From NCBI RefSeq assembly GCF_964213995.1, contig NC_135808.1, forward strand, positions 25,668,001 to 25,732,000: a DNA stretch of 64,000 nucleotides, written 5' to 3'. The translations under genes and the position numbers were made by a program. This document shows positions 1-64,000 of the stretch, one piece after another (position 1 is the first letter of the stretch; each line of letters opens with the position of its first letter). This DNA is from Mustelus asterias. Taxonomy: Eukaryota. A model generated the notes under the pieces. That model saw nothing but the letters and a program-made list of their open reading frames with translations. It had not been told where the DNA came from and searched no databases.

Positions 1-417
1 TGAGTTACCGGAGACTCTACACAAATAGTCCCAGTGCAGAATTCAAAGAGCCGTTCCTTACATGGTCACAGAACAGAATTAACATAAATGGTCCGAGTGC
101 AACAATAACAGTGCCCCTTTCTTAACGATCACTGTGCAGAATGAATAGAACCCTTCTGTAAATGATCAAAGTTAACAGAGACCCAGCATAGTATTAGCAG
201 TACTCTTCTCTGAATGGCCCCAGTGCTGAATCGACGAAGCCCCCCCATAAATGATCAGAAAGGAATTAATAAAGCTCCTCCTGATGTGATCACAGTACAG
301 AATTAACAGAGCCTCTCCCTAAATAATCACAATACATAATTAACAGAGCCCTCTCTAACTTGTCACAGTGCGGAATTCACAAGAGTCCCTCACTTAATAA
401 TCACAATGCAGAATTAA
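1..417. repeat. Degenerate minisatellite, ~36-37 bp unit, ~11 copies
   Basis: Recurring unit resembling CAGTGCAGAATTAACAGAGCCCCTCTTAAATGATCA, e.g. 292-328, 329-364 and 365-402. It starts at the window edge. Confidence 0.75.
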
Positions 418-510
418 GTTTCAGTTTATTTATTAATGTCACAAGTAGGCTTACATTAACGCCACAGTGAAGTTACTCTGAAAATCCCCTAGGCATCACA
501 CTCGGCGTAT
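418..510 (-). mobile_element. 3' fragment of the SINE variant with the GGGGATTTTCACAGTAACTTCA...AATAAATAAAC tail
   Basis: The reverse complement matches the 3' ends of the SINEs at 40463-40713 and 49093-49391. Confidence 0.65.
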
Positions 511-1375
511 GTTAGCGTACCCCTGAATCACCGCTCTCTTGTTCCTAACCTCTCGCCAACGAAAATCACTTTTCCTGATTTTCCAACTCTGTTATGATTT
601 TGACCTCCTTCCAATCTCATCTCAACATTTTCATCGTCATGAGAACTGCTCCACGCAAGTATAGCATGCTTGGATCCTGGCGTAGGTTCGGTAATCTGGC
701 TGACTGCCTCTCCATCTGGCTCCCCAAATTCTGTCCACGAAGTTCAAGAAATAGACCAGGAGATTGATGAAATATTCCCCACCCGTCAATGATCTGCGTG
801 GCGACAAGAGCACTTATCCAGCAAAAATCTATGCTAAGGTGCCGCAGACGATCGGAACCGCATCCACCACATTAAAGATTCACGCAAATACACCTGTGCT
901 GCACAGTGGGAGCGGTGTGTACCATGTATATGTTGATCACAGAAATTCGCACTTTGAGACCTCATTTCAAACCCGTGACATCTATTCGCTGAGAGGACAC
1001 GGGCAACAGATGCATTCCAGCGCACCACCGAGACCTCCCTTGAATCTGTACTGCCGGTCCATCACACTCGCTGGCTCACGAATGAGAATTACTTTGCCAA
1101 CAGCGCTGATGGTGCACTTAGATCTCTGTGACTGCTGTTCTTTAAGAAGGCAGCTCACCACCAGCTTTTTGAAGGGCAATAAATGCTGGCCTAACCAGCG
1201 ACACCCACATGCATGGATTAAGAAAACAGTCATGCTGCGTCCAGCCCTGAATGGTGGTGGACAATTGAACAGCAGAAATGAGGAGGGGGAACGGTAAGTA
1301 TTTCCATGCTCACTAAGAACGGAGACCAACACGCCAGTAAAAGACAACGTTGATACATTTGCCACCATCTTCAGC

Positions 1376-1566
1376 CAGTCCAAAGATGTGCGGGTTAGGT
1401 TGATTGGCCAGGTTAAAAATTGCCCCTTAGAGTCCTCAGATGCGTAGGTTAGATGGATTAGCGGGTAAATATGTGGGGGTAGGGCCTGGGTGGGATTGTG
1501 GTCGGTGCAGACTCGATGGGCCGAATGGCCTCCTTCTGCACTGTAGGGTTTCTAAGAATTCTATGA
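1376..1566 (+). mobile_element. 5'-truncated HE1-like V-SINE
   Basis: Near-identical to the 3' half of the full copies at 17905-18256 and 29859-30197, including the GGGCCGAATGGCCT...TTCTATGA tail. Confidence 0.85.
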
Positions 1567-1769
1567 ACTGTTGTGTGGACGATTCATCTCTTTCTCCTCC
1601 TCAGAATTCGAAAAGCACATATTCGGTTATTCAGCCAACTCAATGTGATATCAAGAAATGGCGAAGGGACTTCAATAACGAGTTATATACAGCTGATAGC
1701 ACCTGTGCTTAACAGCAAGGCACCAATGCTGTGCCAGTGAGCCATCACAATATTACAAAAAAAGAGAAA

Positions 1770-2130
1770 TAATGAACAAAGAAAAGTACAGCACAGGAAC
1801 AGGCCATTCGGCCCTCGAAGCCTGTGCCGATCATAAAGCCGTAACTGAACTAAAAAAAGCATGTCTTTATTCCATCCATATCCCGCTATTGCTGCCTTAT
1901 TCATGTATCCACACAGATGGCACTTACAAATTTGAAATGTGCCTGCTTCCACCACCTCCGTTGGCACTGCTTCAAACATTTCCCCGCACATCTGCCTTTA
2001 ACGTTCCTCTTCTCATCTTGAAACTGGGCACCTTGCAATTGAGACTTACACCCTGGGAAACAGCCTCTGACTATCCACCTCGTCTATGCCTCTCAAAATT
2101 TTAATGGGATTCATGAGGAATTCCCTCCAC
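1770..2130 (-). mobile_element. Degraded CR1-clade LINE 3' end
   Basis: Contains the reverse complement of the CR1/HER1 tail (AGTACAGCACAGGAACAGGCCATTCGGCCC) followed by decayed RT C-terminal sequence. Confidence 0.6.
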
Positions 2131-2139
2131 CAGTTGTAA

Positions 2140-3155
2140 TGGGATCAAAATGGCAGATAGTTGTGAGGCTGGAAGTCAAACATGTCAGACTGAAGACATC
2201 AATGGAGGAGTTTCTCGGGGTACTGTCCTAGGCTCAACCATTTTCAGCTGCTTCATTATCTGTTCCCTCCTTCATACGTTCTGAAGTGGGGAATGTTATT
2301 GATGTGCCCTTGCATGCAAGTCCTAATCAATTCTGTATGATTGCAGCAAGCCATCTCCATATGCCGCACGACCAGAAATGCATTCAGGTTTTGGCTGATA
2401 AGTAACAAGTTATATTTGCATCAGACAAGTGCCGGCCAATGACCATTTCCAAAAACATAAAACAGGTTAATCAATTTTCCTCGGCATTCATTTGTACTAG
2501 GAACGCTGAAACGCCATTAACAATATGCCAGAAATAGCATTGATCAAAAAATGAATTGGAACAGCGATATGAATGTCGTGCCTGCACGATAGGTTGGAGA
2601 CTGGGATGTCTGCGGCGAATATCTACCTCCTGACTCACTAAACCCTGTCGACTGGGCATAAATCAGCAGTGTGATGCAATACTCGGGACATGCTTGGATT
2701 AACTTCACTCCAACAACACTCAACAAGCGCAACACCTTCCAAGTCAAAGTTGTTTCGCACAACATTCACCACCTTCAACATCCAACTCCTCTCTCCGCCA
2801 CTGCAAAGCGAGAGCATGTGTGCCGTCTGCAAAATCCGCTTCAGCAACTCGCCGAGGCTCATTTGACAGTATCTTCCAAAATTTTGTCCTCTACCATCAA
2901 GAAGGACAAGTTCAGCAGACACATGGGAACACCACCACCAGCAAGTTTCCCTTGCCATGCTCACTTGAAAATATATGTATTTTCCTTTACTGTGGCTGGG
3001 TCCAAATCTTGGAATGCCCTCCCGAACAGTACTGTAGATAATACCTACACCTGAGTGACTGCAGCAGTCCAAATAGGAAGCACATCACCGCTACTCAAGA
3101 GCAGTAAAGATGGGCAATAAATGCTGACCTAGCCAGCGACGCCCATATCCCGTGA
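2140..3155 (+). mobile_element. Degraded LINE of a second family ('family B'), RT C-terminus plus 3' tail
   Basis: Ends in GATGGGCAATAAATGCTGACCTAGCCAGCGACGCCCATATCCC. Related pieces occur at 21270-22950, 34170-35030, 44390-45125 and, antisense, at 8540-8990, 25230-25740, 47405-47900 and 56660-58240. Confidence 0.65.
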
Positions 3156-3699
3156 AATAATTTAGAAAATCACCAAAAGCAAAGGGCACAGTTCTGACTC
3201 CTGTGAAAATGCACGGGAAACAGCCTTCCCATCCCAAAAACACCGAATGAAGATCACACTTTGCTTGCTGCCTCTCCTCAGATTTTGATAAGACTTGCCA
3301 CATTCCTGTGTATTGCAAATTATTTTTTCCTCCTTTGATAACCAATCAGGCATATACGACCTACTCAAGTGCATTGCTAAAATCCACACAGACTCCATCA
3401 AAACCACTACCCGCATCAAATACATTTTATTTTAACCTCGACTTATCTGTCTTCCCGCATTCTTGCACCAAACCTGTGGCCAGAGATAATTGGAAGATGA
3501 TGATCAAAATCTCCACTATTTGTACTCTTGCTATTCATAAGAGCCGGGAATTCATTGATTCCAGCCTGATGATTAAGAATCATCTATATATGTTCAACCA
3601 TTTAATAAGACGTAATCTGCCTTGAGATCTTATCATTCTTTCTCTGGAACTTCATGATTTGTATTTAAAAAATACCTTGGGTATTCCTTGTGAGCTTGT

Positions 3700-5605
3700 G
3701 TAGGCCTTTGGAGAGAGTGCAGCCGGAGTGAGATTCAGCCAGAATGAGGATATCGGAAATGTGGAGTTGGGTGGGAAGTCGGTGCTGAGGGGAAATCCTC
3801 GGGGAGAGTGGAAAGGCGGACCTGCGAAAGAGACTCGAGGGCAAGTGACATAGAAAGAAATCGAACCATGATGTCACAACCCGCAGGTAATTTATTGGCT
3901 GGTGACTGATAAGTCGTTTTTCTTTTTTATTCTCCTTGCCACCGTATTTGTTGTTGCAAGTTAACTTAAGGGTTAAGTCATGGGAGGATGTTCCAGAACC
4001 GTGTCATTCTCCTCTTGTGCGAAGTGGGAATTCAGGGGCCCCTCCAAAGTCCCTGGCTCCTTCACGTGCAATAAGTGTGTCCAACTGCAGCTCCTGTTAT
4101 ACAGCTTGGCAACTCTGGAGCTGCGGATGGCTTCACTTTGAAACATCCACCATGCTTAGGAAGTCGTGGATAGGACCTTCAGTGAGTTGGTCACACCGTG
4201 TATAAAAATTACTGAGGGAGAAAGAGAATGGGTGACCACCAGACAGAGGAAGAGGAGGAAGGCATTGCAGGGAACGCTTGCAGTCATCTCCCTCCAAAAA
4301 GATACACCGTTTCAGATACTGTTGGGGGAGATGGCTCACAAGGGGAAGGTGGAAGACATCAGGTTCATGGCACCTTGGCTGGCATTGCTGCACAGGAGGG
4401 CAGGAAAAAGAGTGGCAGAGCTATTAATTGTAAAGGGAATAGACACCCGTGTTTCTGCGGATGCAAACATGACTCTGGGGTGGTATTCTGTCTCCCTTGT
4501 TCAAGGGTCAGGGATGTCTCAGAGTGGTTGCAGGGCATTCGGGAGAGGGATGGTGAACAGCCAGCTGTTGTGGTGCATATAAGCACCAACGATATAGATC
4601 AAAAACGGGATGAGGTCCTACAAGCTGAATTTGTGTGTTAGGAGTTAAACTAAAAATGAAACCTCAAAGGTAGTAATCTCATGACTGCTACCAGTGTCGC
4701 ATGTTGTACAGAGTAGCAATGTTAGCATACCTAAGGTGAATACATGGCTTGAGGGATGGTGCAACCGCATATTAGAACCACTTATGGGGGAGGTGGGGCC
4801 AGTACAAATCAGATGGTCAGCATCTGGACAAGACTGGAACCAATGATCTCGGGGCAGATTTTGCTAGTGTTGCTGGGGAGGGTTTAAACCAATGTGGCAG
4901 GGAGATGGGAACCGATGCAAGATGTCAGAGGGAAGTAAAGTGGGGACAGAAACAAAAGGTAGTAAAGGGAAAAGTCCAACGCAGGGAAACCAAAGCCAAA
5001 AATCAAAAAGGGCCACAGTGCAGAGTACAGAGGCTGTGGTGACCTCAGTGGATGGGCCCAGTAAGTTAAAAGATAGAAAATGCTGGGAGAGTGTACAAAG
5101 CTTGACAGGACGGATGGCCTGAGGTGTGGTTGCTTTAAAGCAATGAGTATGACATGTCATGTGGTGAACTTAAAGCTTGGATTACTACATGGAACTGTGA
5201 TGATGTGGCAATTACAGAGAAGCCAATGAACGAAGGACAGGGCTGGCAGCTTAGCATTTCAGGATTTAGATGATTCAGGCGAGACAGAGAGGGTGACAAA
5301 AGAGGTGGGGCTGTTGCTTTACTGATTAGGGAGAACGTCACAGCTATACAGACAATCAGGGATACCTTGGAGGGATCATCCAGTGGGGAGAATTCAGGAA
5401 CCGCAGTAGTGAAATCACACTGTTGGAGTTGTACTACAGGCATCCCAAGAGCCAGTGTGAAGTGGAGCAACTGATATGTCAGCAGATTATGGGAAGATGT
5501 AAAAACAACATGGTTGACTTTAACTTCTGCAACATAGACTGGGATTCCATTAGTGCAGGGGCTTGGACGGGGCAGAGTTTGTTCAGCGTGTCCAAGAGTG
5601 TTGTC
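3700..5605 (+). mobile_element. Degraded CR1 LINE 5' half: 5'UTR, ORF1 (Cys-rich N-terminus plus SGNH esterase) and start of ORF2 endonuclease
   Basis: From ATG 3980: SSCAKWE...SFTCNKCVQLQLL (CR1 ORF1 zinc-finger/zipper), FCLPCSRVRDVSEWLQ...VVVHISTNDI (esterase block), then EN remnants (TTWNCDDVAITE, DFNFCNIDW). Many frameshifts. Confidence 0.8.
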
Positions 5606-6027
5606 TACCTCAGCTTTGCAAATATCGAACGACCCAGACTCTGCAGCCTTCCATGCTAAATGTTTCGAGAAATTGACTATCATCTGAGAGAAGAAATTCA
5701 TTCTTATCGTTCTTAAATTGGAGAGCCCTTACTCTCAGATGGTTTTTCACCATCCCTCTCCCGAATGCCCTGCAACCACTCTGAGACATCCCTGACCCTT
5801 GCACAAGGGAGACAGAATACCACCCCAGAGTCATGTTTGCATCCGCAGAAACACGGATGTCTATTCCCCTTACACTTAATAGCTCTGCCACTCTTTTTCC
5901 TGACCTACTGTGCAGCAATGCCAGCCAAGGTGCCATGAACCTGATGTCTTCCACCTTCCCCTTGTGAGCCATCTCCACCAACAGTATCCGAAACGGTGTA
6001 TCTTTTTGGAGGGAGATGACTGCAAGC
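4276..6027. repeat. 282-bp inverted duplication (4276-4557 and 5746-6027)
   Basis: The arms are reverse complements with about ten mismatches. The ORF track shows the same peptide on both strands (4166..4582+ and 5610..6095-). Confidence 0.92.
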
Positions 6028-6600
6028 ATCTTCGGCCTCCCACGAGGTCTCAGCATCAAACCTATCAAGCTCCATGACAACGTTATACTTCTCACTTAGT
6101 TTGCCTCTCATTCTTCCCAACTCACATGAGTACAACCCCAACGACTCAACGTCTCCTCATAGGTATGTCACTCCATACACGGGATAAAGCTTGTGAGCAT
6201 TCTCCGGGCTGCCTCCAATGTCAATGGATCTTTTCTTATATAGGGGGAGCAAAACCGTTCACACTATTCCCATCGTGATCTAAGTTGTGCCTTGTACGGA
6301 TTTAACAAGACTTTCTCATTTTAATACTGCATTCAGTTTGAAATAAAGACCAGCATTCCATTTGCTTTCCTCTTTACCTGCTCAACTAGCATCCCAGTGT
6401 TTTATGATTTATGCACGCGAATCCAATAATCACGCCAAGATGCTGCTTTCTGCAGTCCTTCTCCATTTAAATAATATTCAGATGCTTTATCTTATTTCCT
6501 CTTCAGCTAAATCTCAAGATAGACAAATTATCTTGTCTGCAATTGAGGACTTTGATTCCTGATCTATCTTTGGAATTTCTGTATAACTACCACAAATCTA
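5608..6600 (-). mobile_element. Degraded CR1 LINE RT/3' fragment, interrupted by the inverted copy
   Basis: Antisense NEFLLSDDSQF-type C-terminal remnants and GLYSCELGRMRGKL, matching the CR1 GLYSLEFRRMRGDL motif. Confidence 0.6.
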
Positions 6601-6618
6601 ATTGAATTATGATATCTT

Positions 6619-7511
6619 CCAAGATTGGTGGAGTAGTGGATGAGGTGGAGGGCTGTTGGAGGCTGCAAAGAGACATAGATAGGATGCAGAGCTGGGCTGA
6701 AAAATGGCAAATGGAGTTTAACCCTGATAAATGTGAGGTGATTCATTTTGGTAGGACTAATTTAAATGTGGATTACAGGGTCAAAGGTAGGGTTCTGAAG
6801 ATGGTGGAGGAACAGAGAGATCTTGGGGTCCATATCCACAGATCTCTAAAGGTTGGAATTCAAGTGGATAGAGCTGTGAAGAAGGCCGATAGTGTGTTAG
6901 CTTTTATTAACAGGGGGTTGGAGTTTAAGAGCCGTGGGGTTATGCTGCAACTGTACCGGACCTTGGTGAGACCACATTTGGAATATTGTGTGCAGTTCTG
7001 GTCACCTCACTATAAGAGGGATGTGGAAGCGCTGAAAAGAGTGCAGAGGAGATTTACCAGGATGCTGCCTGGTTTGGAGGGTAGGTCTTATGAGGAAAGG
7101 TTGAGGGAACTCGGGCTGTTCTCTCTGGAGCGGAGGAGGCTGAGGGGAGACTTAATAGAGGTTTATAAAATGATGAAGGGGATAGATAGAATGAAAGTTC
7201 AAAGACTATTTCCTCGGGTGGATGGAGCTATTACAAGGGGGCATAACTATAGGGTTCATGGTGGGAGATATAGGAAGGATATCAGAGGTGGGCTCTTTAC
7301 GCAGAGAGTGGTTGGGGTGTGGAATGGACTGTCTGCAGTGATAGTGGAGTCAGACACTTTAGGAACATTTAAGCGGTTATTGGATAGGCACATGGAGCAC
7401 GCCAGGATGATAGGGAGTGGGATAGCTTGATCTTGGTTTCAGATAAAGCTCGGCACAACATCGTGTGCCGAAGGGCCTGTTCTGTGCTGTACTGTCCTAT
7501 GTTCTGTGTTC
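6619..7511 (+). mobile_element. 5'-truncated CR1/HER1-like LINE (RT C-terminus, 3'UTR, tail)
   Basis: ORF 6609..7430 reads KIGGVVD...[12 protein letters not shown]...LVRPHLEYCVQFWSP...LERRRLRGDLIE. Tail is GAAGGGCCTGTTCTGTGCTGTACTGTCCTATGTTC. Confidence 0.95.
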
Positions 7512-8033
7512 CCTTTGAACAGCCAGAGGGATCGGTGTATTATCATTGTATCAGCTTGTGTGAAATATTGTGTATAGCTAAATCAAAACAGGATCATCTG
7601 ATAATTACGTTACGACTGGAATTGTCCGTATTTGGGGGGGTAACATTGAGGGGCTGCATTAGTTTGAGGCCATATGTCGACCAATTTAATTGTTTAGATT
7701 TATGGTCACTGAAAAGAGGGCAGCCACAACCTCGAGAATAGTTTAGTATTCCTGAGAGAACAGATTAAATTTGGAAAGCAATTCCTGAATGGACACAGCA
7801 GATTGCTCACTGAAACTGAAACATCTACTGATGGGCCTGATCGTGTTTAAATGTTCAACACCAATGCTGAGCTTGCAAATTCCATTTTTTAGTTATCATG
7901 ATAAAAGATGTTCAGTGATTATGGCTTTCCAATTTAATCTCAGGGCTGCCTATCACATCAGGTAGTTGACTCTGATATTCTAATCCATTTGATCGTTCTA
8001 GTTTTAAGCAAAAAAAAGATGAACGATGAACGA

Positions 8034-8077
8034 TGTTGCAACACGAATGACCCAGTTGACATTCCACGGGATATAAA
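8034..8077 (+). promoter_or_regulatory. Putative promoter of GPCR copy 1 (TGTTGCAACA palindrome plus TATAAA)
   Basis: Palindrome at 8034-8043 and TATAAA at 8072-8077. Same arrangement and spacing as upstream of copies 2 and 3. Confidence 0.6.
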
Positions 8078-9393
8078 TTAAAAGTTCTGAGAGCAATTTT
8101 CTATAACACAGAAGGAAACATCATTCTGCCCAAGACAAGAGACTTTTCACAGTGTCGAGAAAATATACTATATAGTTCTTGCCCTCATTGCTGTTCCTGG
8201 TAAGTGAAGCTGTGTTATCCTCTGCACAAGCTGTCCTCTGGTTTCGCATTGTGATGAATAATGTCAGTTGTCACAGTTACACAAATACCTGATATCTGAT
8301 GCCATGTTGGCAGTCAAATGTTGTGAATAACATCTCAAAGCTTAGTCCATTTCTTGAACAGGGCAAGGAACGCATTTGTAACTTACAGCTCTCTAAATTA
8401 TCAAGAAATTCCCTTGGTAGAATATCGCATACAGCTGAATTTCACAGACAAGAAACCCTCAAAGGGAAGATAAGTTTGGTACATTTATTCGTCCACATAA
8501 TGTGAATGTCGCGAGATAGACCTGTATTTTTATTTTCCATCCCTAATTGTGCTTCAGAGGGTGTTGGTAAGCCTCCCTCTTGGTGCACTGAATTCAATGT
8601 GGTGTAGATTCACCCACAGTGCTGTCAGGAAGAATGATTTGCGATTTTGACCCAGGGACAATGAAAAATACATGATAAAGTTCCAAGTCAGGCTGGTGCC
8701 GGACCTGAAGCAGAACTGCAGGTAATGATGTTCCCATGCAGCCGCTGCCCCCGGCCTTGCAGTTATTAGAAGTCGCTGGTTTTCTTTCAATATAAAAAGG
8801 AGTCCCGGTGAGTTGATTCACTGTATCTTGTCGACAGAACAACTGCTGCACTATGCGTCAGTGGTGGAGGGATCCAAAATTTCAGATGGTGGATGCGGTG
8901 CCACATAATTTGACTGCTTTCCACCAGATGAAGGCAAGCTTCTTGGATCTTACTGGAGGTGTACTCATTCATGGAGCGCATTCCATCATATGTCTCACTA
9001 ATCTCAACATTGCATGGATTCGTCATATCCTTTATGAATCTAATAGATGAACCAGGGAAATGTTTTACTGTCGATATCAGTCTGAGAATCAATGTATGAA
9101 GTGCAATATATTAATATTTCTCTGCTTGCTCTCAACAGTGAAAAAAACTGAAAGAGATGTCAAATACTGACAGGTAAGCGACAGGGCAGCAATTTTACTG
9201 TATTGGAATCCCATGGATAATGCCCTACACTTACTTGGAGCACAGTTACTGAAAATATTTTGCCTGTTTTGCTGCTAATTATCATTCTTTTCAACAACGA
9301 CCGAAAACTTTGTGCAACATGTGCGTTGTATTTTGTTTTACGATCTGGCTGTGATAGGGGTTGAATCTTGCCTAGTTATTCAATTTTACACAT

Positions 9394-10192
9394 CATAGAA
9401 CCATAGAACCATAGAAAATTACCGCTCAGAAACAGGCCTTTTGGCCCTTCTTGTCTGTGCCGAACCATTTTATGCCTAGTCCCACTGACCTGCACTTGGA
9501 ACATATCCCTCCACGCCCCTCTCATCCATGAACCCGTCCAAGTTTTTCTTAAATGTTAAAAGTGACCCCGCATTTACCACTTTATCCGGCAGCTCATTCC
9601 ACACTCCCACCACTCTCTGCGTGAAGAAGCCCCCCCTAATATTCCCTTTAAACTTTTCTCCTTTCACCCTTAACCCATGCCCTCTGGTTTTTTTCTCCCC
9701 GAGCCTCAGCGGAAAAAGCCTGCTTGCATTCACTCTATCTATACCCATCAAAATCTTATACACCTCTATCAAATCTCCCCTCAATCTTCTACGCTCCAGG
9801 GAATAAAGTCCCAGCCTATTCAATCTCTCTCTGTAGCTCAGCTTCTCAAGTCCCGGCAACATCCTTGTGAACCTTCTCTGCACTCTATCAACCTTATTTA
9901 CATCCTTCCTGGAGCTAGGTGACCAAAACTGTACACAATACTCCAAATTCGGCCTCACCAATGCCTTATATAACCTGACCATAACACTCCAACTTTTATA
10001 CTCGATACTCCGATTTATAAAGGCCAATGTACCAAAGGCACTCTTCACGACCCTATCCACCTGTGACGTCACTTTTAGGGAATTCTGTACCTGTATTCCC
10101 AGATCCCTCTGTTCAACTGCACTCTTCAGAGTCCTACCATTTACCCTGTACGTTCTACTTTGGTTTGTCCTTCCAATGTGCAATATCTCACA
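9394..10192 (-). mobile_element. 5'-truncated CR1 LINE with a (TTCTATGG)n tail
   Basis: ORF 9476..10183(-) is the RT C-terminus (ERDLG...LVRPNLEYCVQFWSP...LERRRLRGDLIE). Tail CATAGAACCATAGAACCATAGAA at 9394. Confidence 0.95.
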
Positions 10193-10901
10193 ATATCAGT
10201 TCATATTATTTCGCTAGGTCTGTCCTGAACATTACTCCTGTGTGTAGTGTTATCATGGTTCTGTATTATGCCGCAATAGAATGGTCTGTCTGGTTCACTG
10301 TCGTTTTCTCCTTTGATCAGTTTGTGGCCATTTCTTTGCAGAAGCTGAAGTCTAAATTTTGCACTGAAATAACGACAGCAGTTGTTTTAGTAACAACGGG
10401 CATTCTGATCTTTTTCAAGGACATACAATTCTATTTTACATTTGAACCTGGAGCGGGAATCAACAATGTCCCCTGGTTCTGTAATAAACGGGCAATCTAT
10501 TATACGGATCCTGCAGGGATGCAATTCGTTTGGTTTGATCAGGTTATGACCACATTGCTCCCATATGTTTTAATTCTGTTGCTCAATTCTCTGACAGTCA
10601 GATGTATTTTAATGACCAGTCGAGTCCATAAGGGTCTAAGGGGACAGAGCAAGGGAGATAATCACAGAGACCCAGAGATGGAGAGTCGAAGGAAGTCTGT
10701 GATTTTGCTCTTCACCATATCCGGCACTTTCATTCTTTTGAGGCTTTTATATGTGGTAGAATTCATAATTTGCAGTATTATAGGAATTCACCCCAAATTT
10801 AATAATCATGCTTTTTATATATTTACAGAAGTTTCACTTACGCTGTTGAGCTTGAATTGCTGTACAAATGCATTTATTTCTGGGGTGACTCAATCGAAGT
10901 T

Positions 10902-13728
10902 TCAGATACCTCGACAACTGGGGCTCCTTCTGGGGTAGGTGGGACCTCTACAAAGAGGATGGTCTGCACCTGAATCAGAGGGGTACCAATATCTTGGGGG
11001 GAAAATTTGTGAATGCTCTTCGGGAGGGTTTTAAACTAATTCAGCATGGGGGTGGGTACCTGAATTGTAGCTCCAGGTTGAGCGTAGTGAGGTCATGGAT
11101 GAGGTTTCAGGGTCGCAGGAGTGTACTGGCAGGCAGGAAGGTGGTTTGAAGTGTGTCTTCTTCAACGCCAGGAGCATCCGGAATGAGGTGTGTGAACTTG
11201 CAGCATGATTCCAGAGATTAGAAGAAAAGATTGCAAAGATGATTCTGGAAAGGAGCGAAAGTAACAGGGTAGTTGTACTGGGGGACTTTAGCTTTACAAA
11301 TATTGACTGGAAAAGCTATAGTTCGAGTACTTTGGAGAAGTCGGTTTTTGTCCACTGTGTGCAGCAAGGCTTCTTGACACAGTGTGTAGATAGACCAACA
11401 AGAGGCGAGGCCACATTGGAAATGGTACTGGGTAATGTATCAGGCCAGGTGTTAGATTTGGAGGTAGGTGAGCACTTTGGTGACAGTGACCACAATTCGC
11501 TTACGTTTACCTTAGCTATGGAAAAGGATAGGTATATACCAAAGGGCAAGGTTTATAGCTCGGGGAAAGGAAATTATGATGCGATTAGGCGAGATTTAGC
11601 TGGCATAGGTTGGGGAAGGAAACTGCAGGGGATGGGCACAATTGAAATGTGGAACTTGTTCAAGGAACAGCTGCTATGTGTCCTTGATAAATATGTACCT
11701 GTCAGGCAGGGAGGAAGCAGACGTGTGAGGGAACCGTGGTTTACTAAGGATGTTGAATCTCTTGTGAAGAGGAAGAAGGAGACGAATGCAAAGATGAGAC
11801 GTGAAGGCTCAGTTCGGGAGCTTGAGAGTTACAAGTTAGCCAGGAAAGACCTAAAGAAAGAGTTAAGAAGAGCCAGGACGGGACATGAGAAGTCTTTGGC
11901 AGGTAGGATCAAGGAAAACACTAAAGCTTTCTATAGGTATGTCAGGAGTAAAATAATGACTAGGGTAAGATTAGGGCCAGTCAAGGAAAGGAGTGGGAAG
12001 TTGTGCGTGGAGTCTGAAGAGATAGGAGAGGCACTAAATGAATATTCTTCGTCAGTATTCACACTGGAGAGGGACAGTGTCGAGGGGAGTACTGAGATGC
12101 AGGCTGTTGGACTGGATGGGATTGAGGTTCATAAGGAGGAGGTGTTAGCAATTCTGGAAAGGGTAAAAATAGATAAGTCCCCTGGGCCGGATGGGATTTA
12201 TCCTAGGATTCTCTGGGAGGCTAGAGGGGAGATTGAAGAGCCTTTGGCTTTGATCTTTGGGTCGTCATTGTCTACTGGAACAGTGCCAGAAGACTGGAGG
12301 ATAGCAAATGTTGTCCCTTTGTTTAAACAGGGGAGTAGGGACAACCCTGGTAATTATAGACCGGTGAGTCTTACTTCTGTTGTGGGCAAAGTATTGGAAA
12401 GGATTATAAGAGATAGGATTTACAATCACCTGGAAAGGAATAATTTGATTAGGGATAGTCAGCACGGTTTTGTGAAGGGTAGGTCGTGCCTCACAAACCT
12501 TATTGAGTTCTTTGAGAAGGTGACCAAAGAGGTGGATGAGGGTAAAGCGGTCGATGTGGTGTGTATGGATTTCAGCAAAGCGTTTGATATGGTTCCCCAT
12601 GGTAAGCTTTTGCAGAAAATACGGACTCATGGGATTGAGGGTGATTTAGTGGTTTGGATCAGGAATTGGCCAGCTGGAAGAAAACAGAGGGTGGTGGTTG
12701 ATGGGAAATATTCGTCCTGGAGTTCAGTTCCTAGTGTTGTACCGCAAGGATCTGTTTTAGGGCCACTGCTGTTTGTCATTTTTACTAATGACCTGGATGA
12801 GGGCATAGAAGGATGGGTTAGTAAATTTGCGGATGACACTAAAGTCGGTGGAGTTGTAGACAGTGCGGAGGGAAGTGGCAGGTTATAGAGTGACATAGAT
12901 AAACTGCAGAGCTGGGCTGAGAGGTGGCAAATGGAGTTTAATGCGGAAAAGTGCGAAGTGATTCACTTTGGAAGGAGTAAGAGGAATACAGGGTACTGGG
13001 CTAATGGTAAGATACTTGGTAGTGTGGATGAACAGAGGGATCTGGGTGTCCATGTGCATAGATCCCTGAAAGTTGGTACCCAGGTTGATAGGGTTGTTAA
13101 GAAGGCGTACGGTGTGTTAGCTTTTATTGGTAGACGGATTGAGTTTCGGAGCCAGGAGGTCATGATGCAACTGTACAAAACGCTGGTGCGGCCGCACTAG
13201 GAGTATTGCGTACAGTTCTGGTCGCCGCATTATAGGAAGGATGTGGAAGTGTTGGAAAGGGTGCAGTGGAGATTTACCAGGATGTTGCCTGGTATGGTGG
13301 GAAAATCGTATGAGGAAAGGCTGAGGGACTTGAAGTTGTTTTCGTTAGAGAGAAGAAGGTTAAGAGGTGACTTAATAGAGGCATACAAGATGATCAGAGG
13401 ATTAGATAGGGTGGATAGTGAGAGCCTTTTTCCTCGGATGGTCATGGCTAGCACTAGGGGACATAGCTTTAAATTGAGAGGTGATAGATATAGGACATAT
13501 GTTAGAGGTAGGTTCTTTACTCAGAGGGTATGAGGAGCGTGGAATGCCCTGCCTGCAGCAGTAGTGGACTCGTCAACATTAAGAGCATTCAAATGGTTAT
13601 TGGATAAACATATGGATGATATTGGAATAGTGTAGGTTCGATGGGCTTTAGATTGGTTTCACTGGTCGGCGCAACATCGAAGGCCGAAGGGCCTGTACAG
13701 CGCTGTAATGTTCTATGTTCTATGTTCT
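10902..13728 (+). mobile_element. CR1 LINE (ORF1 C-terminus, internally deleted EN, RT, tail) inserted in the GPCR copy 1 C-terminus
   Basis: WGSFWGRWDLYKEDGLHL (esterase end) and FNARSIRN, then RT ORF 11239..12888 with [17 protein letters not shown] and KFADDTK, and a (TTCTATG)n tail. Flanked by AAGTT at 10897-10901 and 13729-13733 (TSD). Confidence 0.95.
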
Positions 13729-14444
13729 AAGTTCAGTGATCAGTTCATTAATGCAGTGAAGTATTAATTTACATCAACGATTCAATTACTTATGAAACAA
13801 AACAACTGAAAACAGACCTGAGGCAGCGAAGGGTGAACATCTGAGAATATAAATCAAGTATTTTTAAGTTTTAAAGTGTATTTAATTGTGTCACAAGTAG
13901 TCTTACATCAACACTGCAATTACAGAGCACGGGAGGGGCAGAGGGCGCTGGAGAATGCGATATAGATAGGGAGGAATATAGGTTTTCGAGGAGGTGACAG
14001 AAATATGAAGGATGTAGAAGTTGCAGGAAAAGATTGATAGTGATGAATGTAGGGGCTGAAGGAGGTATCAAAAATATGAGGGGTGTTCAGATACGAAACG
14101 GGAGGGGTACACGTGAGTGAAAAGTGTTTCTGGATGGCCCGGAATATACATCTCTCACCTGTTTCCACCCTTCGTTTACCATGGAGATTGATTCACAGAA
14201 ATTCTTCTCACGAATTGCACTGCCGCGGAGGCTACATGACCTTAAGCAAAATTCAGGATCAGCAATATAACAAGTCTTGTCATGGGTTGCCAAACTGAAG
14301 TCGGTGATTAGAACCTTTAACTTGGAAACAGAGAGTGGGCAACCACTTCCAACCTCAAATTAGACATACACCTCCCATTTTAAACGGTTGATATTGTCTT
14401 ATTCCACATTCTTTTTGAAACTGTCTGTCTCTTTCATTCCTTGC

Positions 14445-14581
14445 NNNNNNNNNNNNNNNNNNNNNNNNNNNNNNNNNNNNNNNNNNNNNNNNNNNNNNNN
14501 NNNNNNNNNNNNNNNNNNNNNNNNNNNNNNNNNNNNNNNNNNNNNNNNNNNNNNNNNNNNNNNNNNNNNNNNNNNNNNNNN
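14445..14581. other. Assembly gap (137 N)
   Basis: Run of n characters. Confidence 1.
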
Positions 14582-15899
14582 CTTTGCCTGTCTCTCTCCC
14601 CCTCTCTCCATGGAGTTCAGGTTCAAGCTGTCGTGTTGATTTTCCTTCGTGTTTTCAACTGCTAATGTCAAGCAGCCTTGCCTGCATCTGAATTCTAGCT
14701 AAATCAAACTGCTTTACAGCAGTGTTCGATATTCCCATCTTCTACTCAAAATGCTATGCCATTGCCTCAAATATATCTGCTCCCTAAAACTCAGCTTTTA
14801 AGTCCATCCTCAAAATCATTATTCTATTGTGATTGATCGAACTTTGGTTAACTCATTCAGGGATATATCTTCTCTACCCAGCAAAGTCATAGTTATCGGC
14901 AAGTCATTCTGCTTTTCAATAGATATCGGAAAATCCACCATTAAAATCTTGTCAGTCTCAATCTGAGCAAATTCCAGCACGAGTGTTTTTCTGTGGATTC
15001 GAAATCCTGCAAGAGTCTCCAGTTTACGTTACTATCTGGTTATGGAAAATTATTTTAATTTTTATTAAAGCAAACACAGTTCAAAACCCCATTCAGCCAC
15101 TCGTGTAAAGAAGCTACTTCGTTTCACAGATTAAAACCTAGGATTCAAAATAATGCTCCCCCACCTTTAATTATTGCCACGTATCCATGTATTTCACAAA
15201 CCACTCCATTCACTATGCTGGCAATGTTCCTGGGTTTCTATAAACTTCAACCTGCCGACCTCGAGATATATGTGCTTCCCCTGGCTTCCTCTGTGCTCAA
15301 AGCGTCTCCAAAATGCAACCATCCATCTTCCACAGACTTTAGAACTTGCGAGGATATCTTTTCAGCCATGAATGTCGGGGATCCTGCACAAGACTCCCAA
15401 CGCTTTGCTGTATGCTGGAAACCAGACAGTGTCCAAACTGAAAACATTCACCCTCTCCCAGAAAACACACGATCAATTGAAACCAATTAATATTTGTTCA
15501 GCTCTGCCCATTTCCAAGAAGAGTCGGCCTTCGAGGCAACACTGAAATTGTTTGAATTCATGTAGCTGTACCTCCAAGAACAGTTATGCAACACTGCGAG
15601 CCTGGCTGGCGGACAAACTTAAATTAGTTTTAACATAATTCTTGGTACATGGTAGATTATTTATGAAATTTTGAGAAACGATAATGTGTCCCAAGTTACA
15701 TTGATTCTATGAGCCGACAACATTTGTGTGTCCTGGAAGCTATGCCTATTAAAAACAAGAGTGTAGTGCTTTGCAGAACAAAAGAACAAGTCCAAGCATT
15801 GACCCTGTTTTAACTAAACAAAATTCATGACAGTTATTTGTTCACTCATTCCTCAGGACAATTCCTTGGCAAATCAGGTGCAATCAGCCTTGCTTCTGG

Positions 15900-16460
15900 A
15901 TCAAATTATGCTTGGGCATTAACTGACGGTCAACCTTTTGCACTCTCTATTACAATCCATCGAAAAAGCAGGCAAAACGTGTCAAACAATCAGGACAACA
16001 TCCAACTGATAATAGTATTCGTGTGAAGTGGCCTGATGAGTGAAAGACTAACACTCAAGTACTCCAATAATAACCGAATATTAAAGCAAAATAGTGCAAA
16101 CGTCTAAATTGCTGTACCTCATTCACAAAATATTCCCTCTCTCTTCACTCAGCACTGGCATCACTCGCTCACTCAGACTATCTCTCTCCAGGGAAATCCC
16201 TGGCCTGTCCCTCGTGCATCAACTTCAATACTGCTCCCACAGTGCGAACAAACAGCGGGCCTTTGTTGTCGAAGAGGTGATGGAAGGGATGGAACCATCT
16301 GTCACTATGATTCTGCCGATGACCAAAAAGAATAGGGCAATCCGAGAAATGTTATACAATTTCGTCAGTGTGATCAAGCAATGCAATTGAAAAGGTATCT
16401 AGCCAAATTTCCTTGTTAGAAGCCATTTGTATCCGTAAAAAACCGCAAAACATTGGTCAA
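15900..16460 (-). pseudogene. Possible degraded delta-group (P2Y/HCAR-like) GPCR remnant, paralogous to 35035-35415
   Basis: Antisense fragments NVLRFFTDTN, FQLHCLITLTKLYNISRIALFFLVIGRII and TTKARCLF. The DNA aligns by eye with 35040-35300. Multiple stops and frameshifts. Confidence 0.35.
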
Positions 16461-16499
16461 CTATCGAAAGTGATTTATTTAAACTTCCAGTTCACAAAA

Positions 16500-16812
16500 T
16501 TACAGAATCCCGATAGTGCAGAAGGGCGCTATTCGGCCCATCGAGTCTGAAACGACGAAGTTCCCACCCAGGTCCTATTCCCGTAACCCCACTTATTTAC
16601 CCTGCAGACCCCCTGACACTCCTGGGCTATTTTGCTTGGCCAATTAACGACCGTACATCTTTGGACTGTAGGAGAAGCCCGGAGCACCCGGAGCAAACCC
16701 ACATAGACACAGGGACAATGTGCAATCTCCACACAAACAGTCACTCAAGGCCGAAATTGGGTTCCTGGCGCTATGAGGCATCAGTGTTAACCACTGAGCC
16801 GCCATGCCTCCC
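16500..16812 (-). mobile_element. HE1-like V-SINE (older, diverged copy)
   Basis: Antisense tRNA-like head GGCATGGCGGCTCAGTGGTTAAC, the V-domain and a CR1-type tail. Confidence 0.85.
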
Positions 16813-17904
16813 ACATTAATGCACTTTATCACAAATTAAATCAACATTTGTAATCATGTCAACAATTGGAGATAATTTGTGAAACATTTTACGTGATTAA
16901 AAATATGCTGCAGAGTAAAACGACAAGCATGGTGTCGTTAAAGGGAATTTTCTGAGCTGCTTACTCCAGGAGGGAGTATGACTTTGCTACTCCTAGTATT
17001 GCTCCGTCATCCACATGGACCTCTGTGTTCACACAGGACTGAAAATTTCGATGGAAGATCTGAAAATGTGTAAGCAGCATTTTTGACCATTATTTGCTGG
17101 ACAGATGTGATAGAACAAATATTGATGGGACATAAACCCAAGAGCATCGGAATGAATCAAGCCAAAGGCAAGATAAACATAACACTAGTGAAGTTAGAAG
17201 TTTTAGAGACTGGTGAACTTTTGAGCGAGGTATAATGTCCCGAAGATTGCTGGGCTGGCCACGCAACAAAACAGTTTTGGTGAAGGACAGAAAGATACGT
17301 TCAATATTTGGAAACACAGTTGGACAAGTGTGCAGACCCAGGTATAAAAAGGAGAGCAGATTGAAGCAATTCCACCCTTGAGTCTTCTTCGCAATTTAAC
17401 TTCATCCTGCAAAACCTTCTGTCTCAGGGGAACTTCCCTGCGCTATCTCCACACCTCTTGACATTTTTAATATCTACAAATCCAATGATACCCATGTCGT
17501 ATATAGATTCAGTGACTGAGCATAATAACGTTCTGTTGTAGAGAATCCAAGGATTCAGCACACTCCGAGTGAAGACATTTCTCTGCATCTCAATCTTAAA
17601 TGGCCTTCCCCCCTAATCATGATAGTATCCTCTGTTTCTCGACACATCTACCCCCTCTAGACCGCCACCGCACCCCCACCCAGCCCCAGCACAAGCCCCA
17701 GCCCGGGAAACATCCTTCCTGCATGTGCCATGTCGAATCCTGCAAGATTTTCTGGCACCAATCAGAGCATCTGGCATTTACAAAACTCAAGAGAACATGG
17801 AGCCGGTCTCCTCAATATCTTCTGATGGAACAATCTTTTCACCCACTGTTCAGCTTGGAGAACAGTCTTTGCATTCAATCTATGGTCAGAATATCGGTCA
17901 AAAA

Positions 17905-18256
17905 ATGGTAGCACGGTGGTTAGCGGTGCTGCTTCACAGCTCCAGGGACCTGGCTTCGATTCCCGGCTTGGGTCACTGTCTGTGTGGAGTTTGCACATTC
18001 TCCTCGTGTCTGCGTGGGTTTCCTCCGGGTGCTCCGGTTTCCTCCCACAGTCATAAGATGTGCGGGTTAGGTTGATTGGCCATGCTAAAATTGCCCCTTA
18101 GTGTCCTGAGATGTGTAGGTTAGAGGGATTAGCGGGTAAATATGTAGGGTTATGGGGGTAGGGCCTGGGAGGGACTGTGGTCGGTGCAGACTCGATGGGC
18201 CAAATGGCCTCTTTCTGCGCTGTAGGGTTTCTATGATTTCTATTCTATGATTTCTA
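17905..18256 (+). mobile_element. HE1-like V-SINE, nearly full length
   Basis: tRNA-like A/B boxes (TAGCACGGTGG; GCTTCGATTCC), V-domain GTCTGCGTGGGTTTCCTCCGGGTGCTCCGGTTTCCTCCCAC and a TTCTATGA tail. Absent at the homologous unit-3 site (~41880). Confidence 0.92.
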
Positions 18257-18388
18257 ATATCCCTTCCTCCTGTCAGAAGACCATAGCTGCACACAAGTTT
18301 CAAGGTGTGGTCTCCTCAAACCACCAAGCAATTGCAGAAAGACCAAACTTACCACCAGCAATATCGTTGGATAGGCGATGGCCTAGTG

Positions 18389-19237
18389 GTATTATTGCTA
18401 CATATTCCAGAAACTCAGTTAATGTTGTTGGGACCAGGGATCGTATCCTGCCACGGCTGATGGTGGCATTTGAATTCGTGAAACTATGGCCAATCACAGT
18501 AAAAACCCATCTGGTTCATTAATGTTCCTTACGGAAGGAAATCTTCCATCCTCGCCTGATCTGCCCATATGTGACTCCAAAGCCACAGAAATATTGTTGA
18601 CTCTCAGCTGCCCTCTGAAATGGCCGAGCAAACCATTCAGATCACCAGCAGCTTCTCAAGTTCAATTGAAATCATGAAGGTTTACAGCATGGAATCAGGC
18701 CCTTTGGCACAACATGTCCATGTCACACAGCTTTTTCCCACTAAGCTAATCACAATTGCCTGCATTTGTCCATATCCCTGTACACCCAGCATATCCATAT
18801 AACTCTCCAAATGCCTTTTAAAAGACAAAATTGAACACGCCTCTACTATGATCTCTGGCAACTCGTTCCAGACACACACCACCCTCTGAGTGACAAAAAA
18901 AATGCCTCTCTGGTCCCTTTTGTATCTCTCCCCTCTCACCTGAAACCTATGTCCTCCAGTGTTAGACTCCCCTATGTTTGGGAAAAGATGGTTAGAATCT
19001 ACCTGATCCATGCCCCTCAATATTTTATAGACCTCTATAGATTCTACTGGAAGCCTCCTACCCTCCAGGGAAAAAAGTCCCATTCTATCCAACATCTCTC
19101 TGTAACTCAAACCATCTGGTCCCGGTAGCATCCTAGTAAATATTTTCTGCACTCTTTCTAGTTCAATAATATCCTGAATTTGGGATGGGCAATAAAGACC
19201 AGTCAGCGACGCCCATGTCCCACGAATGAATAAAAAA
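18389..19237 (+). mobile_element. Second tRNA-derived SINE family with a family-B LINE tail, split by a CR1 fragment
   Basis: Head TGGCCTAGTGG, core AAAACCCATCTGGTTCATTAATG...GAAGGAAATC...TGTGACTCC and tail GATGGGCAATAAA...CAGCGACGCCC. An uninterrupted homologue lies at 41984-42343, and a further fragment at 63910-64000(-). Confidence 0.7.
18672..19172 (-). mobile_element. CR1 LINE 3' fragment
   Basis: ORF 18682..19152(-): FTRMLPG...GLFSLEGRRL...FFVTQRVVCVWNELP. Confidence 0.88.
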
Positions 19238-19659
19238 TATGCCTTCCTGCGTTCTTGCTTTCAGGGACTCAGGATCAAGGGCACCCACGTCCCTTTTGCT
19301 ATCAATATTTTCCAATTTCTCCCCATTGAGAAATAGTCTTCATTTTAGTTTTTTTTCTTTCCGACCAAAATAGATCACTTCATATTTTTCTACATGATAT
19401 TACATCAGCCATGTTATTATCTACTCATGTAGCCTACCTAAATCAACCTGAGGCCCGCGTCCATCCTTTTAACTATTCTAATTCAGACCATTTTGTCTGA
19501 TCAAATATAGAAATAATACATGTCGTCCGTACATTCAAATTATTGTTATATATTTTCAAGAGCTGGTGCCCAATCACTAATTGCTGCAATATTCCACCAG
19601 TCATAGTCTAAAACTTCAGAATTATCCATTCATTACTATATCTCTGGGCCATAACGCCT

Positions 19660-19795
19660 GAGGGGTGGCATGGGATTTAACAGCCTCGCTCGACCCAAGA
19701 CCCAAAATCCCACCCTAGGCCAACGGACCTGCCCATTGTTTGTTCCTCGCCCGCTCAATTCACGTGGTTGGCCGGTCAGTTGAATTCCGGCACAA
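19660..19795 (+). repeat. GC-rich interspersed repeat of unclear class (also at 42750-42882 + and 59268-59390 -)
   Basis: Shared core GGCCTCGCTCGACCCGAGACTGGAAAATCCCGC...CAACGGACCTTCCCATTG...AGAATTCCGGC. The 59.3 kb copy lies outside the duplicated units. Confidence 0.55.
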
Positions 19796-21899
19796 CAGTC
19801 AGATTGACGCTCCACTCCTTCCTGGTGTTGCACAGTTCTGGAGTAGATTTCGGATGTTGGTTTGGTGAGAAATGTGAAGCGTGCTCTGTTCTGGAGTCCC
19901 TTCAGTGTGTGATAGCAGCATCGGGGCAAATGAAACCAAGCTCACTGTGTATGGCACTGTCTGACACAAAGCAGGGAGTTTTAAAGGCCCCAGCCAGTTT
20001 AAGAACCCAGCGAAAAAATACGTGTGTCAGGTATGTGGTTGAAATGGTTAGGGTGGATGTATGCACGTCTGATAATCGGGGATTAGCATGTAATTGAACC
20101 GTCAAAAATGTAGTGCAGCAGGTGAGTAGGTCGTAGTGTGTTCTGTAGAGTCGCCAGGTTCGGGAAGCCGGAGGATCAGAAAGTTAGTCCATGATTTGGG
20201 ACCATGATCAGGGGCTTGTGTATGAGGTAGGTGTTGTGGGCTGGATGACAAATATAGTCAGGGAGTGGGGTGGCCGGCAATCAGGGGAGGGGAACGTCAA
20301 AGGATTCAGGGTTAGTCGGGGATTCGCAAAATTGGGAAGTCGTGAGGCCGTTATGAAGCCTTGCGTTCCAATGCAGAAGACAGATTGGAGACAAAAGGAA
20401 TTATATTGCAATCCAGAGCCTATCTGGGCCAAAGTCATTTCTTGGGCTTGTCTTGTGTATCAGAGGCATTGACCACCAGGGCACGTGTAATGGGAACCGA
20501 TGTAGTTCACTCAGCCGTGTTGCCATTTAATAATATCATGTAGTTTTGAATTTCCAGTTCCATATACCCGCCTATCCTAAATAACCTTTGATACCTTTGC
20601 CAAAAAAGAATCTATCCACCTCCATCGTAAAAAAAAATCTAATGGCAACCACATCCACCTTTTGCTTGATCAAGGATTTCCAACGTTGCACTCTGAGAGA
20701 TTTATGCTTATTCCAGAGAAATTGATTTGGGAATTTTTATTTTGTTTTTCTGCTTCTATGCAGAGGTCCATTGACTTTGATTGAGGTGGAGAATGCATTT
20801 ACTGACAGCTTGAAAGATCCATAATATATTTCCCTGGCCTTTATTTGTTTGTTTTCTGGTGTGGGCGTCGCTGGCTTGGCCAACATTTAATGCCAATCCC
20901 TAATTACCCTTAAGTTGTCACCTTGAGTTGCTTCAGCTAATATGGTGCAGGTACACCATCGTGCCAGTAGGGTCGGCATTACAGAATTTTCAATTAGAGT
21001 GGAGAGTGGCTTGGTGGAGGATCAGCATGTGGCAGCGCTCCCAGGTATTTGCTGCCTTGGTTCCTCTACATGGTAGGTGTGCTGTTTGGAAAGGGCTGAA
21101 CAGAAAGCCTTGGTGAGTTTCTGCCTTGAATTCCAAATGGGACACATTGCTTTCACTCTACGTCGATCGTGAAGAGAGTGGATGTTTAATTTGATGGATG
21201 GGGTGTGGATGAAACGAGTTGTCGTGGAATCACAGAGATTTCGATAATTGAATGAGACTATTTAACCTCAAGTGCATTACACAAGTGTCAGGCAATGGCC
21301 ACCTCCCACAACAAATAATCTACTCACCTCTCTTTACATTCAATGGCATTACGATCGCTCACACACCAATACCTGGATATTGCCATTGATCAAATACTGG
21401 AACTTCGACAAAAGTAGCATAGAAGCTGGGAATTTTGCAGAAAAGAACTCACCTCATGACTCACCAAAGTCTCTAAACAAGGTACAGGTCAGCAGTGTGA
21501 AGCAGTACTCACGATGAGTATAATGCCAGAGTAAGTGACGCTGCAACAGCACTCAAGACGTTCGACACCATCCACGTAAAAGCAGTCAAGTTGATTGACA
21601 CATCGACAATCGCCTCCAACATCCACTTCAACCACTGCCAAATGCAAAGCGACAGAGGTGTGTACCAACTGCAAATTGAATGTAGCAACCCATCAACTAA
21701 CGGTTTCGACAGCATCTTCCAAACCCGCGACCTCTATCATTTGGAAGGATAAGTGCAGGAGACAACTGGGAACACCACCAACTGAAGGTTTCGCTCCAAG
21801 TCACTCACGATCCTGACTTGGAAATATATCAACGGGTCCTTCACTGTCGCTGGGTAATAATCCTGGAATTCCCTCCCAAACAGTACTGTGGGTGTAACT

Positions 21900-22830
21900 T
21901 CGTCGTCCAGTACTTCCCTGGAGCGGAGAAGCTACGACATCTCCTCCGGAACTTTCAACATGTCATTGATGAAGGCGTACATCTCGCCAAGGCCATCCCC
22001 ACACCCCCACTTCTTGCCTTCAAACAACTGCAAAACCTCAAACAGACCATTGTCGGCAGCAACCTACCCAGCCTTCAGGAGAACAGTGACCACAGCACCA
22101 CACAACCCTGCCACAGCAACCTCTGCAAGACGTGCCAGATCATCGGCATGGATGCCATCATCTCACACGAGAACACCATCCAGCAAGTACACGGTACGTA
22201 CTCTTGCAACTCGGCCAACGTTGTCTACCTGTTACGCTGCAGGAAAGGATGTCGCGAGGCATGGTACATTGGGGAAACCATGCAGATGCTACGACAACGG
22301 AAGACTGAACACCACTCGACAATCACCAGGCAAGACTGTTCTCTTCCTGTTGAGGAGCACTTCAGTGGTCACGGGCATTCAGCCTCTGATCTCCGGCTAA
22401 GCGTTCTACAAGGCGGCCTTCACGACCCACGACAGCGCAGAGTCGCTGAGCAGAGACTGATAGCCAGGTTCCGCACACATGGGGACGGCCTCAACCGGGA
22501 TATTGGGTTCATGTCACACTATCTCTAACCCCCACAACTTGCCTGGATGTGCAAAATCTCACTAGCTGTCCTGTCTGGAGACAATACACATCTCTTTAAC
22601 CTGTGCTTAATGCTCCCTCCACTCACATTCTCTGTCCCTTTAAGACTTGATTAGCTGTAAAGATTCACATTCCAATCATTATTCATGTAAATTGAGTTTG
22701 TGTCTTTGTGCCCTGTTTGTGATCAGAACTCCCACCCACCTGACGAAGGGACAGCCTGTTCCGAAAGCTAGTGGCTTTTGCTACCAAATAAAACTGTTGG
22801 ACTTGAACCTGGTGTTGTGAGACTTCTTAC
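21900..22830 (+). mobile_element. 5'-truncated Penelope-like retroelement (GIY-YIG endonuclease plus pLTR)
   Basis: ORF to 22528: PC..NLCKTC...YSCNSANVVYLLRCRKGC..WYIGET...R..EH...HF...E..LI..F.T...GLN, i.e. a PLE GIY-YIG domain with the CCHH linker. 9-bp TSD GGTGTAACT at 21891-21899 and 22831-22839. The homologous site in unit 3 (~45005) is empty. Confidence 0.93.
22736..22774 (+). ncRNA. Minimal type I hammerhead ribozyme in the Penelope pLTR
   Basis: CCAC-CUGACGA-A-GGGACA(gcc)UGUUCC-GAA-AGCU-A-GUGG. Stem I is CCAC/GUGG, both catalytic core boxes are present, stem II is a hairpin, and the palindrome AGCU replaces stem III. AATAAA follows at ~22787. Confidence 0.85.
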
Positions 22831-24732
22831 GGTGTAACTGCACCACGTGTTGCAGTAGATGATGAAGACAGCTCACTGCCGTTTTCTCATGTGCAATTGA
22901 GAATGGGCAATAAATGTTGTTCTCGCCAGCGATTTCCATATTCGGTGAAACAATGAGAAAAACACCAAAACAAGTGGCTCAGTTTGATGCCCTGGGAAAT
23001 CCACTGGAAACAGTTTTGCTGTGGAACAATCCATGAAAATGAAACTTGGCTTTCTGCCTCTCCGCAGATTTTGGTTGGACTTACCACACTGCTGTGGATC
23101 ACCTGTGCTCTCTAGTTTAACATGTCCACCTGCCCAGCTTCATTCGCTAAAACAGGCCGAGAGCAATCCATATCTCATTTAGGGATTGCTCTCTATTGGC
23201 TTAAATTTTATTTCCTCAAAACATTTAAATGATTCTGCCAATTACGTGGCGTTCTCACGAACCCCATCCCAGATAGCATTGTGTCACGGAAAACCACACT
23301 GTTAGTGTTCCATGCTTTTGCAATTTTTGCAGGATTACCTATAGGTTTGTTCCTCGATCTGCCTCTGGAACACTGAAAGTTTACTCCTGCTGGTGTGATT
23401 CCTTCATTGATGTGCTTCAGATCGAGCAACATGGCCTCATTTGGTGAATCCTCATGCATGTGACAGTCATAATGGATTATTTCATTAACGCTGCAGCCCC
23501 AGCCTGCTCTCTACAGACACATCTGACCTGAAGCCATCGGGACTGGAAATAAGCTCGCACACCTGTTGTTGGTCCATCAGATTTTCCACCATAACCCGAC
23601 GATTCCCGCAGTGAATGGGACGGGAAATACGCTCCTCTTGAGCTGCCATCCCTATCATTCTTTGAGTGACTGTAAGGATTTGAGAGCTGCATTAGTTTGA
23701 GCCGCTCAGAAAGATGGAGGAGATGTATTAATGAGAGGGCACGCTGGATTTTTAATTTAGAACCTTGGTGAAATATGTTGTACAGCTAAATCAGTGCAGG
23801 GACTTCTCAGAGTTAAGATTTTTGGGGAAATATATGCTTTTGTGGAATTAATCTGAGAGGCTGTAGTAGTTTGAGGACGCACTTGAATCATTTACCTGTA
23901 CGTCACAATTAAAGATGGCATCCACATCCCAGTGTTCATTAGAACATCACTGAGAGAGCAGGTTAAATTTGGAATGCAACTGTTGAATGGACAAGGTAGA
24001 GAACAATGATCACTGAAACAGTTTGAAATCGAGACATAGAGCTGATTGTATCTGAATGGCTAACACCATTACTGGGAGAATGCAGCTTTCAATTTTCATA
24101 GTTAATTAATTAATAAGAATATAAGAATTAGGAGTAGTTACAGGCAATTCAGCCCCAGAGCCTCCTCCGTAATTCAATACGATTATGGCTGATCTCGTGT
24201 CGCCTCAACTTCAGTTTTCCTGCTCATTCTCCTTAACCCTTCGCCATGATTAATTAAACACATTTCTATCCCTTCCTTAACTTCACTCAATGCTCAGTAT
24301 CCACCACCTTCTGAAGCAGTGAATTCCACAGTTTCACGACCCTATGAGAGAAGCAATTTCTTGCTGTAAGATACCAGAAAGCAGGCCATCAAACCCGGGA
24401 CTTAGCTGCCTTCAATCCTAATAGTTTGCTGAGCATCTTTTCTTATTGATCAGGATTGTTTTAAATTCATTATTTTCTATTACATCTTCTCTGCACGTTA
24501 CGATTGGGATTGTGCTGGTGTCCTCCACCGCTAAAACTGAGGCAAAGTACTGATTTAGTGCCTCCGCCATTTATCTGTTCCCCACTACTAAGTCCCCACT
24601 CTCATCCTTCCACAGCGCCACTTTCAGTGCTTATGGCTTTCCAGTGTAATCTCAGAACAAAAAGGGGGATAACTCTGATGTGTTAGTCTGTTTGTTCATT
24701 TTTTTTTAACTAAAGAAAAACAAGTCGACCGA

Positions 24733-24776
24733 CATTGCAACATCAGCGTTCCCATTGTGATTCCACAGGGTATAAA
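24733..24776 (+). promoter_or_regulatory. Putative promoter of GPCR copy 2
   Basis: CATTGCAACAT followed by TATAAA at 24771-24776, 94 nt before ATG 24865. Confidence 0.6.
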
Positions 24777-24864
24777 TTAATGGTCCTGTGAAAGTGATAC
24801 CTCAGAGTTCAACTTAGAAGAGGTTACCTACAGCACGAAGGGGTAGATCATTCGCACGTAAAGA

Positions 24865-24928
24865 ATGGAAACATTTCACAGTATCGAGAAAATATACTAT
24901 ACAATGCTTGCCTTCGTCGCTGTTCCTG
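24865..24928 (+). CDS. Intact coding exon 1 of GPR139-like GPCR copy 2
   Basis: ATG in AGAATGG context, METFHSIEKIYYTMLAFVAVP plus 1 nt, then a canonical GTAAGT donor (phase 1, 64 nt). Confidence 0.8.
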
Positions 24929-25776
24929 GTAAGTGACACTGACAATTGAAGCTGTGGCACCTGTGCAGCACGTGGTTTCTGGTTTCAAGATGTGACAAAT
25001 AATTTCACAGGGTAATCTAATGGTCACTGTTATACAGACACCTGGTGTGTTACCATTTGGTAAGTCAAATGTTCTGAATAATATCTCAAGTTTAATCCAT
25101 TCCTTAAGTAGATAAAACAACGATGTGTAACTATGAATATTCTTTCCGTCAGTGCAACATTGTGTACACCTGAATCAGAAAGCCAGGGAAATTTCAAAGG
25201 GATGATCCCACTAGGCATGTTTCAGCGCCACTGGGCATGTTTCAGCGCCACTGGAGAGACTAACATTTATTGCCCATTCCTGATTGCCCTTGAGTAGTTG
25301 TGGGTAAGCTGAGAATTTCATTGTCTCCAGTCTATGTGTTGTAGGTCCACCCAAAAAGGTGTTAGGATTGGTATTCGAAGATTTTTGACCCAACGACAGT
25401 GAAAGAGCAATGATATATTTCCAAGTCAGAATGGTGTGTAAATTGGAGGAGAATTTGCAGGTCGTGTCATTCTCACCGATCCGTTGCCATTGCCCTTCTA
25501 GATGATAGCGATCACGGCTTTTAATGTTGCTATTGAAGGAACGTTGGTTGTTTGCCTAACGCCTCGTGTAAGCTAGCACACTGCTGTTACTTGGCGCTCC
25601 AGGTGGATGGAGCAACTGATTAACATGGTTGCCTGGGGTGCCACATAAATTGCTTGCTTTACCACTAATGAAGTCGAGCTTCTTGAGTCTTGGTGGAGCT
25701 GCTCTGATTTCGACGCTTGGAGACTATTCCATCACATGCCTGAGTCATCTCTGTATTCAATGAGGCTGTGTAAGCC

Positions 25777-27970
25777 ATAGAAGATAGAACACAGAACAGT
25801 ACAGCACAGTACAGGCCCTTCGGCCCACGATGTTGTGCCGAACCTTTTCCGAAACCAAGATCAAGCAATCCCACTCCCTAATATTCTAGTGTGCTCCACA
25901 TGCCTATCCAATAACCGACTGAAAGTTCCAAAAGTGCCCGACTCCACTATCACAGCAGGCAGTCCATTCCACATCCCAAACACTCTCTGAGTAAAGAACC
26001 TACCTCGTACATCCCTCCTATATCTTCCACCACGAACCTTATAGTTATACCCCCGAGTAACAGCTACATCCACCCGAGGAAATAGTCTCTGAACGTCCAC
26101 TCTATCTAGCCCCCTCATCATTTTATAAATCTCTATTAAGTCGCCTCTCAACCTCCTCCGCTCTAAAGAGAAAAGCCCTAGCTCCCTCAACCTTTCCTCA
26201 TAAGACCTACCCTCCAAACCAGGCAGCATCCTGGGAAACCTCCTTTGCACTCTTTCCAGTGCTTCCGCATTCTTCTTATAGTGAGATGACCAGAACTGCA
26301 CACAATATTCCAAATGTGGTCTCACCAAGGTCCTGTACAGTTGCCGCATAACCCCATGGCTCTTAAACTCAAACCCCCTGTTAATAAACGCTAACACACT
26401 ATAGGCCTTCTTCACAGCTCTATCCACTTGAGTCGCAACCTTCAGAGATCTGTTGATATGAACCCCAAGATCTCTCTGTCCCTCCACATTCCTCAGAATC
26501 CTCGCTTTGACCCTGTAAACCACATTCAAATTTGTCCAAGCAAAATGAATCACCTCACATTTATCAGGGTTAAACTCCATCTGCCATTTTTCGGCCCAGC
26601 TCTGCTCATATCAATGTCTCTTTGCACCCTACAACAGCCCTCCACCTCATCCACTCCTCCACCAATCTTGGTGTCATCCGCAAATTTACTGATCCACCCT
26701 TCAGCCCCCTCCTCCAAGTCATTTATAAAAATCACAAATAGCAGAGGACCCAGCACTGATCCTTGTGGTACACAACTGGTAACTGGTCTCCAGTCTGAAA
26801 ATTTTCCATCCACCACCACCATCTGTCTTCTATGAGATAGCCAGTTACTTATCAAATAGGCAAAATTTCCCTCTATCCCACACCTCCTTACCTTCTTCAT
26901 GAGCCGACCATGGGAGACCTTATCAAACGCCTTACTAAAATCCATGTATATGATATCAACTGCTCTACCTTCATCAACGCACTTAGTTACCTCCTCAAAA
27001 AATTCAATCAAATTTGTGATGCAAGACTTACCCTTCATGGATCCGTGTTGACTATCCCGGATTAAGCTGCATCTTTCTAAATGGTCGTAAATCCTATCCC
27101 TCAGGACCTTTTCCATTAACCTACCGACCACCGAAGTAAGACTAACCGGCCTATAATTACCAGGGTCATTCCTATTTCCTTTCTTGAACAGAGGAACAAC
27201 ATTCGCCACTCTCCAGTCCTCTGGCACTATCCCCATGGACAGTGAGTACCCAAAGATCAAAGCCAAAGGCTCTGCAATCTCATCCCTTGCCTCCCAAAGA
27301 ATCCTAGGATATATCTCATCTTGCCAAGGGGACTTATCGACCTTCAGGTTTTTCAAAATTGCTCATACATCTTCCCTCAGAACATTTGCCTCCTCCAGCC
27401 TATCAGCCTGTATCACACTCTTAGCCTCAAAAACATGGCCCCTTTCCTTGGTGAACACTGAAGAAAATTATTCATTCATCGCCTCTCCTATCTCTTCTGA
27501 CTCCATGCACAAGTTCCCTCTATTGTCCTTGACCAGCCCTAACCTCACCCTGGCCATTCTTTAATTCCTCACATAAGAGTAAAAAGCCTTGGAGTTTTCC
27601 TTGATCCGACCCGCCAAGGACTTCTCATCCCCCTCCGAGCTCTCCGAAGCCCTTTTTCAGCTCTTTCCTTGCTAACTTGTAACCCTCAATGGAACCAACT
27701 GAACCTTGTTTTCTCATCCTTACATACGCTTCCTTCTTCCTCTTGACCAGACATTCAACCTCTTTTGTGAACCATGGTTCCCTCACTCGGCCATTTCCTC
27801 CCTGCCTGACAGGGACATACCTATCAAGGACACGCAGTATTTGTTCTTTGAACGAGCTCCACTTTTCATTTGTGCCTTTCCCTGACAGTTTCTGTTCCCA
27901 TCTTATGCTCCCTATTTCTTGCCTAATCGCATCATAATTACCCCTCCGCCAATTCTAAACCTTGCCCTGC
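25777..27970 (-). mobile_element. 5'-truncated CR1/HER1-like LINE in the intron of copy 2
   Basis: ORFs 26550..27356(-) ([33 protein letters not shown]) and 25861..26580(-). Same subfamily as 6619-7511 and 35418-37655. Absent in unit 3. Confidence 0.95.
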
Positions 27971-28469
27971 CCTCAAAGAAGTCCTCAAAGAAACTAACAA
28001 ATGGACAGGAAGATATGTTGGTTCCATTTTCTCTCCACAAATGCTGTCAAACCTGCAGAGGTTCTCCAGCATGTTCTGCTTTTGATTCAGTTTGCAGCAT
28101 CCGCAGTATTTTGACTTGACCTAAGGGAATGCTTTTGGTGCTTGTTGGTGGTTGGGAATTACTGCATCAAGTGAAATATATTAATAATGCTGCGTTTCCT
28201 CTTGAACAACAACAATTTAAATAAATGTTAACTAATTGCTGACAGGTAAATGCTGATCTATTCTGTATTCAAATGCTCTGGATAATTTCTTACTCTTACT
28301 CGGCGTATAATTACTGTAACAATTTTACTTGTATCACTGCTAATTGTCTCTTTGCCCAATACCGTTGTGAGTATATGTGGGTAATGAGTGTTCTCTGCTT
28401 TAAGATCTTCCTGTGATAAGGGCTTAACATTGGTCTGTTGTTATACAGTTGTGCACTTTGAAACTGAAC

Positions 28470-28795
28470 AATAACCAGTATTGCAACTCTCCCACCTCTT
28501 TTGCCTGCCTCTCTGTCTCGCCAAAACCATTTATATCCCGGAATATTTAGCTGCCAGTCCTGTCCCCCTTTTAACAAAGTCTCCATTATCGCAACCATAT
28601 CCATGTTCCGTGCAAGAATCAAGACTTTAACTTCATCAGTCTTACCGTTTATACTCCTTGCATTGAAGCAGATGCACACAAGACCTCCGAAAAGAGGTCG
28701 AACTGAGTTCGACCTCCCCCAGTCTGCTCCTCCTCTTTGCTAGCTTGCCCTTGGTTCCATGCTCATCCTCAGTCTCTACTCTTGCTGACCTACTG
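28470..28795 (-). mobile_element. Isolated CR1 ORF2 endonuclease N-terminal fragment
   Basis: CICFNARSINGKTDE...VAIMET...DWQLNIPGYKWFWRDREAGKRGG. No 3' tail. Absent in unit 3. Confidence 0.8.
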
Positions 28796-29858
28796 TTCAG
28801 TGTAATATCAAATGTTTAGAGGTTCGACGGATGCAACCTATATTGTACTCTGGTCTTAGCTCACCGCCGTGTTCCCGAGCAAAAAAGCATGTGCTCATGA
28901 AAAACATAGTTCCCTGGTTTCATAAGTCTGAGCACAATAAATATTAACATGATCGATAACTAAACTATTGCCATTTCTGTGGTGTTAAAAATGATATTTT
29001 TAAGTAGCAATTTACTAATATTCAAAAATATATCGAGCAACATTGAATTTACAACACTGAAACCATCTTTTCGGTTTGTGTTAGCACCCATGTTCCACAC
29101 GAGCCATCCCCACTCTTCTTTATCGAACGGAGTCACCAGAATCTTCTTAAACTTTTGCCTAGTTTCCAGTTCAATTAATCTGATCCCAGTTAACCGAGTT
29201 CGCCATTCTCTTCATTCCCTGATTGAAGACAGTTCTCGTGAATGGCTTCCTTTCTATTAATGACCGTTTTACAGTGATATTCCCAAATACTAGAGCCTCC
29301 ACATATCTTCTCTTTGTCAAGCTTATCAAATCCATTTAGTGCCTTATATCCTCAAGCAGATCTGCTCTCTGCCATGTATTTTCGAACGAAAATACCCCAC
29401 CCAGTTTCTTCCCTCCAGATTGTTAACGTCTCTAAGTCCTAATATTGATCCTGGTGAAGCATTTTGCATCTTCTTATGTTTTCCCACAAATGCTTTCTCT
29501 GTTATTATAGAGACCAGGACTATAAACAATCTATTAATTAGGAAAGAACTGATGTCCTGGATACGTTTGATATAACATTTCAAGCTCATTCATGATCTAA
29601 TAGGCCTGTATTAAGTCTGTCCTCAACCTTTTTTGTTCCCTGTTAAAGGTTCTAAACATTCTTATATTTGTGAAATGCATGCATATCGGACACCTGGACC
29701 ATAATGTGCACATTGCAATTTTATTTCTGCACATGTTTAATGAAAATAACCTCCGATTTTCAATAATTTACCTTTAGAAATAAACACTGGCGTTCTGTTT
29801 CAATATTTATTACCTCGTTAAAGTACATTGTGACGGGAGCGGTAAAGTCCATTGTGAC

Positions 29859-30197
29859 GGGCGGCACGGTAGCACAGTGGTTAGCACTGCTGCTTCACAG
29901 CTCCAGCGACCTGGGTTCGATTCCCGGCTTGGGTCACTGTCTGTGTGGAGTTTGCACATTCTCCTCGTGTCTGCGTGGGTTTCCTCCGGGTGCTCCGGTT
30001 TCCTCCCACAGTCCAAAGATGTGCAAGTTAGGTTGATTGGCCATGCTAAAATTGCCCCTTAGTTTCCTGGGATGCGTAGGTTGGAGGGATTAGTGGGTAA
30101 ATATCTAGGGATATGGGAGTAGGGCCTGGGTGGGATTGTGGTCGGTGCAGACTCGATGGGCCGAATGGCCTCTTTCTGTGCTGTCGGGATTCTAAGA
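29859..30197 (+). mobile_element. Full-length HE1-like V-SINE
   Basis: GGGCGGCACGGTAGCACAGTGG...GGTTCGATTCC head, V-domain and CR1-like tail. Confidence 0.93.
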
Positions 30198-30567
30198 CAT
30201 TATCTTTTTATCAACCTGTACATCTCCAACCCTTTTTAAGTTCCACTATTTTCCCAGTTACCTCCCTTTTTCATTTACTGCATTTGCTCGATGAACTTAA
30301 TCTTAGTCATTCTCTCTCTCTCCATCTCTCTCGTCTGTGTTAATACATGTTGCACTCCTCTTTCTTTCTGTGTTCTCCCTTTGTTTCAGTTCTGACTCCC
30401 ATCTATCACTGCCTTTGTCTCTCCCTTTGCTGACTTGCGTTCTCTGCTCTTGCTTCTCATTATTTCTTCTCCTCTGTATTACCATTGTCTTTCTGAGTTC
30501 TATTCTCCTCACTCCTGAATCTAGCTCTTCTCCAATTCACCACGAAGGTTGTCTCGCCCTGCTCTTT

Positions 30568-31320
30568 TTTCTGGACATCACACCGGTGTGTGGTGTTATC
30601 ATTGCTATGTCTTATGCAGAAACAGAATGTTTCTCCTTTCAAAATATTTGTGGTAATTTGTTGCCAGAAGCTGAATATTAAATATTGCTCCAAGAACACT
30701 GTAGCTATCGTTCTAGCAACAACAGGCATTCTGATTTCTTTAAAGGATATCCCCTTTTATTTTACATTTGAACCTGCAGAGATACTGAACAATGTGCCCC
30801 GGCTCTGTAATGAAAGATCAATCTTTTATACTGATCTTGCATGGGTAGGATTTGAATGGTTTGATAAGGTATTAACCCCATTACTCCAACATGCTCTAAT
30901 CCTGTTGCTCAATATTCTGCCAGTCAGATGTATTATAGTGACCAGTCAAGTCCGAAAAGGACCGAGTAGTCAAAACAAGGGAGATAATTGCACTGACACA
31001 GAGGTAGAAAGCAGAAGGAAGTCTGTGATTTTGCTCTTCAACATAGCTGCTACGTTCACTATGTTATGGCTTGCATATGGTATAGACTTCATCCTTTATA
31101 GTACGACAGGAATTTACCCAGAATATTACAACAATCGTCTTATATATTTGCAAAGGTTGCACTTATGCTGTTCAGTTTAAATTGCTGTACAATTGCTGTA
31201 CAATAAACAATTGCATTTGTTTATGGGGCGACACAGTCCAAGTTCACGGAGTAGTTCAAGTATGCAGCGAATTATCCTATCACATTAATTACTACATTGA
31301 TGTATGAATAAAGGGACTGA
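30568..31320 (+). pseudogene. Broken exon 2 of GPR139-like copy 2
   Basis: Starts abruptly at FLDITPVC with no acceptor and no TM1-TM2. Lesions: ~21-nt deletion after ETEC, +1 frameshift near 30644, frameshift near 31140, AATTGCTGTAC duplication, and an in-frame TAG near 31251. Confidence 0.9.
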
Positions 31321-31648
31321 GAGCAGCCTGGTGTTGGAGAATTGTGTATGTGCCAGAGGATGCTACATAGATGGGGAGGGTGTGGGAGTTGGAGGAGCTG
31401 ATTGACATTGAGAGGAGTAAAGGAGCTGACGGATACAACAGAGATGAGAAGGTTCGGAGAGATTGGAGTAGTTGGTTTTATAGGGATTAGAATAGGGGCT
31501 CGATGAGGCAACAAATATGATGGGTGTAGGAGCAGATTAATGGGGAGCGGAAATCAGGAAACCTTGGAGTCCATAAATAACTGGATAAATATTTGTCACC
31601 CATTTGCACCATTTTGTCACTGAAGAGATTCATTCAGAGGAGCTCTCC

Positions 31649-32532
31649 AGTTATAATTCAGCTCAGAAACTCCAAAGTGTTTTACAAAATCCGCCTCGAT
31701 CATAAGCTTTGCAATTTCGGCTACAGTAAGAATGAGATGTTTCTCTACAGGTATGATTCAACTGACCCACTAAAGAGCTTTAATCAAAAGACGTTTATTC
31801 ATAAATACAATTAACATGTATAGAAAGGAAGTAAGTATGTTTTTTTACTAATTACAAACAAGGAAATAAACAACTATGATGATCTATAAACCGTAATAGC
31901 GAAATAGCGTTCCAACCAAACAAAACCCACAAACGAAACATTTACCACAGGTTTAGCACAGAAAATACAAATGCTCACGTGATGCTGGAAATTCCTCTTT
32001 TGGTTGGATGCTGCAGTTCTCTTGATATGCATATAAACAAGCTTGAAGTCAGAACAGCTTCCCAATACATCAGAACGAGACAGAGAGAGAGAGGGGGGGG
32101 GGGGGGAGGACACTAGGCATTAACTACAGCAGGCGTTCACTCCAGGAAGCCGAGGAGGTCTGCTTCCAGCTATCGATCAGAATTTCCAATAACACGGAGA
32201 GGCAGAGAGAGATAGAGAGAAAACCTGCCTGCCATCTGAGAAATGGGACAACTTCTGATGCTGAAATCAAATCTGAAACTGAATCCTTGGATGCTTCTGG
32301 GGAGGAACCACCTGACTTTGACTTGTCAATCAATTTTCCCCTCACAATGCAGGGTCATAAAATATCCCAGAAAGTACCTGAGGCACAGTGTAAAAATAAA
32401 CAAAACGCCATTTAAACCATTGGAGCGGCAATTAAAGGACTTCTGACCCGACAGCCTGCCAACAATGAAAAAAACTTAAAGCCGCTTAACGTTTCGAAAA
32501 ATCATTTTTTAATGGTACACAGGCATCGCGCC
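31649..32532 (-). mobile_element. Unit-2-specific ~880-bp insertion, possibly a degenerate solo LTR
   Basis: Interrupts sequence that is contiguous in unit 1 (~14205). Non-coding, with AG/G tracts. The termini only loosely resemble TG...CA. Confidence 0.4.
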
Positions 32533-34380
32533 CCACCCGAACAGCACTGCGGGTAAAACTGTCACACGAGCAGCAGCATCTTAAGGGGAATTCGGGATAG
32601 GCAATAAACACCAACATAGTCGGCGAGCTTCTCATCTGAAGCTGATCATTACAAACGTTCCCATTTGGAAAATGGAGCGAGTAATAACATAAAGCCTTCA
32701 TTAACATTGACCCTTTCCATTTTACCCAATCTATGATCTCTTAATTAAACCTCTCTTTGAAGATCATTGTCCCTTTCCTACTTTACCACCTTTTTTTGTT
32801 AACTCATTTCACTTCTTGGAGGTCAAAAACAATCTTTCACGTTAATCTTTCTTTTATTTTTCGAATTCAAGTGCTAGATTTGCTCCATCTCTTTAGATGC
32901 CCAAATGTTTCATCTTCAACTGAATTCTAATCAATTCAACGATGTTATGCAAGTCTCATGCTTCGTTTTAGTAACTCAAGGCGCTCTTAGATCGTGCTTT
33001 TAACTCTAACAACATGTTTTCAGCTAATGTGATTCACCATACCTGATATAATTATTTCAATCACTGAACAATAATCTCCCCTATTCGGCAAAGTGACAGG
33101 AACTGGAAAGCAATTATTCTGCTCAATAATTATAGTAACATTTAGCATGAAAACCTGATCAGCCTTACCACAGAAAGTTCCATCACGTATTATTGTCTTT
33201 GGATTTTCGACCTTGAAGGTTCCATCAGTTTATTTCACGCTCCTTTGTGGAATCAGTAGTTGTTTTTAAAAGTAAATAAAGTTTAAATTCCCCGTTATAC
33301 ATGCGGCCAACAAAGTCACAACATAGCACATTTCAACCAAACAAAGTAAACTCAGAAGAGTAGAACAATTTGCAATATCTATCTCTTAGACACGAAATGT
33401 CCAAGAAATGGAACTAGGAAATTATGAATGAACCACCAAAATGTGGTGGAAATCAACTGATTGCAGAATAAAAGACAGGTGTGACCACGAAGATCCCATT
33501 ATTTCTCCACATACCATCTCGACATCAGTGACCACTGCAAGATACAAAATGTTGTTAAAGTTCTGGCCCGCTCACAAGGGATTTCACTGCATCAGTAGCG
33601 ACGATCAATCCTTTGAATGGCCCTTAATGAGCGACCTTCCGCAAACATCAGAGCTCCCCAGGAACTCCCCTGAGCCCTAATTGTTTGGATCCTACTCAGA
33701 GCTCTCAAGGCTTTCCTGTGTTCTACAAACCACACAGTGTCCAAACTGAAACCATCAACCCTATCCCAGAAAACATACGATCAATTGAAATCAGAGAATG
33801 TTCTTGAGATCTGTCCATCTCCATGAAGAAGTAGCCTTCCAGTTTTCAAAGAATGCCTTTGAAATCATTGAACCTTATCTCCAAAAACAATTCTGCCACA
33901 TGGCGAGCGTGGTTGGCAAACTTCAGTTAGTTTTCATCGTACGTTTTAGCTCAAGGATTAATTTGAAAATCTTCCAAAACATGGTACCCTACATTTGATC
34001 TGATTTTTTGAGTGGGCAATATTTGCATATCCTGTAAGCTATGCATAGTAAGGCCTCAAATATTTGCCGAACAAAAGAACATGTATAGAGTGTGTGCCTG
34101 TTTCATCTGAGGAAAATACGTGGCAGCCATTCGTTGATTCATTCCACAGCAAGATTTCTTGGCTAACAAGGTTCAAATTGCTAATGATTGTGCAATGTTC
34201 TGCACCATAGCGACCCCTCAGATATTGAAGCAGTCCATCTTCAATCGCAACAAGATCTAGATAGTATCCAGGCTTGGGTTGACAATTGGCAAGTAACACT
34301 CGTGCCACATAAATGCCAGAAAATGAATATCACTAATATGAGACGGTCTAACCACAGCCTATTGACATTCAATGAAGTTA

Positions 34381-34524
34381 CATGGGTAAGATGGGTATAC
34401 AGCGATATGGGCCAAATGCAGGCTATTGGAATTAGCTTAGGGGTTTAAAAAAAGGCGGCATGGGCAAGTTGGGCCGAAGGGCCTGTTTCCATGTTGCAAA
34501 CCTCTATGACTCTCTGACTCTATC
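34381..34524 (+). mobile_element. Short CR1 3' tail nested in a family-B LINE
   Basis: GGCAAGTTGGGCCGAAGGGCCTGTTTCCATG...(CTCTATGA)n. Same subfamily as 18672-19172 and 61621-61942. Confidence 0.75.
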
Positions 34525-35034
34525 ATCAATTGATTCCCCACTGTCAACATCCTTGAATTTACCATTGACCCAAAACTCAACTGGACACGCCACATAAACA
34601 CAGTGGCTATAAAAGCAGGTCACTGGCTGGCAATGCTGCGGCGAGTAGCTCACCTGCTGATTCCCCAAAACCTATCCACCATCTAGAAGTCTCAAGTCAG
34701 AAGTGCGATTGGATAATCCCCACTTGCTTGTACAGGTGCAACTCCAACAACACTGAAAAAGCTTGGCATTATCCAGGGCAAGGCATCTCACTTGATTGGT
34801 CCCACATTCTCAAACATCCACTACCTCTTCCAACAGCGGTGGTATGTACTAACTCCAAGATGCACTGCAGTAAATCACCAAAGACACTGCACCTTCCAAA
34901 CCCAAGGCCAGTATTATCTGGAAGAAAAAGTGCAGCAGATGCATGGGAACACCACCAATTGAAAGCTCCCTTCCAAGCCACTCACCATCCTGACTTGGAA
35001 ATTTATCAACATTCTTTCACAGTCGCTGGGTCAG

Positions 35035-37880
35035 GATTGATCACATGGTGTGAACAGAACAGCCAGTCCTTGTTGGGAGGTATGGAAACAGGCTTTCACA
35101 ATAATTCTGCCGATGGCCAAATGGAGCAGGATGGTCACAATATTGTTATATCGTTTCCTCAGGGTGAGCAAACGATGCAATTGAAAAGTTGGCTGTCCAA
35201 GTTTTCTTATTGAAAGCGCTTCAATAACATTTAGAGCCTTGTAGAAAGAGGATTTCCCATTTCTTGTGTATCGATGCATAAAACAACGCAGAATACTACA
35301 CGTGACGGGTCCCAGGTTCATTGTTGCCTGGATGCACAATGCATATCAAATTGCCAGACATCAGGGACAACAGCTTTTAGTCGGAGATTCAAGAAGATGA
35401 TGAAGAGAAAATAAATGTGGCAATGGAGAGGGAGAGGGCTATGCGGCAGGGCATAGTTTACAATTGGGGGAGAGGTAATTATGATGCAATCAGGCGGGAA
35501 TTAGGAAGCATAGGATGGGAACAAAAATTGTCAGGGAAAGGCACGAATGAAAAGTGGAACTTTTTCAAGGAACAAATACTGCGTGTCCTTGATAAGTATG
35601 TCCCTGCCAGGCAGAGAGGAAATGGCCGAGTGAGGGAAACATGGTTCACAAAAGAGGTCTTGTCAAGAGGAAGAAGGAAGCATATGTAAGGTTGAGAAAA
35701 TAAGGTTCAGTTGGCTCGATGGAGGGTTACAAGTTAGCAAGAAATGAGCTGAAAAAGGGGCTTAGGAGAGCTAGGAGGGGGCATGAGAAGTCCTTGGCGG
35801 GTCGAATCAAGGAAAACCCCAAGGCTTTTTACCCTTATGTGAGGGATAGAAGAATGACCAGGGTGAGGTTGGGGCTGGGCAAGGACGGCAGTGGGAATTT
35901 GTGCATGGAGTCAGAAGAGATAGGAGAGGTGATGAATGAATACTTTTCTTCGGTGTTCACCAAGGAGAGGGGACAAGTTTATGAGGAAGAGAGGGTGTCA
36001 CAGGCTGATAGGCTGGAGGGAAGATGTACTAGCAATTCTGAACAAACTGAAAGTTGATAAGTCCCCTGGGCCTGATGAAATATATCCTAGGAGTCTTTGG
36101 GAGGCAAGGGATGAGATAGCAGAGCCTTTGGCATTGATCTTTGCGTCCTCACTGTCCACAGGGATGGTGTCAGCGGACTGGAGAGTGGCGAATGTTGTTC
36201 CTCTGTTTAAGAAAGGGAATAGAAATGACCCTGGTAATTATAGGCCGGTTTGTCTTACTTCGGTGGTCGGTAAGTTGATGGAAAAGGTCCTCAGGGATAG
36301 GATGTACGACCATTTAGAAAAATGCAGCTTAATCCGGGATAATCAGAACGGATTTGTGAAGGTCAAGTCTTGCCTCACAAATTTGATAGAATTTTTTGAG
36401 GAGGTAACTAAGTATGTAGATGAAGGTAGTGCAGTTGATGTCATATACATGTATTTTAGTAAGGCGTTTGATAAAATCCCCCATGGTCGGCTTATGAAGA
36501 AAGTAAGGATGTGTGGGATAGAGGGAAGTTTGGCCGATTGGATAGGTAACTGGCGATCTAACAGAATGTGGAGATGCCGGTGTTGGACTGGGGTATCTAT
36601 CAGAAGACAGAGGGTGGTGTTGGATGGAAAATTTTCGGACTGGAAACCGGTTACCAGCGGAGTGCCACAGGGATCAGTGCTTGGTCCTCTGCTATTTGTC
36701 ATTTTTATAAATGACTTGGAGGAGGGAGCTGAAGGGTGGATCAGTAAATTTGCTGATGACACCAAGATTGGTGGAGTAGTGGATGAGGTGGAGGGCTGTT
36801 GTAGGCTGCAAAGAGATATAGATAGGATGCAGAGCTGGGCTGAAAGATGGCAAATGGAGTTTAACCCTGACAAAAGCGAGGTGATTCATTTTGGTAGGAC
36901 TAATTTAAATGTGGATTTCAGGGTCAAAGGTAGGGTTCTGAAGAATGTGGAGGAACAGAGAGATCTTGGGGTTCATATCCATAGATCTCTGAAGGTTGCC
37001 ACTCAAGTGGATAGAGCCGTGAAGCAGACCTATAGTGTGTTGGCGTTCATTAACAGGGGGTTTGAGTTTAAGAGCCGTGGGGTTATGCTGCAACTGTACA
37101 GGACCTTGGTGAGACCACATTTGGAATATTGTGTGCAGTTCTGGTCACCTCACTATAAGAAGGATGTGGAGACACTGGAAAGAGTGCAAAGGAGATTTAC
37201 CAGGATGCTGCCTGGTTTGGAGGGTAGGTCTTATGAGGAAATGCTGAGGGAACTTGGGCTTTTCTCTTTGGAGCGGAGGAGGCTGAGAGGAGACTTGATA
37301 GAGTTTATAAGATGATGAGGGGGATAGATAGAGTGAACGTTCAAAGACTATTTCCTCGGGTGAATGGAGTGGTAACTAGGGGGCATAACTATAGGGTTCA
37401 TGGTGGGAGATATAGGAAGGATGTCCGAGGTAGGTTTTTTACTCAGAGAGTGGTTGAGGTGTGGAATGGACTGCCTGCAGTGATAGTGGAGTCAGAAACT
37501 TTAGGAACATTTAAGAAGCTATTGGATAGGCACATGGAGTACTTCGGGATGATAGGGAGGCAATAGCTTGATCTGGGTTTCAGACAAAGCTCGGCACAAC
37601 AACGTGGGCCGAAGGGCCTGTTCTGTGCTGTACTGTTCTATGTTCTATGTTCTATAAACCATTATATTGACCACGGAAGGGAAGTTTAGACAGTCAGATG
37701 TGATGCCAGGTGATAAAGCACAAGTTGGACGGGAGAGTGCAATCAGATAGATTAACGGTTCAAATGATGAATAAGAAAGAATAAACACAATCGAGAGATG
37801 CTATCCTTCCACTTTGCTAATGGAGCGATGTCACTGTGGCAGCTGTTGTGAGCACACTCATAGACATTGCTGAATGAAAT
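35035..37880 (-). pseudogene. Possible degraded P2Y/HCAR-like GPCR, split by the LINE at 35418-37655
   Basis: Antisense pieces in class A order: IVFILSY...LI(A)LPSNLCFITW (TM1-like), IIFLNL/ISD..LLSL (TM2-like), NLGPVTCSILRCFMH (ECL1-TM3-like), FQLHRLLTLRKRYNNIVTILLHLAIGRII (ICL2/TM4-like). Requires several frameshifts. Confidence 0.4.
35418..37655 (+). mobile_element. 5'-truncated CR1/HER1-like LINE
   Basis: ORF 35936..37315 encodes RT ([26 protein letters not shown]). Tail (TTCTATG)n. Confidence 0.96.
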
Positions 37881-39839
37881 ATCTGGTAGGATTCATGAAA
37901 AGAGTGAAAAAGCTTCAAACCGGAATATTGGAGCTTTGTTGAGCAAATTACTGGGTTTTAATAAAGGAGAGACAAAACGGGGCCTCTGATCTCCGTGATT
38001 TTTGTTGAGGCTAGTATTGGACAAGAAGGCTGAAGTTTGACCACAACAAAGCAAACAGGATGGTTATTTTAGGAATAAACTGAGATCGGGGTGGGGGGGG
38101 GGGGGGGGGGCGGGGTGTGTAAACATGCACCTCACGATCGCCTGTCTGGGATGGTAGGCTCGTTCACAGAGTCTGGCGGATCCCAACCTATCCATCGATG
38201 GAGCCTTGAGTCCAGGAGGCTACGTTGTGGGAGATTCGGGATGCCATCGCCCCCGTCGACTGGGTATTTTCTTTTTGTAATTCCTTCCCAACTCAACAGA
38301 GTGTCTCTGAATAACGTGGAAAAGGGGGATTGATTCCCTTTCCTAACAACAGTTGAAATCGGACCAGATGTATGTCATTTGGCATCACGAACTTGCCCCA
38401 CATTTCAATAAAATCAGTGCTGAAGTGATTTGTCTGTTGAACATTGTGGGGAATGTTAAGGGTATTTTTTTTTTACTTTGCACATTCTGTATTACATTAG
38501 GAGGATAAGCACTTGGGCTTCGGGCCTCCTCAGAGTCGCTGTGTCAGTGGTGGAAACATTGAATGTTTAATTTGATGGATAGGTTGTTGATGATACGGGC
38601 TGAGTTGGCATAAAATTATAGAAATTTTCAACATTGAATGAGGTTATGTAGTCCATAGATCAAATTCTGCCGTAAAAGCTATTCATCCTAATCCCACTTT
38701 CCAGCTCACGGTCGTATCCTTGTCGATTATGGCACTCTAATTTCATATCCAAATACTTGTTTAATTAGGAAAACGGTTTCTGTCTCTACATTGCTTTCTG
38801 GCAGTGGGTTCCAGATCCTCGCCGAGTTCTGAGTGAACATTTTCCGCTCAGAACAGTTCTAAACCTCTTAGCGTTTACCCTCCACATATGAACCCTGATT
38901 ATAAAGACTAACTATCGATGCACTCATAATTGTGCACACCTCAATTATGTCTCACCTCATTCTGCTGTGTTGAAAAGAAAAAAAAACAACGACACTTGTC
39001 TGTTGAATCGTTCAACACAACTAAAATTATCTAGTACACGAAACAGTTTCATCAATTTTGTTTCTACTCTCTCTGGGGCTGCCGTATCCTTCCTAAAGCT
39101 GAATGAGCAGAATAGCACATGACGCTCCTATAGCTGAAGTTTTCATTCGGTTTTGCACAGTTGAAGCATAACATCCCAGTTCAGAATAAGAAAGCAAGTA
39201 TCCAGTATGATTGCATTACCTCTTTATATATCTGTTCAGTCACTTCAATGGATCTTAAGTCATGAACTCCTTGATTACAATTTTTATCTACAATTCTTCA
39301 TATCAAACCATTGATTGCGTTTTCAGCTTTCCTCAAACTCATTGCCTCATTGTTTTATGGATTGAACTCCGTTTACAACTGTTCCATTCACATGACTAGT
39401 CCATCGATATCTCACTGCCGTCCAAATCTCTCTTTTCTCTGTCAACCAGACGCCCAATGTTTGAATCATCTTCAAATTCATTGATCGTATCCCTGAAACT
39501 CAGGTCCTAAGCATCGATATGTGTTTGAAACAGCCTGTCCCATGTGCATAAGACAAGTGCCTGACAATGATCATGTCCAACAACGAATAATCTAATCGAC
39601 TACATTTACATTCAATGGCATTGTGATTGCTTATTCCCCACATTGTCAAAATCGCGGGTTAGCGTTGACTAAGAACTGAGCTGGCATGTCGAAAGAACAC
39701 GATAGATTATGGGAATTTTGCAATGTCAAACTCACCGCCTGAATTCGCGAAAGCCTATCAGCAAGGTACAAGTTAGTCTTAGTCTTACATGGGTGGTGGC
39801 CAAATTAGGAGAATCAATCCTAAGAGATAGTATTAACTG

Positions 39840-40410
39840 TCATCTTGCCTCACAAACTTGAATAAATTATTTGAGGAAGTGACAAGAAGGGTTCATGAAG
39901 ACAGTAAAGTGGATGTTGTGTACATTGATTTTAGCAAGGTGTTTCACAAGATCCCACATTGCTGATTGGTCAAAAAATTAAACGTCTTGGGATATAGGAT
40001 ATAGTTGCGAACTGGATCATACGTTGACATAGTAACAGGAAACAAAGAGTAATTGTCGATGGATGTCCTAGTGAATGGAAAGTTGTTTCAAGTAGTGTTA
40101 CACGAGACCTTCACTGTGTTTGTCATATATTAACCATTTTGATGTGAACGTTGGGGGCACAATTGGAAGATTTTGAGACAAGACAAGGAGTGGCCGAGTG
40201 TATAGTGCAGTGAATAGATGGAATCTACTTAAACGATGTTTTAATTTGATTGGGCAGTTCAAAAAACATATTAAATGCTTTCCTTCATTGGCAGAGGTAT
40301 AAAATATAAAAGTAGAGATATAATGTTGGATTGTATAAAACACTGGTGAGGCCCCAAATGGAGTAGTGTGTGCAGTTCTGCCTACCATATTGCAGGAAGA
40401 ACGTAATTGC
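39840..40410 (+). mobile_element. Highly degraded CR1 RT fragment
   Basis: Remnants of SCLTNL..FEEVT, VDVVYIDFSK and YKTLVRP..E...QF with many stops. Confidence 0.65.
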
Positions 40411-40462
40411 TCCGGAGAGCGAGCCGACACAGGGAGAACGTGCAAACGCCACGCAGACAGTT

Positions 40463-40713
40463 GGGGCGGCACGGTGGGTACAATGGTTCGCACTGCTGCC
40501 TTACAGCGCCAGAGACCCGGGTTCAATTTTTGGCTTGTGTCACTGTCTGTGTGGAGACTGCACGTTCTCCTGGTGTCTACGTGGGTTTCCTCCGGGTACT
40601 CCGGTTTCCTCCCACATTCTCAAATACGTGCGACTGTGGCGACGAGGGGAATTGCTCAGTAGCTTCATTGCTGTGTTAATGTAAGGCTTGCTTGTGACTA
40701 ATAAATCAACTTT
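40463..40713 (+). mobile_element. V-SINE variant nested inside an antisense HE1 copy (host pieces 40410-40461 and 40723-40793)
   Basis: GGGGCGGCACGGTGG head, V-domain and alternative tail. The host SINE is the unit-3 counterpart of 16500-16812. Confidence 0.85.
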
Positions 40714-43700
40714 GAAACACTTCAAGGCCAGAATTGAACCTGGGCCCCTGGCTATGAGGCAGCAATGTTAACCACTGAGCCACCATACCTCCCACACTGT
40801 TGCTCTTAATCACCAATTAAAAGAGCAATTGAAATTATTTCAACAATTGGAGATAGTTTGTGATTTTTTTAATTGATTAAAAAATATGCTGCAGAGTAAA
40901 ACTACAAGAATGATGTCCTTGAAGGATATTTTACTCCAGGAGGGAGTATGGCTTCGGTATTCCTACTGTTGTTCAGTCATCCACATGGACCCGTGTTCAG
41001 ACAGGACTGGAAATCTCGAATGCAAATTCTGAAAAAGTGTAAACAGCACTTTTGACCATTGTTTGCTGGATAGATGTGACAGAACAAACATTGATGGGAC
41101 ATTAATCCAAGAGCAGCGAAATGAATTATCCAAAGGCAAGATAGAACCAAGAGCAGCAGTAAGTGAAGACACAGCATTTACGAAGTTAGAAGCTTTAGAG
41201 ACTGGTGAATCTTTGCACGGGGTATAATGTCCCAAACATTGCTAGGCTGGACGTGCAGACAACAGCTAAGTTTCGATGAAGGACAGAAAGATACGGTCAA
41301 CATTTGGAAACACAGTTTGACAAATGTTTGAACGCAGTAATACAAAAGGAGGATAACAGATTGAAGCAGGAGTTGGCCTTTCCATTCCTTGAGTCTTCTT
41401 CACAATTTAACTCCATCGTGGCAGCTCTTCTCTCTCAGTGGAACTTCCCTGCCCTATCTCCACATCTCTTGATGTGTTTCAACATCTTGAAATCCAATGA
41501 TACCTCTGTCGAACATATTCAGTGACTGAACCTAATCTCGTTCTGTTGTCGAGAATCCAAGGATTCAACACCTTCTGAGTGAAGCCATTTCTCCTCATCT
41601 CAATCTTAAATGGCCTTCCTTTAATCATATCAGTATAAGTATCCCTGTTTCTAGACACACCTATCCCCACCACCACCCATCCCCAACCACACCCCAGTCT
41701 GGGGAACATTCTTCCTGCATCTACCATGTCGAATCCTTAAAATTTTCGGGCACCAATGAGATCACCTGTCAATTACGAAATTCAAGAGAATACAGGGCTG
41801 GTCTCGCAATCTCTTCTGATATAACAATCTTGTCACCCATTGATCAGTTTGAAGAACTGTCATTGTATTCAATCTATCGCCAGTGTACCCCTTTCTCTGG
41901 TAAGAAAGCACAACATTCCAGGTGCGGTCTCCCCAAACCTTTATGCAATTGCAGAAAGACAAAAGATACCATCAATGGAGGTTGGGAGGTGATGGCCGAA
42001 TAGTACTACCACGAGACTATTAATCCAGAAACTCAGTTAATGTTCTGGGGACCAGGGTTCGAATCCCACCATAACTGATGGTGGCATTTGAATTCTTGAA
42101 ACCTCAGGCAATTGCAGTAAAAACCCAACTGGTTCACTAATGCTTCTTATGGACAGATGTCTGCCATCCTTACCTGTGTCCGGCTAATATGTGACGCCAG
42201 AGCCACAGTAATGCTGTTGCATCTCAACTGTCTTCTGACATGGCCTAGCAAACCATTCCGTTCACCAGCTCCTTATCAAGAACAAATAGGGATGGGCAAT
42301 AAATTCTATGGATGGGCAATGAAGGCTCATGAATTGTTAAAAATATGCTTTCCCGCGTTCCAGCTTTCAGTGACTCATGATCAAGGACATCCATGGCCAT
42401 TTTTGGTATCAATACTTTCCAATCTCACCCCATTAAGAAATATTCTTCAGTTTTGCGGGGTTTTTTTGTTTCTTAACAAAGTTGATTCCTTCGCATTTTT
42501 CCACATGATATAACATCAGCCATGTTATTATCTATTCACATAGCCTGCCTAAATCACCCAGAAATCTCCTTCCGTCATCTAACTACTAATTCAAACATAG
42601 AAATAATCAATTTCGTCCCTACATTCAAATCATTGTTATATATTTTGAATAGCTGGTGCCCAATCGCTAGTTGTTGCAGTATTCCACCAGTCAGAGTCTA
42701 AAACCTCAGAATTATCCATTTATTCCAACTCTCTGGGCCATAACTTCTGTGGGGTGACACAGGATGTTACGGCCTCGCTCGACCCGAGACTGGAAAATCC
42801 CGCACGAGGTCAACGGACCTTCCCATTGTCCGCCCCTCGCCTGTTCTGATTCACATAGCGGGCTGGTCGGTAGAATTCCGGCATAACAGTCAGATCGACG
42901 TTCCACTCCTTGCTGGTTTTGCACAGTTCTCGAGTAGACTTTAGATGTAGGTGCTGTGAGAAATATGAAGCATGCTCTGTTCCTGAGTCCTTCCAGTATG
43001 TGATAGCAGCGTCGGGGCAAATGAAGCAATCTCATTGTGTACAGCACTGACTGCCACAAACCAGGGAGTTTAAGGATCCAGCTAATTTAAGAAATCAGCG
43101 AAAAAGTAAGAGTGTCAGTTAAGTGCTTGAAATGGGTGGATGGTTGGGCAACCGGCAGTCGGGGATTAGGCATGTAGTTGATTTGGCAGAAATTTAGTGC
43201 AGCGGGTGAGGAGGTCGTAGCATGTTTGGGAGAGTAGCCGGGGTGGGGAAGCCAGGGGGTTAGAAAGGTGGTCAGTGATTTGGGAGGGTGGTCAGCGGCT
43301 TGGGTATGAGGTCGAGGCTGTGGGCTGGATGACAAATATAGTCAGCGAGTGAGGTTGGCCGGAAATCAGAGGTGAGAGACCTCAAGGGATTGGGGTTTGG
43401 TCGGGTCGTCGCAGAGTGGGGAACAAGTGAGGCGTTCATGAAGACCTGCGTTCAGATGGGGAGGCCAGAATAGAAAATAAAAGGAATTAGATCGCAATCC
43501 ATGGTCTATTGGGACCAAATTAATCTCTTGATTATCAAAAGCCACGTGTAATAGGAACTGATGCAATTCATTCAGCCAGGTTGCAGTTCAATAAGATCAT
43601 GGTAGGTATGCTTGCATTTCGATGAACCCCCAATACTTTAAGGTGCCTCATCCCTGATTTCTGGCGAACCCCACTCCCTGACAATATCCGTCATCCAGCC

Positions 43701-44559
43701 GTCGACCGCAAATAATGTTTGATTCTCTTGCCTCAAATGAATCTATCCACCTCCAAAGTAAACAAATATCCAATGCCCCGCCTCCACCTTCTGCTAAACA
43801 AGGATTTCCAGCTTTGTACTCTGAGAGATTTATTTTTGATGCACATAAATTGGTCTGGGAAATTTTAATTTGTTCTTCTGCTTCTATGCAGAGGTCCCTT
43901 AATTTTGATTGAGGTGGGGAGTGTATATTCTGAGAGCTTGAAAGATCCGCAATATATTTCTCTGGCCTTTATTTCTTTGTTTTCTGGTGTGAGCATCGCT
44001 GGCTTGGCCAACATTTAATGCCAATCCTGAATTACCCTTAAGCTGCCATCTTGAGTTGCTTCAGTTGATGTGGTGTTGGTACACCCAGCGTGCTGTTAGG
44101 GTCGGCATTACAGAATTTCCAATCGGGATGCAGAGTGATTGATGGAAGATTAGCATGTGGCAATGTCCCCAGGTACCTGCTTCTTCTCCATGGTAAATGT
44201 CCTTTGTTTTGAAACGGCTGAACACGAAGCCTTGGTGAGTTCATGCCGTGAATTCCGCAGATGGGATACATTGCTTTCACTCAACGTCTGTTGTGAAGAG
44301 AATGGATGGTTAATTTGATGGATGGAGTGTGGATGAAAGGAGTTGTCGTAGAATCATAGAGATTTCGAAAATTGAATGAGACTATTTAACCTCAAGTGCA
44401 TTACACAAGTGTCAGGCAATAGCCATCTCCCACAACAAATAATCTACTCATCTCTCTTTACATTCAATGGCATTACGATCGCTCAAACATCCATAACTGG
44501 GAATTTTGCAGAAAATAACTCATCTCCTGAGTCGCCAAAGCGTCCTAACAAGGTGCAAG

Positions 44560-46027
44560 GCACCTTGATGAAATATGTTGTACAGTTAAATCAGAGTAGA
44601 GACCTCTCAGGGTTAAAATTCCCGGGGAAATATATGCCATTGTGGAATTAACGGTAAGTGACGCTGGAACAGCACTCAGGAAGCTTGACACCATCCAGGT
44701 CAAAGCAGTCGAGTTGATTGACACATCATCAACCACCTCCAATATCCACTCTAACCATGCAAAGCGACAGCAGTGTATACCAGCTGCAAAACGAACTGGA
44801 GCAACCCACCAACTAAAGGTTTCGACAACATCTTCCAAACCCTCGACCTCTATCATTTGGAAGGACAACTGCAGCAGATACCTGGGAACACCACCATCTG
44901 GAACTTCCCCTCCAAGTCACTCACCATGCTAACTTGGAAATATATCAACAGTTCCTTGAATGTTGCTCGGCAATAATCCTGGAATTCCCTCCCCAACAGC
45001 ACGGTGGATGTGATTACACCACATAGCCTGCAGTGGTTCAGGAAGACAGCTCACCACCATTTTCTCATGGACAATGGACAATAGTCAATAAATGCTATTG
45101 CAGCCAGTGATATCCATTTCCGGTGAAAGAATTGAAAAACAGCAAAAACAAGCTTCATGCTCTGGGGAAATCCACTGGAAACGGCTTTGCTGCAGAACAA
45201 TCCATGAAAATGAAACTTGGTTACTTCCTTCCCGCAGATTTTGATTGAACTTGACACATTCCTGTGTATCTCCTGTGGTCCCTACTTTAACACGTCCACC
45301 TGCCCAGCTTAATTCGCTAAAACAAGCCGAGAACAGTCCACATTTCATTATGGGAGTGTTCTTTACTGGCTGAAAATTGTATTTCCGCGATACATTTTAA
45401 TGATTCTGCCAATTATGTGGCGTTTACTTAAGTCCATCCCAGTTAGTATTCGGGTCCTAGAAAACAACTACTATTAGTGCTCCATTGCTTTTGCAATTCT
45501 TACAGGATTATCTACAGATTTGCTCCTCGAGCTGCATCTGGGACACAGAAAGTTCACCCCTGGCTGTGTAGTCCCTGCATTGCTGTTCTTCAGTTCTAGC
45601 CACATAGTCTTCTTTGACGATCCCTCAAGCATGTGACAGTCATAATGATATCTTTCATTAGCACTGCAGCACCAGCCTGCTCTGGAAAACCCCATCTCAC
45701 CTGAAAACTCCAGGTCTGGAAACAAGCTCACACACCTTTTGCTGGTCCGTCAAATTTTCCATCAATCAATATCTGACTAATCCCGCAGCGAATGGAATGG
45801 GAAATATGCTCCTGTTGTGCTGCCATCCCTGTCATTCTTTAAGTGACTGTAAGGGTGTGAGAGCTATTTCGTTGTGCGCCGCTTAGAAAGATGGAGAAGA
45901 TGTAAGAATGAGAGGGTCACTGGATTTTAAATTTAGCACCTTGATGAAATATGTTGTACAGTTAAATCAGAGTAGAGACCTCTCAGGGTTAAAATTTCCG
46001 GGGAAATATATGCCATTGTGGAATTAA
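44560..46027 (+). repeat. 92-bp direct duplication (44560-44651 and 45936-46027)
   Basis: GCACCTTGATGAAATATGTTG...GCCATTGTGGAATTAA, 91/92 identical. Confidence 0.95.
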
Positions 46028-46910
46028 ACTGAAGGGTTGTAGTAGTTTGAGGATGCACTCGAACTATATAACCGTCCCGTCACAATTAAACAGGGCAGCC
46101 ACATCCCAGTGTTCAGTAGAAGAGCCCTGAGGGGACAGATCAAATTTAGAACGTAATTGTTGAATGGACAAGGGGGGAGTAACGTGATCACTGGAACACT
46201 TTGAGATCTAGAGATCGAGCAGATTGCATCTGAATGATTAACACCATTACTGGGAGAATGCCACGTCCAATTTTCATAGTTAATTGATTAATAATAATAT
46301 AAGAAGTTGGAGCGGGTATAAGCAATTCAGCCTCTAGAGTCTGTTCCGCAATTCGATATGATCATGGCTGATCTTGTGTCATCTCAACTCTGCATTCGTG
46401 CCCGTTCTCCTTAACCCTCCAGTCCACGACTAATTAAACATGTTTCTATCTCCTCCACAAATTCATTCAATGTCCCACTACCCACCAACCTCTTAGGCAG
46501 TAAATTCCACAGTTTCAGAAGCTATGAGAGAAGAAATTTTGCTGTACGATACCAGGATGCAGGCCATCAAACCCTGGGGACTTGTCTGCCTTCAATCCCA
46601 TTAGTTTGCTCAGCACCTTTCCTTAGTGATAATGATTGTTTTAGATCCTTCTTTCCTATTACCTCTACACTACCTGTTGCTATTCGGGTGGTACTTCTGT
46701 CCTCCACTGCTCAAACTGAGGCAAAGTACTGATTTGGGGTCTCCACCATTTCTCTGTTCTCCAGACTCATCCTCCGATGGCGTCCCATTCAGTGTTTATG
46801 GCTTTCCAGTGCAATCTCGGGACAAAAATATCACAAGGAGGACGTATCTCCCTAGTTGTCAAAATGTTTGCTCATTTTATTTTAAAAACTAAAGGAAGGC
46901 AAGTCGAACG

Positions 46911-46955
46911 ATGTTGCAACATGAGTGTCCCGATCGTGTTCCCTCAGGGTATAAA
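46911..46955 (+). promoter_or_regulatory. Putative promoter of GPCR copy 3
   Basis: Perfect 12-bp palindrome ATGTTGCAACAT (46911-46922) and TATAAA (46950-46955), 97 nt before ATG 47047. Confidence 0.6.
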
Positions 46956-47046
46956 TTAGTGGTCCTGTGAATGTAATACCTCTGAGCTTTACTTCGAGAG
47001 AGAGATTACCGACAGCACGAGGGGATTGACCATTCGCACATAAAGA

Positions 47047-47093
47047 ATGGAAACATTTCACATAATCAGGATAATATACTGTTGGTGTTCGTG
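47047..47093 (+). pseudogene. Frameshifted exon 1 of GPR139-like copy 3
   Basis: ATG GAA ACA TTT CAC...ATA TAC T|GTT GGT GTT CGT G|GTAAGT is 47 nt versus 64 nt in copies 1 and 2 (17-nt deletion). Splicing to 50649 gives TGT TAA, a 16-aa peptide. Confidence 0.85.
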
Positions 47094-49092
47094 GTAAGTG
47101 ACTATGACAACTGAATCTGTGTCAACCTGTGCAGCAAATGATTTCTGGTTTGATGCTGTGACAAATGCTTTCACTCCTGATATAAACGTCACTATTATAC
47201 AGGCACCTGGTTTGCTACCATTTTGTAAGTTAGATATTCTGAATCAATATCATGTTTTAACCCATTCCTTAAACAGGCAAAAAACCAACGGGTAACTCGC
47301 CATTGTCAAGTTATTTCATTTAGTGGAATATTATGTACAGCTGAATCAGAAAACCAGGGAATTCTCAAAGAGAAGATCTTACTGGACCTATTTCATTTAC
47401 TGGTTCACAGGATGTGAGCGCCACTGGCCAGTCCAGCATTTAATGTCCATTCCTGATTGCCCTTGAGGAGTTGGTGCTGAGCTGCCTTTTTAATCGTCTC
47501 CTGTCCATGTTTTTTGGATCCACCCACGAAGATGTTCGGAATGGTTTTCGACGATTTTGACCTATAGACGGTGAAAGAACAATGAAATATTTCCAAGTCA
47601 GGATGGTGTGCAACTTGGAGACGAGCTTGCAGGTGGTGTCCTTCCCATGGATTTGCTGCACTTGTACTTCTAGGTGATAGTGGTCACGACTTTTGATGGT
47701 GCCATTGAAGAAACCTTGGTTGTTTGCTCAATGTGTCGTGTACAAAGCAAACTGCTGCCATGGTGGACGAAGCAAATGGTTAAGATGGTTTATGGGGTTG
47801 CCGCATCAGTTGACTGCTTTACCCTTGATGATGTGGATTTTTTTTAAGTGTGTCTTGGTAGACCAGCTCTGATTTCGGCACTTGGAGACTATTCCATTAA
47901 ATGTCTGACTCATCTCTGCATTCAATGAGGCTGTGTCAATCCTCAAAAAAAACTAACAGATGGACAGGGGAATACGTTGGCTCCTTTCTCTCTCCACAAA
48001 TGCTGTCAAATCTGCTGAGTTTTTCCAGCATTATATGTTTTTTGATTCAGATTGCAGCAACCGCAGGAATATTTTTGGTGTTCACTAGCGTTTGTGAATT
48101 ACTGCATCAAGTGAAACATATTAATATTGCTGCGTTTCGTCTTGAACAACAGCAACTTAAATAAATGTGAACTAATTACTGACAGGTAAAAAGCTAAGCT
48201 GTACTGTATTCAAATTCACTGCAGAATGTCTTACCCTTATTCTGTGTACTGTTACTGTTAAGATTTTAGTTGTTTGACTGCTAATTGTCCCTTCTCCCAG
48301 CATCATCTGGAGAATCTAAGTGCTGTCTGTTTTATGATCTGTCTGTGATAGGGGCTGAATATTGGTCTTTTGTTGTAGAATTGTACACTTCTGTATCTGA
48401 TTAATATCTGATGGGTCAGTAAATATCAATGATTCAGAGTCTCCATATACGAAACCTGCATTGTACTCTGGTCTTAGCTCACCAAGATGTGACCCATCAA
48501 AGAAAGGCAAATATAACTGAAAAACATAGTCATGAAACAGAGATCAGTCCGACCACAGTAGGTGTTATCATGATTGAACTCTTTATTATTAAATGAATAT
48601 TGCACTGCTTCAGTAAGTAAACCAGCCCAAATCTGTGGTGTTAAAAATAACTTGGTTTTAATTAGTTTGTTTACATATATTCAAAATACACAGAACAGCA
48701 TTAAATTTAATTCCAAGAAACAACCTCTTTGGTTTGTGTCAGTATTCACGCTCCTCACGAGCCGATCCCCAACCTTCTTCATCGAATCCAGTCACCATAT
48801 TCTTCTTATGTTTTCGACCTCGCGTAACTGCCGAGTTTCCACTCCGATAAATCTGATCCCAGTTGACCGGGTTCGCCCTTCGAAAGATTCCCTCATTGAA
48901 GACAGTTACCCTTAAGGCGCTTTTGTATTTATTAATGACCATTTTATGGTGATAGTCCCTAAAGTTAGAGAGTCCACTACTTGGAAATAACTTCTCTATC
49001 AAATCCATTTATTACCTTACATCCTCCATTAGATTTGCCCTCAGCCTTCCTTTTTCTAATGAAAACGCCACAAATAATGTATTCCCTTCTTT

Positions 49093-49391
49093 GGGGCTGC
49101 ACGGTCCCATAGTGATTAGCGCTGCTGCCTCACAGCATCAGGGACCCAGATTCCATTCCAGCCTTGGGTCATTGTCTGTGTGGAGTTTGCATAATCTCCC
49201 TGTGTCTGCTTGGATTTACTCCGGGTGACCCGGTTTCCTCCCACAGTCCAAGATATGCAGGTTAGGTGAATTGGCCATGCTCAATTCTCCCTTAGTGTAC
49301 ACGATCAGGTACTGGATTGTGACGACTAGGGGATTTTCACAGTAACTTCATTGCAGTGTTAGTACACGCTGACTTGTATCTAATAAATAAA
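49093..49391 (+). mobile_element. V-SINE variant with the alternative tail
   Basis: tRNA-like head, V-domain and ACTAGGGGATTTTCACAGTAACTTCATTGCAGTG...AATAAATAAA tail. Absent in unit 2. Confidence 0.85.
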
Positions 49392-50648
49392 TATCAACTG
49401 CTCCTGGTGAAGCAGTTTGCACCTTCTTATGTTTCCCCACATATACTTTCCCCTTTAATAGAGACTTTACGTAATCTATTAATTAAAAAGTTTGATTTCC
49501 TACACACGTTTAATATGAAATTTCAAGCTCATTCATGATCTGAGAAACCTCTATTATGTCTGGCCTCAACCTACTTTGCTCCCTGTAAAAAGTTCAATAC
49601 ATTCTTATATTTGGGAAATGCATGTTCATCGAACACACGCACCCATAATGTACACATTGCAATGGATATTCTATATACATTTGTAATTTAAAAAATCCTC
49701 TGATTTTCAATAATTTTCCTTTAGAAATGAACATCGGCATCCCGTTTCAATATTTATGGTCTCATTAAATTACATTGTGATTGTATTATTTTGCAATCAA
49801 TCTGAACATCTGCAACCCTTTACAAGTTCCAGTATTTTCCCAATTATCTCCCACTTTCCATGCTCTGGCATTTGTTTGAACTTGATCCCCATCTCGCTCT
49901 TTCCCTCTCTCTTGTATGTGTTGATTCATGTTTCACTCCTCTGTGCTTCTGTTTTCTCCCTCTGATTTGGCTGCTGAAATCATCTATCACAGCCTGTCTT
50001 TCCCGTTGATGACTTGCTTTCTATGTTCCTTCTCCTCAATATTTCTTCTCCTCTGTATTATCTTTGCCTCTCTGAACTCACTATTCATTGTCCCTCCATC
50101 TATCCCTTCCCCATTTCAGCACTATTGCTGTTCCCCCTTTGCCCTTTTTCCCTCGTACCACTTGTTGTCCTGGTCTCTCTCTCTCCTCTCTTTCTTCCTC
50201 ACGCTCTCCTCTGCCTTCCATATGTTTTATCGCTTTACAATATAATACTTATTTTACATTTTCAGGCTCTAGATCCTCTTTCACTGCCTCATACTCTCCT
50301 AACTGTCTCACTTAAATTACGCTTTTTGTTCTGCTGGCAGTGGTACAATGTGGATGGACCCTTATGTACCTCACAATGACTTTCCTCAATTCCAAGTCCG
50401 AAGGCTCAGGCTTCACGGTTCGCACATGAAACGTGAAGAACCTGAAACCAGTTTCTTCACACTTCTTTGAAATATTGCAGTGCCGTGGTACTCACGCACT
50501 AACCCACTTCAGCTGAACAAAAAATGTGGTGAACTATGAGATTGTTCAGGGTTTGTGATGCAATATCGGGAGTTTTATACTGTGATCTGACATGGAAGAT
50601 GTTTCATCAGAAATTTCCAGTCAATTTTCCATTTTCTTTTTCTAACAG

Positions 50649-51559
50649 TTAATTTATTGGCGATTGTGATCCTGTCACGGGGAAAGTGCGGCCTTTCCCA
50701 CTGCACGACGCTTTACCTGGTGGCCATGGCAACAGCGGATTTAATGGTCATTCTCTTTTGGACAATATTGTGGCGGATCAATTCTTACTATTTCGCAGGA
50801 TCATTCCTGGACATCACTCCTGTTTGCAGTGTTATCATTGTTATGTCTTATGCAGCAACAGAATGTTCTGTCTGGTTCACCGTCACTTTCTCCTTTGATC
50901 GATTTGTGGCCATTTGTTGGCATCAGCTGAAAATGAAATATTGCACCAAGAAAACTGCAACTGCTGTTCTAGCAACAACAGGCATTCTAATTTCTTTAAA
51001 GGATATTCCATTCTACTTTACAGTTGAACCTGCAGAGGTACTTGACAATGTTCCCTGGTTCTGTAAAGAAAGATCCATCTATTATACTGATGCTGCATGG
51101 ATGGGATTTGACTGGTTTGATAAGGTATTAACACTATTCCTCCCATATGTTCTAATCCTGTTGCTCAATGCTCTGACAGTCAGATACATTTTAGTGAAGA
51201 GTCAAGTGCGTAAAGGACTTAAGGGTCAGAGCAAGGAATATAATCCCAGTGACCCAGAGATGGAGAGCAGAAGGAAGTCCGTGATTTTACTCTTCACCAT
51301 ATCTGGCACATTCATTATTTTATGGCTTGCATATATTATAGACTTCACCTTTTATAACATTATAGGCATTCATCGAGAATATTACAACGATGCTTTTTCT
51401 ATATTTGCCGAAATTGGGCTTATGATGCTCAGTTTAAATTGCTGTACAAATGCATTCATTTATGGGGTGACACCGTCCAAGTTCAGGGAGCAGTTCAAGA
51501 GTGCAGTGAAATATCCGGTTATATCAATTATTAAATTCTTGCGCAAACAAAACGACTGA
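50649..51559 (+). CDS. Intact exon 2 of GPR139-like class A GPCR copy 3 (end of TM1 to C-terminus)
   Basis: Strong acceptor TTTTCTTTTTCTAACAG|TT. The open frame reads NLLAIVILSRGKCGLS, AMATADL (TM2), TPVC, SVWFTVTFSFDRFVAIC (TM3), LPYVLILLLNAL (TM5), SVILLFTISGTFIILW (TM6), NCCTNAFIY..SKFR (TM7/H8). These motifs resemble GPR139/GPR142. Confidence 0.9.
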
Positions 51560-52531
51560 GAGCAGCCAGGTGTTGAAGAAGGTGCATGTGCTAGAAGCTC
51601 TTCCATAGGCGTGGAGGGTTCTGGGAGTTGAAGGAGTTGACTGACATAAAGAGGATTATATGAGCTGAAGGATACAACATAGGGATTGGAGAAGTTGCCA
51701 AAATAGGAAATAGAATAGGGGCTGGACGAACAACACAGGTATGAGGATCTAGGAGCTGATTATTGGAAAGCAGAAATCAGGACTCACCAGAGTCTCTAAA
51801 TGGCTTAATAAATATGTGTTGACTGTTTGCACCAATCTTTCACTGCAGAGACATATTGACTCAACAATAAATTTCCCCTATCTGGCAAAGTGATTGGAAC
51901 TGGAAAACAATTCTTCTTTTCATCAAAGTAACATTCTCCATGAAAATCTGATCAGCGTTAACCGCAGCAAGTTCTACCATGCACTATTGTCTTTGCATTT
52001 TCAATCCTGCAAGTTCCATCTGTTTATTTTTAGCTCCGTTTTGGAAACAGTCTCTTTTTAAAAAAGTAAATCAAGTTTGAAATCCCCGTTATCCATCGGG
52101 CCAACAAAGTTACAATATGCCACAGTTTAGCCAAACAAAATAAACTCGACTCTACAAAGAGAGAAATGTAGAACAATTTGCAATATCTACCTGCCAAAGG
52201 GATGGAATTGGAACATAATGAATTAACTGTCAAACTGTGGCGGAAGTCACCAGAATGCAGAATAAAAGACAGGTGTGACCATGAAAATTCCATTATCTCT
52301 CAACATACCATCCCGACATCAGTGACCTCTGCAAGTTACACAATGCTGTTAAAATTCTGGCCCGCTCACAAGGGATTTCACTGCATCAGTAGTGACGATC
52401 AAGCCTCTGAATGGTCCTTAACCAGTGACCTTCCACAAACTTCAGAGCTCCCCAGGAACTCGCCAGAGCACTAACTGTCTGGATCCTGCTCAGAACTGTC
52501 AAGGCTTTCCTGTGTGCCACAAAACACACAT

Positions 52532-55500
52532 TAGACCATAAGACCATAAGACATAGGAGCGGAAGTAAGGCCATTCGGCCCATCGAGTCCACTCCACCAT
52601 TCAATCATGGTTGATTTCAACTCCATTTACCCGCTCTCTCCCCATAGCCCTTAATTCCTCGAGAAATCAAGAATTTATCAATTTCTGTCTTGAAGACGCT
52701 CAACGTCTCGGCCTCCACAGCCCTCTGTGGCAATGAATTCCACAGACCTACCACTCTCTGGCTGAAGAAATTTATCCTCATCTCTGTTCTAAAGTGACTC
52801 CCTTTTATTCTAAGGCTGTGCCCCCGCGTCCTAGTCTCCCCTGCTCATGGAAACAACTTCCCTACGTCCATCCTATCTAAGCCGTTCATTATCTTGTAAG
52901 TTTCTATCAGATCTCCCCTCAACCTCCTAAACTCCAATGAATATAATCCCACGATCCTCAGACGTTCATCGTATGTCAGGCCTACTATTCCTGGGATCAT
53001 CCGTGTGAATCTCCACTGGACCCGCTCCAGTGCCAGTATGTCCTTCCTGAGGGGTGGGGCCCAAAATTACTCACAGTACTCCAAATGGGGCCTAACCAGT
53101 GCTTTATAAAGCCTCAGAAGTACATCCCTGCTTTTGTATTCCAAGCCTCTTGAGATAAATGACAACATTACATTTGCTTTCTTAATTACGGACTCAACCT
53201 GCAAGTTTACCTTTAGAGAATCCTGGACTAGGACTCCCAAGTCCCTTTGCACTTTAGCATTATGAATTTTGTCACCGTTTAGAAAATAGTCCATGCCTCT
53301 ATTCTTTTTTCCAAAGTGCAAGACCTCGCACTTGCCCACGTTGAATTTCATCAGCCACTTCTTGGACCACTCTCCTAAACTGTCTAAATCTTTCTGCAGC
53401 CTCCCCACCTCCTCAATACTACCTGCCCCTCCACCTATCTTTGTATCATCGGCAAACTTGGCCAGAATGCCCCCAGTCCCGTCATCTAGATCGTTAATAT
53501 ATAAAGAGAACAGCTGTGGCCCCAACACTGAACCCTGCGGGACACCACTTGTCACCGGTTGCCATTCTGAGAAAGAACCTTTTATCCCAACTCTCTGCCT
53601 TCTGTCTGACAGCCAATCGTCAATCCATGTTAGTACCTTGCCTCGAATACCATGGGCCCTTATTTTACTCAGCAGTCTCCCGTGAGGCACCTTGTCAAAG
53701 GCCTTTTGGAAGTCAAGATAGATAACATCCATTGGCTCTCCTTGGTCTAACCTATTTGTTATCTCTTCAAAGAACTCTAACAGGTTTGTCAGGCACGACC
53801 TCCCCTTACTAAATCCATGCTGACTTGTCCTAATCCGACCCTGCACTTCCAAGAATTTAGAAATCTCATCCTTAACGATGGATTCTAGAATTTTGCCAAC
53901 AACTGAGGTTAGGCTAATTGGCCTATAATTTTCCATCTTTTTTCTTGTTCCCTTCTTGAACAGTGGGGTTACAACAGCGATTTTCCAATCCTCTGGGACT
54001 TTCCCTGACTCCAGTGACTTTTGAAAGATCATAACTAACGCCTCCACTATTTCTTCAGCTATCTCCTTTAGAACTCTAGGATGTAGCCCATCTGGGCCCG
54101 GAGATTTATCAATTTTCAGACCTTTTAGTTTCTCTAGCACTTTCTCCTTTGTGATGGCATCCATATTCAACTCTGCCCCCTGACTTTCCTGAATTGTTGG
54201 GATATTACTCATGTCTTCTACTGTGAAGACTGACGCAAAGTTCCTCAGCTATTTCCTTGTCTCCCATCACTAGATTACCAGCGTCATTTTGGAGCGGCCC
54301 AATGTCTACTTTTACCTCCCGTTTGTTTTTAATGTAATTAAAGAAACTTTTACTATCATTCCTAATGGTACTGGCTAGCCTACCTTCATATTTGATCCTC
54401 TCCTTCCTTATTTCTCTCTTTGTTATCCTCTGTTTGTTTTTATAGCCTTCCCAATCTTCTGACTTCCCACTACTCTTTGCCACATTATAGGCTCTCTCGT
54501 TTGCCTTGATGCATTCCCTGACTTCCTTTGTCAGCCATGGCTGCCTAATCCCCCCTCTGATAACCTTTCTTTTGTTTGGGATGAACCTCTGCACTGTGTC
54601 CTCAATTACTCCCAGAAACTCCTGCCATTGCTGTTCTACTGTCTTTCCCACTAGGCTCTGCTTCCAGTCGATTTTTGTCAGTTCTTCCCTCATGCGCCTG
54701 TAATTACCTTTATTTAACAGTAGAACCTTCACATCTGATTCTGCCTTCCTTCTTTCAAATTGCAGACTGAATTCTACCATATTATGATCACTGCTTCCTA
54801 AGTGTTCCCTTACTTTAAGATCTTTTATCACGTCTGGCTCATTACATAACACTAAGTCCAGAATAGCCTGTTCCCTCGTGGGCTCCATCACAAGCTGTTC
54901 CAAAAAGCCATCCTGTAAACATTCAATGAATTCCCTTTCTTTGGATCCACTGGCAACATTATTTACCCAGTCCACCTGCATATTGAAATCCCCCATGATC
55001 ACTGTGACCTTGCCTTTCTGACATGCCCTTTCTATTTCGTGGTGCATTTTGTGCCCCTGGTCCTGACCACTGTCAGGAGGCCTGTACATAACTCCCATTA
55101 TGGTTTTTTTGCCTTTGTGGTTCCTCAACCCTACCCACACAGACTCCACATCGTCTGACCCTATGTCGTTTAGTGCTATTGATTTAATTTCATTTCTAAT
55201 TAACAAGGCAACCCCGCCCCCTCTACCCACCTCTCTGTCTTTTCGATAGGTTGTGAATCCCTGGATGTTTAACTGCCAGTCCTGAACCCCCTGCAACCAC
55301 GTCTCTGTGATGCCTACCACATCATACCTGCCAGTCACAATCTGGGCCACAAGCTCATCTACCTTGTTCCGGACACTGCGGGCATTTAAATATAGCACCT
55401 TTAATTCCCTATTGACCATCCCTTTTTGTTTTCGTAGTGTGGTGGACCTTGGTTTACTGAGCCTTTCCAGACACTGTGTCATATTTTGTGAGATGGGGAC

Positions 55501-56037
55501 TATCGTAACCTCTCCTGAGCGCTGTCTTTTCGTGATTTTTTGTAATCCTAAGCAGCTACGCTTCCCACTGATTCCTTCACCTCTTGGTTCCCTGACTTTC
55601 CCTTCCCCCCCAATCTCTAGTTTAAAGTCCTATTGACCACCCTATTTACTCTCTTCGCCAGAACACTGATCCCAGCTCGGTCCAGGTGGAGACCATCCCA
55701 ACGGTATAGGTCCCCCCTGCCGCAAAACTGATGCCAGTGTCCCATGAAAAAGAACCCCTCTTTCCCACACCACTCTTTCAGCAACGTGTTAACTTCCCTT
55801 ATTCTTGCCTCCCTATGCCAATTAGCACGTGGCTCGGGCAGTAATCCGGAGATTATGACCCTTGAGGACCTGTTTTTTAATTTGAATCCTAGCTCTTTAT
55901 AATCTCTAAACAGGTCCTCTTTCCTAGACTTGCCTATGTTGTTGGTACCAACATGGACCACAACAACTGGATCCTCCCCCTCCCTCTCCAGTATCCTTTC
56001 AAGCCGGTCAGAGATGTCCCGCACCCTAGCACCGGGC
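52532..56037 (-). mobile_element. Young, long CR1 LINE: ORF1 esterase C-terminus plus complete EN-RT ORF2 with two visible lesions
   Basis: ORF1 55617..(PGARVRDIS, VHVGTNN, DGLHL). EN 54205..55482 (YLNARS, GITETW, GDFN, SDH). Small deletion/frameshift at ~54240. RT 53067..54212 (KFADDTK) ends at a premature TAA after LEYCE. Tail (TCTTATGG)n at 52532. Confidence 0.97.
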
Positions 56038-56040
56038 CGG

Positions 56041-56655
56041 ACAGGAGCAGGGATGTGTTGCAACTATACAGGGCCTTTGTGAGGACACTTAGAGCACTGT
56101 GTCCAGTTTTGGTCTCCTTTTCTGAGGAAAGATGTTCTTGCTCTTGAGGAAGTGCAGCGAAGATATACCAGGCTGATTTCGGGAATAGCAGGACTCATGC
56201 ATGAGGAGAGATTGACCAGGTGAGGATGGTTTTCGCTGGAGTTCAGACAAAAGAGGGGGGGAACTCATCGAAACTTATAAAGTTCTAAGAGGTCCAGGCA
56301 GCATAGATATAGGGAGTATGTTCCCGATGGTGTGGGAATCCTGACGCAGGGGCCACAGTCTGAGGATTCAGGGTAGGCCATTTAGGGCGGAGGTGAGGAG
56401 GCATTTCTTCACCCAAAGACTGATGAGCCTGTGGAATTCATTAGCACAGGAAATAGTTGATGCAAAAACATTGAATGTATTCAAGAGGTGGCTGGATAAA
56501 GCACTTGGGACGAATGGGATCAAAGGTTATGGGGAGAAAACAGAATTAGGCTATTGAATTGGATGATCAGACATGGTCGTAATGAATGGTGGAGCAGGCT
56601 CGAAGGGTCAAATTACCTCCCTCTACTCCTGTCTTCTATGTTTCTATGTTTCTAT
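56041..56655 (+). mobile_element. Degraded CR1 3' fragment
   Basis: RSRDVLQLYRAFVR...VQFWSP remnants. Tail TTCTATGTTTCTATGTTTCTA. Confidence 0.8.
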
Positions 56656-56659
56656 ATTG

Positions 56660-58240
56660 TGAACTCAGGATAGTGAATGGTTTGGTGGGGAACTCCCTTG
56701 TGGTGGTGATCCCGGGTGCCTGATGTTCTTGTCCTTCTAGGTGGTAGCAGTCATTCGTTTGGGAGGTGCTGCCTAAGGAGCCACGTTGAGTTCCTCCAGT
56801 GCAGAGTTCAGGTGGTACATACAGACGGCTGCCACTGTTCATTGGTGATGGAGGGACTGGGTTTTTGTGAAAGATAGAGCAATCACACGGGCTGCTTTGT
56901 CCTGGTAGATGTCAAGCGTCTTGAGTGTTCCTGGAGCAGCACTCATCCAAGCAAGTGGAGACGATCCCATTGCCGTACTGTCTTCTGCCATGCACATGGT
57001 GGACAGATTTATGGGATTCCGGAAGTGAGTTACACGCCTCAGGGTTCCTGGCCTTTGAACTGTTCTGGTAACCATAGTATTTATGTGGCTAGTCCAGTTC
57101 AGTTTCTCATCAATGGCAAATTCCATAACGTTGATAGTGGGAGATTCAGTGATGATAATGCCATCGAATATCAAGTGGCGTTTGTTAGATCCTCTCTTGT
57201 TGGAAATGGCCATTGCCTGACACTTGTGTGGCGTGAATGTTACTTGTCATTTGTCATCGCAAGCCTAGATATTGTCCAGGCCTTGTTGCATTTGGACATG
57301 AACTGCTCCAGTACTTATGGAGTCGCGAATGGTGCTGAACACAGTACAGTCATCAACGAACATCCCCACCTCTGACCTTATGGTGGAAGGGAGTTCACAG
57401 ATGAAGCAGCTGAATTTGGCTGGACCTAGGACAGGATCCTGAGGTACTCCTGCAGTGACGTCCTGGAGTTGATTTGATTGAACTTAGCCACCTTAACCAT
57501 CTTCCTTGTGCCTTGTACGATTCCAACAAGTGGAAAGGTTTCCTCCAGTTCCCTTTGACTATTTTTGCACAGATCCTTTAATGCCCGACTCGATCAAATG
57601 CTGTCTTAATGACAAGTACAGTCACTATCACCTCACTTCTGGTCATGTTGGATGTGCCAAGCAATAACTTACAGATTGTAGTTGAGTAAAATTCTGCTCC
57701 TGATGTCCCACAGTGCCTCATACCTTGAGAGTGGCTAGCTCTGTTCAAATTCTATCCCATTTTCTCTATTGGTATGCGACTGAGGATAGCCTCAATGTGA
57801 GAATGGAAATTTGTCTCCACTAGGATTGTGCGGTGGTCGCTCTCACCGATATAGTCATGCCTCTTCAGTGTGCAGGTTGGTGAGGTATGTTTGTCGCTCT
57901 TGCCTCACCAGCTGCCGCAGTCCCAGTCTAGCATATATGTCTTTTTTGGACCCGGTCAGCTCTGTGTTTACTGCTTCGACCTTTCTGTACCTTTGCATCC
58001 TCAGTTCTCCCTCCATGTGGTGTTCACTCACATAGGCATGGAGGGAAGGGCGGCAGTTTTCCTTCCATGTCATGCATTAGTGAAAGTGCTGTGTTTATAC
58101 ATCAATCGCCACTGGTGAATGGTTTCATGGTCATCATTAACCTTTTAATTCTTGATGGTTCATTGAGCTTTTCTCTTCCACCATTTGTCGTGCATTTCTC
58201 TGGATTACTGGCCAAACAACAATACCAATGTGTCACCCCA
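56660..58240 (-). mobile_element. Degraded family-B LINE RT region
   Basis: ORF 56839..57213(-): MAISNKR...IITESPTINV...DEKLNWTSHINT...LRRVTH...PLAWMSAAP. Confidence 0.75.
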
Positions 58241-58569
58241 TCATAGAATCATAGAATCCCTACAATGCAGAAGGAGGCCATTCGGCCCATTGAGTCTGCT
58301 CCGACCACAATCCCACCCAGGTCCAATCCCCATACCCTGTGCATTTACCCTAGCTAGTCCCCTGACACTAAGTGGCATTTAGCAAGGCCAATCCACCTAA
58401 CCCACACATCTTTGGCCTGTGGGAGGAAACCAGAGAACCCGGAGGAAACCTAAGCAGACATGGGAAGAATGTGCAGACTCTGCACAGACAGTGACCCAGG
58501 CCGGTAATCGAACACGGGTCCCTGGCGTTGTGAGGCAGCAGTGCTAACCACTGTGCCACCATGCCGCCC
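58241..58569 (-). mobile_element. Full-length HE1-like V-SINE
   Basis: Antisense head GGGCGGCATGGTGGCACAGTGG, V-domain and (ATTCTATG)n tail. Confidence 0.9.
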
Positions 58570-58574
58570 ACCTT

Positions 58575-58925
58575 CTATCTTGTTAGCTCATTGTGTCTCT
58601 GTTATTCACTGTTTTCTTTCATAACTCTAGCTCCCGGACCTCGTACTTCTTTTCCTCATCCACACATCATTGTTTCTGTATGGCGCAGCTTATGTATCCT
58701 CCCTCCATACCTACAACTGTCAATATTCTTTCCTTTCCATCCCTCACCTTTTCTTTCAGTTTTCCTTCTTGCTGTCTTCCTTTTCTTTCTTTGTCTTCCT
58801 TTTCTTTATTTATCTATCTTTCCTGTTTCTTTTTCTCTTTCTGTCCTCCCTTCTCCCTCTCTTTCATGTTTTCTCGCTTCCCCTTTTTCTTTTCCTCTTT
58901 CCTTCTTCTTTCTTTATCCTTTTCA
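58575..58925. repeat. Pyrimidine-rich low-complexity tract (similar tracts at 30240-30560 and 49870-50330)
   Basis: CT-rich composition without a fixed period. Confidence 0.75.
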
Positions 58926-59539
58926 CAGGCATCCGTGGATGGTTTAGAGGAAATGTCCGTCGTCCATTTGTCTCATTTAACTCACGCATCAGATCCCCAA
59001 GAGGGCAAATATGCTGGGATTCCTGCACGCTTGTGCACTTCCATGCTCTCTTGCCAAGACACATATATTTGTCTGCAATGGTGGAGCTGGAGGTTCCTCG
59101 GCCCCTTGCTTGGCTGGCTTAATACCTGCACGATTCATTGCTTTAACTGGAAAATTCTGATCAGAACAACTTGTGACAGACGAAGGCTGGTATTTTGGTG
59201 AGTGTGTGCTGGTCAACAGTCGACTTCTCAGCTTTGAAATGGCAGCTGCGACCTGCTGATTTGCATTCGCCAGAATTCTATCCCCGCCCGCAACAGGAAT
59301 CGGAACGGGCGAGGGGCAGTCAATGGGAAGTTCTGTTGACCACGGTCGGGATTTTCCGCTCTCAGGTCGAGCGAGACCGTAAAATTCAAAGACTCTAGTG
59401 TTGATTAAACTGAGGTCCGTGAAGCTCCACGTACTTGTGTCGAATTTTTAAGTAACTTTGACGATGCTCAGGTATGGCACATTCTCTGCGGCCTGGCCCA
59501 TAAATTGTGGCTTCCTGACAGTCTTTCTCAGTCGAATCT

Positions 59540-60300
59540 CCTTTCAACCCTGGAAAAAGAATCTGTAGGTTGTTGAAAGTGAAAATAAGTCTGGGGTCCC
59601 AGCGTGGCCTCATCAGAACAAAGCACGAATTCACAGATCATTATGTTATGCGCTCCTGGCTTTACTGTGCAGCGTTCCGAAGTTAAACACTTTGCCGTTT
59701 GGTCTGGCTTGTGTTCGCTCATCTTCAACTTGGCAGCTGTACCGGGTAACAGCACAATGAAAAAAAAAGCAGAAATATGCGCAAAAGAGTTGGTGAAAGA
59801 TCGCTGCACTACTGCACATAGCTGATGACAATAAACGGATCTGATGATGTTCCATTGTAAAGTTTCTTTTTAAAAATCATGCTATTGTGCACTAGAGGAA
59901 TGATGGAGCTTATTTCCTGCAGTTTTAAAGAGTCTGTCTCTGCATGTGCGATTAAATAACTTGGTCAGATATATGGAGGAAATATAGAAAGGTGAGTGCT
60001 GCTCACAGCACTTCTCCTGCACGTGGCAACCTGAGAAAACGATGCAGAATATCATCCTGACAAAGATGACGCCGCACTGAGACTCAGGGTAGACGTAGGT
60101 CTCCAGAGTTTTCAGAAAAGAAGCATTCCCCACAGAACACAATGTTAGCATAGATGAATTTGGAAAAGTCACCGCACACTCGGATCTGCTCTAGTCGGTA
60201 AACAGTTCATTGAGCTTCCTCGCTGGCGAGGAGAAGACACAAGGCAAACACCGTTGCAAAAAAGAAAATCATCAATCTTTATACCGTTACTCAGCCCATC
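59540..60300 (-). pseudogene. Possible degraded delta-group (HCAR/P2Y-like) GPCR
   Basis: Antisense order: IFFFATVFALCLLL, KFIYANIVFC, SQCGVIFVRMI, HRFLRLPR..VL*AALTFLYF, PFIVISY, ISAFFFIVLLPGTAAKL, NSCF....WDPRLIF. Needs several frameshifts. Confidence 0.45.
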
Positions 60301-60356
60301 TCGGCTGGACACACAATCCAAACATAATGGTTATAATGAATCACAAAAGGTTGGTT

Positions 60357-61020
60357 GTAGATGCAGCAGGTAAATGGAATTTTGTCCTTTATTGCTGGAG
60401 GGATGGAGTTTAAAAACAGCGAGGTTATGTCGCAGCTGTATGGGGTGCTGGTGAGGCCACAACTTGAGTACTGTGTACAGTTTTGGGCTCTTTACTTGAG
60501 AAAGGATAGAATGGCACTGACGGGGGCAAAGAGGAGATTCACGAGGTTGATTCCAGAGTTGAGGGGTTTGGCTTTTGAGGAGAGACTGAGTAGACTGGGG
60601 CTATACTCATTGGTATTCAGAAGAATGACGGGAGATCTTATAGAAACATATAAGATTATGGTTGGAATATACAAGATAGAAGCAGGGAAGTTGTTTCCAT
60701 TGGCAAGTGAAACTACAACTAGAACGCATGGCCTCAAAATAAGGGGAGCAGATTTTGGACTGTGTTGAGGACGAACTTCTTCAGAAAAAAAGGTTGTGGA
60801 TATGTGGAATTCCCTGCCCAATGAAGCAGTTGAGGCTACCTCATTGAAAGTTTTTAAGGCTACACAGACAAATTTTTGAACAGTAAAGGAATTAAGGGTT
60901 ACGTGGAGCGGGCGGATAAGTGGAGTTGAGTCCACGAAAAGATCAGCCATGAACTTATTAAATAGTGGAATAGGCTCGAGGCGCCAAATGACCTACTCCT
61001 GCTCCTAGTTCTTATGTTCA
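60357..61020 (+). mobile_element. CR1 3' fragment
   Basis: ORF 60361..60768: LVRPQLEYCVQFW...GLYSLVFRRMTGDLIE. Tail TTCTTATGTTC. Confidence 0.88.
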
Positions 61021-61369
61021 AATGTTCTTCTATATTACATACATTATACACTGATCCAATAGAATTGGCAGATAGCCATGATGGGGGTGCGTGACAGTTC
61101 ATGTCTTGACCCTGACAGCTCGATGACGAGTTGCAGGGTGCCATTGCCAGCCCTGAGTAAGAACAATGTGTCCCTCTGCTCAGCCTGTCCTTATCTCTTC
61201 ATTTGTTCATGTTCCTTTTTCAAACATAGCAATTGTCATCGAGCTGAACTTTTTGTGCTTCATGTAACAGTTAGCAACGCTCCATTTTGTGTATCTTTAT
61301 GTATCAAAACAGTTATATATCCAATAAATATACTTTTATTCTATTTGTAACTCAGGCTATACTGCAGGT

Positions 61370-61942
61370 GCCTCTGTCATACCCATCTTACATATGAAAC
61401 TGTCTCAATGCTTTTTAAAAGACAAAACTGTCCCCGCCTTCCCTCGTACTGCTGGCAGCTCGGTCCAGACAGTCACCACCCTCTGAGTGAAAAACAATCC
61501 CCTTCTGGATCATTTCTTATCTCCCCCTCTCAACTTAAACCTATGCCCTCTAGTTTTAGACTCCCCTGCTCTTGGGGAAAGATGTTGACAATCTCCCTCA
61601 TCGATGCCCCTCATTATGCTGAGAGTCATAGAGGTTTACAGCATGAAAACAGGCCCTTTGGCCCAACTTGTCCATGCCGCCCTTTCTTTTTTAAAACCCC
61701 TAAGCTAATCCCAATTGCCCGCATTTGGCCCATATCCCTCTAAACCCATTTTATCCATGCAACTATCTAAATGCTATTTAAAGGACAAAATTGTACCTGC
61801 CTCTACTACTACCTCTGGCAGCTTGTTCCAGACACTCACCATCCTCTGTGTGAAAAAATTGCCCCTCTGAGCACTTTTGTATCTCTCCCCTCTCACCTTA
61901 AACCTATGCGCTCTAGTTTCAGACTCCCCTACCTTTGGGACA
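61370..61942 (-). mobile_element. Two adjacent CR1 3' fragments (61370-61618 and 61621-61942)
   Basis: RAHRFKVRGERYK..RGNFFTQRMVSVWNKLP. Tail at 61621. Confidence 0.75.
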
Positions 61943-62087
61943 TTAAAGCTCGAGATGGAATAATCTTCCTGGCACAGAATATTTTGCAAGCAGATGGATA
62001 ATGCTCTGGATGATTATTCCCGCTGGGGTTGACGATAAAAACGTTTTCACGTCGATAAACTTGGGCAATAATTAAAGTTGGCTTGAT

Positions 62088-63140
62088 TAGAACAATAGAA
62101 GAGTTTCAGCACATAATGAGGCCATTCGCACGTCTTGTCCATGCCAGCCCAGATGCCCTTCCTAATCTCACCTTCCAGCATCCGGCCCATAGCCCTGTAG
62201 CTTACAGCACTAAACATGCAGATCCAGGTACTTTTTAAAGAGCTGAGGGTCCCTGCCTCCACTACCAACTCGGGCAGCGAATTCCAAACACTCACCACAC
62301 TTTGAGTAAAGAATCTTTCCTCATGTCTCTTCTCCACCTGCAACCACTTATTTTGAAAATATGGCCCCTGCTTCTAGAATTCTCCAAAAAGGGAAAATAA
62401 TTCTCCAGTCTCGTCTACTCCATCTCTTCCCCTCAAAATCTTGTGCACTATTGTCAAGTCACACCTCAGCCTCCGTTGTTTCAAGGAAAGTAACCCCCAG
62501 CCTTTAGGGCGGCACGGTGGCACAGTGTTTAGCACTACTGTCTCACAACGCCAGGCGCCTGGATTCGAGCCCAGGCTTGGGTCACAGTCTGTGTGAAATG
62601 TGTACGTTCTCCCCGTGTCTGCGTGGGTTTCCTCCTAGTGCTCCGGTTTCCTCCCACACGCGAAATATGAGTGGGTTCGGTACATCGGCCATGCTAAATC
62701 GTCCTTAGTGCTGTGGAATGTGTAGGTTGAGGAGATTAGTGGGGTAAATATGTGGGGTTACGGAATAGGGCCGAGGTGGGGTTGTTGTCGCTGCAGACTC
62801 AATGGGTCGTCGAATGACCACCTTGAGTTTCCATGATTCTATCCAATCCCTCTTCATAGCTTCAATTTTCTGACCCTGGCAACATTTTTGTAAACTTCCT
62901 CCGCACTCTCTCCAGAGCAATTACGTCGTTCCTCTAATATGGTGACCAGAACTGCGCACAATCCTCCAGTTGCGGCTGCACCAGTGTTTGATATAATTCC
63001 AAAACTGCATCCTTACTTTTATATTCTATAGTTCTGCCAATGAAGGAGAGAATTCCATATGTCTTCTTTACAACCTTGTCTAATTCAACGACTGCTTTTG
63101 GGGACCTGTGTTCTTGTGCGACAAAATCTCTCACTTCATC
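62088..63140 (-). mobile_element. Degraded CR1 3' fragment interrupted by a SINE
   Basis: YQTLVQPQLEDCAQFWSPY and RFFTQSVVSVWNSLP. Confidence 0.8.
62507..62841 (+). mobile_element. HE1-like V-SINE nested in the LINE
   Basis: GGGCGGCACGGTGGCACAGTG head, V-domain and tail. Confidence 0.88.
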
Positions 63141-64000
63141 TCCCATCAGTAAGAGTGTGGAAGGCAGCTGAGATAAATATTTGAGAAATTCTCTGTGCAA
63201 GGTCAATTAAGCATTGCAGCTACCTATGGCTGGAAACTTCGTGGCGAAATTATTCCCGGGACTTATGTATGCGTTTAGCGTTTCAGATGGAATATTGTGC
63301 ATTTTACTAGCTAAATTAAAACGTTTTGCTCCTTTCCTCTTTTTTATGTAGAATCGTTCGATAAAGAGCCTGCATTTTGTCTTAATATCTATACCAATAA
63401 ACGATTTCAATGTGCATTACGAATGCACATGTAATATATGCTTCCAAACGCCTAAAAATACTTCTCTCATTAATGAAAAACACAGGCTGCCATGTAAGCG
63501 ATTTCAGTTGCACATTTTGAGGCACAATGCTTGCCATGACATTGGGGATATATGCAATGAATCACACGAGAATCTTAAACGGTTGAGTTTTGCCCAGCAG
63601 GGGCGAAGGACATTCTTTTGCATTGGCAGTCTATCCAATTATTCCAGCTGATTAAATTTCAACATTGATCTGCTTGATTTGCCCCAGCAGTCACAATAAA
63701 CTGAAAAACACGTTATTCATGAGGGGGGGACAGGTAACCCATCTGGATGCAGAAAACCCTTTTTAAGTTCCTACTCGGCCCTATTCCTCCTCTACCTTTT
63801 TGAACTACGTTTTAAGACTGTGTGCAGCGTTGGACTTCAATTTTCTGTCAACTGGGAGTCACTCCTTATGCTCCCTCCTTGCTTCTCTTTGCATATGCCT
63901 TTCATTCGTGGAACGTGGGCGTCGCTTGCTGGCCGGCATTTATTGCCAATTCCTAGTTACCTGAAGGCAGTTGAGAGTCAACCACATTGCCTTCATCTGG

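Follow-up and report, generated by a model that had tools for sequence, protein, structure and literature searches.

GPR139 is encoded by two exons according to a review, and its orthologues in bony vertebrates are 70-96% identical to the mammalian receptor. Its agonist site comprises E3x32, F3x33, H5x43, W6x48, R6x51, and N7x38 (PMC7318219). The catshark has been reported to carry a separate GPR139, 81.3% identical to that of mouse, and GPR142 (58.7%) (PMC13200729). The protostome supergroup of MIP, proctolin, FMRFamide, and myosuppressin receptors has been described as the sister of deuterostome GPR139/142, and its ligands are amidated aromatic peptides (PMC8557429). Nematode srw receptors and Aplysia chemoreceptor candidates have been traced to an origin near peptide receptors (PMC3963977). 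The only published mention that we found of extra vertebrate lineages in the GPR139 clade is of GPR210A and GPR210B, names given tentatively to orphans close to GPR139/142 in coelacanth, gar, and teleosts, and the word "shark" is absent from that survey (Rinne et al. 2019, PMC6504862). Cartilaginous fishes have been described as GPCR-poor (PMC8455134), and according to another report they have 20-62 olfactory receptor (OR) genes, the smallest repertoires among vertebrates, despite many sensory neurons (PMC10869828). We found no paper in the literature on the chondrichthyan receptor family described below, whose members are automatically named "probable GPR139" in databases.

In this study, we analysed a 64,000-nt stretch of Mustelus asterias DNA (the window). 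An earlier note made from these letters had proposed three same-strand paralogues in tandem, which was borne out by tblastn and a profile scan in all six frames: three paralogous class A GPCR copies lie on the + strand, and no fourth copy was found by the profile scan in the window. A two-exon layout is common to all three copies, whose GTAAGTGA donors lie at 8200, 24929, and 47094. The duplication units with copy 2 (15379..33686, +) and copy 3 (33687..52530, +) are collinear in one alignment chain, about 19 kb long and 69-84% identical. A candidate promoter consisting of TTGCAACA and the TATA box TATAAATT precedes every exon 1, on the + strand at 8036..8079 (elements at 8036 and 8072), 24735..24778 (24735 and 24771), and 46914..46957 (46914 and 46950). 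Each 8-mer occurs three times on the + strand in the window, and the spacing of 36 nt is identical at all three copies. We take TTGCAACA to resemble a C/EBP-type site more than an olfactory-type motif. The start of the array had been placed at 8034, which lies in the promoter and outside the coding sequence. The region is LINE-dense.

The lesions of each copy were then mapped. Exon 1 of copy 2 (24865..24928, +) is intact, with 64 nt (21 codons and 1 nt, phase 1); it ends inside TM1 and agrees with the N-terminus of P0006, an intact catshark relative. The intron holds a LINE (25777..27971, -), recognised by self-alignment and RT-like ORFs and not present in the copy 3 unit. A stretch of about 654 bp that includes the acceptor of exon 2 is missing, and the exon 2 remnant (30568..31320, +) lacks its 5' part and carries a 20-nt deletion over the end of TM3, a 1-nt deletion, an 18-nt insertion, and nonsense codons. 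In the exon 1 remnant of copy 1 (8136..8199, +), the aligned start codon reads CAA, and there is no in-frame ATG upstream of it. The place of the splice acceptor and of the initial 128 nt of exon 2 is occupied by a truncated LINE 3' fragment (9392..10194, boundaries approximate, -; ORF 10195-9479), which aligns to other LINE 3' ends and is presumably CR1-like. The remaining exon 2 (10195..10905, +) is open from ECL1 to the start of helix 8, matches copy 3 at 67% in tblastn and Pfam 7tm_1 at E 1.2e-9, and has R3.50Q, W6.48R, and Y7.53S substitutions. Another LINE (10906..13728, +; endonuclease, RVT_1 E 3.8e-28) lies within the helix-8 coding sequence, its junctions showing a duplicated target site of about 8 nt, and the displaced 3' tail (13729..13809, +; tblastn match 13702-13806) contains an in-frame stop.

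Copy 3 appears intact at first sight, despite a frameshift in exon 1. Its exon 2 (50649..51559, +) is open to the stop codon for 302 codons after the split codon and matches 7tm_1 at E 1.2e-23. Exon 1 (47047..47093, +) has a 17-nt deletion relative to that of copy 2, and at 47 nt and phase 2 it is therefore out of frame with exon 2. The deletion was also found in read-derived contigs, which cover 46800-47121 without a gap and differ by 7 substitutions. Only two alternative donors, both weak, restore the frame, and each costs 8-10 TM1 residues. P184L and Q297P lie at sites that are invariant elsewhere. All three local copies are thus broken and very likely dead, which agrees with the pseudogenisation proposed in the earlier note. 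Pairwise dN/dS among these pseudogenes was 0.31 (copy 1 against copy 3), 0.44, and 0.63, and the value of 0.31 shows that long purifying selection preceded death.

Several receptor features had also been read from the local copies. The two-exon layout and the very short N-terminus were confirmed; the phase-1 intron inside TM1 held for copy 2, and exon 1 of copy 3 ends in phase 2. TM4 lacks Trp, with C in 50, G in 9, S in 3, and L in 1 at position 4.50 among 63 intact relatives, which are the nearest matches to copy 3, mostly from two species. DRF and NAFIY occur only in copy 3, as copy 1 has DQF and NAFIS and both motifs are disrupted in copy 2; in the intact relatives the TM7 motif is mostly NTFIY, with T at 7.50 in 61 of 63. 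The ICL3 sequence DPEMESRRKSVILLF, which had been called conserved, stands unaltered in copies 1 and 3; copy 2 reads DTEVESRRKSVILLF. A concentration of differences on the extracellular side was not clear among the local copies, since copies 1 and 3 differ at 12/29 positions in ECL2, 5/12 in ECL3, and 10/27 in TM6, and also at 8/13 in ICL2 and 9/28 in ICL3. It was stronger across the 63 intact relatives, in which pocket positions of TM2, TM3, and TM7 vary too.

Among 3,106 candidates, the search for homologues yielded 1,709 clusters with E<=0.001. The best 120 of these are shark proteins throughout, by hand count from Heterodontus (70), Pristiophorus (19), Cetorhinus (12), Mustelus (6), and Heptranchias (5), with the other 8 from five further species. 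Comparing the 70 horn-shark (Heterodontus) entries over TM3-TM7 at 95%, we found every one to be distinct. A count of at least 70 genes for one species speaks against a family of only a few copies genome-wide and exceeds 62, the largest known olfactory repertoire of a cartilaginous fish. Normal length was found for 63 of the 120 best database models and 35 of the 70 Heterodontus models; several relatives' models are fused or truncated. Together with the broken tandem copies in the window, these numbers support the large birth-and-death repertoire that had been proposed. Family members are also carried by rays and chimaera, and some lineages are common to all three groups. In the tree, chimaera sequences are nested within a 96/93 clade, and monophyly of the chondrichthyan family as a whole receives only 89/84 in this tree, which was built without GPR139 and GPR142. 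Judged from these sequences, diversification of the family began before the shark/chimaera split.

Next, the relationship of this family to other receptors was examined. It groups at 100/100 with an amphibian and sturgeon gene that occurs a single time in each species (20 clusters from amphibians, one from sturgeon), which on this evidence is its sister; examples named "probable GPR139" are Xenopus tropicalis XP_031757816.1, Pleurodeles XP_069092602.1, and Acipenser RXM35349.1. The two have in common the DPEM-RR-S-LL motif of ICL3/TM6, the disulfide pair, the short N-terminus, and D5.39, but the pocket of the amphibian/sturgeon gene is nearly invariant and GPR139-like, and P6.50 is kept. A word-seeded search gave no amniote or teleost match to this gene, which is an unstudied orphan too. 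Coelacanth, gar, and teleost proteins of the GPR210 kind, a match of name by kind only, are the next relatives in the trees and fall outside the clade of chondrichthyan and amphibian sequences. Family and sister are placed by these comparisons within a wider GPR139-like group of vertebrate and amphioxus orphans.

GPR139 was the best match by sequence in the PDB (E 2e-9 with a single sequence; E 5e-15 and 58.6 bits with the profile) and the sole match of the profile at E<=1e-12. Its clade is the nearest one, and no other GPCR clade came closer. Eight of ten distant representatives are named GPR139, one is FMRFamide-receptor-like, and one is unnamed. ESM Atlas neighbours agree with this placement and include FMRFamide-receptor-like clusters with PF10324 (Srw) in 17-59% of members. 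Like human GPR139 (PDB 7VUG, 9M42) and GPR142, the family belongs to the same wider receptor clade, has a two-exon gene, lacks W4.50 and P7.50, and has W6.48 and an NxFxY-type TM7 end. Unlike GPR139, it has an invariant cysteine pair between C3.25 and ECL2 (the aligned TM3 position of GPR139 has no Cys), a longer hairpin ECL2, and a conserved ICL3 insert; P6.50 is lost in its main radiation, the binding residues are not kept, and the genes number tens to hundreds instead of one.

The database name would imply that these are GPR139 duplicates in which sensing of L-Trp and L-Phe persists, and the PDB match agrees with this name. However, the catshark has GPR139 and GPR142 as separate genes, identity to human GPR139 (7VUG) is only about 22%, and the 58.6 profile bits compare with 129 and 127 bits to salamander and coelacanth orphans in single-sequence searches (71-79 bits to three invertebrate proteins). 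When the agonist site was mapped by alignment, only W6.48 of its six residues was invariant among the 63 intact members: 3.32, 3.33, and 7.39 are hypervariable, the site aligned to H187 is D in 53, and 6.51 is Y in 46. Since this site for aromatic amino acids has not been retained, the family should not be presumed to sense Trp/Phe. We therefore rejected orthology to GPR139 and regard the duplicate explanation as largely refuted and very improbable. The earlier label of "GPR139-like" stands for the nearest solved relative, but the genes form a separate lineage. We have good confidence that the family is a diversified repertoire for many ligands, distinct from GPR139.

The family is class A (rhodopsin), with 7tm_1, seven helices, and D3.49, R3.50, N7.49, and Y7.53 in 63/63. 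OR, V1R/ORA, T2R, V2R, and T1R were rejected because Pfam gave only 7tm_1, in the two of three window copies with any match and in the relatives P0006, P0157, and P0183. TAAR and aminergic receptors, which have a conserved D3.32, were rejected since 3.32 is S in 18, L in 16, R in 7, I in 3, and others among the 63. The nematode srw family was rejected as neither copy 3 nor P0006 matched PF10324; a precomputed match exists in one of the 120 best relatives (P0089).

Conservation was then compared between pocket and remainder. The pocket was defined by 30 positions that we take to be ligand-pocket positions, numbered from anchor residues without bulge correction. In the 63 intact shark paralogues, pocket entropy was 1.50, against 0.67 at other helix positions (0/20,000 shuffles) and 0.98 at other extracellular-half positions (p 0.0016); as the sequences are related by descent, these p-values overstate independence. 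The pattern recurred within Heterodontus (n=35) and Pristiophorus (n=16) and was reversed in 22 amphibian orthologues (0.12 in the pocket vs 0.48), with similar mean identity in the two comparisons (72.6% and 76.2%). The extracellular variability described in the earlier note is thus focused on the pocket across intact relatives. In the intact members, the intracellular G-protein face is near-fixed, and the TM3-ECL2 disulfide and the beta-hairpin ECL2 are kept. Acidic residues are common near the pocket (D5.39 in 56, D5.42 in 53, D/E 2.57 in 47, and D/E 6.54 in 46 of the 63). The AlphaFold model of intact P0006 (pLDDT 91.5) has seven helices and the ECL2 hairpin, and in fold comparison it lies close to peptide receptors and GPR139. 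A variable pocket with a fixed G-protein face is, at the level of sequence, the signature of a repertoire with many ligands and one pathway.

The explanation that we favour overall, although we hold it at slightly less than even confidence, is a diversified chondrichthyan GPCR repertoire with putative external chemosensing. The window holds three pseudogenes of one tandem array in this class A repertoire. Tandem duplication has led to the at least 70 distinct horn-shark genes, and copies are lost through LINE insertion and small deletions. Every member may bind its own ligand, and all may signal via one G-protein pathway, possibly Gq/11 by analogy with GPR139. A chemosensory role, with small peptides or amino-acid derivatives as the probable ligands, is our tentative best guess. 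Its weakest step is the external chemosensing itself, which would involve sparse expression in the olfactory rosette or in oro-branchial or gut chemosensory cells. As in OR, TAAR, V1R/ORA, and T2R repertoires, there are tandem clusters, birth and death, a short N-terminus, a conserved intracellular face, and a pocket that is variable among paralogues and fixed among orthologues. Unlike in those repertoires, there is a coding intron in TM1, and homology does not extend beyond class A (Pfam 7tm_1 only). The fixed pocket of the amphibian orthologue, as expected for an endogenous ligand, and the upstream motif, which we assume to be C/EBP-like, count against a chemosensory or olfactory role. So do two catshark reports: olfactory neurons are nearly all Go/TRPC2 microvillous, for which the authors invoke V2Rs (PMC10116579), and no GPCR is among the 50 most specific genes of a brain and olfactory library (PMC11979771).

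A pocket that varies could also be that of immune receptors or the result of relaxed constraint. The strongest competing explanation, which we nevertheless consider rather unlikely, is immune or barrier sensing, in which microbial, parasite, or damage peptides would be sensed by leukocytes, by mast-like, skin, or gut cells, or by somatosensory endings. The arrays of rodent MRGPR and formyl-peptide receptors serve as a working analogy, with no homology claimed. Size, turnover, and pocket variability would be the same as for chemosensing, and the peptide-receptor architecture of the P0006 model and its fold neighbours, the acidic pocket surroundings, which would suit cationic ligands, and the conserved, presumably C/EBP-like TTGCAACA agree with it. 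MAS1-related receptors are lacking in cartilaginous fishes according to one survey (PMC8455134), which also fits. However, chemoattractant receptors show no link in sequence: in the PDB the profile finds only GPR139 at E<=1e-12. The N-terminus, moreover, is probably too short for chemokine-type two-site binding. It appears improbable that these are gonad, sperm, brain, or endocrine receptors co-evolving with a diversifying set of the animal's own peptides or pheromones. Protostome relatives did diversify alongside neuropeptides (PMC8557429), and catshark OR and V2R genes are reported to be frequently expressed outside sensory organs, testis included (PMC11979771). The sister gene's fixed, GPR139-like pocket (F3.33, W6.48, K6.51, and N7.39 in 22/22) also suggests that the ancestral ligand was probably endogenous. 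But at least 70 distinct genes with frequent copy death are unusual for hormone receptors, and we know of no matching expanded ligand family. Non-adaptive copy-number drift of a LINE-rich array, with most copies dead or silent and pocket constraint relaxed, would account for the death of 3/3 local copies, the LINE density, and the short supply of normal-length models (just 63 of the best 120, several others fused or truncated). We give it little credence, as 55 paralogues have 40 invariant and many near-invariant columns, dN/dS between copies 1 and 3 is 0.31, the pocket varies more than other extracellular-half positions, and several lineages are common to sharks, rays, and chimaera.

Within the favoured chemosensory explanation, the srw and Aplysia candidates offer an earlier example of a chemosensory expansion out of peptide receptors (PMC3963977). 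The protostome supergroup is distant (71-79 bits), with no Srw Pfam match in P0006 or copy 3, and a likeness of role would be convergent. More speculatively, the family may be a seventh vertebrate chemoreceptor family, so far unrecognised and larger than any other in sharks. Its recruitment, in parallel with srw and Aplysia, would date back more than 300 million years to one receptor for aromatic peptides or amino acids, which amphibians and sturgeon would still retain as a single gene. If true, this would resolve the apparent mismatch between many olfactory neurons and few receptors in cartilaginous fishes. Irrespective of the ligands, surveys restricted to the six known chemoreceptor families seem to have missed a large diversified repertoire; one subfamily alone comprises at least 70 horn-shark genes hidden by the automatic name "probable GPR139". 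The three dead copies in the window matter solely as a record of turnover. The conserved ICL3 sequence could serve to probe the whole family, and the ancestral ligand may be approached through the Xenopus orthologue, which is single-copy.

The window was vertebrate DNA rich in LINEs and interrupted by a single N gap, and the proteins closest to its receptors were from catsharks and the basking shark. tblastn and a family profile agreed on three receptor copies and no more, each on the + strand, as the earlier note had claimed. The common two-exon layout it described also held, with a short exon 1 running up to a GTAAGTGA donor, at 8200 (copy 1), 24929 (copy 2) and 47094 (copy 3), and then a long exon 2. 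Copies 2 and 3 were carried by collinear units of ~19 kb with 69-84% identity between the units, and the alignment of copy 1 to these units was confined to four parts, namely the promoter, exon 1, a single intron block and exon 2. Since dS was 0.29 between copies 2 and 3 and 0.58 between copies 1 and 3, the tandem duplication behind the array is old. The family profile scan of the window found no receptor sequence in 52530-64000. A 137-N assembly gap lies at 14445-14581, between copy 1 and the copy 2 unit, and further receptor copies could be missing there.

We found that all three copies are broken, in agreement with the proposed pseudogenisation. Copy 1 has no start codon, a truncated LINE replaces its acceptor and the first 128 nt of exon 2, and a second LINE (reverse transcriptase E 3.8e-28), with a target-site duplication, splits helix 8; it also carries substitutions at R3.50, W6.48 and Y7.53. 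Copy 2 retains an intact exon 1 of 64 nt in phase 1 and has lost ~654 bp including the acceptor, in addition to three indels and stops. In copy 3, exon 2 is open, but exon 1, in phase 2, measures only 47 nt and so falls 17 nt short; a 21-codon exon 1 was confirmed by P0006, an intact cloudy-catshark (S. torazame) relative. The claimed phase-1 intron therefore applied to copy 2 and not to copy 3, and the DRF and NAFIY motifs were present in copy 3 but not in the other two copies. The region 46800-47121 was spanned by contigs from sequencing runs X1 and X2 with 7 substitutions and no gap, and the 17-nt deletion is therefore not a consensus error. These runs come from one sample, possibly the window's own source, and the 7 substitutions indicate at least another haplotype than the window. 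The frame of copy 3 could be restored only by two weak alternative donors, each costing 8-10 TM1 residues. The intron of copy 3 yielded no further exon 1, and neither an alternative in-frame ATG within 46500-47093 nor an alternative acceptor within 50400-50800 was found. In trees, copy 1 grouped with P0006 (SH-aLRT 98), and copies 2 and 3 grouped with the S. canicula model P0002. Because this model begins inside exon 2, its gene may lack a usable exon 1.

The significance lies in the family rather than in these three dead copies. With exon 2 of copy 3 as query, 1,709 clusters (90% identity) were obtained at E<=0.001 among 3,106 candidates. The best 120 were all from sharks, nearly all named 'probable/putative GPR139', and by hand count 70 of them were from the horn shark, spread over many contigs. 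These 70 were all distinct at 95% identity over TM3-TM7, and 35 had normal length. A search without a word index yielded 115 representatives (50% clusters) below E 1e-30; among 16 divergent members of this list, 15 were by name from sharks, skates, stingrays or a chimaera, and one was unnamed. In run X1, 17-26 differing contigs were seen at four single exon-2 sites versus 1-4 at intron sites, and the summed contig depth of exon 2 was far above that of the intron. Depth and site differences hint at many related copies, although no copy number is derivable from them. Several database models (P0001, P0004, P0011 and P0008) fuse two neighbouring partial receptors, or a histone H4-like segment and a receptor. 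Such fusions point to tandem arrays in other shark species and to weak support from transcripts.

GPR139 was the best solved relative of the family, but identity was about 22%, and a supplement table lists separate catshark GPR139 (81.3% to mouse) and GPR142 (58.7%) genes (PMC13200729). By sequence, the family is not GPR139, and that its members are plain GPR139 duplicates is hardly credible. The closest outside relative was a gene with one cluster per species, found in 20 amphibian clusters (66-100%) and in sturgeon (46%); a word-seeded search returned no amniote or teleost match to it. This apparently single-copy orphan (P0229, P0290-P0309) occurs in frogs, salamanders, a caecilian and sturgeon, has an invariant GPR139-like pocket, and is itself seemingly undescribed. 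In a careful tree of 24 rows, it joined the chondrichthyan family at 100/100, followed outward by coelacanth, teleost and gar orphans and then amphioxus; true GPR139 and GPR142 were not among the rows, and their placement rests on scores. A search for them with an amphioxus query gave 9 matches, from amphioxus only. Rinne et al. named bony-fish orphans of the GPR139 clade GPR210A/B, and sharks are unmentioned in the portion of that paper available (PMC6504862). Family monophyly was supported at 89/84 in the careful tree. The chimaera fell inside a 96/93 clade from which three shark lineages are excluded, and diversification therefore began before the shark-chimaera split.

We then compared variability across an intact set, defined as 63 of the 120 listed matches with 318-336 aa and a Met start; 57 fused, extended or partial models were excluded. 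ICL1, ICL2, the end of ICL3 and helix 8 were near-fixed, and C3.25 and the ECL2 cysteine were present in 63/63. The most variable helix positions were 3.29, 1.35, 3.32, 7.35, 2.65, 7.39, 3.33, 7.43 and 2.61, and those of ECL2 were 45.49, 45.51 and 45.52. For the entropy test we used a list of 30 class A pocket positions. Mean entropy was 1.50 in the pocket versus 0.67 at 183 other helix positions (0/20,000 shuffles) and 0.98 at 73 other extracellular-half positions (p 0.0016), these p-values being optimistic because the sequences share descent. The excess was repeated within the horn shark (n=35) and the sawshark (n=16). Among 22 amphibian orthologues, whose mean identity was similar, variability was lowest at these very pocket positions (0.12 vs 0.48); shark and amphibian alignments were separate, and a joint alignment, with amphibian TM6 four residues off, gave the same conclusion. 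The test does not separate relaxed constraint from positive selection as the source of pocket variability. The proposed birth-and-death repertoire was supported by the tandem copies and the number of clusters, and variability among the 63 relatives was focused on the pocket.

Against the six-residue GPR139 agonist site, as given in PMC7318219, the amphibian pocket matched 4/6 (F3.33, W6.48, K for R6.51, N7.39), whereas the shark radiation kept W6.48 alone. P6.50 was lost in the shark radiation and kept in three divergent members (P0203, P0175 and P0174); given this loss, the mechanics of activation may have shifted as the family expanded. Two of these three were the earliest-branching members in trees. 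An AlphaFold model of P0006 (pLDDT 91.5) had seven helices and an ECL2 beta-hairpin, superseding a poor model from 55 close paralogues (pLDDT 58.5). Its fold neighbours were peptide receptors and GPR139, none ahead (top Z 27.2-28.6, tied). Peptides or derivatives of amino acids are the probable ligands. Three things point to them: the hairpin in ECL2, the pocket of the ancestral receptor, and the activation of the protostome sister group by amidated aromatic peptides (PMC8557429). The data show tandem birth and death, long purifying selection, a fixed signalling face and a diversified pocket. Many ligands would feed one common G-protein pathway. By analogy with GPR139, whose main pathway is Gq/11, this could be Gq/11.

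Repertoires of such shape and size are usually chemosensory. By this analogy we tentatively favour external chemosensing, at somewhat short of an even chance, because cartilaginous fishes also have few known olfactory genes (20-62 only, for many neurons; PMC10869828) and nematode and Aplysia chemoreceptor candidates arose near peptide receptors (PMC3963977). Against it, nearly all olfactory neurons of the catshark are Go/TRPC2 cells, which V2Rs already explain (PMC10116579), and there is no GPCR in the top 50 genes by specificity for a catshark brain plus olfactory library (PMC11979771). A repertoire for immune or barrier sensing is possible with a lower probability, and reproductive or internal peptide signalling is improbable. 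Drift, meaning a largely non-adaptive amplification, appears slightly less probable still, since dN/dS was 0.31 between two dead copies (copy 1 versus copy 3), which shows that purifying selection persisted long.

The earlier observations were thus confirmed in part, and the chemosensory or immune interpretation was supported in part. Full-text literature, mostly without subscription journals and some supplements (e.g., the catshark expression atlas), yielded no paper describing the shark expansion. GPR139 terms were absent from supplements of PMC12361510 (12 files), PMC8455134 (12/24 files) and PMC13188829 (8 files), and the available text of PMC10620051, PMC12361510 and PMC6368271 does not mention the family. 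A whale-shark genome paper described cartilaginous fishes as poor in GPCRs (PMC8455134). The family genes are already present in public annotation. Class A receptor repertoires are a known kind, and the GPR139-like chondrichthyan lineage appears not yet known as one.

Candidate promoter pairs of TTGCAACA and TATAAATT were found on the + strand before each exon 1 (8036-8079, 24735-24778 and 46914-46957). Each motif occurs three times on this strand in the window, always with 36-nt spacing, and the pair was kept at copy 1 though the rest of its flank is unalignable. The upstream element resembles a C/EBP-type site and could give a clue to which cell type expresses the genes. An intron block (9080-9370, 28153-28353 and 48090-48364) aligned across all three copies at 66-69%, with a donor-like CAG/GTAA inside it in copies 1 and 3; it is possibly a regulatory element or a non-coding exon. 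A 275-codon frame at 21701-22525 (+), with related copies at about 44650-45270, had no Pfam match, and its end resembles a GIY-YIG endonuclease of Penelope-type elements. A LINE at 53070-55629 (-) carries long open endonuclease and reverse-transcriptase frames.

What the first reader, a model, noticed from the sequence alone, without database searches (positions are those of the whole stretch)
24865..51559. Two complementary broken paralogues could form one intact receptor by long-range splicing
Seen: copy 2 keeps its promoter, ATG, 64-nt exon 1 and donor, but its own exon 2 has lost the acceptor and TM1-TM2 and carries frameshifts. Copy 3 keeps a perfect acceptor and a fully open 911-nt exon 2, but its exon 1 has a 17-nt deletion that gives an immediate stop after splicing. 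Joining 24865-24928 to 50649-51559 gives 975 nt, i.e. 324 aa (METFHSIEKIYYTMLAFVAVP-V-NLLAIVILSRG...), with the correct phase and all seven TMs. Inference: with its own acceptor gone, the copy-2 donor could use the next homologous acceptor 25.7 kb away. That would be exon sharing across a receptor array and would explain why these two halves stayed clean. The simpler alternative is that copy 3 is a very young pseudogene, or that the deletion is allelic or an assembly error.
Basis: partly seen in the sequence, partly recalled or inferred. Interest (0 to 1): 0.8.

Follow-up and report, generated by a model that had tools for sequence, protein, structure and literature searches.

The report
Complementary broken shark receptor gene pair
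Two neighbouring broken copies of a shark receptor gene could in principle be spliced into one whole receptor; this is most likely ordinary decay in a large gene family, but the same layout recurs at a second site, so an RNA test is worthwhile.

Summary
Copy 2 has an intact 64-nt exon 1 but has lost its acceptor and 654 nt. Copy 3 has a 17-nt exon-1 deletion but an open exon 2. The join gives 324 aa. The window lies in a large shark 'GPR139-like' array in birth-and-death: 9 of 17 local units are broken. The deletion is real: a public contig spans it without a gap and differs at 7 other sites. Copy-3 exon 2 looks like an intact gene (omega 0.40-0.48); copy-2 exon 2 is long dead. Clean halves need no rescue. 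Intact orphan exon 1s without a partner occur, and copy-2 exon 1 has changed a family-invariant Gly. No transcript could be tested. Verdict: young pseudogene beside an old one about 0.62; selected read-through hybrid gene about 0.22.

The parts
8136..8199 (+). Copy 1 exon 1 remnant; start codon lost (CAA in place of ATG)
10195..13806 (+). Copy 1 exon 2 remnant (10195-10901, tail about 13728-13806) split by a LINE-like insertion; acceptor and TM1-TM2 part missing
24771..24777 (+). Copy 2 TATA-like box in the conserved proximal promoter
   Evidence: sequence; alignment of 14 copies; function inferred
24865..24934 (+). Copy 2 exon 1 (64 nt, open, phase 1) and donor GTAAGT; two departures from the local majority, both amino-acid changing (Leu17>Phe, Gly19>Ala)
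25777..27971 (-). LINE-like (reverse-transcriptase) insertion in the copy 2 intron
   Evidence: ORF list and self-comparison
30368..30390 (+). Acceptor-like site left in the copy 2 intron; splicing exon 1 to it gives a 35-aa product
   Evidence: use inferred, not shown
30568..31320 (+). Copy 2 exon 2 remnant after a 654-nt deletion; frameshifts and stops; omega 0.73-0.84
31865..31870 (+). AATAAA about 540 nt after the copy 2 stop position, at the same distance as in paralogues C, G and H
35420..37654 (+). LINE-like insertion between copies 2 and 3
46950..46956 (+). Copy 3 TATA-like box, intact; surrounding promoter has 22 private changes against 6 in its sister M over 199 sites
47047..47099 (+). 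Copy 3 exon 1 (47 nt; 17-nt deletion between 47080 and 47081) and intact donor at 47094; weak in-frame cryptic donors at 47081 and 47087
50629..50648 (+). Copy 3 polypyrimidine tract and AG acceptor
50649..51559 (+). Copy 3 exon 2, 911 nt, open; omega 0.40-0.48; internal in-frame ATG at 50726

Best explanation
The window is part of a tandem array of two-exon class A GPCR genes (shark 'probable GPR139' expansion) that duplicate and die often. Shown: copy 2 died long ago (roughly 0.1 substitutions per site, from its exon-2 omega and branch length). Its 64-nt first exon survives because it is a small target. Shown: copy 3 exon 2 was under purifying selection for most of its history. Inferred: the 17-nt deletion is recent, about 0.01-0.02 substitutions per site, so copy 3 is a young pseudogene or null allele whose exon 2 has not yet been hit. 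The fit of the two halves is a by-product of a shared phase-1 intron and many broken neighbours. Low-level read-through splicing may occur but is not what preserves the halves.
For: 9 of 17 units in 464 kb are broken. Exon 1 is intact in 4 of 7 units whose exon 2 is dead or missing, close to the 0.3-0.55 expected. Intact orphan exon 1s exist with no open partner that needs them: N has no exon 2 in the next 90 kb, and C8:24824534 is followed by a unit with its own exon 1 and a frameshifted exon 2. Copy-3 omega of 0.40-0.48 (CI 0.23-1.04) fits a short neutral period; the chance that exon 2 stays open for 0.01 is 0.33-0.47. Copy-2 Gly19 is Ala, whereas Gly stands in 45 of 45 parsed homologues, 30 of 30 census exons and 8 of 8 intact neighbours; locally only broken copies changed it. 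Promoter-to-intron rate does not separate intact from dead copies (p=0.64); dead H matches copy 2 (0.29 against 0.28) and intact G exceeds copy 3 (2.5 against 1.96). 21 generic acceptor-like sites and 38 poly(A) hexamers lie between donor and acceptor.
Against: The only other dead-exon-1/open-exon-2 event found also has an intact acceptor-less exon 1 as its nearest same-strand upstream unit, 24.5 kb away, giving 334 aa; chance about 0.15. None of 7 intact local genes has such a neighbour. Copy 2's promoter plus exon 1 has the lowest relative rate of 14 copies (5/265 against 43/644, p=0.003) and copy 3's is raised (p=0.04). The deletion is shared by haplotypes 2% apart, so it is not brand new. 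The copy-3 acceptor outscores all other AG sites among 1520 under a family-trained matrix.
Confidence: 0.62

Rival explanations
1. Hybrid gene. When copy 2 lost its acceptor, its terminal exon and poly(A) signal stopped being recognised. Transcription ran on, and the copy-2 donor spliced to the copy-3 acceptor 25.7 kb away. Copy 3's own promoter and exon 1 became redundant and decayed, leaving one gene with a long intron that makes a 324-aa receptor. The same route may have acted at C8:22.40-22.42 Mb and its duplicate at 23.99-24.02 Mb. All steps are inferred.
For: In-frame join with canonical sites. Geometry equals the typical penultimate-exon to second-exon read-through (bioRxiv 10.1101/2024.02.05.578895, passages), within the 70-kb criterion (PMC11128028, passages). 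Slow copy-2 and fast copy-3 promoter. Second locus: intact orphan exon 1, dead donor plus a SINE-like insert by the native promoter, open exon 2 with omega 0.23-0.29. Three listed genes have two first-exon copies 2.4 kb apart ahead of one exon 2, both intact in the one pair read.
Against: Gly19>Ala in copy 2; orphans without partners; promoter rate is not diagnostic and promoters are homogenised even between dead copies (D-H 5/188 against 73/649 in intron). Competing acceptor-like sites, one inside copy 2 itself. The second donor lesion could be one event and could not be dated, because the region is a mosaic. Only one independent replicate.
Confidence: 0.22
2. Copy 3 rescues itself. It uses a weak in-frame donor inside its shortened exon 1 (314 or 316 aa, TM1 shortened), or ribosomes reinitiate at the ATG at 50726 after the 16-codon upstream frame (277 aa, no TM1). 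The stop lies in the last exon, so the message should escape nonsense-mediated decay (general knowledge).
For: In-frame options exist; TATA-like box and canonical donor are intact; exon 2 is conserved.
Against: The cryptic donors match the U1 consensus at 4 of 9 positions against 7 of 9 for the adjacent canonical donor. The canonical donor gives no long product with any of 13 nearby AG sites. Loss of 8-10 residues of TM1 would probably impair folding (inference).
Confidence: 0.06
3. The deletion is a segregating null allele and intact copy-3 alleles are common, which keeps exon 2 under selection.
For: Haplotypes of organism A differ by 0-2% here; only one spanning contig was shown, and 16 indel rows were not displayed.
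Against: The spanning contig differs from the window at 7 of 322 sites yet has the deletion, so at least two haplotypes carry it; no 17-nt insertion row among the 12 shown.
Confidence: 0.08
4. The 17-nt deletion is an assembly error.
For: None found.
Against: Contig 1 of run X1 covers 46800-47121 with no gap, 41 bases beyond the site. No second near-identical copy of the region among 30 matches in the genome.
Confidence: 0.02

Closest known systems
Birth-and-death pseudogenes in tandem receptor arrays (general knowledge, as for olfactory receptor clusters)
   Same: Frequent duplication, about half the local units broken, mosaic ancestry, transposon insertions.
   Different: Two-exon genes, so exon 1 and exon 2 can die separately and leave complementary halves.
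Transcription-induced chimerism between tandem paralogues (atp1a1 in stickleback and zebrafish; PMC4971688, passages seen)
   Same: 5' part of an upstream paralogue spliced to the 3' part of a downstream one, same strand, in frame.
   Different: There the parent genes make their own products and the chimeras are annotated transcripts. Here both parents are broken, the chimera would be the only product, and no transcript is known.
CYP3A7-CYP3A51P read-through (mechanism recalled; one search showed only the locus name)
   Same: Splicing between a gene and a neighbouring paralogous pseudogene.
   Different: The upstream gene is intact and the pseudogene gives only a short end (recalled); here neither half is a gene alone.
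Shark 'probable G-protein coupled receptor 139' expansion
   Same: Up to 77% identity to proteins so named in other sharks; same motifs.
   Different: The name is an automatic label; the match to solved GPR139 is weak (E 6e-9), so one-to-one orthology and ligand are not established.

Membership tests
Class A (rhodopsin-like) GPCR | 7tm_1 domain over its full length | tested here: met
   PF00001 positions 2-260 of 260, 84.2 bits against a cut-off of 30.5
Shark GPR139-like expansion | High identity to the shark proteins and a short phase-1 first exon | tested here: met
   55-77% identity among the best 120 of 1655 hits; 64-nt exon 1 in 8 of 8 intact neighbours; a like exon in 30 of 40 census genes
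GPR139 proper (orthologue) | One-to-one orthology with mammalian GPR139 | tested here: inconclusive
   Best solved-structure match is GPR139 but only E 6e-9, next CysLT1 at 5e-7; no tree with GPR139 and GPR142 was built
Read-through (transcription-induced) chimera | Same-strand tandem genes within about 70 kb | tested here: met
   25.7 kb; criterion from PMC11128028 passages
Read-through (transcription-induced) chimera | [quoted passage not shown] | tested here: met
   geometry from passages
Read-through (transcription-induced) chimera | A transcript that spans the junction | not testable with these tools
   Only DNA-type contigs could be laid, and a 20-kb stretch cannot hold both exons
Birth-and-death pseudogene (copy 2) | Disabling lesions and relaxed selection | tested here: met
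   654-nt deletion, frameshifts, stops; omega 0.73-0.84; 29 of 117 conserved columns changed
Birth-and-death pseudogene (copy 3) | Disabling lesion | tested here: met
   17-nt frameshift, stop after 16 codons, confirmed in a public contig
Birth-and-death pseudogene (copy 3) | Relaxed selection on the coding sequence | tested here: inconclusive
   omega 0.40-0.48 and 9 of 156 conserved columns changed, within the intact range 4-13; expected for a young pseudogene and for a rescued exon alike

The most novel reading that the evidence does not exclude
In this receptor family, loss of an acceptor repeatedly turns an upstream copy into a distant first exon for the next copy, whose own first exon then dies. 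Pairs that annotate as two pseudogenes are one working gene with a 25-kb intron, at the window and independently at C8:22.40-22.42 Mb and its duplicate. Promoters would thus be swapped between receptors by splicing, without recombination.
Probability: 0.22. Interest if true: 0.72.

Novelty: new member of a known kind. Interest (0 to 1): 0.42.

Why it matters
On the best reading this is ordinary turnover in a receptor array. If the hybrid reading is right, two apparent pseudogenes would form one gene, a route to new promoter-receptor pairings that pseudogene counts and fusion callers miss (RTCpredictor offers a filter that discards paralogue pairs). It is directly testable by one RT-PCR at each of two independent loci. 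The family itself is very large and may deserve study: 130 near-full-length matches were scored out of 5892 first-look candidates, in animals with few known olfactory receptors (mean 43.8 in cartilaginous fishes, PMC10869828 passages). Four library searches found no paper describing this expansion; the library lacks most subscription journals.

Tried and rejected
No RNA holder listed among 11 runs; this says nothing on expression. Of 11 runs 4 were laid, all as contigs, with tables cut. The exon-1 state of the organism B orthologue (intron contigs about 5% diverged) was not displayed, so the deletion could not be dated by species. Most shared variants in X1 proved to be paralogue M. Half-depth of copy-3 contigs in X1 suggested hemizygosity, but site 48676 showed full depth, so I dropped it. 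No protein encoded by the window was listed among homologues; not evidence. Branch rates come from pairwise and three-point distances and singleton counts, not from a branch codon model, and intervals are wide. The acceptor loop used a 48-nt exon by an off-by-one slip, and its 328-aa result is void; redid it. One search had a one-base slip at a joint, corrected. The family-trained acceptor matrix (20 of 29 loci used) is biased towards copy 3; a generic rule gave 21 competitors. In the census 8 of 40 genes had no exon 1 within 9.9 kb and are unresolved. The 30-of-30 Gly count may be inflated because the finding matrix rewards Gly. Orphan counts rest on capped hit lists and are upper bounds. Six more distant family fragments in the 464 kb were left out of the 17-unit count. 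The search for intergenic splicing with CYP3A7 found 0 papers; PMC12294341 passages were irrelevant. No earlier scan notes. No supplements were read; they could bear on the claim that the expansion is undescribed.
Full report
Verdict. The anatomy is real. The likeliest cause is ordinary gene death (about 0.62). A selected read-through hybrid gene is a live minority reading (about 0.22), raised by a second locus with the same layout. No RNA could be tested.

Observation. Copy-2 exon 1 is 24865-24928 with a canonical donor. Copy-3 exon 1 is 47047-47093, 17 nt short, and stops after 16 codons when spliced. Copy-3 exon 2 (50649-51559) is open, and the join gives 324 aa. Copy 2 lacks 654 nt that held the acceptor and the first 155 nt of exon 2, and has further frameshifts and stops. 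Copy 1 (8136-13806) has lost its ATG and acceptor and is split by a LINE-like element.

Setting. The window is G000:C8:25668001-25732000 in a 3.68-Gb genome. The protein is a class A GPCR. Its best 120 of 1655 homologues all come from sharks and are nearly all labelled 'probable GPR139'; the match to solved GPR139 is weak (E 6e-9). In 464 kb around the window I counted 17 units of the local subfamily: 8 intact and 9 broken. Six more distant fragments were left out. All intact units have a 64-nt phase-1 exon, so any exon 1 fits any exon 2.

Is the deletion real? Yes. A contig of run X1 covers 46800-47121 with no gap and 7 substitutions, so two haplotypes about 2% apart carry it. X1 may be the assembled individual, in which case this is its other haplotype. 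The genome holds no second near-identical copy among 30 matches. An intact allele is not excluded, because the tables were cut. A related organism (B) has an orthologous intron about 5% diverged, but its exon 1 was not displayed.

Selection on exon 2. Three-point distances give copy 3 a terminal dS of 0.08-0.10 and omega 0.40-0.48. Intact neighbours give 0.18-0.44; dead D, E, H, I and copy 2 give 0.67-1.33, and dead copy 1 gives 0.49. Copy 3 departs at 9 of 156 conserved columns, intact copies at 4-13, dead copies at 15-29. Copy-3 exon 2 was therefore selected for most of its history, and copy-2 exon 2 has been dead for most of its own. This does not separate a young pseudogene from a rescued exon. 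With frameshifting indels at 0.04-0.06 per substitution in introns, the exon stays open with probability 0.33-0.47 over 0.01 substitutions per site, 0.05-0.13 over 0.027 and at most 0.01 over 0.06. The age of the deletion is the decisive unknown.

Is copy-2 exon 1 preserved? Not clearly. Exon 1 is intact in 4 of 7 local units with a dead or missing exon 2, as expected by chance. Unit N has an intact exon 1 and no exon 2 in 90 kb. Both departures of copy 2 from the local majority change the protein. One replaces a Gly found in 45 of 45 parsed homologues (of 84 kept by length from 120), 30 of 30 census exons and 8 of 8 intact neighbours. Gly to Ala is a mild change, so this is not fatal to the idea. 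Copy 3's promoter has 22 private changes against 6 in its sister M (p=0.004). But this ratio does not separate intact from dead copies (p=0.64). Dead H ties with copy 2, intact G exceeds copy 3, and dead D and H share a near-identical promoter, which points to gene conversion.

Could the splice happen? The geometry is the usual one for read-through chimeras (passages) and within 70 kb (passages). A family-trained matrix ranks the copy-3 acceptor first of 1520 AG sites. A generic rule finds 21 competitors, one at 30390 inside copy 2, and none gives more than 146 aa. There are 38 poly(A) hexamers on the way, one at a position shared with three paralogues. That loss of the terminal acceptor weakens poly(A) use is general knowledge, not tested here.

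Control census and the second locus. Of 40 further genes with an open exon 2, 30 had an intact exon 1 within 9.9 kb, 8 were unresolved and 2 had a destroyed donor. These two are 99.3% identical duplicates, hence one event. There the nearest same-strand upstream unit is an intact exon 1 (C8:22396282). Its intron homology stops about 600 nt short of the acceptor and it has no exon 2 of its own; an opposite-strand pseudogene lies between. It joins the downstream exon 2 in frame (334 aa, 24.5 kb). That exon 2 has omega 0.23-0.29. The dead native exon 1 has a SINE-like insert beside its promoter, at most 94% like the 23 other copies held. The duplicate has the same intact upstream exon. The base rate of such orphans is 2 of 16 locally and at most 7 of 40 listed in that subfamily, so this replicate has a chance of about 0.15. 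The window itself was chosen for the pattern and does not count as a test. Counter-controls: one listed orphan has a stop, and another intact one precedes a unit with a dead exon 2. Three listed genes have two first-exon copies ahead of one exon 2, both intact in the pair read, which shows a natural intermediate.

Mechanism. Shown: the lesions, their reality, selection on copy-3 exon 2, decay of copy-2 exon 2, recurrence of the layout. Inferred, best reading: copy 3 died recently and the fit is a by-product. Inferred, rival: acceptor loss led to read-through, which made copy 3's first exon redundant. Minor rivals are self-rescue by cryptic donors or reinitiation and a segregating null allele. 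My odds for the hybrid were about 0.08 before the second locus and are about 0.22 after it; these are judgements, not computed values.

Known systems and novelty. Chimeric transcripts between tandem paralogues are described in fish (PMC4971688, passages), with intact parents. A receptor made only by joining two broken paralogues would be a new variant of that kind. My searches for it were few (listings seen) and do not show that it is unreported. On the best reading the locus is a new member of a known kind. Four searches found no description of the shark GPR139-like expansion, and PMC10869828 (passages) has no occurrence of 'GPR1' in its main text. No supplements were read.

Noticed in passing
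G000:C8:22396282-22421771 (L117, L118, L086, L025) and duplicate 23989549-24018867 (L119, L088, L028): Independent locus with the same layout: intact acceptor-less exon 1, then a unit with destroyed donor and an open, conserved exon 2; in-frame join of 334 aa over 24.5 kb.
   Followed up: yes
G000:C8:22359572 and 22361978 (L125, L126); like pairs at 23952968/23955391 and 23850875/23848450: Two identical intact first exons 2.4 kb apart ahead of a single exon 2: possible alternative promoters. Only the first pair was read.
   Followed up: partly
G000, many contigs: Very large GPR139-like receptor expansion in a shark (5892 first-look candidates, 130 scored); no paper on it found in four library searches.
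   Followed up: partly
G000:C8:25841982 (unit N, L061-L062): Intact exon 1 with homology ending about 500 nt into the intron and no exon 2 in the next 90 kb.
   Followed up: yes
G000:C8:25498849 and 25572986 (units D and H): Two dead copies share a near-identical promoter (5 of 188 sites differ) while their introns differ at 73 of 649: likely gene conversion.
   Followed up: partly
G000:C8:24850413-24855650 (L121, L122): Mirror case of the second locus: intact exon 1 with a frameshifted exon 2 that is 96% like the open one, while the 5' regions differ by about 10%; mosaic ancestry.
   Followed up: partly
window 50591-50648: The intron end of copy 3 is open in the exon-2 frame for 19 codons and hydrophobic, mimicking TM1, but has no in-frame ATG.
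   Followed up: partly
window 16758-21895 and 40741-45011; 22851-25771 and 45029-47936: The duplicated unit extends about 8 kb upstream of exon 1 at 76-84% identity, so copies 2 and 3 are old tandem duplicates of a block of at least 17 kb.
   Followed up: no
window 6606-7511, 9479-10195, 10902-13727, 25777-27971, 35420-37654, 53070-56063, 60361-61028: Many LINE-like reverse-transcriptase fragments, several inserted in or next to the receptor copies.
   Followed up: no
G000 small contigs such as C848, C3275, C98, C762: Dozens of small contigs carry near-identical matches with a 347-aa open frame: a recent high-copy amplification of one family member, or uncollapsed haplotigs.
   Followed up: no
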